DNA from: Candidatus Saccharimonadota bacterium
GTDB taxonomy: Bacteria; Patescibacteriota; Gracilibacteria; BD1-5; UBA6164
NCBI GenBank assembly: GCA_963677765.1
Contig: OY782392.1
Span: 630,001-662,000, forward strand
Length of the DNA stretch: 32,000 nt
Reading direction: 5' to 3'
Shown here: positions 1 through 32,000 of the stretch, in pieces
How positions within the stretch are numbered: position 1 is the stretch's first letter
How the letters are laid out: every line of letters begins with the position of its first letter
Notes under the pieces: generated by a model
Told to the model about the DNA's origin: nothing
The model's input: the letters and a program-made list of their open reading frames with translations, nothing else
Databases searched by the model: none
Program-made: the position numbers and the translations under genes

Positions 1-2
1 AA

Positions 3-800
3 ATAGAATGAATAACTACAGCATCATGACAAACTGATATTTTTAATATATCAAGAGAAAATATTAAAATAGATTTTGATGATAATAAAGCAGAAAATAA
101 TTCATACAATATACTAGTAGATGACTTCAAAAATAATTGAACCTGAACAGTTATGCTGTGAAATCTAGAAACAATAAATTGAAAACAAGAATTAGATATA
201 AACTGGATAGAAGTATTAAACAATAGCAATACTGCAGTAATATATTCAAAAGATTTAGACAATGATGGAATACAAGAAACAATAGAAAATCTTAAAGCAA
301 TACTAGATTATAGTATAGAACCAGAACCAGAAATCTTATCATGAAATATAAGCTGAAAAATATGACTATATCTACCACAAGAAATATGCAAAAAGATATG
401 AAATAAAAATTGTAGTCAAATAGTAAAACAACTAGAAAAAGAAATACTAAACAAAACTACAAAACTAATATTAGAAAAACAAGAAGAGTTAGAAGATGAA
501 ATAGAATGAAATAATAAAAACAAAAATAAAGATAAAAAACAAAATAAAAAATTAAAAGATAAAAACAAAGAAGAAAAACAATATATAGAACTAGATAATA
601 AATGAAACTATAAAATAGTAGATTTAGAACCATGAATTTATAAACTAAGTTTAGAATTAAAGAAGTGATGGATTACAAAAACTCCACAAACTTGATACTA
701 TATTCTAGAAATAACTAATTGAGAAAATTATATAGATAAAGATTTTCAGGTTATAAATAAACTTCTAGAACAATTAATTAAGAATTTAAAAATTAAATAA
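3..800 (+). CDS. hypothetical protein, C-terminal part (5' end lies outside the window); K/N/E-rich low-complexity stretch around 480-600
   Basis: The frame starting at position 3 has no TAA/TAG until TAA 798-800 once about 16 in-frame TGA are read as Gly. No family recognised. Confidence 0.6.
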
Positions 801-819
801 TATATAATAATAAAAAATT

Positions 820-1269
820 ATGAAAGAAAAAATTAAAAATATAGTTAAGAATAGATATTTTAAAATAATAGTTTTTGTATTATTATGATTATTTATACTT
901 AGAGAATCATATGCGGTTTATATAGATATGTATAACTTTAAACAATTAGAAAAAGCTAAACCATATTTAGAAACAATAGATAAAAATACAAAAAAATTTT
1001 ATAGTTTAAAAGAATTTAATGTAATATATAGTGCTTGAATTAAACCAATTAGAAATTGTTATGATGTTAGTAATTACAATTGAAATGAAAAATATATTTT
1101 TTGATTTAAATTAGAGTCATTAATATATATATATATATATAAAACAAAATATTATGCATATCCTAAATATGATGCTCCATATAGAAATTGGTGTGAAGTA
1201 TGATTAGGTTGTTATGATAAAAATAAAGAAATATTTGAAAGAGTTATATCAAATCCATGTGAAAATTAA
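820..1269 (+). CDS. small exported/membrane-anchored Cys-containing protein, paralog 1 of 3 (149 aa), intact
   Basis: ATG 820 to TAA 1267-1269. N-terminal basic stretch plus hydrophobic segment (KIIVFVLLGLFIL). Four Cys (NCY, WCEV, GCY, NPC). The in-frame (TA)n tract encodes IYIYIY. Five TGA read as Gly. Confidence 0.75.
1123..1141. repeat. (AT/TA) dinucleotide tract, about 9 units, inside paralog 1, in frame
   Basis: Read directly: taa-tatatatatatatatata-aaac. Confidence 0.95.
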
Positions 1270-1278
1270 ATAAAAATT

Positions 1279-1765
1279 ATGAAAGAAAAAATGAAAAATA
1301 TAGTTAAGAATAGATATTTCAGAATAATAATTAAATTTTTTATATGATTTTTATTATTATTAATATTGAGTTTTATATTAGTTGCTATATATAGTTTTAC
1401 ATTTGAAAAAGATAAGATAGCAATAGATAGATATAATTTTGAACAGTTAGAAAAATCTAAACCTATACTAGAATCAATACCAGAAACTGATAAAAATTTT
1501 TATAGTTTAAAAGAGTTTAATCAAAAATATAGTGCTGATATACAACCAATTAAAAATTGTTATTATATAAGAAATTATAATTGAGATGAAAAGTATATAT
1601 TTTGATTTAAACTAGAGTCATTAATATATATATATATATAGAACAAATTTATTTGCATATCCTAAATATGATTTACCTTTTGTTCCAATGTATTATTCAG
1701 GTTGACCTTGAGATAGAAATAAATCTAAATTTAAGTATACAATTTCAAATCCATGTATAGATTAA
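1279..1765 (+). pseudogene. paralog 2 of the same family, frameshifted at its (TA)n tract (phase-OFF copy, pseudogene or assembly slip)
   Basis: The ATG 1279 frame hits TAG 1639-1641 right after the TA tract. The conserved C-terminal part (FAYPKYDLP...ISNPCID, TAA 1763-1765) continues in the +1 frame. Adding one TA unit restores a full-length reading frame. Confidence 0.75.
1624..1640. repeat. (AT/TA) dinucleotide tract, about 8.5 units, inside paralog 2; its length puts the downstream part out of frame
   Basis: Read directly: tta-atatatatatatatata-gaac. The tract-plus-linker is 2 nt shorter than in paralogs 1 and 3. Confidence 0.95.
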
Positions 1766-1780
1766 TAATAAATAAATTAG

Positions 1781-1993
1781 AACAAAATAGATATATATCC
1801 AAATCAAACAATAATTGAATTAATTTGAGAATGAAACCCTACAGTACAAACAAGTAATTGAACAAGAAGTAAAGACTGAACAGTTAGGTATGGAAGAAAT
1901 ATAAAAGCTACTATACCTCCAATATGAGAAACAAGAATAATAGAATTTAAAATAAATTGAGAATCATGATTTTTTACTATTATAAGGGAATAG
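1781..1993 (+). CDS. orphan open frame of about 70 codons with no ATG/GTG/TTG start (possible gene remnant or non-canonical start)
   Basis: No TAA/TAG between TAG 1778-1780 and TAG 1991-1993. This is unlikely by chance in such AT-rich DNA. Seven TGA read as Gly. The translation looks protein-like (DIYPNQTIIELIGEGNPTVQTSNGTRSKDGTVRYGRNIKATIPPIGETRIIEFKINGESGFFTIIRE). Confidence 0.3.
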
Positions 1994-2018
1994 ATTATAT
2001 ATAATTAAGATTTAAAAA

Positions 2019-2459
2019 ATGAAAAATATAGTTAATAATAAATATTTTAAGATAATGATTTTTGTATTATTATGATTATTTATACTTAGAGAATCATATG
2101 CGGTTTATATAGATATGTATAACTTTAAACAATTAGAAAAAGCTAAACTATATTTAGAAACAATAGATAAAAATACAAAAGATTTTTTTAACTTAAAACA
2201 ATTTAATGAAAGATATAATGCTTGAATTAAGCCTATTAAAAATTGTTATGATGTTAGTAATTATAATTGAAAATATCCATATGTATTTTGATTTAAATTA
2301 GAGTCATTAATATATATATATATATATATAAAAAGTTATTTTGTATATCCTGGTTATGATGCTCCTATACAAATCTTTTGTGGCTGAGGATCAGAATGTA
2401 CAGAGGATGTAAATAGAAAAATATTTGAAAGAGTTATATCAAATCCATGTGAAGAATAA
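2019..2459 (+). CDS. small exported Cys-containing protein, paralog 3 of 3 (146 aa), intact
   Basis: ATG 2019 to TAA 2457-2459. Positions 2059-2148 are identical to 872-961 of paralog 1. The in-frame TA tract encodes IYIYIYI. C-terminal ERVISNPCEE matches paralog 1. Confidence 0.75.
2310..2330. repeat. (AT/TA) dinucleotide tract, about 10.5 units, inside paralog 3, in frame
   Basis: Read directly: tta-atatatatatatatatatata-aaaag. Confidence 0.95.
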
Positions 2460-2470
2460 CACAAATAAAA

Positions 2471-2505
2471 AGTTAGACAATTTATAAATTGTCTAACTTT
2501 TTTTC
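2471..2505. terminator. bidirectional rho-independent terminator between convergent genes
   Basis: Perfect hairpin agttagacaattt / aaattgtctaact, with an A-run on the left and a T-run on the right. Confidence 0.7.
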
Positions 2506-2670
2506 TAACTCAATTATTTCTTGTTTTTCTTTTTCCATTTCTCAAGATAACTTAGCTTCTTCTAGTTTTCTCTTTGCTTCCTCTTGTTTTTTCTTCATAT
2601 CTTTTATATATTTTCTTACTTGAGATTTTGTCATTTTTGGATTTGATCATTTTGGAGCAAGTTCGTTCAT
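2482..2670 (-). CDS. small K/E-rich coiled-coil protein (62 aa), hypothetical
   Basis: ATG at 2670 to TAA (complement of 2482-2484), 63 codons, 2 TGA. Lies 42 nt downstream of recR on the same strand. No family recognised. Confidence 0.45.
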
Positions 2671-2712
2671 ATTTATTTTATTAAATATTAATTTTAGTAC
2701 TTTAAATATATT

Positions 2713-3321
2713 TTATATTTCTTTTCTTTCTTTTATTGCATTAAGTAGTGTAATATTATCAGCATATTCAATATATCAACTAGATAATCATCTAGATAGC
2801 CTAGTTATTTTTGTTTTGTATTTTAATTTTCTTTTTTCTATTTCTTCTATTATGTAATTACTTGTAGCTTCTCATTCTATATTTGGGTTTGTAGCTAGTA
2901 TTAATTCTATATTTTCATCAGATTCTATAATTCTTTTAAATAATTCTTCAAATTTTAAATCTCATATAAATACTCAATTAATTGGGGATATAGCTCATCA
3001 TAAGACATGATATACTCATTTATATCATCATGCTTCCTCAATAGTTAACATATCTAAATATTCTTCAACTATAGCTATTGTAGTATGCTCTCTATTTCAA
3101 GATTTACAAATATTACATTTTGATTGTCATTTATCGCATAGGGAGTTACATACTTCACAAAAAGCTATGTTATCTTTTATGTTTATTAGGTTATCTGATA
3201 AATTTTCTATATAGTTTTTATTAGCATTCATTAAGAAAAAAGCTAATTTTGTTGCTGACTTTTCTCATATTCATGGAAGATAACTAATTGCATTAATTAA
3301 TTGTTTTAACGATTCAGGCAT
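2713..3321 (-). CDS. recR: recombination protein RecR
   Basis: Translation with TGA=Gly: MPESLKQLINAISYLPGIGEKSATKLAFFL (HhH), a C4 zinc-finger region (CEVCNSLC...CNIC), and Toprim YHVLGGAISP...ILATNPNIEGEATSNYI...RLSRGLSSGYIEYAD. 202 aa, which is typical. Confidence 0.93.
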
Positions 3322-3353
3322 AATTTATTATAATTTTTAATTTTTTTTATTGT

Positions 3354-3384
3354 AACAAAAAAAGAGTATATATCAATACTCTTT
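3354..3384 (-). terminator. rho-independent terminator after the ftsL-like gene
   Basis: Hairpin aaagagtat / atactcttt followed by a T-run on the minus strand. Confidence 0.6.
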
Positions 3385-3665
3385 TAGTAATTATAAACAT
3401 ATTGTACGTTATCTTTTATAACTAAATAGTCAGGTTCATCTATTTTTTCCATATTTTTTAGTTCTTCATCATTCATTATATTACTTAAACTTTCAAGTTC
3501 AGCAATTCTTACGTCTAATTGTTCTTTTTCCATTAATAGATTTTGTTTTTCTATTTCTAATTGTCTTATATTATATCATTTTGTAGCATTTACATTTAAT
3601 GTCCAAACATAATATAGTAACAATAATGATATTATAGACAATAGTCCTACGTAAGTTGAAGTCAT
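3384..3665 (-). CDS. FtsL-like cell-division protein (single TM segment plus coiled coil); the start may instead be GTG at 3749
   Basis: Lies immediately downstream of rsmH, as in dcw clusters. MTSTYVGLLSIISLLLLYYVW (TM) is followed by heptad-like QLEIEKQNLLMEKEQLDVRIAELESL. The frame is open upstream to an in-frame GTG (3749), which would add a basic N-terminus. Confidence 0.6.
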
Positions 3666-3786
3666 TCATATATTGAATTTTTCTTTTTCTTTTTTTCTAT
3701 TTGAGAAAAATGATTTTTTAAAGTCTTGTGTTACTATTTTAGATCTCACGGCTACAATACGTTACTGAAATAAATCTGCCTAATGG

Positions 3787-4728
3787 CTATCTTATTTTTT
3801 TTGCAAATCTGGCTTTTGCACTCCTACTTCTAGGGTTTTTGTTTATTTCATCCTCACTAGGGATTATCGGTTTTTTGTTTAATAATTTTAGGCTTTTTTT
3901 ATGATTACAAGAGCATATTATATCACTACATATACAATCTCTTGTTTCTTTTTTAAATATTTGTTTTGTTATTCTATCTTCTAGTGAATGAAAACTTATA
4001 ACAAATATTATTCAGTCTTTTTTTAGTATTTTTATTGCATCATTTAATGCTATTTTTAATGCTTCTAATTCTTGGTTAACTTCTATTCTTAAAGCTTGAA
4101 AAACTCTAGATCTTACTTTTACATTATTTGGAAGTATTTCTGCTAAATCAAAAGTAGTTTTGAATTTTTTTATTTTTCTTTGTTCAATTATTTTACTTGA
4201 GAATTTATTAGCTCAAGGCTCTTCTCAGTATTCTATAATAATTTTTCTAAGTTCGTCTTTAGTATAACTGTTAACAATATCAGCAGCAGTAGCTCATTTT
4301 GATTTGTCTAGTCTCATATCAAGAGGTCAGTCTTTCATAAAACTAAATCATCTATCTGCTTCATCTAAATGAAGACTAGATAATCATAAATCAAAATATA
4401 TTCATGTTATAGAGTAGATTTCTTTTTTTTCTAACTCTTTTTTTAAATTAATAAAATTAGAATTTATTAATATTATTTCTATATTTTTGTTTTTGTTTAT
4501 CTCATTTAATCTTTGTTTGGCTAGTTCTAGGTTTTTTATATCTGCATCGAATCAAATAAAAATATCTCCTAAATTCATTTTTTCTATTATTTTACTAGCA
4601 TGTCATCACATTCATAATGTCATGTCAACAATAACATTTTTTTCATCATTTTTTATTTCGATAGAATCTACTAATTCATCTAATAAAACTGAAATATGTC
4701 TATCTTCAATACTTTTTATATCAGTCAT
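3787..4728 (-). CDS. rsmH: 16S rRNA (cytosine1402-N4)-methyltransferase RsmH (MraW)
   Basis: [79 protein letters not shown]. 313 aa. TAG stop at complement of 3787-3789. Confidence 0.93.
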
Positions 4729-5032
4729 TATTCTTTAAAATGTTAAAAAAATGTTAATTAATTAATAAAAAACTCTATTTATAAGCAAAACTTATATATA
4801 TTTTTATTCTTTTTTTTATATATGTCAAAATATCTATAAATAAATAACTAGACAATTTCTTTAAAATAAGTAGTAGGAAATAAAGCTATTAAATAAGGTT
4901 TTTTAACATTTTATTAACAATGTCTACAATAAAGTAAAGTGTATAAAATGAGTATATAAAAAAAACTTGCATATTATAAAATATTACTAAAATAGTAATG
5001 TTTTATAATTAATTTATTAATTTAAATATAAT

Positions 5033-5773
5033 ATGATTGAAATAAAAGATTTAAAAGTTTGAATTTGAGAGAAAGAAATACTTAGATGAGTTAGTATGAG
5101 TTTTGAAAAATGAAAAAACTATTGTTTATTATGAAAAAACTGAAGTTGAAAATCGACTATTTCATCTTTTTTGATGTGAAATCCAAAATATGAATTGATA
5201 TCAGGTGAAATAAGTATAGATTGAGATGATCTTTTGGAAATGGAGCCAGAAGAAAGATCTAAAGCAGGATTATTTTTGTCTTTTCAAAATGTACCTGAAA
5301 TAAAATGAATTAAACTTTGAGAGTATTTAAGAATTATTACTAATATTTCATTAAAAAATAAAGATAATACTGCGAAAGATTTATCTCCATTTATTTTTAA
5401 AAGATATATAAAACAATACCTAAATGATTTAAATATTGATGAATCATTCTTGGACAGAGATCTAAATGTATGATTTTCATGATGAGAAAAAAGAAAAATA
5501 GAAATATTGCAAATGAAATTAATTTGACCTAAATATATAATTTTAGATGAAATTGATTCATGACTTGATTTGGATGCATTTAGAAGTGTAGCTTCAATGT
5601 TAAAAGAATTAAGTAATGAAAATAATTCTTTAATTATTATAACTCATTATTTTAAAATTCTTGAATATGTTGATGTAGATACGGTTTATGTTATGAAAAA
5701 TTGAGAAATAGTTAAATATTGAGATAAAGAATTAGCATCATATATAAGTAATAATTGATTTGAAGAGTTTTAA
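5033..5773 (+). CDS. sufC: Fe-S cluster assembly ATPase SufC
   Basis: Walker A GKNGSGKST is spelled TGA AAA AAC TGA AGT TGA AAA TCG ACT at 5132-5158. ABC signature FSGGEKRK. Walker B ILDEIDSGLD. By hand count about 19 of 21 Gly codons are TGA. Confidence 0.95.
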
Positions 5774-5797
5774 TTTTTTTAATATTTAAAAATAGTA

Positions 5798-7201
5798 ATG
5801 TCTAATTTAGAAGCAAAAAATATGAGTATATCAGATTCTTGGTCTTTCCAAGATGATATTGTTTATACTAATGAAGCAATTAAATGAATAAATGAAAAAG
5901 TTGTTAGACAAATAAGTTTGTCAAATAATGAGCCAGAATGGATGTTAGAGTTTAGATTAAAAGCTCTAGATGAGTATAATAAGAAATCTTTGCCTTCTTG
6001 GTGACCTGATTTGTCTAATTTAAACTTAGATGAAATTTATTATTTTGCAAAACCTGAATGAGCTTGATCTAAGAAATCATGGGATGAAGTACCAGAAAGT
6101 ATTAAAAATACATTTGATAGATTATGAATTCCTGAGGCTGAAAAAAAATCTTTAGCTTGAGTTTGAGCTCAATATGATAGTGAAGTTGTCTATCATTCTT
6201 TAAAAGAAGAATTAGTTGAAAAATGAGTTATATTTGATGATACTTCAATAGCTTTAAATAAATACCCAGAATTAGTAAAGAAATATTTTTCAAAATGTAT
6301 TCCAATTTATGATCATAAGTTTGCCGCTCTTCATTATGCAGTTTGGTCATGAGGTACTTTTATGTATATACCTTCTTGAGTTAAATTAAATGAGCCTTTA
6401 CAATCATATTTTAGAATGAATAAAAAAAGCTGAGGTCAGTTCGAACACACTATAATTATAGTTGAAGATGATGCAGAAGCTCATTATATAGAATGATGTA
6501 GTGCTCCTAAATATGATGAAGCATCTTTACATGCTGGTTGAGTAGAAATTTTTGTATGAAAAAATTCTAAAATGAGGTATTCTTCGGTAGAGAACTGGAG
6601 TCAAGATACTTATAATCTTAATACAAAAAGAGCTATTGTATGAGAAAATTCATATATGGAATGGGTTTGAGGTAATATGTGAAGTTGAACTACTATGTTA
6701 TATCCTTGTAGTGTATTAGTTTGAGATAATTCAAAAACTGATATGTTGTGAGTTGCTTTTGCTAATAAATGACAAAATCAAGATGTAGGTGCAAAAGTTA
6801 TACATATTTGAAAAAATACTAGTTCAAATATTATATCTAAATCTCTTAGTAAATGAGGATGAATTTCTACTTATAGAGGTTTGGTTGATATAAAACCAGG
6901 TGCTGAAAATTCTATTGCTAAAATAGATTGTGATGCATTACTTCTAGATGAAAAATCAGTAAGTGATACTATACCAAATATTTTGGTTTGAAATAGTAGC
7001 TCAATTGTATGACATGAAGCAAGTGCATGAAAAATAAATGAAGATGACCTTTTTTATTTAAGAAGTAGATGAATTGGTGAGGATGAGGCTACTGCTATGA
7101 TTGTTAATTGATTTATTTCATGAGTAGTTAAAGAATTGCCTTTAGAATATGCTAGTGAGATGAATGTTTTAATTTCTATGGAATTTGAGTGAGGTTTTTA
7201 G
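5798..7201 (+). CDS. sufB: Fe-S cluster assembly protein SufB
   Basis: 467 aa. WMLEFRLKAL, AGVGAQYDSEVVYH, HYAVWSGGTFMYIP, GQFEHTIIIVEDDAEAHYIEGCSAP, HIGKNTSSNIISKS, GHEASAGKINEDDLFYLRSRGI. TAG stop at 7199-7201. Confidence 0.95.
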
Positions 7202-7217
7202 TTATTAATAATAATAT

Positions 7218-7613
7218 ATGAAACTAGATAAGTCTACAGTACTTGATCTTATAAACAGAAAAATTAAAAAAATATTTATATATTTTTATGATGCTTGATG
7301 TAGTGGACAAAAAATTAATATATCAGAAGATTTTGAAATAACTGAAGATATGAAAAAATTGGATTTAAGTACTAGTCCATTTGATGTTTATGTACAAAAA
7401 AAGGATTATGAAAAATTTAATTGATCAATTATAACTAGAACTTTAGTTGCTGATCATACTTGAAAAGAAAAAATACGTTATATATTTTCAAGTCAAAAAG
7501 TTAAAGATAGATGTGGTTGTTGAAGTAGTTTTAGTTTTGAAAAGAAAAAGCCAAAATTAAATCTACAAAACTTAAAAACTTTAAAGAAAAATTTTAAAAA
7601 TAATAATAATTAA
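7218..7613 (+). CDS. sufA: HesB/IscA/SufA-family Fe-S cluster carrier
   Basis: N-terminal DAGCSGQKI and C-terminal CGCGSSF signature (the three-Cys pattern of A-type carriers). 131 aa. Confidence 0.8.
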
Positions 7614-7615
7614 TA

Positions 7616-8308
7616 ATGATAATTAAGGAAAATTGATTTTATATGCTTTCTAATATCTCAAGTTGAGAAATAAGAGTATGAGAGTGAGTTGTAGCATATT
7701 TTTTTGATGATTGAAAAAATAATGTTGATGTTTATTTATGAAAAAACTCTTATGTAGAATTTTATTGACTATTAAACTCTGAAAATAATCATAATATATC
7801 TTTTTATCAAAATGAATTTTATTCAAAATTAAAAGTTAATTATTTATTAATGTCTTTTGCTAATTCAATAAAATCAAAAATATATTCTAAAACTAGTTCT
7901 GATAATTCAGAAGTTGATATAAAAATATTGTCATTAGTTTGAGATAATTGAAATATTGATATAGATGGTGTAGTAGAAATAGATGAGTGATATAAAAAAA
8001 TAAAATGACATTTATTAGAAGAAAATATTTTCCTAGCTAGTACTTGAAAAATTAGGGGAGTCCCTACATTATTAGTTAGAAGTGATGATGTTGAAGCAAG
8101 TCATGCTTGTAAAATAGAAAGAATAAACGATGATGAACTCTTTTATCTTAGAAGTAGATGATTAAATAGGAATGATTCTTTAAATATAATTCTTGAGTCT
8201 AAAATAAAAGTTATATTTAGTTGTTTATCAATGATTGATAAGTGATTTCATCAAGAATTATTAGAATCTATAATAAATTTATTAACTGAAAAAATGACTA
8301 ACAATTAA
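7616..8308 (+). CDS. sufD: SufD-like protein, short form (230 aa, SufB/D C-terminal beta-helix region only)
   Basis: GVPTLLVRSDDVEASHACKIERINDDELFYLRSRGL parallels the SufB segment in the upstream gene. Only about half the usual SufD length. Confidence 0.75.
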
Positions 8309-8389
8309 TTGATTTATTAGATAAAAATAATATACTTTTAAGCATGTTAATTTTACCTTTTTTATATTACTTTATTACTAAGATAACTT

Positions 8390-8929
8390 ATGAAAAAAAT
8401 TATTAATTTTGTTAGTTTTTTATTGATATCTTTATTATTTTCATCAAATATATATGCAGATGAATTAATTGAATGATCTAATACTTGAGTAGTTAATATT
8501 ACTACTACTTCTTTAGAAACAAGTACATGATCTATTGATCAAAAAACAGAAACAAGTTATGTTTATTATTATTGACAATGATGTTGATATTGTGCAAATG
8601 TTGATAAATATATGACAAAAGTTAATTGATGGGATGTTTTAAATATAGTTAAAAAAGAAGTTTGGTCTAATGATGAAAATAGAGAATCTATGATGTCAGA
8701 TGCACAAAGATTGGGTATTGATACATCAGATATATGAGTTCCTTTTTTAGTTATAAATAACTGATGAGAAGAATCTTATTTAATTTGAGATAAGCCAGTA
8801 ATAGAACATTTTACTCCTATATTATGAGAAGCCCCAAAAAATAATAATATAGCATTAGTTTTAGCTGTATTAGCAGTTTTAGCTGTTATTTTACCAGTAT
8901 TTTTAATAAAATTATCAAGTAAAAATTAA
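8390..8929 (+). CDS. exported thioredoxin-fold thiol:disulfide oxidoreductase (CGYC active site) with a C-terminal membrane anchor
   Basis: Signal-like N-terminus MKKIINFVSFLLISLLFSSNIYA. YYYGQGCGYCANV CXXC motif. C-terminal hydrophobic ALVLAVLAVLAVILPVFLI. Confidence 0.7.
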
Positions 8930-8930
8930 T

Positions 8931-9716
8931 ATGAAAAAACTATTTCTAATAATTGGTTTGTTTTTCATGTTAGCTTGATATACTTTTGCATCATGAGATG
9001 TTGATACTGTGGTTAACATGTGAGATAGATTGAAATTTTTCCTTATTTTAGTTCCAGCTGCATTATGAGATAGTATAAATCCATGTGCTTTTGCTGTAAT
9101 GTTTATATTGCTTTCTTCAATTTTAAAAACTCAACAATCAAGAAAAAAAGTTTTATTAGCTGGTTTTCTTTTTATTCTAGCAGTTTTTATTAGTTATATG
9201 GCAATGTGAATTGGTCTTTATAGTGCTTTATCTACAACTAATAGTGTATTTTATTTAAAGCTTGTTGTATGAATACTTTGAGTATTAATATGACTTGCAA
9301 ACTTAAAAGATTATTTTTGGTATTGAAAATATTTTAAAATGGAAGTTCCAGATGCATGGAGACCAAAAATGAGATCTATTTTAAAAAAAGTGGTTAGTCC
9401 TTTTTGAGCATTTATAGTAGGTTTTCTTATATCATTATTTTTATTACCTTGTACATCAGGTCCTTATTTAATGATATTATGATACTTAGCTTCAGAATCT
9501 TCGGCATTAAATTTATGGGGATATATATATATTACTATATATAATCTTATATTTATTATACCAATGGTTGTTATTTCAATATTAGTTGCTTTTTGATTTA
9601 GAAATATTTCTGAATTAAAAGAATATAAGGCATTAAATGTTGAAAGAATGCATTTAATAACATGAGTAATTATGTTGTTAATTTGAATTTATATTTTATT
9701 TGATATTTTGATTTAA
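8931..9716 (+). CDS. ccdA: CcdA/DsbD-family transmembrane thiol-disulfide electron transporter
   Basis: Polytopic membrane protein with the two family Cys motifs, SINPCAFAV and LLPCTSGPY. 261 aa. The start is 2 nt after the thioredoxin-like gene's stop. Confidence 0.8.
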
Positions 9717-9719
9717 TAC

Positions 9720-10115
9720 ATGTATAACGAAACTATTACATTTTATAGTAAAACTCCACCAAATAAAGGTGTTTTAGATAATTATGATGTAAAACATTAT
9801 GAAGATAATGCTGTTTGTTGAGATGATTTAGAAGTATATTTAAAAATAGATGATAACAAAATATCAGATTTTTCTTTTGATTGAGATACTGCAATAATAA
9901 CAACTGCATGTTCATCAATTTTTGGTGAATCAATAATATGAATGAATTTAGATGAAGTATTAAAAAAAGATTTTGATTATGTAGAAGATTTAGTATGAAT
10001 GACTATATCTCCAAGAAGAAGACAAGCAGCAGTTTTATGATTGTTAACAACTATTAATGCTATACATAAATATTTATGAGATGGTATTGTAAATGATTTT
10101 GATGATATAATATAA
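9720..10115 (+). CDS. sufU: NifU/IscU/SufU-like Fe-S scaffold homolog with atypical Cys pattern
   Basis: The NAVCGDDLEVYL motif and overall length (131 aa) fit the family. The second Cys is displaced (TAIITTACSS) and the third (R..C) position reads RRRQAAVLG. Confidence 0.65.
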
Positions 10116-10119
10116 TAAT

Positions 10120-10530
10120 ATGATAAAATTATCTACAAAGTGAGATTATGCTATGAAATCTATTATATATTTACTTAAGAACAAAGATTCTGTTATAAAA
10201 ATTTCAGATATATCTTCTGATTTGAATATATCTGAATCTTTACTTAGAAGAATAATAGCTTCTCTTCATAAATCATGAATTATATATACGAAAAAATGAA
10301 GAAATTGAGGACTTTCTTTATGAAAAGACCCAAAATTTATTAGTGTTTATGATATACTTTTTTCAGTTTGAGAAGAGTTATGAATAAGTGATTGCACTAA
10401 ATGAAATTATTGTGAAAATAAAGATAAATGTTTCACTACTAATATATATTGAAATATTCAAAAATGATTAAATGGTATTTTAAAATTATATACCTTAGAT
10501 AAATTTTTTACAGAAACTAATAATGAATAA
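10120..10530 (+). CDS. Rrf2-family transcriptional regulator (IscR/SufR-like)
   Basis: MIKLSTKGDYAMKSIIYLL...ISDISSDLNISESLLRRIIASLHKSGII (wHTH of Rrf2) plus a Cys cluster, DCTKGNYCENKDKC. 136 aa. Confidence 0.85.
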
Positions 10531-10810
10531 ACAGAATTGATATTGATATGTTCATTGAGGCTATATTTATTATTTATTGGACGAAAAATCTCATGATTTA
10601 GCATATGATATATTAGGGGATTGTTTAACTTCTAATTCAAATATATATTATCATAAGGCTTTAAATAATTTGGATTGAGTAGAATATAGTTTAAATATAA
10701 TATGAACTACAAGAAGTAGTGTAATAGTTGAATCAAAAATATTAAAAGATAATATGATTTATGTAAGTTCTACTTTTACATTTATAAAACAAAAAAAAGA
10801 TAACTCTTAG
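10523..10810 (+). CDS. short hotdog-fold (PaaI-like thioesterase) protein, 95 aa
   Basis: ATG 10523 overlaps the Rrf2 stop (ATGAATAA). YVHGGYIYYLLDEKSHDLAY and GTTRSSVIVESKILKDNMIYVSSTFTF resemble the PaaI pattern. TAG at 10808-10810. Confidence 0.5.
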
Positions 10811-10823
10811 AGTTATCTTTTTT
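10791..10823. terminator. bidirectional terminator between the suf-region operon and rplA
   Basis: Hairpin agataact / agttatct flanked by an A-run and a T-run. Confidence 0.65.
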
Positions 10824-10824
10824 A

Positions 10825-11511
10825 TTATAATGAGTTTAAATCAATTTTTATTGATGGTCACATAGCATTACATACAAATATAGTATTTATATATTTACCT
10901 TTTGAACCACTTGGTTTAACATCATTTATAGTTTTAATAAAATAGTTTAAGTTTTCTTCTAATTTATCAGCACCAAATGATAATTTACCAAAAAATGAAT
11001 GAACATTACCTTGTTTATCAGTTTTGAATTCAAATTTACCTGCAGCTATTTCTTTTACAGCAGAAACTAAGTCATTAGATACAGTACCAGCTTTTGGATT
11101 AGGCATTAAACCTTTTGGCCCTAAAACTCTAGCAATTTTACCTAAGTGTCTCATCATAGAAGGAGTAGCAACACAAACATCAAAATCTAAAGAAACATTT
11201 CCTTTTTCGATATCATCAATTAATTCTTCACCACCAGCTATAGCAGCACCTGCAGCTAAAACATCTTTAGCAGATTCATCAGTAAAAGCACAAACTCTTG
11301 AAGTTTTACCTGAACCATTTGGTAAGCTTATAGTAGTTCTAATCATTTGATCTGCATATTTTGGATCAAGATTAAGATTGAAATGAATTTCTACAGTTGG
11401 ATCAAATTTAACTGTATTAGTTTTTTCTAATAATTCAACAGCTTCTTTAACGCTGTAGCTTTCTGAATTTAATAATTCAACAGCTTTATTATATTTTTTA
11501 CCTCTTGCCAT
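10825..11511 (-). CDS. rplA: 50S ribosomal protein L1
   Basis: The track ORF 10858-11511 ends at a TGA. Read-through gives ...CNAMGPSIKIDLNSL, restoring the conserved L1 C-terminal MGP motif, with TAA at complement of 10825-10827. Only 1 of about 18 Gly codons is TGA. Confidence 0.95.
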
Positions 11512-11590
11512 TTTTTTATAGTTATAGATATAAAGGTATAGCGAACATTTAATAGTTCTTCCTTAATAGGCTGCATGATTATATATAAAA

Positions 11591-11619
11591 AAAGATAAAA
11601 GTAAAATTTATTTATCTTT
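11591..11619 (-). terminator. hairpin terminator overlapping the yidD 3' end
   Basis: aaagataaa / tttatcttt with an 11-nt loop and a T-run downstream on the minus strand. A -10-like TATAAT for rplA follows. Confidence 0.45.
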
Positions 11620-11865
11620 TTTTTCAACAGGATCATATCATCATTTATTCCAAGGCATACATCTAAGGATTCTTAATAAACCCTTTAAAAAACCTATTAT
11701 TGCTCATTTTTTTTCTACGGATTCTATCATATACTGGCTGCAACTTGGTATATGTTTACAATATGGGGGATTATTCATAGCTTTTGCCCATATACTATGA
11801 TCAGGTGATATAAACTTTTGATAATATTTTACTAATTTTATTATAATTTTTTGAAATATATTCAT
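11608..11865 (-). CDS. yidD: membrane protein insertion efficiency factor YidD
   Basis: YYQKFISPD...[45 protein letters not shown] matches the YidD signature. 85 aa. Confidence 0.88.
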
Positions 11866-11884
11866 TTTAATATTTATTATAAAT

Positions 11885-11912
11885 AAAAACTCCTAATATA
11901 TTAGGAGTTTTT
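11885..11912 (-). terminator. rho-independent terminator after rplT
   Basis: Perfect inverted repeat aaaaactcctaat / attaggagttttt with T-runs on both strands. Confidence 0.7.
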
Positions 11913-11927
11913 TATTTTTTTCAAAAA

Positions 11928-12272
11928 TTATTTAACAGAGTTAACAACATTTGAAAATACTTTTGGATTAGAAATAGCTAAGTTTGATAAAACTTTTCTA
12001 TTTAGTTTTATATTTTTTTTGTATAAAGCATTTATTAATTGAGAATAACTCATACCATTTTCTCTTGCTGCAATGTTAATTCTAACATTCCATAATCTTC
12101 TAAAATCTCTTTTCTTTTTTCTTCTACCAATATATGCATTAGTACCAGCTTTCATCCATGCATTTTTAGCTCTAGAGAAAACTTTAGAATTAAGCATTCT
12201 ATATCATTTAGTAGCTTTTAAGATTTTATTATGTCTTTTTCTTGTCATTAGACCTCTTTTAACTCTAACCAT
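11928..12272 (-). CDS. rplT: 50S ribosomal protein L20
   Basis: The track ORF lacks the N-terminus because of one TGA. The full product is MVRVKRGLMTRKRHNKILKATKGYR..., 114 aa. Confidence 0.95.
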
Positions 12273-12310
12273 CTTAATTTAGTGTTATGTTTTAATATTT
12301 AAAAATTTTC

Positions 12311-12505
12311 CTACAAATGAGGTAATTGTTGTTTGATTTTTTTAGCTTCAGTTGATGAAACTATTAAACCATATTTATTTCTTCCTTTTGCTTTTTTAGT
12401 TTTATCAGAAAGTAAATGTCTTTTCCAAGCTTTAGCAAGTTTAAATTTACCTTTACCAGTAACTTTAACTCTTTTTTTAACTCAGCTTCTAGTTTTTAAA
12501 GTCAT
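12311..12505 (-). CDS. rpmI: 50S ribosomal protein L35
   Basis: MTLKTRSGVKKRVKVTGKGKFKLAKAWKRHLL, 64 aa, TAG stop. Sits in the classical infC-rpmI-rplT order. Confidence 0.9.
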
Positions 12506-12532
12506 AATTGTATATTTTACAGTTATAAATAA

Positions 12533-13048
12533 TTATTTAATAGGTTTTAACATTGCAACAAATGTATTACCATTTTTTTTGATTTGTCATTCAAGTTTAT
12601 ATGTTTCACTTATAGATTCTACAAAACTATGAATTTTTTCATTTGCTATTGTTTCATAATGATTTTCTCTTCATCTAAGCATCAAACTAACTTTTAATGG
12701 ATGTCATGCTTTACCAAACTTTTCAGCTTGATTTTTTCTTATTGCTAAGTCATGATCTCATATTTTAAAAGTTATTCTGATATTTTTTAAATCAGGAGCC
12801 TTTCATTTTTGTTTATTTTTTTGTTCTTGTTTTTTTTGTCTGTACAAAAACTTTCAATAATCAAGAATTTTAACTATAGTTAAATCTCATTTTTTTCACA
12901 TTTCCATCAAGTCAAGACTCCTCTCTTGAGCCATTTCTCTTGCTTGTTCAAGTTTCATTTCTCAAAGATTTTCTCATTCTTCATTGATAAGTTGTATATC
13001 TTTAGCAACAATCTCATCATTAATTAATCTCTTTTTTTCTTTCAAAAT
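12533..13048 (-). CDS. infC: translation initiation factor IF-3, apparent ATT start (alternative ATT at 13063 or TTG at 13045)
   Basis: RLINDEIVAKDIQLINEEGENLGEM...LDLMEMG...VKILDYGKFLY...RITFKIGDHDL...LMLRGRENHY. There is no in-frame ATG or GTG between the upstream TAA and the conserved N-domain. Confidence 0.9.
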
Positions 13049-13062
13049 GAATTTTTTAAAAA

Positions 13063-13362
13063 TTAAGATATAGTTTTAATCATTTTAACAAATTTTGCTT
13101 TTTTTCTAGAACCATTATTTTTGTGAATTATATTTTTTTTCACTAACTTATCAATAATTGATTGTAATCCTGATTTTACAGTTTTACCATCTTTATCTTT
13201 TTGATTAACTAACAATTCTTTTGCAGCTTTAGCATCACCAGCTTTTATAGCTTTTTCAAAAGATATTCTTGCTTCTCTATATAAAGCTCTGTAATGATCA
13301 TTTCTAGCTTTTCTTTTGTTATTTTGTCTTAATTGTTTTTTCGCAGACGCTATTATAGGCAT
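13063..13362 (-). CDS. rpsT: 30S ribosomal protein S20
   Basis: Intact in the track: MPIIASAKKQLRQNNKRKARNDHYRALYR...IIHKNNGSRKKAKF. No TGA codons. Confidence 0.93.
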   Translation of the reverse strand: MPIIASAKKQLRQNNKRKARNDHYRALYREARISFEKAIKAGDAKAAKELLVNQKDKDGKTVKSGLQSIIDKLVKKNIIHKNNGSRKKAKFVKMIKTIS

Positions 13363-13453
13363 AGACTAATTTATTTAATAATAAAAGTAATATTTTGATT
13401 AAATAGCCGTTTTGGAGGATAGGGCTAGTTAATTCAGTCTCTTTTGTGCAGGA

Positions 13454-13481
13454 ATTATATAGAAAAGATTTAAATAGTCAA
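13454..13481 (-). promoter_or_regulatory. sigma70-type promoter for rpsT: TTGACT-N16-TATAAT
   Basis: Minus strand TTGACT (13481-13476) and TATAAT (13459-13454), 16-nt spacer. This implies a 5' UTR of roughly 85-90 nt. Confidence 0.6.
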
Positions 13482-13487
13482 AAGTTT

Positions 13488-15851
13488 TTATCTAAGTTCT
13501 CAACCTAGTTTAGTAACTGAACTTACTATCTTTTCTATAATCGATGCTTTATCTTTATCATCCAATGTTTTCTCCATAGATTGAATGAATATTTTAAATG
13601 TTAAACTTCTTTTTTCTCATAACTTTTCAGAGTTTTCATATATATCTATTAGATTAACTTTTTTGATTAATTTTTTATCAGTTTTTTCTATAACAGTTTT
13701 AATTTTACTTGCTTCAATATCTTTTGATATAACGAAATTTAAATCAAAATTATTTTCTTGAAAATTAGATATTTCTTCATATTTTTTTATTCAATATAAA
13801 GCATCTAATATTAAGTCTGAGTTTATTTCAAAAAATCATAATCTAGAATTTATTTCAAAGTTATTTGTTACTTTAGGGCTTATTTCTCATACAAATCATA
13901 CTTCTTTACCTCTTATTACAATAGAGGCAGTTCTTCATCTGTGAGAATAGTTAGGTAGATTTTTAGAGTTTCTAAATTCAAAGTTATATATTCAAACTGT
14001 TTTTAAGAATTTTGAAATTATTTCTTGAGTTTCATAGTATATAATATTTTCCTTACTAGAAATTAATCATGATAACATCATTTCTTCTTTTACATTGTTT
14101 CATTCTCTATTAAATACTTTTTCTATTTCAAAAACTTTTAATTCATCAAAATTTAATTGATTTTTTTCTATAGTATCTAATAAGTTGGGAATAAGACTTC
14201 ATCTTAGATGTGATAACTCTTCTGATAATGCATTTTTCATTTCTACTAACGATTCAGTTGTATCCAAACATTTCTCCATAATGTCTTTATTAACAAATGA
14301 ATAATTGTAAATATCATAGAATCATATATCTGTAAAAAAGTTTCTTGAATCATTTTTTAACTTATAAGAATTGTTTTGAATAACTGCTCACATATTTATA
14401 TCTGGTATTGTAGCCTCAATGCTGTTATATCAAGTTATTCTAGCAATTTCTTCTGCTATATCAGCTTTAAAATTCAAATCTTTTCTCCAGAAGGGTATAA
14501 TTAGTTTATTTTCAACTTTATTTATACCTAAATTATCTAGAATACTTAAAATTTCATTTTCAGTATATGTTTTTCCAATTAGCTTATTAAAAAAATCAAT
14601 ATCATATTCTATTTTAACAACTTCTTGTTTTTTTACATATGAGTCACTAAATCAAGTTACTTTTATTCATTCTAGATTTTTTTCTAATTCAGTTACTATT
14701 AATGAAGCACCATGAATTTGTAATTCATTAACTATATCTTTTTCAAATACATTTAAAGAGTCAGTTCTAATTCATAATCTTTTTCAAGTTTGTCTTATTA
14801 TAGATTGTTCAAAATTAGCTGATTCTATAATTATATTTTTTGTATTATTATCAACACTTGATGATTTTCATCATATAACACCTCAAAGTGCTAATACTTT
14901 TATATCATCTGCTATTACAATATCTTTTTCTGATAATTCATATTCATTATCATTTAAAGCTATGAATTTTTCACCTTGTTTAGCATATCTTATTGTAATA
15001 TTTCAGTCTATTTTATCAGCATCAAAACAATGAGTTGGTTGACCATATAGATATAAAGAGTAATTAGATAAATCTACTAGAAGTCATATAGATGCTATTT
15101 CTGCACTTGATAATACATCTTTTATATATTGAGGTGAATCTATATTAGATACATTTTCTACTTTTACTCAGATATATCTTGTTACTACATCAGTTATAGT
15201 ATTTTCAATATTTAGTTTTTCTATATTTGAAAAATCCTTTAGTTCGTATTCAAAATCAAACTTTTCTCAGTCTATAGTATAAATTTCTCTTATTATACCT
15301 ATATGAGAGAATAGATCAGGTCTATGATTTATTGCTTTGTTATCAATTTCTAAAATAGAATCATTTTTTCATAACAAATCAGCTATATTTGTCCCTGGTT
15401 CAGCTTTTATTGATGATAAGTCCATTATTTCTTTTTCATCTTTTGCAGGAAACTCTTCTTTTAAGCCTATTTCTTCACTAGCACATATCATACCATATGA
15501 ATCAACTCATCTTATAGCTGTTTTTTTCATTGTTATAGTTTCTGTTCAATGCCATGAAACAACAGCTCACAATTTTGCAACTGCTACTGCTTGTCATACT
15601 TCTAAATTTGAACCTCAACAAACTATTTGAACTTCTTCATTTCAAATATCAACCATACAAACTCTTAAAGAATCAGCATCAGGATGACTTTCAACTGTTT
15701 TTATTATTCAGTATACAATATTTTCAAAAGAGCTTTTTTCTGATACTATATCTTCAACTTCTGCAGTATGCATAACTAAGTCTTTTGCTACTTCATTTTC
15801 ATCTTTAATATTCTCTTTATAACTTTTTAAAACCTTATATGATATTTTCAT
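13488..15851 (-). CDS. pheT: phenylalanine--tRNA ligase beta subunit
   Basis: 787 aa. N-terminal tRNA-binding domain [15 protein letters not shown]...QIVCGGSNL...[18 protein letters not shown], then B3/4 and B5 regions and a C-terminal FDX-ACB-like domain. No pheS is adjacent. Confidence 0.93.
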
Positions 15852-15995
15852 TTTTCTTTTTTTAATTTAATATTTTAAAGTCAATATACAAAAATATATT
15901 TAATTTTAGCTAAAAGGCAAGAATTGATTTATAATTATTTTATTTTTTTCTAAAAAAATGATATATTATTAAGAAATAAATCTATATCTATTATT

Positions 15996-16724
15996 ATGTA
16001 TAAAAAATTTCAAATAAAAACAAGGCAAATTGATATTTTAAAAAAAAATATTTTATCTAGTTGATTGCTTACTGAAAATATAATAAATGAAGCTGAAAAA
16101 CTATATAATAATATACCTTATCATAATTTTTTACATGCATTAAGAGTTACTAGTTATGTTTTATTGCTTGATAAATCAATTTTTTCTCCTTTGGAAATAA
16201 GATCTTTGTTAATAGCATGATTATTTCATGATACATGACATACTTGAGATGTAACTACATTAGATGAGTTTATATCTCTTGATTATTTTAGAATTACAAT
16301 GGATAAATATCCTGATTTTTTAATAGATGATAGTATATGTAGAGCAGGTATAATATGAACTGTTTTTAAAAATAGAGGTAAAAACATAAATAAATATGCT
16401 AAAATTATGGCAGATTTGGATATTTGAGATTTAGCAATGTGAATAGAAGATTTTTTATATTATGGTTCATTATATTCTCTTGAACTATGAGTTGATGCTG
16501 AAAAATTTTATATTGATGTAGAAAAATGATATTTTAAGTTTTTAATGTGAATTGATAAATTTATTATAGTTTCGGATGAAGTAAGACAAGTTCTTCCTAA
16601 TGCACTTAAAACAATAAAGGATTATTATTCAATTGATTTAGAAACTAAGTTAAATATTTATAATTGTCTTTTAACAGAAGATATAACATTGGAAGAGTTT
16701 AAAACAAAATTTTTTAATAAATAA
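15996..16724 (+). CDS. HD-domain metal-dependent phosphohydrolase
   Basis: YHNFLHALRV ... LLIAGLFHDTGH (H...HD motif). 242 aa. Confidence 0.75.
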
Positions 16725-16752
16725 AAAAAGACCTAATTTTAGGTCTTTTTTT
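16723..16752. terminator. bidirectional terminator between the HD gene and recA
   Basis: aaaaaagacct / aggtctttttt hairpin. Overlaps the recA stop codon. Confidence 0.65.
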
Positions 16753-17743
16753 ATTGTACTATACTATTTTTTATAACTTCTTCAATTTCAGCACATAATG
16801 CTGGATTTTCTTTTAGAAAATTCTTTGAATTTTCTCTACCTTGTCATAATTTAGTTTCTCAATATGAATAAAAAGCTCAAGCTTTTTTTACAACTCATGC
16901 ATCAACTCAAATATCAAGTAATTCTCATACTTTAGAGATTCATTCGTTATACATTACATCAAATGTAGCTTCTTTAAAAGGAGGAGCAATTTTATTTTTT
17001 ATTACTTTTACATTTGTTTGATTTCAATTTACCTCTTTATCCATACCTGTTCCAGATTCAATTTTAGCTTTTCTTCTTATATCTAGTCTTTGAGAAGCGT
17101 AAAATTTTAATGCGTTACCTCAAGTTGTAGTTTCTGGACTACCAAACATAACTCAAATTTTCATTCTTATTTGGTTAATGAAAATAACAGTACAGTTAGT
17201 TTTATGTATTGCTCATGTTATTTTTCTAAGAGCTTGACTCATAAGTCTTGCTTGTAATCACATATGAGAATCTCACATTTCTCATTCTATTTCTGCTTTT
17301 GGAGTTAATGCTGCAACAGAGTCAACTATTATAAGGTCTACAGCTCATGAATTTACAAGTTTTTCTGTAATTTCTAAAGCTTGTTCTCCATAGTCTGGTT
17401 GAGATATAAGTAAATTATCAGTATCTACACCTATCTTTCTTGCATATTCTGGATCTAAAGCATGTTCTGCATCTACGAAAGCTGCTATTCATCCTGCTTT
17501 TTGTATTTCTGCTATAGCATGTAGAGTAAGAGTTGTTTTTCAAGATGATTCTGGACCATAAATTTCTACAATTCTACCTTTTGCATATCATCCACCTAGT
17601 GCTAAATCAAGGCTAAGTGAACCTGATGAAAAAGTTTCTACTTTTTGTTTAGCTCATTCATCTCATAATTTCATTATAGATCATTTTCAAAATTGTTTTT
17701 CTATCATTGATAGTGCGTTGTTTAATGCTTCTTGTTTGTTCAT
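16751..17743 (-). CDS. recA: recombinase RecA
   Basis: 330 aa. FGKGSIM, P-loop GPESSGKTT with the invariant Gly68 encoded by TGA (complement of 17540-17542), [39 protein letters not shown]. Confidence 0.97.
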
Positions 17744-17822
17744 AAATAATAGAGTTAAAAATAATGTTATACTTATGTATATAATTAGTATATATTTTTA
17801 TATACTTTTGTCAAAAGAATTT

Positions 17823-18050
17823 TTATTCTTTAATTTTATAGTTTGATTTTAAACCTTCTTTAGTTCATATTGCAATATTCGTTCATGAACAAATATTGCA
17901 TATAAACTTATATCAATTTGGTTCCGGTCTATTTGTTTCAACAATTTTTTTACAATCTTTACAATAAAATGATACTTCTCATCTTTCTTGAGAGAAGTAA
18001 TCTCTTTTATCGAATTCTTCAATATTTACTAAATCTGAAAATGTAGACAT
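17823..18050 (-). CDS. small zinc-ribbon protein (75 aa), hypothetical
   Basis: Two CxxC pairs (CKDC ... CNIC). Lies between the exonuclease gene and recA on the same strand. Confidence 0.55.
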
Positions 18051-18062
18051 AGGTTTTTATTA

Positions 18063-18671
18063 TTAAAATAAACTCATTACTTCTTCTTTTGGTTCTTCAA
18101 TTTTAATTACTCATTTATTTACTAATTCTATAAAGCATCTAAGTGTTGCTTCAACATCAGTTAGTGCATCATGTGCTCATATAAAATATTCTCAAAACAA
18201 TTTTTTGTGGAGTTCTCATAATTTGGGATATTTGTATCTTTCTCAATTTCATTTTATAGCACAAAAATCAACTGTATTTTTCATCGTACAAATAACTTGC
18301 TTTGGTTTATATTCAAATTCTTTATTTAATCTTTTTAGCTCTAATTTAACCATTTCTTCATCATATTCTATGTTATGTCATATTATAACATCAGGAGTAT
18401 TTATATATTTTGTTATATTATCTATAACATCTTCTATATATGGGGAGTCTTTTATGTCTATATCATATATATGATGTACTTGACTTGATCAATAAGGAAT
18501 AGCTATTTTAGGATTTATTAAAATATCTATTCTTTCAATCTCTTTAAAATTTCAATCTTTTAATTCTCATAAAATACCTGCAAATTGAATTATTTTTGGT
18601 TGTTTTTCTAAATCCGTTTCTTTTTTATTTATAAATCATGTAGTTTCAGTATCAAATACAAAAATTTTCAT
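18063..18671 (-). CDS. DEDDh 3'-5' exonuclease, DnaQ/epsilon-like
   Basis: Exo I FVFDTETTG, Exo II IIGHNIEYDEEM, Exo III GAHDALTDVEAT. 202 aa. Confidence 0.85.
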
Positions 18672-18745
18672 TTAATTCTCTTTGTTAAAAAATATCTTGG
18701 AATCCATTTTATAAATTAGATTGCTTTTGTAAAGTATAAAAAAAT

Positions 18746-18776
18746 AAAACCTCCCTTATTTTTTAGGGGAGATTTT
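18746..18776 (-). terminator. rho-independent terminator after the sigma-like gene
   Basis: aaaacctccct / aggggagatttt hairpin (one mismatch) followed by a T-run on the minus strand. Confidence 0.6.
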
Positions 18777-19830
18777 ATTTTTTTAGTTGGTAGTAATTTC
18801 TACCTACTCTTTCTATTACTTGTTTATTTTGAAGGTTCATGTATATAGTTGTTTGTTTTACATTTCTTGTTTTTAAAACTTCTTTTGTAATTTCTTCTGT
18901 ACTCATTGGTTCTCATTTTTTTTCTAGAGCATCAACTATTACATCTAAAACAGTTCATGGATTGAATCACCATTCTTTCAAAGCATATATTCATCTTCAA
19001 ATAAGAACAAATTCATTATTTCTTATAAGCTCATTATGAATTGTATTTACTTTTACTTTTTCTTCTAGCATATCAGTTATTTTATTTGATATATCTACGA
19101 AGTGCATTGGTATTTTTTCTTTTTTCATTACATAAATTGCTTTGTCTTTCAGAGTTTTTGGATTTAATATTTTCCATTTAGTAAGTCAAACTAAATTATT
19201 TTCTCAAAATATTATATCTTCAAATAATTCTAAACTTGAGTCAATAAATGTTAAGCTATATCTTTGTTCAGTTTTTAAATTTTCAGATATCATTTCATAT
19301 AATTTTGTTTTTGAAATTACATCTTTTTTTCTTTTTAATACTTTTAAAGCTTCTTTATGTACAGCTTCAATAGTATTTTTTGATACATTTGGTAAATAAA
19401 AATAAATTTTACAACCAAGTTTTTGTTTAGATTTTTTTATTTCATAATCAGATTGTATTATGAATTCTAAAACTCAAGAATTTATACTAGAATCTAAATC
19501 TAAATCTTTTATTATATTATTAATCAGTCTATCTTTAGAGATAACTCATCAATGCATTTCTATAAAATGCATCGCTTTTTCTTGGATTTTTGTTAATAAA
19601 GTTGCTTTAATTATTCTACCTATTTTTTTTATTCAAGAATCTTCTATTTGTCTAACTCTTTCTCTAGTTATAGATGGTGAAAAAGAATTTCAAATATTTT
19701 GTAGAGTTTCCTTCTCTCAGTTTAGTCAAACCCTTCTTTCTATTACACTTCTTTCTTTCTCTGAAAGAGAATTAAGTATTTCTTCAAAAGACTTTACTAT
19801 ACTCTTGTTATTTAATATTATATTATTCAT
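18775..19830 (-). CDS. DNA-binding protein with an N-terminal sigma-70 region-4-like HTH and a C-terminal HARE-HTH-like domain
   Basis: LSEKERSVIERRVGLNGEKETLQNIGNSFSPSITRERVRQIEDSGIKKI resembles sigma region 4. The C-terminal MSTEEITKEVLK...TIYMNLQNKQVIERVGRNYY resembles HARE-HTH. 351 aa. Confidence 0.65.
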
Positions 19831-19907
19831 ATTTACAAGGATATAACTTTAATAAATTTATACTAATATATAATTGTTTTTATAAAAAAGTCAAACTTTT
19901 TTAATTT

Positions 19908-20480
19908 TTAAAAAGGTAATTTCATATTGTTTTTTTCTTTGGCTAATTCTCTTTCATAACTTAACTTTTCTAGTATTATTTCAGAATTAGTTTTTTTGAA
20001 TTCTTTTCTTATTAATAATCATCAAATTAGTATTATTAATCATGCTGTCATAGATAATGTTGCTCATTTTCAATAAGTCATTCATTCTGAAATTGTTGTT
20101 AATCATGTAGCAAAACTTATTAATATAATACTGAATGCTAAACTTATTAATCATGAATTTATTATAATAAAATGAGTTCTAAAATTTAAATCTGAATATA
20201 GTTTTATTTTTTCTTTATATGAATTAGATAAAATCATTAGAAGTGGAAGTATATATATTATTATAAGTATATATCATATGTTTCATGATATAGGGTTTAA
20301 AGAATTCCATGTTAATGATTTTTCATTATCTACTATCCAAGGTAAAAATATACTAAAAATTCAAATAATTGATCATATAAGTACTATTTGTTTTTCAAGA
20401 GTTAAATTTAATGATTTAAACTTAATACTATCAATAATATTTTTTATTATTTTTATTTTATTTTTATTTCTGTTTTTCAT
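19908..20480 (-). CDS. hypothetical integral membrane protein (190 aa)
   Basis: Open frame with 11 or more TGA read as Gly. Four or five hydrophobic segments. K/N-rich N-terminus. Confidence 0.6.
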
Positions 20481-20582
20481 GTTTTTTCAAAATTATTATA
20501 AATTTTGAAAAAACTTTAATTATATTTGATATTTTTGCAAATACTTTATAATAATTATGTTAAAATATTAAATATAGTATAG

Positions 20583-20828
20583 ATGAAAGATAAAAAATTG
20601 ATTAAAAATTCATTTTTTGAGCTTATTTTTTTTGTTATAAGTTTTTTATTATCTTTTTTTAGATCTTTTTTTGTTTTTTTTTCTAGAAATACTAAAAAAA
20701 ACAATATTTTCTTTTTATTTTTAGATTTTATATTTAGAAAATGGCCAAAATATTTTTGGAAAAAACCTTCTTTATATAAGATATTATCATTTCCTTGAAA
20801 TTTAGTTAATTACTTACTTAAAAAATAA
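20583..20828 (+). CDS. small hydrophobic/basic protein (81 aa), possibly a degenerate pilin-like N-terminus
   Basis: The track ORF extended through one TGA to TAA 20826-20828. KNSFFELIFFVISFLL loosely resembles a prepilin N-terminus. Ends 1 nt before the pilin-like gene. F-rich composition could be T-rich noise. Confidence 0.35.
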
Positions 20829-20829
20829 T

Positions 20830-21999
20830 ATGAAAAAAAACTATAAGGCTTTTACTTTAGTTGAAATAATGTTATGAATATTAGTTGTTTCAGCAGTTAT
20901 GTTAGCTTGATTTCAAGCTTATGTTAGTATAGGTATTTGAAAGGTTAATCTAATAGAAAAATCTAATATTCAAAAAGATAGTTTTTACTTTACAGAAAAG
21001 TTATTCCAATTAATAAAACAATGAGGTACAATAGATTATGAAGAATATTTTAATAGAAAAGTAGTTTGAACAAATTCATCAAGTTGAAATTATATTTCAG
21101 CAACTTGATTTTGAAATTTCTGAAAATGATGAGATTTAGTGTGAAATTATTGAGCTTGATTTTATTTTTGTAGAAGTTTATCAAGTACTACATTTGTATC
21201 TTCAGATTGATGTTATGATAACCCAGTTGTATCTTCAGATCTAAGCTCTGATATTAATTGAAACAACTTTTCTGCATCAATTTGAGATATGCAAAGATAT
21301 GGGCAATATAGTTTTCAATTTATTGATTATAATTCTAATATGAATAATGATTTATGAGATGAAAATATAGATGCTAATATTATATGAGATGATGATGATG
21401 AAGTTATATGATTATGACCAATAGTTTTTAATTCATGAGATGATGTAAAAGAGTTATATCTTATCAGCTGAGACTGAACAAAAAGAACTCTTATTAGATG
21501 GAATATAACTAGAGATGTTGATGCTCCATCTTCTTCTACTTGTGATGCTACATTGACTACAGATTTTTCAAGTACTGACTTAGAATGATGTAGATGAACT
21601 GTTGAATTTTTAAAGTTAGAGTGAGTAGATTGGTGAATGGATCATCTTAATTGAACTAGTGATACTGATAATAGTGAATATGATTGAGTTATAGATACTT
21701 GGTTGTATGATAGACAATTTACATGATGAACTGATGTTATTGCTACTACATGAGATTGATATTGGAAAGAATTATTCCCAGATACTATTAATGTAACAGA
21801 TTTTAGAGTTTATGTTTATCCAAATGTTGATCCTGAAAATTCTTGGAAAGATGATTCAGCCTCATCAAAAATTTCACCTTATGTAACAATAAATTTTAAA
21901 ATTAAACCATCTTGGTCAGTTAGAGCTAGATTAAGAAATGAAGGGAAAGAAGTAAATTTAACAACAACAATTAATTTAACAGAGATATATAGTAATTAA
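20830..21999 (+). CDS. large type IV pilin/pseudopilin-like protein with a prepilin-type N-terminal cleavage/methylation motif
   Basis: MKKNYKAFTLVEIMLGILVVSAVML carries the class III signal (K-A|FTLVE with Glu5). 389 aa, Gly/Asp/Ser-rich, with several Cys. Most Gly codons are TGA. Confidence 0.75.
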
Positions 22000-22004
22000 T
22001 ATTT

Positions 22005-22913
22005 ATGAAAAATAATAAAAATGCTTTTAGCTTGGCAATTGCTATGTGACTAGTCTTGATTACTAGTCTTTTAGCTTTCACTATTTTGGAATATATGATT
22101 CCTTTTAGTAAAAATATTAGTTGAATAGAAAACTCTACAATGGCTTATTATAAGTCAAATAATTGAGTTGAATTAGGTTTATATTTTTTGAATTCTAGAT
22201 CTGATAATGAATTAAAAAATTCAAGTTCAAGAAATTATATAGCAGGTTATTATTATGATTATGAATTTGATACTCAAGTATCTTGAAATTCTATACCTAT
22301 ATCTTGAATGTGAAATAGTTTTTATAATAATGATTATAATAAAATATTATCATGAAATCCTATTCAATTAACAGTAGGTTATAATTATTTATGATGATGA
22401 AACTTTAATATATCTTTTATTGTCCCAGATTTAGATAAAAATTGATTATTAGATGAAGAGTTAGATACTTCTTTATGAAATGATTTATGAATAGTTAACT
22501 GGCAATTAACTAGTGATAGTTCTACATTAAATTCTCATTCTGGTTCTTTGTTTACAGTTTGAGAAATTAATAGTATGACAGATGATATAAGTCCTTTGGT
22601 TGTTAATATGTTTACTAGACAATGAAGATTACTAGACGGTACACCAACTAATTTTTGATCTTTTTATAATAGTAATTGTACTTGAACAAGTGATGAGTGT
22701 ATACTTAAATTTTCAATAATTAATACTTTAAAAACTTCAGATAGTTGAGTTCCTTATTTAGAGTGGAGGGCTACTACTTGAACTGATCAACTTCCTTTAC
22801 GTTATTCTATAATTGAATCAGAATGAAAATCTTATGGTTTTGTTAAATGATTGAATGTAAGAGTTCCTCAAGAAACTGTTTCAGAAGCTTTTGACTTTAC
22901 TGTTATACAATAA
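22005..22913 (+). CDS. minor-pilin-like protein (N-terminal hydrophobic pilin-type helix lacking Glu5)
   Basis: MKNNKNAFSLAIAMGLVLITSLLAFTILEY has no Glu at the fifth position after the putative cleavage site, a trait also reported for some minor pilins such as GspK. 302 aa. Adjacent to the pilin-like gene. Confidence 0.6.
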
Positions 22914-22934
22914 AAAAGAGTTTAAGCTCTTTTT
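22913..22934 (+). terminator. weak A/U-rich hairpin terminator
   Basis: aaaaagag / ctcttttt with loop tttaag, followed by T-rich sequence. Confidence 0.35.
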
Positions 22935-22959
22935 TGTTTTAATTTTAAAAAAAATAAAA

Positions 22960-23970
22960 ATGAAAATATATAATATAGAAGAAAATGACTCTAATCAAAG
23001 ACTAGATAAATTTTTAAAAAAATTATTTCCAAATGCCACAAGAAGTCTTATTTATAAATTTAATAGAAAGAATAAGATTAAAATTCAATCAATTGATACT
23101 GATTGAAAATTTAAAAAAATGGATAATGAATATAAGCTAAAAACATGAGATATAGTTAAAATTTTTTTAAGTGAGAAAGATTTTGATTTATTAACAACAC
23201 AAGAAAAATCTGTAAGCTTGAGTAAAAATGATTCTTTAGATAGAAATGATATAGTATATGAGGATTGAGATTTACTTGTTTTAAATAAAAGTCCTTGAAT
23301 TAATGTTCATGCTTGAGATCATAAAACAAAAGAAGCTAATATTATTATGCAGGTTCATGATTATCTTTGAAACTCTTTAAATAGTTTGACTTTTAAGCCA
23401 AGTCTTATACATAGAATTGATAGAGATACTAGTGGAATTTTACTTATATGAAAGAAAAAAGAAACTCTTACAAAGTTAGTTTGAGATTTTAAGGATCATA
23501 AAAAGGTAAAAAAAATATATTATGCTGTAGTTATATGAAAATTATCTAGAACAGAATGAACTATTAAAAAACCTTTAAAAAGAATAGAATGAGCAAAAAA
23601 TGAAAATAAAGTTCAAGTTGCTAATGATGGTCAAACTGCTATTTCTCATTATAGGCTTTTAAAAGAACATAATTTAAAAACTAATGAATGAAATATTATT
23701 TTATCTGAAGTAGAAGTAAAAATTGATACATGAAGAATGCATCAAATTAGGGTTCATATGGCTAGTTTATGAAATCCTATATTATGAGATAAAGCTTATG
23801 GAGATAAAAAAATAAATAGATATTTTGAAATAAATTATTGATTAACTAGACAGGCATTACATGCATGGAAAATTGATTTTTTTCATTATGCTAGAAATAA
23901 AAATTTTTCTTTGGAGGCTAGAATAAAAGAGGATTTAAAAAAATTGATAAATGATATAAAAAATAGTTAA
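22960..23970 (+). CDS. RluA-family pseudouridine synthase (RluD/RluC-like, with S4 domain)
   Basis: S4-like N-terminus (QRLDKFLKKLFPNATRSLIYKF), catalytic HRIDRDTSGILL, TGRMHQIRVHMA, ALHAW. 336 aa. Confidence 0.88.
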
Positions 23971-23995
23971 TTTATTATAAATTAACTATTTTTTT
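23963..23995 (+). terminator. rho-independent terminator
   Basis: atagttaattta / taaattaactat hairpin plus a T-run. Confidence 0.65.
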
Positions 23996-24049
23996 GATAA
24001 AAATTAAAATAAATATAATATTAATATATTAATATTAAGTCTTATTATT

Positions 24050-25189
24050 ATGATAGGTTTTATTTTAAAGTTAATGCTGACAAGAGGTTTATCTATGAAA
24101 AGATGGAATAATTTCCCTCGTATAGAAGATGTTAGTCATTTAGATAATGTTTGATATGTTATACATATTGCTTTATTTTTATCTTATTTAGAAGAGAAAA
24201 ATTGAAAAAAAGTTAATAGAGAGTTTTTAATAAAAAGAATTATTTTTAATTCATTTTTATCATTATTAATTTCTGATATAAATTCATGAACAAGGGAATA
24301 TATAAAAAATATAGATTCATCAATATTTAGACAAATCGAAGATTTATGAATTAAAAATCTTTTAGACTTAGACTCACCAGATTTTATAAAAAAAGATTTA
24401 GAATCAACTCTTTTGAATACTGATAATAAATTAGAGTTATTGATAATTGATTGTGCTAAAAAATATGCATGACTGAATGAATGTACTATTAACTCAAAAA
24501 TTTATGATGATATTTATGAAGTTCCTTTATTTGAAATAAATGGTTTTTTAAATGAAAATAGAAATAAATTATATAGTTTAAATATACTTTTAGATAATGA
24601 TAACTACAAAAAATATTTATCGCATATAAGGAGGTTAAGTCATTCTATGAGATGGAGTTGACAAACAAGGATATTTCCAATTTCTGTTATGTCACACCTA
24701 GTTATAATAACATATATTGCATATGTTATATGAATGATTGAAAATAATAATTGAAAGAATTACTCAATTGAAGAATTATTACTTAGAACTATTTACCATG
24801 ATATTCCAGAAGCAATAACAGGTGATATAATTACTCCTACAAAAAAATCAGTAGATTGATTTGTAGAAGTTCTAGAAAAAGTAGAAATAAAAATGATGGA
24901 TGATTATATGTTTTCTTATGTAGATAATGATTATAGGTCTAATGTTTTTGAATATATGTTAAATCCTTTTGATTGAGAAATTTGAAAAATAGCTAAACAT
25001 GCAGATATTTATTCAGCTTTATTGGAATCAAAAATTGAAAGAAATTATTGATGAAAGAACTTTTCTCAAATATATAGAAATATAAAAAAAATTTTAAATA
25101 AAATAGATACATCTAGTATGGATTATATGCTTAAACATGTAATTGATAACTTTGATGAAAAAATTGATGATATACACTTAAAAAAATAA
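24050..25189 (+). CDS. YfbR-like HD-domain protein (5'-deoxynucleotidase family), apparently with a degenerate N-terminal repeat of the fold
   Basis: The C-terminal half has MRWSGQTRIFPISVMSHL ... LLLRTIYHDIPEAITGDIITPTKK (H...HD...D). The N-terminal half has KRWNNFPRIEDVSHLDNV but no HD dyad. 379 aa. Confidence 0.7.
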
Positions 25190-25194
25190 TTAAA

Positions 25195-25929
25195 ATGGAT
25201 ACTTATAATAAATTTTTAAAATATTATGATGAAATAGTTAGAGGTGTTAATTCTCCTTTGGAAGATGAGGTTGAATTTTTGGTTGAAGATTGTATAAAAG
25301 AATATAAACCTGACGCTAAAACTATTTTAGAAGCTGCTTGTTGAACTTGAACAGTTGCTTTAGAATTAAAAAATAAATGATATAATATATCTTGATTCGA
25401 TATAAATGATAAAGCTTTAGAAATTGCTAAACAAAAACTATGAGATAAAAATATTTTTAAAGCTGATATGGTTAATTTTGATTTAAATAAAACATATGAT
25501 GTTGTTTTATGTAATTATAATTCAATATGTCATCTTCTTGATTGGAATGATTGGGTTTCATTTTTTTCAAATGTATATAATCATTTAGATAAATGAGGAA
25601 TATTTATTTTTGATATAAATACATTGTATGAATTTGAAAATATTACTAAAGAATTCGCTCAATTTTATACATTTTGAGAAGATGTTGTATGTTTAGAAAT
25701 GTTTAAAAAAACTTGATATTTTGAATGGTTAATAAAAATATTTAATCATATAGATTGAGATAATTTTAAACTGACAAAAGAGCTTGTTAAAGAAAACTCT
25801 TTCTCTATTTCAAAAATAGAAAATGAGTTAAAATTGAAATGATTTGAATTAAAAGAAAAAATAGATTACCATTATTGAGAGGTTTCGGCTGAAAGTGAAA
25901 GAGTTTATTTTATTTGTATAAAAAAATAA
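25195..25929 (+). CDS. class I SAM-dependent methyltransferase
   Basis: Motif I ILEAACGTGTVALEL, followed by GFDIND and VVLCNYNSI. 244 aa. Confidence 0.8.
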
Positions 25930-25930
25930 T

Positions 25931-27289
25931 ATGGATGTTTCTTTAATACTAAATCTACTATTATCGATAGGTTTATGAGCACTAGTGTGAATGGAAAGGT
26001 GAATAAGTGATAAAATAAAATCTATAAATAAATCTTCTATTAGTTTTTGAGATATAAGAACATTTGCATTGATTTCTTTATTGTGAGCATTAAGTACTTG
26101 GTTTTGAATAAACTTATGAATTTTATCTTTTATTTATATTACCTTTTTTATAGTTTCTATTTTTATAGCTATATATTATATTTATACAGTATTTAAAGAA
26201 AAACAGTTTTGATTAACTACTGAACTATCAGCAATAATAACATTTTTTCTTTGAATGTTTATTATGATAGGGTATTCACAAGTTGCAATCATTCTATCAA
26301 TAGTTTTAACATTTTTATTATCATCTAAGTCTTATTTAGATATTTTATTGCAAAAAATTAGTAAACAAGAACTTAATAATACAATAAAATTTGCTGTAAT
26401 ATCTATTGTTATTTTGCCATTATTACCTAATTCTAAATTCTCAATCTCAGATATTTTATATTATATATGATATAATAATGAAATAAATAACTCTATATTA
26501 AACCTAGATTTTTTAAATCCTTATGGTATTTGGTTTTTTGTTGTTTTGATGTCATGAATATCATATGCTTGATATATAATGAGTAAACTTATTTGAGAAA
26601 AATGAAGTATATTGGCTTCTTGAGCAATATGATGACTTGTTTCAAGTACAGCAGTAACAGCTGCTATGTCAGAATCAAGTAAAAAAGATATAAAAAATAG
26701 ATCTATGTATGTAGTTTCAACTTTGCTAGCATCAACAATTATGTTTGTTAGGGTTATATTAATAGTTCTATTTTTTAATATAAATATGGTTTCTACAATA
26801 ATATATCCAAGTGTTTTTATGCTTATATGAATGCTTGCTTATATGATTTATTTTTATTATAGTTCAAAAAATAAAGAACTCCATGTTGATAATCTAAGTT
26901 TTGAGGAGAAAAAATATAAAAGTCCATTTAGTATTGCTCCAGCTTTAAAGTTTGCATGATTTGTTCTTTTTATAAAATTTATTGCTTGAGTTTGAGCTTT
27001 GTATAAAGATGTATGGGGCGATTATTTTTTCTATGCACTTTGAATTATTTCTTGATTAGCTGATGTTGATGCTATAAGTCAAACTATGGCTGTTGATGCA
27101 TTTGATTGAAAAGTTTGATTAGAATTAGCAGCTATAACTATAATAATAGCTGTAATTTCAAATAATTTGGTTAAAGGTTCTATTTCATTGAAATTTTGAG
27201 AAAGAAAATATTGAATTTCTGTTATGCTTTGATTTGTTATTTCAATGCTTATGTGAATTTTTGGTATGTTTTTCATGAAATTATTATAA
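25931..27289 (+). CDS. MgtC/SapB-family plus DUF4010-type integral membrane protein
   Basis: N-terminal LLLSIGLGALVGMERG (MgtC signature), then about 10 or more TM segments. 452 aa. Confidence 0.75.
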
Positions 27290-27320
27290 AAAAGCTTGGT
27301 TTTTAAACCAAGCTTTTTTA
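27288..27320 (+). terminator. rho-independent terminator
   Basis: aaaaagcttggttt / aaaccaagcttttt perfect hairpin plus a T-run. Confidence 0.75.
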
Positions 27321-27392
27321 TAATAATTGTTTTATTTTGATTTAGATTATATATTAGTTATACTTACTCAAAATAATTTTTAAGTTAATTAA

Positions 27393-28505
27393 ATGAAGTA
27401 CGTATTATCTACTATAGCATGAGTTGAAAGTATTGCTAAAAAAGAAATTGAAAGAGTTGGTTGAAAAATAGAGGAAACAACAGATAGATTAGTTACTTTT
27501 TCTTGATGAATAGAATTAATTCCTAGAGTTAATTTATGGTCAAGAGTAGGAAATAAAATGTATTTGTTGCTTGCTGAAAAAGAATGAGTAAAAGATTTTG
27601 ATAGTTTATTTGAAATTGTTAATTCTATTTCTTGGAAGGCTTACTTTAAAAAAGATTTTCCTATAGTTGTTAAGTCAACAAGTATAAGAAGTGAGCTTTT
27701 TGCTGAAAGAACAATTCAAAGTATTTCAAAAAAAGCAATAATAAAATCTAGAGTTTGAGATAACTGAACTATAAATGAAGATCCTATGTTAGAAAAAATG
27801 GAAATTCTTATTTTGCTTATTGATAATAAATTAAGAGTACTTTTAAATACTAGTTGAAAAGCTCTTCATATGAGATGATATAGAGAAAAATCATGAGATG
27901 CTCCTATAAAAGAGTCTTTGGCTGCAGCTTTGGTTTTATTGTCAGGTTGGAAATTCAAAGAACCATTTTATGATTTTTTCTGTTGAAGTGGTACTATTTG
28001 AATAGAAGCTTTAATGATAGCTAAAAACATTGCTCCATGATTAAAAAGAAAATTTGCTTTTGAAAAATTTGGGATTGTTAATAGTGAAATTACTGAAAAT
28101 GAAAGACTTGATGCTAGAAAAAAAGAGTTTGATTGAGAATATACCATTAGATGTAGTGATATAGATCCTGAAATGGTAGAATTAGCTAAACAAAACTCTA
28201 TAATTGCTTGATTGTGATGAGAAATTAATTTTGAAGTAAAAGATTTTAGAGATGCTTTATCAAAAGAGTTATATGGTAGCTTGGTTTCTAATCCACCTTA
28301 TGGAGATAGATTAAAAGATGATGATTTAAAGTGAATATATAATAATATAGATAAGATTTTTAGAGTAAATCCTGCTTTGAATTGATGAATTATTTCAAGC
28401 TATTTAGAGTTTGATAATATTATTAATAATCATAAATCTTATAAAAAAAGAAAATTATATAATTGAGGTGAATTGTGTTACTTTTGGAAAAAAAATAATA
28501 ATTAA
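27393..28505 (+). CDS. THUMP-domain class I SAM-dependent RNA methyltransferase (RlmL/RlmK N-terminal-type, COG0116)
   Basis: THUMP-like N-terminal region, FYDFFCGSGTIGIEA (motif I), and SNPPYGDRL (NPPY motif IV). 370 aa. Confidence 0.85.
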
Positions 28506-28508
28506 TTT

Positions 28509-28841
28509 ATGAATACTATTTGAAGGCTAATGCCTAATAAATTTTATGAATATTTGAATTCATGAAAATTTACTTTAATTGACTTTAGAACTCCTGAAGA
28601 AAAAATATATTATTGATATATAGAGAATACAGATTTATTTATTGATGTATATAGTAAAGATATAGTTGAGAAAATATTATCTTTAGATAAAAATAAATCT
28701 TATTTAATATATTGTTTTCATTGAAATAGGACACAGGGAGTTTTGGATTTTATGGATAAAAATTGATTTAAAGAAGTTTATGATTTAATTTGATGAATAG
28801 AATATTGGGAAAATTATAATTATAAACTTAAAAAAGATTAA
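28509..28841 (+). CDS. single-domain rhodanese-like sulfurtransferase
   Basis: LIDFRTPEE and the active-site loop CFHGNRTQ. 110 aa. 7 of 8 Gly codons are TGA. Confidence 0.8.
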
Positions 28842-28890
28842 AACTTGATTTTACTTAAAAACATATATAATTAATTAGTCAAACTAAAAA

Positions 28891-28896
28891 AGGAGG
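28891..28896 (+). promoter_or_regulatory. Shine-Dalgarno sequence AGGAGG, 6 nt upstream of GTG 28903
   Basis: aaaaAGGAGGctgacaGTG. GGAGG-type motifs are absent ahead of nearly all other starts I inspected. The exception is AAGGAG ahead of the gene starting at 31758. Confidence 0.6.
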
Positions 28897-28902
28897 CTGA
28901 CA

Positions 28903-29382
28903 GTGTATAATATTATCACCTTGGACCATAGTACAGCAGGTATTCCTGAAGATGGCTTTGGTGTCGATGATAATGGTAATTTTTTTGTTGCCATATCAAA
29001 AATGGGCTTTATCAAAAATAAGGATTCTTTAATTTTTTTATTTGTAAATGACAAAATTGTTGTTACATATGCTAAAATTAAAAAATCAAGAACATATAAA
29101 GCTGATAAATTTCGTTCTATAAAAAAACAAGCTCAGGATTCATATGATATTATGGTTATCGATAGGATTATTGAATATCATTTGATGTTTCTGGGTAGGT
29201 CTAAAAGAAGAAAAAATATTGATGTTTACCTTTCGCGTGTACATGTGAATAGGGTAATTTCAAATATTCTTTCCCGTGTTTATAAGCATGTGGGGGCTTA
29301 TTATGACAAAAATAGTGTAAATTTAAAAAGACATAAGTATCAGGATTTTTATCTGAGGGTAAAAGATGCTGGATTTATGTGA
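28903..29382 (+). CDS. compositionally atypical hypothetical protein (159 aa): GTG start, no internal TGA, terminates on TGA (a stop only in the standard code)
   Basis: Intact in the standard-code track. SD-led. Uses CGT, GGC, GGG, CTG, GAC and ACC codons that are rare in neighbouring genes. The TGA at 29380-29382 lies 6 nt before a strong terminator hairpin. No family recognised. Confidence 0.6.
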   Translation: MYNIITLDHSTAGIPEDGFGVDDNGNFFVAISKMGFIKNKDSLIFLFVNDKIVVTYAKIKKSRTYKADKFRSIKKQAQDSYDIMVIDRIIEYHLMFLGRSKRRKNIDVYLSRVHVNRVISNILSRVYKHVGAYYDKNSVNLKRHKYQDFYLRVKDAGFM

Positions 29383-29388
29383 AAAATA

Positions 29389-29420
29389 AAAGACAAAAAG
29401 TTTTTAAACTTTTTGTCTTT
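29389..29420. terminator. bidirectional terminator shared by the atypical ORF and dnaK
   Basis: aaagacaaaaagt / actttttgtcttt 13-bp hairpin with T-runs on both strands. Confidence 0.8.
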
Positions 29421-29429
29421 TTTATTTAA

Positions 29430-31331
<1,902 letters not shown>

Positions 31332-31395
31332 ATATAAGAAAATTAAGTTTTAAATTTTTGTAATTTTTCAACAGTCATTTTTATGACTTGCTAAA

Positions 31396-31423
31396 ATATT
31401 ATCATTTTTTTTATATCTGTCAA
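31396..31423 (-). promoter_or_regulatory. sigma70-type promoter TTGACA-N16-TAATAT upstream of dnaK
   Basis: Minus strand TTGACA (31423-31418) and TAATAT (31401-31396). Confidence 0.5.
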
Positions 31424-31430
31424 AACTTTT

Positions 31431-31457
31431 TTAGCACTTTTTTATATAGAGTGCTAA
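31431..31457. promoter_or_regulatory. CIRCE operator (HrcA binding site)
   Basis: TTAGCACTT-N9-GAGTGCTAA, one mismatch from the consensus TTAGCACTC-N9-GAGTGCTAA. Lies about 100 nt upstream of the dnaK start. Confidence 0.85.
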
Positions 31458-31465
31458 AAATAAAA

Positions 31466-31510
31466 ATTGCAAAATTAAAACAGGGTATAAAAACCCTGTT
31501 ATTTTGCAAT
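31466..31510 (-). terminator. long interrupted hairpin terminator after the DUF465-like gene
   Basis: attgcaaaat..aacagggt / accctgtt attttgcaat, followed by T-rich sequence on the minus strand. Confidence 0.6.
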
Positions 31511-31512
31511 GT

Positions 31513-31758
31513 TTAAGCTACTTTTTTACATTCATTTTTTTTCTTTTCTTGTAAATAAGTACTTATTTTAGATTGTATTTTGGACTTTAAATTACATTTT
31601 TTCTTTTTTAACTCACTTGTATTTGAGTATTGTCCTTTTTCATCAATTTCGTTTGAAACTGATTTAAACTCATCTACCATTGCTGCAAAGTCATCATCTT
31701 GTTGTGTTAACTCCTCGATAATATCTGCATTTTCTTTTAAGAAATCTGACTTTCTCAT
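31513..31758 (-). CDS. small coiled-coil protein, DUF465/YdcH-like (81 aa)
   Basis: Intact track ORF. The pattern ...DDFAAMVDEFKSVSNEIDE...ELKKKKCNLKSKI resembles YdcH-family proteins. AAGGAG lies 7 nt upstream of the ATG. Confidence 0.55.
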   Translation of the reverse strand: MRKSDFLKENADIIEELTQQDDDFAAMVDEFKSVSNEIDEKGQYSNTSELKKKKCNLKSKIQSKISTYLQEKKKNECKKVA

Positions 31759-31907
31759 TAAATAACTCCTTTTTTTCTGTATTTACTTACAATGATTTTT
31801 TTAATGTAAGTTTTTTATTTATAATATTTTTTTTATTTTAGTCAAATTTTGTTTTTTGTAATTTGTATGTTATAATAATTAAAAGTTATTTATCTAATTA
31901 TTTTTTT

Positions 31908-32000
31908 ATGGAAAATTATGATTTAATAGAAAATAAAGCAGAAGAAGAATATACTAATGAATTTGATAAATATGTTAGCTATTTGGAAAAAAAGAGAAAT
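31908..32000 (+). CDS. hypothetical protein, N-terminal fragment (runs off the window)
   Basis: ATG 31908, open to the window end (31 codons). An extended -10-like TGTTATAAT lies about 35 nt upstream. Confidence 0.4.
   Translation, partial: MENYDLIENKAEEEYTNEFDKYVSYLEKKRN

Follow-up and report, generated by a model that had tools for sequence, protein, structure and literature searches.

The hallmarks of NCBI translation table 25, the Candidate Division SR1/Gracilibacteria code, are a tRNA with the anticodon UCA that has glycine identity (G1:C72, C2:G71, G3:C70, U73) and the absence of release factor 2 (prfB) in the presence of RF1. In this code UGA specifies glycine, UGG specifies tryptophan, and UAA and UAG are the stop codons. 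It has been described for Gracilibacteria and Absconditabacteria (PMC8629427), the glycine reading was validated by proteomics (PMC4032931), and prfB was absent from all BD1-5 genomes examined in a further study (PMC6851277). The sources of table 25, as cited in PMC8629427 and PMC6851277, are Campbell 2013, Rinke 2013 and Hanke 2014.

Several other systems are relevant for comparison. The table 4 code of Mycoplasmatales and several insect endosymbionts also uses UGA as a sense codon, has lost RF2 and is found in AT-rich reduced genomes, but there the amino acid is tryptophan. In Absconditabacteria CGA and CGG have been reassigned to tryptophan, and the same may hold for CGG in certain Gracilibacteria (Shulgina and Eddy 2021, PMC8629427). 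Genes that are compatible with code 11 are carried by phages for which Gracilibacteria are the predicted hosts (Liu et al. 2023, PMC10746230). Lastly, the mRNAs of arfA of E. coli and brfA of B. subtilis lack a stop codon, owing to a hairpin or terminator located inside the ORF, and are translated in this non-stop form (PMC6881298). Here, a stretch of 32,000 nucleotides (positions 1..32000, called the window) was compared with these systems, starting from a sequence-only reading that had claimed that the whole window is written in a TGA=Gly code.

Lineage of the window

The window is a chromosome segment of a member of the Gracilibacteria (BD1-5) with a GC content of 23.5% and TGA as a sense codon. 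The best matches of its DnaK were low-GC genomes labelled 'Candidatus Gracilibacteria', including the complete HOT-871 genome, with amino acid identities of 82-89%. The nearest relatives were MAGs and genomes carrying the same NCBI label, and they likewise require TGA as a sense codon. Synteny with three of the related loci (L012, L018, L020) extended over 22.7-31.5 kb, and one metagenome contig (L087) had a DNA identity of 94% to the window. DnaK identity, synteny and the like use of TGA place the window within the Gracilibacteria/Absconditabacteria (GTDB class JAEDAM01), and its source is almost certainly a Gracilibacteria (BD1-5) bacterium of very high AT content that uses the table 25 code.

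TGA is a sense codon

Stop-to-stop ORFs of at least 100 amino acids summed up to 2,580 amino acids with table 11 versus 13,193 amino acids when TGA was treated as sense, and the fraction of the window covered by ORFs of at least 150 amino acids was 0.05 versus 0.94. The 37 gene models contained 456 in-frame TGA codons and 173 GGN codons, a ratio of 2.6. TGA is thus a sense codon and the majority glycine codon of the window, accounting for 72% of all glycine codons. Pfam matches ran across the TGA codons from end to end, e.g., HSP70 (1-598 of 599 positions), RecA (2-262 of 262) and MraW (3-309 of 309).

About 41 genes were counted, i.e., the 37 models of at least 80 amino acids, rpmI, a zinc-ribbon ORF, an ORF of 62 amino acids and ORF 28903, fewer than the about 45 coding sequences that had been proposed from the sequence. 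These had been said to end only in TAA or TAG. This held for all 37 models (32 TAA and 5 TAG, located near the C-termini of the homologues), but not for ORF 28903-29382, the conserved body of which ends at a TGA. With table 11, 28 ORFs of at least 60 amino acids were found, 17 of which were antisense, nine were sense fragments and two lay beyond the gene models. Only rpsT (S20; 13063..13362, minus strand), which has no TGA and is intact under any code, and the gene at 31513..31758 remained intact, L1 was intact to 95%, and ORF 28903 was also free of TGA. The claims that only a handful of genes survive in the standard code and that most of its ORFs are antisense shadows were therefore correct, and so was the warning that any standard-code annotation of the locus would be wrong, as such an annotation yields short, mostly antisense ORFs and breaks recA, dnaK, pheT and the suf operon.

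TGA aligns with glycine

Ten conserved genes were aligned with their E. coli counterparts with TGA masked as X, and 158 aligned TGA positions were obtained. Glycine was opposite TGA in 102 of these cases (64.6%), and tryptophan in none. The respective value for the GGN codons was 73.5%, a non-significant difference (Fisher p=0.19), while all other codons were opposite an E. coli glycine in 3.0% of the cases, so that the excess at TGA is extreme (binomial p=2e-113). E. coli has a residue other than glycine at 35% of the TGA columns, and the GGN codons miss glycine to a similar extent (26%). TGG was opposite tryptophan in 6 of 10 cases.

The comparison with the relatives, which included all genes, gave the same picture. 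At the TGA columns of the window the relatives had TGA (482) or GGN (448) in 930 of 1,148 cases (81%) and never TGG, and at the TGG columns of the window TGG was present in 78 of 117 cases. For dnaK, 26 Gracilibacteria had 265 GGN and 117 TGA codons at the TGA columns, and in other phyla GGN was found in 102 of 141 cases. The TGA columns are hence columns at which glycine and not tryptophan is expected, in line with the sequence-only reading, and the relatives interchange TGA and GGN. It can be stated with very high confidence that UGA encodes glycine, that UGG encodes tryptophan, and that only UAA and UAG terminate translation.

Individual genes illustrate the result, and at every coordinate that had been cited for SufC, RecA, DnaK, L1 and RsmH a conserved glycine is encoded by TGA in frame. 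The sufC gene (5033..5773, plus strand) has 19 TGA codons, and all three glycines of the Walker A motif GKNGSGKS are encoded by TGA (5132, 5141, 5147). It is followed by sufB (5798..7201, plus strand) with 31 TGA codons, in which the tryptophans of WSF (5840-5842) and EWM (5939-5941) are encoded by TGG, in agreement with the proposal that TGG is still tryptophan. In recA (16751..17743, minus strand; 22 TGA, Pfam match over the full RecA family, 18 of 22 TGA opposite glycine) the P-loop glycine of PESSGKTT is encoded by TGA (complement of 17540-17542). The gene rsmH (MraW methylase; 3787..4728, minus strand) has 12 TGA codons, ten of which are opposite glycine, and its motif GMGGH is encoded by TGA ATG TGA TGA CAT, with TGA for all three glycines. 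In dnaK (29430..31331, minus strand; 18 TGA) codons 2 and 6 and the middle glycine of DLGGGTFD (GGT TGA GGT) are TGA. Further examples are pheT (13488..15851, minus strand), which has 33 TGA codons and five Pfam domains and for which 18 of 29 aligned TGA are opposite glycine, and recR (2713..3321, minus strand), which has 14 TGA codons in frame as well as the Pfam domains Toprim_4/RecR_HhH and for which the number is 9 of 13. The single TGA of rplA (L1; 10825..11511, minus strand), at 10858-10860 (complement), encodes the conserved glycine of MGP in AMGPS.

As a side aspect, rplA is a highly expressed gene with a low TGA content.

Decoding machinery and other codons

Neither the window nor 35 related loci contained a tRNA gene according to ARAGORN, and an Rfam search of the window retrieved no element and no SECIS. 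The window and the related DNA likewise do not include prfB. UGA would be decoded by a tRNA-Gly whose anticodon is UCA, and release factor 2 would have been lost; both steps are adopted from the literature on the lineage, not from the window. AT mutational pressure probably pushed GGN codons towards TGA, which is one step away from GGA, because the use of TGA in dnaK was higher in those relatives that have a lower genomic GC content.

For other codon reassignments (CGA/CGG to tryptophan, AGG) no signal was found in the window or the relatives. None of the 9,229 codons of the window is CGA, CGC or CGG, and the CGN box is almost extinct. CGA codons of the relatives were opposite an arginine of the window in 107 of 155 cases, and there is thus no sign of a CGA/CGG-to-tryptophan reassignment in this clade.

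ORF 28903, a conserved gene without internal TGA

The exception mentioned above is ORF 28903 (28903..29382, plus strand), a conserved gene of 159 codons. It has a Shine-Dalgarno sequence (AAGGAGG) 6 nt upstream of its GTG start codon, no internal TGA and a GC3 value of 0.22. Its conserved body and its predicted fold both end at the TGA at 29380-29382; the AlphaFold model (pLDDT 94) is complete at this codon. If TGA is read as sense, no stop occurs in the frame for another 378 codons, which lie antisense to dnaK. A bidirectional hairpin with the features of an intrinsic terminator (29388..29421; 15 bp, -15.6 kcal/mol, z=-4.3) follows the terminal TGA at a distance of 5 nt, and 8 nt separate it from the stop codon of dnaK.

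Nine independent family members with a length of 157-163 amino acids were found in genomes with code 25, and they contain 91 GGN and no TGA glycine codons, although several were retrieved via code-11 gene calls, which favour ORFs that are free of TGA and end with TGA. The final codon at the same alignment position is TGA in seven members and TAA in two, one member with TAA having been added by a metagenome scan. Of the seven that end with TGA, six have a terminator hairpin starting 0-7 nt behind this codon, the exception being L092 with an imperfect hairpin only. The next TAA or TAG follows after 4 (L093), 13 (L096), 15 (L090), 17 (L088), 37 (L092), 53 (L087) and, in the window, 378 codons. 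The family members carry a Shine-Dalgarno site, while the resident genes have none. In three or four genomes the family occupies a syntenic chromosomal position, with the neighbourhood RlmL-rhodanese-ORF-dnaK. A screen for gene ends with TGA plus hairpin covered 139 hairpin sites in some 500 kb of Gracilibacteria DNA, and a TGA-free body was seen only in this family. It appears that selection keeps TGA out of the body of ORF 28903 and keeps TGA, not TAA, as the last codon in front of the terminator, and the family looks like a conserved chromosomal family that is written for the standard code.

ORF 28903 matched no family of Pfam, PHROG or PADLOC, no relatives were present in IMG/VR, and its fold had no PDB match at E<=0.001. 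A likeness to RRP44-like exoribonucleases (BFVD E=4e-3, TM 0.57) and a match to PDB 7tuv (E=0.02, from a poorer model) were too weak and were discarded. The long ORF 29002-30519, antisense to dnaK, was also rejected as a gene beyond position 29382, where its translation becomes an S/F-rich low complexity sequence. Its frame is also open in two relatives (L012, L020); this antisense register can close only at tyrosine codons, of which dnaK has nine.

The gene at 31513..31758 (minus strand) is a second case with similar features. It has a Shine-Dalgarno sequence (AAGGAG) 7 nt upstream of its ATG, no TGA, a GC3 value of 0.20 and a TAA stop codon, which is followed by a terminator at 31479-31500. 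No Pfam family was found for it, and the earlier label 'DUF465-like' is thus without Pfam support.

Discussion

That TGA encodes glycine in Gracilibacteria and SR1/Absconditabacteria had been noted in the sequence-only reading as already documented, which is indeed the case (PMC8629427, PMC4032931, PMC6851277). The code of the window is the published, proteomically validated one and is nothing new in kind. The window shares with table 25 the meaning of UGA and UGG, the two stop codons, the low GC content and the affiliation. It differs in the unusual dominance of TGA, as its TGA/GGN ratio of 2.6 compares with a ratio of 1 (a log value of 0), at which the UGA/GGN feature is clamped in the gTranslate preprint (10.64898/2026.05.24.727570).

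Coding density alone cannot separate table 25 from the Mycoplasma-type table 4, in which TGA would be tryptophan, and a public protein collection in fact has W at the TGA positions of these contigs (P0001, P0002). Nevertheless, tryptophan at TGA is highly improbable: the alignments with E. coli paired TGA with tryptophan in none of the 158 columns, the relatives never have TGG at these columns while conserved tryptophan positions keep TGG, and the translation would consist of about 5% tryptophan and about 2% glycine. Equally, the few intact table-11 ORFs (rpsT, 31513-31758, ORF 28903) could be quoted in favour of the standard code, under which the TGA codons would be genuine stops, due to pseudogenes or assembly errors, or would encode selenocysteine. 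Such a reading is next to impossible in view of 456 in-frame TGA codons in 37 genes, essential ones like recA, dnaK, pheT and rplA included, of homologies that run on at both sides of each TGA, and of the same TGA pattern in independent assemblies of relatives; for selenocysteine, the window also has no SECIS or other RNA element in Rfam.

It is also conceivable that TGA is not used uniformly, and that it is glycine within genes but the functional end of the protein in a few cases such as ORF 28903, either as a context-dependent stop or by read-through into the terminator, which would generate a non-stop mRNA and a discarded product. The absence of TGA from the nine family members, the hairpins directly behind the TGA, the unconstrained spacing up to the following TAA or TAG (4-378 codons) and the model that is complete at TGA are in line with this possibility. 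In addition, TGA has been kept, although TAA could be reached by a single transition that AT pressure favours. On the other hand, the pattern is confined to one family in about 500 kb, a UGA release factor is not known in the lineage (PMC6851277), the sampling of the family is biased by the code-11 gene calls, and the pattern could have been left over from a standard-code origin. A non-uniform meaning of TGA is regarded as unlikely.

The described systems resemble ORF 28903 in part. Like the phage genes of Liu et al. 2023, it lacks in-frame TGA codons and its first terminal codon is TGA, and some family members have a second stop a few codons later; unlike them, the family is chromosomal, and in three members the next stop is 37-378 codons away. 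As in arfA and brfA, under code 25 an intrinsic terminator is located in the open frame before a usable stop, and six other members of the family show this arrangement as well. But the family proteins are much longer than the about 60-70 amino acids of the rescue factors, ORF 28903 has no similarity to ArfA or BrfA in sequence or fold, and both act through RF2, which the Gracilibacteria lineage lacks. The table 4 organisms differ from the window in the amino acid at UGA. The lineages with CGA/CGG-to-tryptophan reassignment belong to the same super-lineage and are under the same AT pressure, but the genes of the window contain no CGA or CGG, and no meaning can be read for these codons.

Taken together, the window adds another very AT-rich member with TGA as its main glycine codon to an already established code. 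There is also a practical consequence, as the table 4 translation that was apparently used for the public protein collection places tryptophan at catalytic glycines, among others. A more speculative proposal, which we put forward tentatively, is that Gracilibacteria with code 25 hold a small class of 'standard-style' genes, with the ORF 28903 family as the clearest case, and that ORF 28903 would give the correct product only where UGA terminates, so that the genetic code itself would control whether the gene is expressed. Such genes are seen to have a Shine-Dalgarno site that is absent from the resident genes, no internal TGA and a higher GC3 value. If the proposal is true, the correct product of ORF 28903 could be made in a host cell with the standard code, or in the presence of a phage that has an RF2-like activity or disables tRNA-Gly(UCA), while in the normal code-25 state a non-stop, discarded product would result. 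The ORF 28903 family offers a concrete test of whether, and how, UGA can still signal where a protein ends once the codon has been reassigned.

In-Frame TGA Codons and Coding Capacity

The sequence-only reading had proposed that the whole window, which has a GC content of 23.5%, is written in the code in which TGA encodes glycine (table 25), and all of the coordinates it listed were verified by checking the sequence. An in-frame TGA was present at each named motif, i.e., at 5132, 5141, and 5147 in the SufC Walker A motif LLGKNGSGKS, on the complement of 17540-17542 in RecA PESSGKTT, and on the complement of 10858-10860 in L1 AMGPS. Codons 2 and 6 of DnaK are TGA, the glycines of its DLGGGTFD motif are encoded by GGT-TGA-GGT, and the RsmH motif GMGGH is spelled TGA ATG TGA TGA CAT. 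In SufB, TGG encodes the Trp of the motifs WSF and EWM.

With a minimum length of 100 aa, stop-to-stop ORFs comprised 2,580 aa with the standard code (table 11) versus 13,193 aa with TAA and TAG as the only stops, and the fraction of the window covered by ORFs of at least 150 aa was 5% versus 94% with TGA as sense. The latter yielded 37 gene models with a minimum length of 80 aa, a coding density of 86.8%, and TAA (32) or TAG (5) as stop codons; 456 of 629 glycine codons (72%) are TGA. Most models were recognized by Pfam, and the matches ran end to end across TGA codons, e.g., HSP70 (1-598 of 599), RecA (2-262 of 262), and MraW (3-309 of 309). Also recognized were five PheT domains, SufB/C/D, NifU, Rrf2, L1, L20, S20, IF3, and RecR, and further YidD, RluD-type, RlmL-type, and other proteins. 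With table 11, 28 ORFs had a length of 60 aa or more, i.e., 17 antisense ORFs, 9 sense fragments, and 2 ORFs outside the models. Only rpsT and 31513-31758 were complete and L1 was 95% complete, in agreement with the earlier view that few genes survive the standard code and most ORFs are antisense.

Two details had to be corrected. Instead of about 45 genes, about 41 were counted. Besides the 37 models, these are ORF 28903 and three genes on the minus strand, i.e., a 62-aa ORF (2482-2670), a zinc-ribbon ORF (17823-18050), and rpmI (L35, 64 aa; 12311-12505), which lies between infC and rplT and falls below the 80-aa cut-off. In addition, a Pfam search at E ≤ 1 connected the gene at 31513-31758, described as DUF465-like, neither to that family nor to any other credible one. 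The ATG model of infC (IF3; 12533-12958 and upstream, minus strand) is probably too short, with a non-ATG start codon further upstream; in the near-identical contig L086 the IF3 gene is called from a TTG start.

TGA Is Read as Glycine

Ten window proteins were aligned to their E. coli K-12 orthologues with TGA masked as X, so that the alignment could not be steered. At 158 aligned TGA positions E. coli had glycine 102 times (64.6%) and Trp never, while glycine was found at 73.5% of the 83 GGN positions and at 3.0% of the 3,028 positions of all other codons. The enrichment over background was highly significant (binomial p = 2e-113), and the match rates of TGA and GGN did not differ (Fisher p = 0.19). 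TGG was aligned ten times, six times to Trp. The assignment of TGA to glycine, not Trp, with TGG kept for Trp, was thus confirmed, and a 61-codon table against E. coli revealed no further departure from the standard meaning.

A test independent of E. coli was based on a DnaK alignment of 26 Gracilibacteria and 8 other phyla. At the 18 window TGA columns the Gracilibacteria carry GGN (265) or TGA (117), and the other phyla have GGN in 102 of 141 cases. For all genes common to the window and the fetched relatives, a window TGA was matched by TGA (482) or GGN (448) in 930 of 1,148 cases and never by TGG, showing that TGA and GGN are swapped as synonyms within the clade. Among the 9,229 codons of the 37 models Arg is encoded by AGA (249), AGG (20), and CGT (3), and CGA, CGC, and CGG are absent. 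The CGA codons of the relatives align mostly to Arg and thus gave no indication of the reassignment of CGA/CGG to Trp reported for Absconditabacteria. A tRNA search was negative for the window and for 35 related loci.

UGA as a glycine codon is the known code of Gracilibacteria and Absconditabacteria (NCBI table 25), for which a tRNA-Gly(UCA) and the lack of RF2 are expected (Shulgina and Eddy 2021, PMC8629427). It has been validated by proteomics, in which 97 peptides matched the Gly version only and 3 the Trp version only (PMC4032931), and prfB was found in no BD1-5 genome (PMC6851277). Its description as a documented code was therefore right, and the first observation and its interpretation stand, apart from the minor corrections. 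The public-collection proteins P0001, P0002, and P0004 have W where Gracilibacteria DNA has TGA, indicating that the genes were called with table 4, not table 25; the deposited protein sequences for the lineage thus carry Trp at every TGA glycine.

Relatives and Lineage

The masked DnaK was scanned against one genome per GTDB species. The best matches were 'Candidatus Gracilibacteria', some of them labelled Peribacteria by NCBI, and included the complete genomes CP017714 (HOT-871) and CP060226. DnaK identity was highest to the low-GC members (82-89%), followed by a second group named 'Gracilibacteria' by NCBI (67-68%) and by other phyla (54-62%). The gene order of window 22.7-31.5 kb is common to four related loci (L012, L018, L020, L024), and DNA identity was 94% to the metagenome contig L087 (over 24287-32000) and 78% to L088 (over 17498-32000). 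TGA is needed as sense in all low-GC relatives. Their dnaK genes contain 0-6 TGA codons at a GC content of 29-39% but 15-29 at 23-27%, an increase that fits AT pressure. It is practically certain that the window is Gracilibacteria (BD1-5) DNA written in table 25.

Further Features of the Window

Three tandem paralogous small genes (820-1269, 1279-1641, and 2019-2459, plus strand) each encode an N-terminal membrane helix. They have the motifs RESYAVYIDMYNFKQLEKAK and YIFGFKLESLIYIYI in common and match no Pfam family; the 377-bp gap at 1642-2018 may contain a decayed copy. The genes are multi-copy also in the relative L012 (about 180-2450). Two adjoining Gly/TGA-rich proteins are encoded at 20830-21999 and 22005-22913 (plus strand; 34 and 21 TGA). 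Their N-termini are alike and hydrophobic (KAFTLVEIM… and NAFSLAIAM…), and the first had a weak match to the N_methyl prepilin motif, below the Pfam cut-off (E = 3.8e-4), so that the sequences suggest type IV pilin-like products. The gene rplA (10825-11511, minus strand) stands alone, with no rplK, rplJ, or rplL adjoining; its neighbours are yidD and a thioesterase gene, which is an unusual setting for an L1 gene.

ORF 28903 Belongs to a Conserved Family Devoid of Internal TGA

ORF 28903 (28903-29382, plus strand) had been noticed as a survivor of the standard code. This is correct, but it is more than a survivor, i.e., a real conserved gene with a terminal TGA. It has 159 codons without internal TGA, and the first stop-like codon is the TGA at 29380. 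A homology search revealed three relatives with 93, 69, and 53% identity. When 1.84 billion representatives were searched with a profile, 15 proteins of 153-175 aa and one fragment were retrieved, all of which end 0-4 residues from the position of the window's TGA. AlphaFold2 on the 15-sequence alignment gave a pLDDT of 94.4 and a pTM of 0.89, and the predicted fold is complete at residue 159. A PDB fold search with the model gave no match at E ≤ 0.001, and Pfam, PHROG, and PADLOC contained no family for it. The first 159 codons are a real gene.

The DNA was compared for nine independent members, the window and L087 being counted as one. All are in low-GC contigs, TGA had to be sense in each contig of sufficient length for this test, and the products have 157-163 aa in these code-25 contigs. 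The nine genes contain 91 GGN and no TGA glycine codons. Seven end with TGA, i.e., the window gene together with L087 (4612-5097), L088 (10001-10483), L090 (190-663), L092 (6001-6480), L093 (212-682), L094 (91-576), and L096 (3638-4114), and in two (L095 and L099) this position is taken by TAA. A clear terminator-type hairpin with a T-run starts 0-7 nt after the TGA in six TGA-ending members, and the seventh, L092, has an imperfect hairpin only. The hairpin in the window (29388-29421) has 15 bp and -15.6 kcal/mol (z = -4.3), and the stem sequences vary among the members. The next in-frame TAA or TAG follows after 4, 13, 15, 17, 37, 53, or 378 codons, a spread that indicates no constraint. The window, L088, and L096 members were obtained by gene prediction in which TGA was read through, and are thus free of a code-11 bias toward TGA-free ORFs; they have the neighbourhood RlmL-(rhodanese)-ORF...dnaK in common. 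A scan of about 500 kb with 139 hairpin sites revealed the combination of TGA-free body, terminal TGA, and hairpin in this family only.

ORF 28903 also looks foreign in style. The leaders of the 37 resident genes are A/T-rich, and GGAG, GAGG, or AGGA occurs within 20 nt of the modelled start in only one of them. ORF 28903 has AAGGAGG 6 nt before its GTG start (leader 28885-28902), and a Shine-Dalgarno (SD)-type site is present in nine of nine family members. Its GC3 is 0.22 versus 0.10 ± 0.03 in the 37 genes (z = 4.3), and it contains locally rare codons (three CGT, four AGG, and also CTG and GGC). The only other window gene with a properly spaced SD is 31513-31758 (leader 31759-31776), which is TGA-free and has a GC3 of 0.20; the two canonical-SD genes are the two TGA-free, high-GC3 genes flanking dnaK. 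In 324 gene models from 317 kb of low-GC Gracilibacteria loci the TGA share of glycine codons was 0.26 in SD-bearing genes versus 0.63 in the rest, and 4 of 12 versus 7 of 259 genes with at least five glycine codons were TGA-free (Fisher p = 6e-4). Thus, a minority of 'standard-style' genes exists in these genomes.

With TGA as sense, the frame of ORF 28903 remains open for 378 more codons (29383-30519, plus strand), antisense through dnaK. The translation is S/F-rich and of low complexity. The same frame is open in relatives (L020 10813-12003 and L012 10813-11943), and its closure would require a Tyr codon preceded by an NNY codon; dnaK has nine Tyr codons in all. The stretch was therefore rejected as a gene and is regarded as a compositional artefact.

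Possible Origins of the Exception

ORF 28903 represents a real gene family with an SD site, a body devoid of TGA, and a predicted fold that extends to the terminal TGA, directly behind which a terminator is located. We infer that selection excludes TGA from the body of the gene, because a single step converts GGA to TGA and this change is common in the neighbouring genes. Selection probably also holds TGA, not TAA, at the end, because the change of TGA to TAA is one AT-favoured transition. ORF 28903 could descend from a mobile gene, either standard-code or code-agnostic, and have been resident for a long time; code-11-compatible phage genes without in-frame TGA, in which TGA stops are backed up, have been described for Gracilibacteria (Liu et al. 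2023, PMC10746230). However, the family was not found in IMG/VR and is chromosomally syntenic.

Another candidate concerns the end of the gene. UGA might be read as glycine there and the mRNA might end at the terminator without a stop, so that the product would be passed to trans-translation, similar to arfA and brfA (PMC6881298), but this would leave the avoidance of TGA inside the gene unexplained. UGA might instead terminate translation at this position by an unknown route, although the lineage has no RF2. A code-gated gene, the proper product of which would be made only where UGA is a stop, e.g., in a host cell or with phage-supplied factors, is unlikely.

Taken together, the use of TGA as a glycine codon in the window is correct but known in kind, and it is the ORF 28903 family that deserves more work.

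Follow-up and report, generated by a model that had tools for sequence, protein, structure and literature searches.

In pathogens, repeat-driven on/off genes nearly always mark surface molecules under fluctuating selection. The oipA gene of Helicobacter pylori shows intragenic dinucleotide phase variation through CT repeats, and orphan modules of polymorphic toxins (CdiA-CT/CdiI, Rhs) and systems with silent cassettes, e.g. pilE/pilS, are familiar from other bacteria. For the variable surface protein Vmm, the dinucleotide repeat is said to have been identified as TA by Persson et al. in 2002. Vmm belongs to Mycoplasma mycoides subsp. mycoides SC and is switched by dinucleotide insertions and deletions in its promoter spacer (PMC2628566, PMC10502178); in Mycoplasma mycoides subsp. 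capri, the Type III mod gene mmyCImod undergoes phase variation through an intragenic (AG)n tract (PMC3498834). Within the Gracilibacteria, a hypervariable PTD-repeat surface protein has been described (Sieber et al. 2019, PMC6851277), and this unrelated paper was all that we found when we searched the literature for phase variation by SSRs in Gracilibacteria or the CPR. The mechanism discussed below is already known from pathogens; what is new is its gene family and its lineage.

Bacteria of the CPR are thought to live attached to other cells or to prey on them, for the most part the molecules that make the contact are not known, and hardly any of these bacteria has been cultivated. We analysed a window of 32,000 nt of Gracilibacteria DNA and consider it probable that a TA tract in a family of small genes is a slipped-strand hot spot toggling these genes ON and OFF, which would give a combinatorial repertoire coupled to a large secreted protein. 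If this is true, the small genes and their large secreted partner would be concrete candidates for host-interaction genes, contingency loci would not be limited to animal pathogens, and TA-unit allele frequencies would provide a marker to be tracked, without cultivation, through metagenomic time series that already exist.

Genetic code, gene map and an orphan protein family

The earlier note had taken the lineage to use code 25, in which TGA is Gly, and this reading holds, since the motifs LPGIGEKSA of RecR and GMGGHA of RsmH come out correctly only in this way. Open reading frame calling with the standard code breaks up every gene in the window, and code-25 translation was used instead; it should be borne in mind that public databases call such genes as truncated or split proteins. 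The three adjacent paralogs of about 150 aa described earlier, with tracts at an equal codon position, are present (Table 1), and P0001 and P0056 are the first and the third of them, respectively, read in code 4. The terminator-like hairpin behind the third copy stands out from the background, with 1 site found versus 0.1 expected in shuffles. Promoter-like matches were no commoner than in shuffles.

Table 1. Features of the window discussed in the text, in order of position
Feature	Position	Strand	Remarks
Large secreted protein, C-terminal 265 aa	3..800	+	Code-25 open frame running off the window start
Copy 1 (c1)	820..1269	+	In frame, ON; 149 aa by code-25 translation; LES-to-YP 39 nt
90-nt block	872..961	+	Identical to 2059-2148; part of the mosaic c1/c3 identity pattern
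TA tract of c1	1123..1141	+	19 nt, codes I-Y-I-Y-I-Y; regex scan
Copy 2 (c2)	1279..1765	+	Out of frame, OFF; 120 N-terminal codons to TAG 1639-1641; 41 C-terminal codons uninterrupted in frame +1, as far as TAA 1763-1765
TA tract of c2	1624..1640	+	17 nt; one unit below all four orthologs (19 nt)
Orphan fragment, about 70 codons	1781..1990	+	In the c2-c3 spacer; open in code 25; without ATG, GTG or TTG start
Copy 3 (c3)	2019..2459	+	In frame, ON; 146 aa by code-25 translation
90-nt block	2059..2148	+	Identical to 872-961
TA tract of c3	2310..2330	+	21 nt, codes I-Y-I-Y-I-Y-I
Hairpin, 16-bp perfect, with T and A runs on its flanks	2467..2502		Terminator-like; between c3 and a convergent 62-aa gene

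The proteins of the family have an N-terminal hydrophobic helix followed by a compact alpha/beta domain, two invariant cysteines (C80 and C147) and a hypervariable C-terminal loop. In an AF2 model of the code-25 homolog P0004 (pLDDT 92.8), the segment encoded by the tract is a structured helix. Neither Pfam nor NCBIfam gave anything significant for the three proteins, a profile run against the sequences of the PDB was negative, and Foldseek with the AF2 model found no PDB match at E < 7 and none in BFVD, so the fold offers no functional lead. Judged by these Pfam, NCBIfam, PDB and Foldseek searches, the three genes belong to an orphan family; it is Gracilibacteria-specific. Its members are probably membrane-anchored; their export is predicted from the N-terminal hydrophobic helix and the conserved cysteines only, and they may be located at the surface. 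A type IV pilin was considered and rejected, as there is no N_methyl match in Pfam, the N-termini (MKEKIKNIVKN...) are without the G-F-T-L-x-E motif, and the fold search against PDB was negative at the same threshold.

Tract length, spacing and reading frame

Of the tract lengths reported earlier, the 17 nt of c2 and the 21 nt of c3 stand, and the "about 18" nt of c1 are actually 19 nt. All three tracts are pure TA and lie inside the reading frames, at about codons 101-107, and a promoter-spacer TA switch of the Vmm type was rejected on account of this position in the coding region. With a first-order Markov model for the window, 0.065 tracts of at least 12 nt and 0.00 tracts of at least 17 nt are expected per 32 kb; the window has three, each at the homologous codon position of its gene. 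On a wider scale, in about 400 kb of Gracilibacteria DNA, every TA tract of at least 13 nt (21/21) sits at the tract site of this family.

Copy 2 is exactly one TA unit short, because between the end of the [TC]TAGAGTCATTA motif, which all three copies share, and TATCCT there are 34 nt in c2 and 36 nt in c1 and c3. We found its stop codon right after the tract and its C-terminus (...YPKYDLPF...ISNPCID) continuing in the +1 frame, just as the earlier note had described, and the insertion of a single TA does restore a full-length protein, of 162 aa, which has 93% identity to P0019 and an equal gene length of 489 nt. When tract lengths and frames were compared across related loci, four orthologs of c2 (L003, L074, L075 and L076) proved to be in frame, all with one TA unit more than c2 and a 489-nt gene. 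These orthologs bear on a programmed recoding, in which the ribosome would slip by two bases on (UA)n and make full-length protein from the out-of-frame copy. A shift of 2 nt on such a repeat would, as a formal property, re-pair the same codons, and the downstream frame of c2 is intact; yet recoding should be conserved, and the OFF alleles found in other genes would need shifts of differing sign and size. We rejected a programmed frameshift on the grounds of the four in-frame orthologs, and recoding in general is hardly credible.

Across the family, the spacing from LES to YP, measured in all ON copies with a tract of at least 12 nt, is 39 nt in every one, and it is still 39 nt in the L003 ortholog of c3, where 19 nt of TA are followed by AAAAAAG. 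In the frameshifted copies it is 37 nt (as in c2), 35 nt or 41 nt, i.e. off by whole TA units, and in every one of them the addition or removal of whole TA units gives a protein of full length, with the conserved Cys motif, mostly ISNPC, at its end. We sought a second lesion in the frameshifted copies and found none, and the codon divergence of c2 from its orthologs is not higher after the tract (4/40) than before it (19/115). Counting against a switch, no in-frame length variants (+/-3 units) occur among 80 ON copies, and the tract sits two-thirds into the gene, where the OFF state still yields a 120-aa product.

On the slipped-strand reading, it can be envisioned that a pure (TA)8-12 tract coding for a short (Ile-Tyr)n helix would gain or lose whole TA units, presumably by slippage during replication, and that each such event would shift the reading frame and end the protein before its C-terminal half, the part with the variable loop and the last cysteine, which is invariant. 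Given the fixed LES-to-YP spacing, each gene would have a single ON tract length; n-1, n+1 and n-2 units would all be OFF, and a later slip could restore the frame, such that switching would be reversible and may occur at a high rate. In the state captured in the window, c1 and c3 are ON and c2 is OFF by minus one unit, and the paralogs together would provide a combinatorial on/off repertoire, genetically coupled to the large secreted protein with its adhesin-like C-terminal domains.

Tract purity, OFF copies and near-clonal assemblies

A non-adaptive explanation has to be weighed as well, in which the tract is a mutational hot spot that cannot be avoided when an (Ile-Tyr)3 helix is coded at 22% GC, and the frameshifts are recurrent loss-of-function mutations of the ordinary kind, young pseudogenes in a redundant multi-copy family. 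ATA makes up 59% of the Ile codons and TAT 91% of the Tyr codons, and the probability of a pure tract given the peptide IYIYIY is 0.155; with the helix coded by preferred codons, the tract could be a by-product of coding, not an evolved switch. The structured helix is of invariant length, relatives without a tract retain a Y-x-x-x-Y pattern at the same site, and each locus has 3-5 copies of the family, so the loss of one copy may be tolerated. Codon usage nevertheless predicts pure TA in 15.5% of the (IY)n peptides of the family, and it was found in 19/21 (p = 6e-14 if the copies are taken as independent), with an IYIYIY run of the family broken by a synonymous codon just once (L023), whereas IYIY peptides outside the family are pure in 2/12 and interrupted in 10/12. 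Also the frameshifted copies free of a second lesion, and the divergence of c2 being no faster behind the tract, speak against such a hot spot, and we regard this explanation as unlikely.

Copies disabled by a frameshift or a premature stop account for 6/20 of those with a tract of at least 14 nt versus 2/68 of those with a shorter one (Fisher p = 0.0015), and at the protein level 9/34 versus about 3/105 are OFF (p = 1.6e-4), where both p-values overstate the independence of the copies, which are phylogenetically related. Polymorphism in repeat number between near-clonal assemblies was found at two related genes. In the first set, L001 (ENA) is OFF and L002 (JGI) is ON, and their 4,514 aligned nt have 0 mismatches and one 2-nt gap inside the TA tract; the ON allele is also found in L042. 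The ENA and JGI assemblies may come from the same reads. In the second set, 11 assemblies have 19 nt and are ON, and two (L062 and L063) have 21 nt and are OFF. Over 4,111 nt, the tract unit is the sole difference between L062 and L064, and L062 and L063 have the same +1 allele on backgrounds 5 SNPs apart.

Dinucleotide AT repeats are stutter sites, and it could be argued that the 17 nt of c2 and some of the OFF alleles are PCR stutter or polishing errors, the real gene being in frame. A (TA)10 tract does stutter in PCR-based libraries, and some assemblies have very low coverage by their contig names (0.6-3.6 in L067, L073 and L076; 2.5 in L017, which is OFF). However, the low-coverage L067, L073 and L076 are ON, the OFF alleles include +1 and -2 units besides -1, the OFF rate of 26-30% exceeds the expected consensus error, and in the code-25 gene map of the 32 kb no further gene looks interrupted. 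The +1 allele shared by L062 and L063 across the 5 SNPs, and the agreement of the 11 sister assemblies on the ON length, argue in the same direction, and we hold an assembly or sequencing artefact to be quite improbable. The TA-unit polymorphism in near-clonal pairs, the OFF copies on long tracts, their otherwise clean sequences and the in-frame orthologs of c2 all support the slipped-strand contingency that the earlier note had proposed.

The large secreted partner and known systems

In most related loci, tblastn places homologs of the large protein whose end opens the window immediately upstream of copies of the family, either as full genes encoding 731-1225 aa or as orphan 3' fragments. The large partner has a putative signal peptide. 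In Pfam, the product encoded in the window has a weak SdrD_B match and a relative has a C-terminal SpaA prealbumin-like match above the cut-off (E = 1.8e-5); further Pfam matches of the large protein are weak C-terminal ones to SdrD_B or CarboxypepD_reg and, in a single N-terminus, one to Laminin_G_3. A toxin/immunity pair was considered as well and rejected, the C-terminus being adhesin-stalk-like (SpaA, SdrD_B) and matching no toxin family in Pfam.

The orphan fragment between c2 and c3 is a homolog of the outermost C-terminal part of a large secreted protein of a different type; by tblastn, it has 64-72% aa identity to the last part of the 1225-aa protein in L013 as well as to inter-copy stretches in L010, L013 and L039/L062-L073. 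In L003 and L007, fragments of 54-213 aa start inside a conserved MIAGGDYY or MLGNLETINGK region, and each is then followed by a family gene. Tandem orphan 3' fragments, each with a small gene next to it, are thus found in these loci, and in the window the fragment precedes c3. The earlier note had missed both the cassettes, which pair family genes with the 3' end of the large protein, and the fragment in the spacer. What it had noticed, a perfect 90-nt block shared by c1 and c3, is confirmed to the base; the match is exact and not extendable, and a run of this length has a chance of about 8e-7 at the overall c1/c3 identity of 81.5%. The mosaic pattern of identity favours the gene conversion it had proposed between c1 and c3, and suggests recombination between copies.

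From here a stronger proposal can be put forward, tentatively and with more doubt than confidence, namely a true contingency system kept by selection and the first in the candidate phyla radiation. The tracts would toggle each small membrane-anchored protein independently, the C-terminal modules of the large protein would be interchangeable, and the conserved flank with the tract may be a crossover point that shuffles N- and C-terminal halves. Switching would then have an adaptive value, as combinatorial surface variation toward hosts or prey.

Compared with the orphan modules of CdiA-CT/CdiI and Rhs and with pilE/pilS, the locus has in common the tandem arrays of 3' fragments from the gene of a large secreted protein, which are missing its 5' part and have an intact small gene behind each of them, and the mosaic identity between copies, suggestive of recombination. 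It differs in that the C-terminal domains of the large protein are prealbumin-like, of the adhesin-stalk kind (SpaA, SdrD_B), and not toxins, and in that the small protein carries conserved cysteines besides its hydrophobic helix at the N-terminus, and shows no toxin, immunity or pilin signature. The PTD-repeat protein is from the same phylum, and there too a gene with repeats, whose product is predicted to be extracellular, varies in an otherwise near-clonal population, but that protein is unrelated and its repeat is an in-frame 9-nt array, in which the variation is synonymous and frameshifts do not turn the gene on or off. Vmm shares the dinucleotide-repeat switch, the small size (16 kDa) of a lineage-specific surface protein and the reduced, AT-rich genome; its switch is transcriptional, via promoter spacing, whereas the tracts in the window lie in the reading frame and act by frameshift, and there is no sequence relationship. 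In contrast to mmyCImod-type systems, the repeat here is TA and codes for an (IY)n helix, structural and conserved, at two-thirds of the length of a small orphan protein, there is a single ON length across the whole family, and the organism is an uncultivated code-25 Gracilibacterium. With these systems it nevertheless shares a dinucleotide tract in the coding region, of which one length is in frame and another leads to a stop right after the tract, relatives frameshifted at the same tract, and a small AT-rich genome with a reassigned TGA.

Genetic code and anatomy of the three paralogs

The window has a G+C content of about 22%, and ORF calling with the standard code breaks every gene at TGA. 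Since reading TGA as Gly recovers the hallmark motifs LPGIGEKSA of RecR and GMGGHA of RsmH, and reading it as Trp does not, code 25 is in use; the homologs are all from Candidatus Gracilibacteria records. In this code the three adjacent paralogs with in-frame TA runs proposed in the earlier note (c1, c2 and c3) are all present, and c2 is indeed off by a single TA: it ends at a TAG, its conserved tail YPKYDLPF...ISNPCID lies in the +1 frame through to TAA 1763-1765, and one inserted TA yields a 162-aa protein. The 90-nt block reported as shared by c1 and c3 (872-961 and 2059-2148) is exactly identical. Over their whole length c1 and c3 are 81.5% identical: the first third and the final 45 nt are nearly the same, whereas the variable loop has diverged, a mosaic pattern that fits recombination between cassettes. 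The database protein P0052 has an N-terminal half as in P0038 and a middle part as in P0020, which suggests that paralogs have recombined outside this genome as well, perhaps around the conserved tract flank.

Features of the window (window positions)
Feature	Position	Strand	Remarks
C-terminus of large protein	3-800	+	
c1	820-1269	+	149 aa, code-25 translation
c2	1279-1641	+	code-25 translation, ends at TAG 1639-1641
c3	2019-2459	+	146 aa, code-25 translation
Pure TA run of c1	1123-1141	+	19 nt
Pure TA run of c2	1624-1640	+	17 nt
Pure TA run of c3	2310-2330	+	21 nt
c2-c3 spacer frame	1781-1990	+	~70 codons
Hairpin	2467-2502		16 bp, perfect
62-aa gene	2482-2670	-	convergent to c3
Membrane protein gene	8931-9716		multi-pass
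TA run within it	9521-9532	+	encodes GYIYIT
Two prepilin-like genes	20830-22913	+	adjacent
Open frame	29002-30519	+	505 codons
DnaK-like gene	29430-31331	-	

Two database searches returned 54 and 149 relatives, all unnamed, and every organism-named record belongs to Gracilibacteria or to a misfiled CPR genome. No significant match to the family was found in Pfam, NCBIfam, a PDB-sequence profile search or Foldseek (PDB and BFVD). A confident AlphaFold model (pLDDT 92.8) of P0004, a homolog translated in code 25, has a long N-terminal helix, hydrophobic in its first part, followed by a compact alpha/beta domain; residues 96-102, the (L/I-Y)n segment, make up a short helix. The family has two invariant cysteines (C80 and C147, c1 numbering), and the most variable stretch, rich in indels, extends from YPxYD to the last helix. 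The small proteins are probably extracytoplasmic.

Purity and origin of the TA tract

A first-order Markov model predicts no TA tracts of at least 17 nt per 32 kb. The sole other TA run of at least 12 nt in the window lies in a membrane protein (paired Cys motifs; CcdA/DsbD-like on visual inspection) and is ended by an ATT codon, unlike the family's pure tracts. As ATA accounts for 59% of Ile codons and TAT for 91% of Tyr codons, a peptide IYIYIY would be encoded by a pure tract with a probability of 0.155. Pure TA encodes 19 of the 21 family (IY)n peptides of at least 5 aa, compared with just 2 of 12 IYIY peptides elsewhere (p = 6e-14 relative to codon usage and p = 4e-5 for the comparison of family with non-family peptides, relatedness of the copies being ignored). 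A rival explanation is a non-adaptive mutational hot spot, and tract uniformity may be maintained by slippage itself.

All 21 TA tracts of at least 13 nt in ~400 kb fall at this one site, and the flanking DNA of paralog lineages carrying the tract is ~73% identical (median). Because tract-less relatives retain Tyr at positions 3 and 7 counted from the end of the conserved LES motif (e.g. KYIKKY), the tract is a derived state of one clade, kept across diverged paralog lineages. A fourth paralog, P0109, is encoded outside the window on the same 1,048,296-bp contig and has LFNIYLYKK at the tract position; lacking a long TA run, it is presumably not switchable.

Tract length, frame and natural polymorphism

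We scanned 36 loci on genome contigs and 23 on metagenome contigs in code 25, using separate HMMs for the regions before and after the tract, and obtained 98 distinct copies. The spacing between the last LES codon and the Y-P codons, measured in copies with a tract of at least 12 nt, was exactly 39 nt in every measured copy that was ON (in frame and full-length), and there were no in-frame length variants among 80 ON copies. The frameshifted copies depart from this spacing by whole TA units, with 37 nt in c2 and in loci L001, L010b and L038, 35 nt in two identical copies of L024, and 41 nt in L017; L004 carries no frameshift but an in-frame TAA where the tract meets a poly-A run. Copies were OFF (frameshifted or prematurely stopped) in 6 of 20 cases with tracts of at least 14 nt versus 2 of the 68 remaining (p = 0.0015), and 9 of 34 database proteins with (IY)n versus ~3 of 105 others were cut or frameshifted at the tract (p = 1.6e-4). 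Every frameshifted copy becomes full-length once whole TA units are added or removed, and its end is then the conserved Cys motif, in most cases ISNPC.

The L024 copies (STC_119, 971-kb contig; at 4216 and 5891) do not differ over a stretch of at least 360 nt, and the same two-unit TA change turns both OFF. Either an OFF allele has recently been duplicated or has spread by conversion, or the assembly duplicates the region. Variation also affects the poly-A run immediately 3' of the tract (L004 1818; window 2328-2336; L003 4276), and the 39-nt spacing is reached in two ways, by 19 nt of TA plus AAAAAAG in L003 and by 21 nt of TA plus AAAAG in c3, the boundary having been shifted either by A-to-T substitutions or by paired slips in the two adjoining runs.

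Two loci that share the window's gene order (family gene, 62-aa gene, RecR, RsmH, SufC, SufB), L001 (ENA ERZ27247094) and L002 (JGI 3300001881), align over 4,514 nt with 0 mismatches; their only gap, of 2 nt, falls within the tract and leaves one OFF and the other ON. For a second gene, in one sample series, eleven assemblies have 19 nt (ON) and two have 21 nt (OFF); one of the latter shows no other difference from an ON assembly in 4,111 nt, and the other has a background with 5 SNPs. Natural tract-length polymorphism, the association of tract length with frameshifting and the absence of second lesions are demonstrated, as is the anatomy.

The four c2 orthologs (L003, L074, L075, L076) all have 19-nt tracts and the 489-nt gene predicted by TA repair. 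Since they are in frame, and since codon differences between c2 and its orthologs show no excess after the tract (4/40, versus 19/115 before it), the OFF state of c2 is recent and its frameshift is not conserved. Ribosomal recoding of c2 is disfavoured by these in-frame orthologs; a consensus or stutter artefact is a further rival for the window's c2.

Large partner, neighbouring features and known systems

The frame upstream of c1 has homologs of 731-1225 aa with a signal peptide, a LamG-like or repeat-rich N-terminus and a SpaA/SdrD_B-type prealbumin-like C-terminal domain, and in most loci these lie directly upstream of family genes. The large partner also has a conserved central GNC[YF]G...GH region. 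The frame in the spacer between c2 and c3 is open in code 25 without an ATG, GTG or TTG start, and matches the extreme C-terminus of a 1225-aa secreted protein of L013 at 64-72% identity; the same stretch recurs between family copies in L010, L013 and L039/L062-L073. It is an orphan remnant of the large partner gene. In the arrays of L003 (1-5917) and L007 (722-5836), 3' fragments of the large gene are each followed by a family gene.

With a gap of 9 nt, c1 and c2 are probably co-transcribed. The hairpin between c3 and the 62-aa gene closes the cluster; flanked by an A run and, on its other side, by a T run, it could be a terminator in both directions, but it overlaps the end of the 62-aa reading frame. 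Elsewhere in the window, two genes with prepilin-like leaders (MKKNYKAFTLVEIMLG... and MKNNKNAFSLAIAMG...) probably encode type IV pilins or pseudopilins, and in L062-L073 a 269-aa N_methyl protein adjoins a family gene. On the strand opposite the DnaK-like gene, the long frame is most likely spurious, a shadow ORF of the AT-rich recoded genome.

Our findings are best explained by slipped-strand on/off switching in a multi-copy small-protein family, coupled to a large secreted protein whose C-terminal domains are adhesin-like. We infer replication slippage as the switch mechanism, as we do the reversibility and rate of switching and the location and selective value of the proteins. Our literature search on phase variation in CPR found nothing beyond the Gracilibacteria PTD repeat, an in-frame repeat-driven variation (PMC6851277). 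An intragenic dinucleotide switch of the same mechanism is the (AG)n tract of a Mycoplasma mod gene (PMC3498834). Vmm is likewise a small lineage-specific surface protein with a dinucleotide repeat, but there the repeat in the promoter does the switching (PMC2628566), whereas here the tract is coding. The arrays of large-gene 3' fragments, each with a small gene, resemble orphan modules or silent cassettes.

Follow-up and report, generated by a model that had tools for sequence, protein, structure and literature searches.

When a stop codon is reassigned, the change is generally taken to apply without exception across the genome. How, then, should a gene be understood that lies in the chromosome of a bacterium reading UGA as glycine, uses no UGA for its own glycines, and ends on TGA? 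The question is raised by ORF 28903-29382 on the forward strand of a 32,000-nucleotide stretch (the window) of contig OY782392.1. The window has a GC content of 23.5% and is of the Gracilibacteria type that uses code 25 (TGA = Gly): ORFs of at least 100 amino acids amount to 39.8 kb with TAA and TAG as sole stops versus 7.8 kb in code 11, and the N-terminus of DnaK translates as M-TGA-KII-TGA-IDLGTT, which supports this code in the window. The first-pass annotation of the ORF offered three explanations, namely translation from non-stop transcripts, recent acquisition of a standard-code gene that was dead on arrival, and context-dependent reading of TGA as a stop.

The gene lies between a rhodanese-like gene upstream (28509-28841, plus strand; PF00581 in the related locus L005), which lacks a Shine-Dalgarno (SD) sequence, and a convergent dnaK gene (29430-31331, minus strand; PF00012 in the orthologous loci). 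It is preceded by a promoter-like region (28845-28882) containing TTGATT (28845-28850), TATAAT (28866-28871), and a TAGTCAA motif (28876-28882). Alignment of 12 upstream regions revealed that the pattern TTGATT-N15/16-TATA(A/T)T-N4-TAGTCAA is kept in main-type orthologues, even at ~40% protein identity; because its spacer is 15 nt, the promoter of the ORF was unlisted by a simple promoter scan. As first annotated, an AGGAGG SD sequence (28891-28896) is followed after 6 nt by a GTG start codon (28903), and SD sequences are rare elsewhere. SD-like sites precede 9 of 131 genes of the window and related loci, and all nine of these SD-led genes are free of TGA.

The conserved body of the gene comprises 159 codons (28903-29379), has homologues P0001-P0020, and contains neither TGA nor TGG. 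The terminal TGA (29380-29382), a glycine codon in the host code, coincides exactly with the end of protein homology. After a gap of 5 nt comes the bidirectional intrinsic terminator (29388-29430) common to the ORF and dnaK, which the first-pass annotation had also recognized; it has a 15-bp stem and a 4-nt loop (29388-29421) with flanking T- and A-tracts, and was called on both strands by terminator scanning, with 0.0 expected in shuffled sequences; RNA folding also supports it. In code 25 the frame continues through this terminator and antisense to dnaK for 378 codons (29383-30519, plus strand), reaching TAA at 30517-30519, which is even further than the ~700 nt, to about 30080, over which it had originally been traced. 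Its openness is nevertheless without significance, because stops are possible there only at DnaK tyrosine codons whose preceding codon has T or C in third position, and tyrosine is scarce in DnaK; antisense to dnaK, the read-through frame contains 5 stops and the remaining frames 41 and 58. The long antisense frame was therefore rejected as a signal, and translation of the frame past the transcript end probably never occurs.

The eight glycine codons of the gene body are GGT (four), GGC (two), GGA (one), and GGG (one), whereas TGA specifies seven of the eight glycines of the rhodanese-like gene, in agreement with the counts first reported, and 74% of glycines in the bulk genes of the window (418 TGA to 149 GGN). 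The earlier description of the ORF as using CGT for arginine and being richer in G/C than its neighbours was likewise borne out, with three CGT codons compared to three in 7890 bulk codons and a GC3 of 0.22 compared to 0.10, and the recommended comparison with native genes ranked its codon usage as the most atypical among the 38 genes of the window. Absence of TGA is a property of the whole family, whose 18 genes contain 178 GGN codons and no internal TGA, and many synonymous switches among GGT, GGA, GGC, and GGG occur at its conserved glycine columns. When ordinary orthologues of the window and L001 were compared at conserved glycine columns, 132 had TGA in both genomes, 59 were switched, and 37 had GGN in both, 30 of the latter belonging to dnaK; the family gene has GGN in both at 8 of 8 columns. 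In family genes of L009-L011 the usage of non-glycine codons is ordinary and TGA is still missing. The family is kept UGA-free, with an SD-led start, by selection, unlike the bulk of the genome.

Codon bias associated with expression level is an unlikely explanation for this pattern. It would require that a highly expressed family, with its strong promoter and SD, avoid a slow or error-prone UGA in the manner of ribosomal protein genes and that the terminal TGA be a neutral accident, a tolerated TAA-to-TGA mutation. The first-pass annotation had cautioned that highly expressed native genes also avoid TGA, and fairly so, since TGA is low in ribosomal protein genes (1 of 18 glycine codons in rplA, 0 of 4 in rpsT, 1 of 5 in rplT) and in dnaK (18 of 57); the TGA-free state of every SD-led gene also fits such a bias. 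Yet the non-glycine codons of the ORF were the worst fit to the bulk genes and fitted highly expressed genes no better, with AGG (four), CGT (three), CTG, and GGC being absent or nearly absent from the highly expressed set. GGA represents 29% of glycine codons in the family compared to 9% in highly expressed genes, and the highly expressed genes of the window have no SD. Judged by codon usage, the UGA avoidance of the ORF is not expression bias.

That the gene is a recent import and dead on arrival, or its TGA an error of assembly or sequencing, is scarcely credible and is considered already refuted. The atypical codon usage and raised GC3 of the window copy would fit an import, as first proposed, but the gene, its SD, and its TGA recur in several independent assemblies, with the terminal TGA being found in L005 (ENA), L001 and L002 (NCBI), and L003 and L004 (JGI), so the TGA is not a sequencing error. 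The gene order UPF0020 methyltransferase, rhodanese, ORF, dnaK (minus strand) is kept in L001, L002, and L005, and the ORF shares 69% amino acid identity with its L001 counterpart, with 57% identical codons at identical residues, values within the range of its neighbours; recent horizontal acquisition was ruled out on this basis. In addition, all family contigs with informative neighbours are low in GC and use TGA as a sense codon (code 25). Conservation of the family at the protein level accompanies abundant synonymous change, and a highly confident structural model was obtained for the product (described below). From these comparisons, the ORF belongs natively to a fast-evolving orphan family and has been inherited vertically; the family is under purifying selection. 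Constraint from an overlapping functional RNA or on synonymous sites was considered and rejected, given normal synonymous divergence and no match in Rfam.

The family is small, consisting of ~15 clusters, and no further paralogues of the ORF are present in the window. SD sequences are found in nearly all family genes and are absent from their neighbours; SD-like sites precede all main-type genes, while weaker AGGG, GAGG, or AGAG sequences precede the ‘a’ paralogues. The contigs examined are chromosomal-looking throughout, with two stable synteny contexts in which the neighbours are chromosomal housekeeping genes. Family genes are only 34-49% identical at loci where flanking genes are 91-94% identical, and by this measure their hypervariability is conflict-type evolution.

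These properties bear on the possibility, which we consider somewhat doubtful, that the gene is a code-agnostic cassette from a TGA-free pool of phages or mobile elements, the family having been exchanged with or descended from elements whose genes avoid TGA in frame and stop at TGA, TAA, and TAG. The terminal TGA would then be a legacy stop followed by a short, tolerated tail, without regulation. A suitable pool exists, in that 34 of 38 predicted phages of Gracilibacteria lack in-frame TGA and back their TGA stops with nearby stops (Liu et al., 2023, mBio; PMC10746230). Like the other SD-led genes that lack TGA, those of the family are orphans without Pfam matches that carry their own promoter and terminator, and the locus forms a hypervariable island amid conserved genes, as allele replacement would produce. 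Such code-11-compatible phages of Gracilibacteria and Absconditabacteria resemble the ORF in lacking in-frame TGA and in having TGA ends with later stops, and in two family members, L016 and L017, the TGA is backed by a stop 4 and 2 codons later, respectively. Across the family, however, the distance to the ‘backup’ stop is random-like, ranging from 2 to 378 codons, and most of these stops lie past the terminator; the random-looking extension lengths themselves are compatible with a legacy stop. The ORF also differs from these phages in being chromosomal, syntenic, and vertically inherited, with divergence in the window clade equal to that of its neighbours. The search for a foreign source yielded no phage or plasmid homologue in IMG/VR, INPHARED, PLSDB, or PHROGs, no homologue in BFVD at the sequence level, and none in standard-code genomes, and prophages of these bacteria have been reported to use code 25. 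Furthermore, TGA ends make up 56% of the family and are kept in a deep clade under AT pressure, which exceeds the expectation for neutral stops; TAG accounts for just 5 of the 40 stops in the window.

The product offers few clues from homology. An AlphaFold2 model of the 159-residue protein built with 16 sequences (pLDDT 94, pTM 0.88) predicts a globular β-plus-α fold, consistent with a real folded protein, and residues D8, E16, D17, Y127, N140, and K142 are invariant or nearly so in the family. Searches of Pfam, PHROGs, NCBIfam, PADLOC, and PDB sequences with the ORF protein and 16 family members found nothing credible, and a faint SIR2_2 match (E 0.32) was discarded. A likeness to the RNB domain of RNase II, RNase R, and Rrp44 was inconclusive. 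Without gaps, the T-[IL]-D8-x7-E16-D17 motif of the family can be aligned with T199-I-D201...D209-D210 of E. coli RNase II, and the adjacent VAIS with its VAIAD, but D207 of RNase II, one of the four aspartates of motif I, is replaced by I, V, T, or K, the C-terminal catalytic residues of the RNB domain are missing, and the protein has 159 residues compared to ~330 for the domain. Alignment of the family to RNase II by hhalign was not significant (E 0.59), none of 16 family members matched Pfam RNB (PF00773) even at E<=10, and a PDB profile search with the family returned no RNB protein. The structural matches were weak and inconsistent between two models: a low-confidence model matched ~20 RNB structures in the PDB (E ~1e-2 to ~1), whereas the high-confidence model found an RRP44-like protein as its best BFVD match (E 2e-3, query-normalised TM-score 0.56) and no match in the PDB (best E 0.59). 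The relationship is therefore treated as a resemblance only, which came from the low-confidence model and was not reproduced in the PDB with the pLDDT-94 model.

Comparison of homologous C-termini revealed that the family ends on TGA in 10 of 18 genes and on TAA in the other 8, as exemplified by L009b (...SELLLT-TGA), L011a (...SQLLLI-TAA), and L008 (...DQILLK-TAA). Orthologues ending on TAA or TAG had been expected to speak against a special role for TGA, and normal TAA ends are indeed present in these eight genes; TGA persists in the four orthologue lineages nearest to the ORF. L005, L001/L002, L003/L004, and L014 all have it in the same position, and within the window/L005/L001/L003/L014 clade it survives at identities as low as 45%, even though synonymous sites are saturated and AT pressure is strong. 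TGA ends occur in at least three lineages and were never seen at the conserved C-terminus of ordinary genes in ~25 ordinary orthologue families, a distribution unlike the rare neutral accidents on which the expression-bias explanation depends.

The terminal TGA is also associated with the terminator. In TGA-ended genes the terminator stem begins 3-12 nt past the TGA or overlaps it, and in 8 of 10 such genes the T-tract is reached before any in-frame TAA or TAG. In the two exceptions an in-frame TAA lies inside the transcript, 4 codons past the TGA in L016, where it falls in the terminator loop, and 2 codons past it in L017, so non-stop translation is not universal in the family. The distance from the final codon to the terminator is at most 12 nt, or overlapping, for TGA-ended genes versus 12-47 nt for TAA-ended ones, comparisons that are not phylogenetically independent; the linkage between TGA and terminator is real but modest. 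The next code-25 stop after the TGA occurs 2, 4, 10, 12, 14, 15, 17, 37, 53, or 378 codons downstream, in most cases beyond the terminator, with a median near 14 codons compared to a random expectation of ~13.5. Selection against downstream stops is accordingly unsupported, the extension lengths being those of random AT-rich sequence. The family hairpins, whose AT-rich or GC-rich stems precede T-tracts, differ in sequence from one orthologue to another and serve the convergent gene as terminators too. A selenocysteine UGA with a bacterial SECIS was rejected, as these hairpins act as terminators, protein homology does not continue past the UGA, and 8 members have TAA as the orthologous codon.

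The interchange of TGA and TAA at homologous C-termini (L009b, L011a, L008) supports the third of the original proposals, that UGA is a genuine stop for this mRNA, with context- or factor-dependent release at ...DAGFM and glycine decoding elsewhere. Homology stops exactly at the TGA, and read-through tails are not conserved beyond the constraint of terminator composition. The UGA-free body is as expected if UGA were unusable as a sense codon in this mRNA; yet if 3′-proximal UGAs alone terminated, internal UGAs would need no avoidance. Release might be triggered by nearness to the mRNA 3′ end or the hairpin, or by an unrecognised release activity. Ciliates such as Condylostoma, and likewise the trypanosomatid Blastocrithidia, read codons as stop or sense according to position, through a mechanism that requires eRF1 and the poly(A) region. 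The parallel is that UGA would have to specify an amino acid in bulk genes and termination at the 3′ end of the ORF mRNA. These are eukaryotes, however, and we know of no bacterial equivalent and no bacterial mechanism of position-dependent UGA termination. Moreover, tRNA-Gly(UCA) must be abundant and efficient, as TGA represents 40-75% of glycine codons, and prfB has been reported missing from all BD1-5 genomes (PMC6851277). Overall, genuine termination at this UGA is improbable.

The reading that we favour, tentatively and with a probability short of even, is that ribosomes translating UGA as glycine run off a terminated mRNA, that rescue gates the output as it does for ArfA and BrfA, and that the UGA-free body preserves translatability. 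Non-stop transcripts, the remaining original proposal, are most consistent with the anatomy of the locus, above all with the terminator coming first in 8 of 10 TGA-ended members. Since RF2 is lacking in published genome surveys of these bacteria, the terminal UGA is most likely decoded as glycine, and the ribosome would continue into the terminator-encoded tail GKIKDKKFLNFLSFLF... On a transcript whose 3′ end lies at the terminator, as predicted, it would meet that end without a stop codon. Synthesis of the product would then depend on non-stop rescue, either by trans-translation, with tagging and proteolysis, or by an alternative release pathway. No gene for tmRNA, SmpB, ArfB, or tRNA-Gly(UCA) is present in the window, which contains no tRNA or tmRNA genes of any kind.

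Together, the terminal UGA and adjoining terminator would constitute a posttranscriptional gate comparable to the internal terminator of brfA and the cleaved arfA mRNA, and a single TGA/TAA transition would switch a lineage between gated and ordinary termination. Such gating is unnecessary for the function of the family, because 8 members end normally on TAA. A non-stop design would also work with any sense codon, and alone leaves the UGA-free body unexplained. The absence of UGA from the body may be accounted for if the protein has to be synthesized while the capacity to decode UGA is limiting or has been subverted, as could happen when charged tRNA-Gly(UCA) runs short or TGA-avoiding phages take over the cell.

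A precedent for this arrangement is brfA of Bacillus subtilis, in which a terminator inside the ORF generates a non-stop mRNA and renders the product SsrA-tagged and conditionally expressed (PMC6881298). In brfA and in arfA of E. coli, as in the ORF when read in its host code, a terminator or cleavage site lies inside the reading frame before the first stop codon, the 3′ ends being predicted for the ORF. The similarity does not extend to the proteins. ArfA and BrfA are ~55-70 amino acids in length compared to 159 here, share no sequence likeness with the family, and recruit RF2, which is reported missing in these bacteria. Furthermore, the frame of the ORF, unlike theirs, continues only via a reassigned stop codon, UGA read as sense, and about half of the family genes have an ordinary TAA end. 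By analogy, the ORF may resemble ArfA/BrfA in regulation, but it is not a member of that class.

Sensor codons located beside terminators or recoding sites are also found in the attenuation leaders trpL and hisL and in prfB with its in-frame UGA. As in those systems, a codon that could report the state of translation directly precedes a terminator hairpin and is avoided in the rest of the gene. The ORF differs in encoding a full-length conserved protein rather than a leader peptide, and no same-strand downstream gene is present in the window, only the convergent dnaK.

Two broader explanations address the SD, the UGA-free body, and the terminal codon together. Expression of the gene in a standard-code partner cell, the bacterium on which the Gracilibacterium lives, would resemble that of T-DNA genes, which bear expression signals suited to their recipient. 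It would cover with a single assumption the SD, the UGA-free body, the equivalence of TGA and TAA, and an arms-race-like hypervariability, as the SD, sigma-70-like promoter, absence of sense UGA, and usability of UGA as a stop suit a host bacterium whose ribosomes would translate the mRNA. Its prior probability is very low, the locus shows no sign of a system for delivering DNA or RNA nor of transfer signals, standard-code genomes gave no homologues, and the excess and retention of TGA under AT pressure would be left unexplained, making this explanation highly improbable. Also unlikely is that such genes form a distinct chromosomal class in code-25 Gracilibacteria that is read, or has to stay readable, under a different rule, being SD-led, devoid of sense UGA, and able to end on UGA. 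In this family the terminal UGA would then be a functional signal and not an ordinary glycine codon. It could be a sentinel of UGA decoding, responsive to how fully tRNA-Gly(UCA) is charged or to a switch of code imposed by phages, or a true stop in an RF2-less cell.

For genome annotation, the consequences are practical: code-25 gene callers join the ORF to 378 codons antisense to dnaK, and callers using code 4 gave artefacts of 215 and 178 amino acids (P0001 and P0002). For the biology of these bacteria, a chromosomal, vertically inherited gene has been held under long-term selection in a UGA = Gly background as if UGA were still a stop. It provides a defined locus for asking whether UGA decoding in RF2-less bacteria is ever conditional and whether a reassigned stop codon can act, with non-stop gating, as a one-nucleotide regulatory switch. 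More generally, the SD-led, TGA-free, hypervariable class of orphans to which it belongs may mark genes of conflict, in interactions with phages or hosts, in an uncultured phylum.

With a GC content of 23.5%, the window uses TGA as a sense codon. With TAA and TAG as the sole stops, open reading frames of 100 aa or more span 39.8 kb, compared to 7.8 kb in the standard code (code 11). The N-terminus of DnaK reads M-TGA-KII-TGA-IDLGTT, and TGA and the four standard glycine codons (GGN) swap at conserved glycine columns of ordinary orthologs; the code is therefore code 25, in which TGA is read as glycine, and not code 4, in which it is read as tryptophan. TGA is the commonest glycine codon, comprising 74% of those in the bulk genes of the window, which lack a Shine-Dalgarno (SD) sequence.

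The layout proposed for the ORF in the first-pass annotation was confirmed. The SD sequence AGGAGG (28891–28896, plus strand) is separated by a 6-nt spacer from a GTG start at 28903, and the body of 159 codons contains eight GGN and no TGA glycine codons. The terminal TGA (29380–29382, plus strand) is followed by a bidirectional terminator with a 15-bp stem (29388–29421, both strands), which is shared with dnaK and lies ahead of the dnaK stop codon. The frame was also correctly described as open past the TGA in code 25, the next stop being TAA at 30517, and an ORF transcript ended at the terminator would contain no valid stop. The long open frame antisense to dnaK is a composition artefact without significance. 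Antisense to dnaK, the plus-strand frame of the ORF (noted at 29430–30519) has five stops, whereas the remaining two have 41 and 58, because a stop can form in it only where a DnaK Tyr codon follows one with T or C in third position; such a nearly stop-free frame would mislead code-25 gene callers. Two homologs in public protein collections, P0001 (215 aa) and P0002 (178 aa), are artefacts that result from reading this gene through in the style of code 4, and in them the W following ...DAGFM or ...DAGFI represents the terminal TGA.

In its non-glycine codon usage the ORF is the most atypical of 38 genes (mean log-likelihood −1.03 versus −0.43 to −0.79 for the others), and it is also unlike the highly expressed set. 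Codon bias related to expression level explains why ribosomal protein genes avoid TGA, but it leaves the codon usage of the ORF and its terminal TGA unexplained.

Homologs of the ORF at 92%, 69%, and 54% identity share a common synteny, consisting of a UPF0020 methyltransferase gene, a rhodanese gene, the ORF, and then dnaK on the minus strand. Between the window and the related locus L001, the product is 69% identical and 57% of codons for identical residues are themselves identical, both values falling inside the range of the neighboring genes. When 1.84 billion representative proteins were searched exhaustively with a profile, only 15 clusters were recovered. All family contigs examined are low-GC, and TGA is sense wherever neighbors are present; the family is found in two settings, either between methyltransferase and dnaK or between DAP decarboxylase and UDG. 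The earlier suggestion of a recent acquisition that was dead on arrival is refuted by the shared synteny, the neighbor-like divergence from L001, and the occurrence of the family on TGA-sense contigs. The family is a conserved, fast-evolving orphan, confined as far as sampled to TGA-sense Gracilibacteria-type contigs. On the 92% orthologous contig (L005 5145–5770), the terminator is followed by a second copy, ~100 nt long, of the 3′ end of dnaK; next come a ~500-bp insertion, which contains a 119-aa code-25 ORF with its own terminator, and then the real dnaK.

The 18 family genes contain no internal TGA versus 178 GGN codons. GGT, GGA, GGC, and GGG switch synonymously many times at conserved columns of the family, while ordinary orthologs show TGA/GGN flips at 26–42% of conserved glycine columns. 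A second clade (L009–L011) has ordinary non-glycine codon usage and nonetheless lacks TGA. It is therefore TGA specifically that is avoided, and this is no leftover of a foreign composition. The tryptophan codon TGG is nearly absent (none in 17 of 18 genes, one in the L015 member L015a), which may be relevant if tRNA(UCA) wobbles onto UGG, a possibility raised previously (PMC8629427). Within code-25 genomes, the family evolves as though the standard code applied to it, and no description of a comparable case for chromosomal genes was found in the literature searched.

An SD sequence precedes nearly all family members. Of the 131 genes examined across these loci, only nine are SD-led, and all nine are TGA-free: three family members and six other small orphans. 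Just upstream of dnaK, a second SD-led (AAAGGAGT), TGA-free gene (window 31513–31758, minus strand) encodes an 81-aa orphan for which no Pfam match was found; it has its own terminator and a TAA end, ranks second in the window for atypical codon usage, and has orthologs at L001 12645–12881 and L005 7851–8096. Other monocistronic, TGA-free, Pfam-less genes lie at L009 2704–3090, 12839–13246, and 14896–15723, L001 14316–14966, and L011 9839–10267 and 13747–14067. This class in code-25 contigs is mostly SD-led and apparently fast-evolving, and each gene comes with a canonical TTGACA-type promoter and a terminator of its own. SD-led TGA-free genes outside the studied family end in TAA or TAG. The region upstream of dnaK also contains a CIRCE-like inverted repeat, TTAGCACTT-N9-GAGTGCTAA (window 31431–31457), which would imply HrcA-type heat-shock control of dnaK. 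Elsewhere in the window, three closely spaced small paralogs (820–1269, 1279–1641, and 2019–2459, plus strand) have near-identical N-termini (MKEKIKNIVKNRYF...) and hydrophobic segments.

Ten family genes end in TGA and eight in TAA at homologous C-termini, e.g., ...SELLLT-TGA versus ...SQLLLI-TAA. The TGA end is kept down to 45% identity in the clade of the window, L005, L001, L003, and L014, and a TGA at a conserved C-terminus was found in no ordinary ortholog family examined. In TGA-ended genes the terminator begins 3–12 nt past the TGA or overlaps it, and eight of the ten lack an in-frame TAA or TAG ahead of the T-tract; L016 and L017 carry an in-frame TAA four and two codons past the TGA, respectively. 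Extensions past the TGA are 2–378 codons long, and their median is close to random expectation.

The family is hypervariable. Between L009 and L010, flanking genes are 91–94% identical while the two family genes are just 49% and 34% identical, and nucleotide identity falls from ~92% to ~55% exactly across them; this hypervariable island (L009 7267–8488), containing two tandem paralogs, is bounded by DAP decarboxylase (94% aa identity) on one side and UDG (91%) on the other. The main rival explanation makes the family part of the pool of TGA-free genes reported from Gracilibacteria phages (PMC10746230), or has it exchange with that pool. Such a source fits a hypervariable orphan family and the backup stops found in L016 and L017, but searches for phage or plasmid relatives found none, synteny is stable, divergence is vertical, and TGA ends are both in excess and retained.

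Searches with the product yielded no family, defense, or structure-sequence matches. A model from 16 sequences (pLDDT 94, pTM 0.88) predicts an N-terminal five-strand β unit and a C-terminal helical half, and the conserved residues D8, E16, D17, Y127, N140, and K142 suggest a putative active site. The N-terminal motif and RNB motif I of RNase II form a gap-free alignment in which D8, E16, and D17 correspond to D201, D209, and D210; structure matches toward Rrp44-like proteins are weak and inconsistent, and RNase-like activity is a lead only.

All BD1-5 genomes reportedly lack the prfB gene (PMC6851277); this, together with the prevalence of TGA as a glycine codon, indicates that the terminal UGA of the ORF is most likely decoded. 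True termination at UGA is the simplest account of TGA/TAA equivalence but would proceed without a known factor. Expression in the cell of a standard-code partner is a very unlikely reading, though it would tie all the features together. With decoding of UGA, the ribosome would pass into the terminator-encoded tail and reach the 3′ end of the terminated mRNA without a stop codon. An internal terminator generates a nonstop mRNA from brfA; the brfA product carries an SsrA tag and builds up only if trans-translation fails (PMC6881298). A terminator inside the frame is common to brfA and the ORF, whose terminated transcript would likewise be nonstop. A gate of the brfA kind, which a single TGA/TAA transition would toggle between lineages, is tentatively proposed for the ORF, and the UGA-free body would still allow translation of the gene at times of limiting or subverted UGA decoding.
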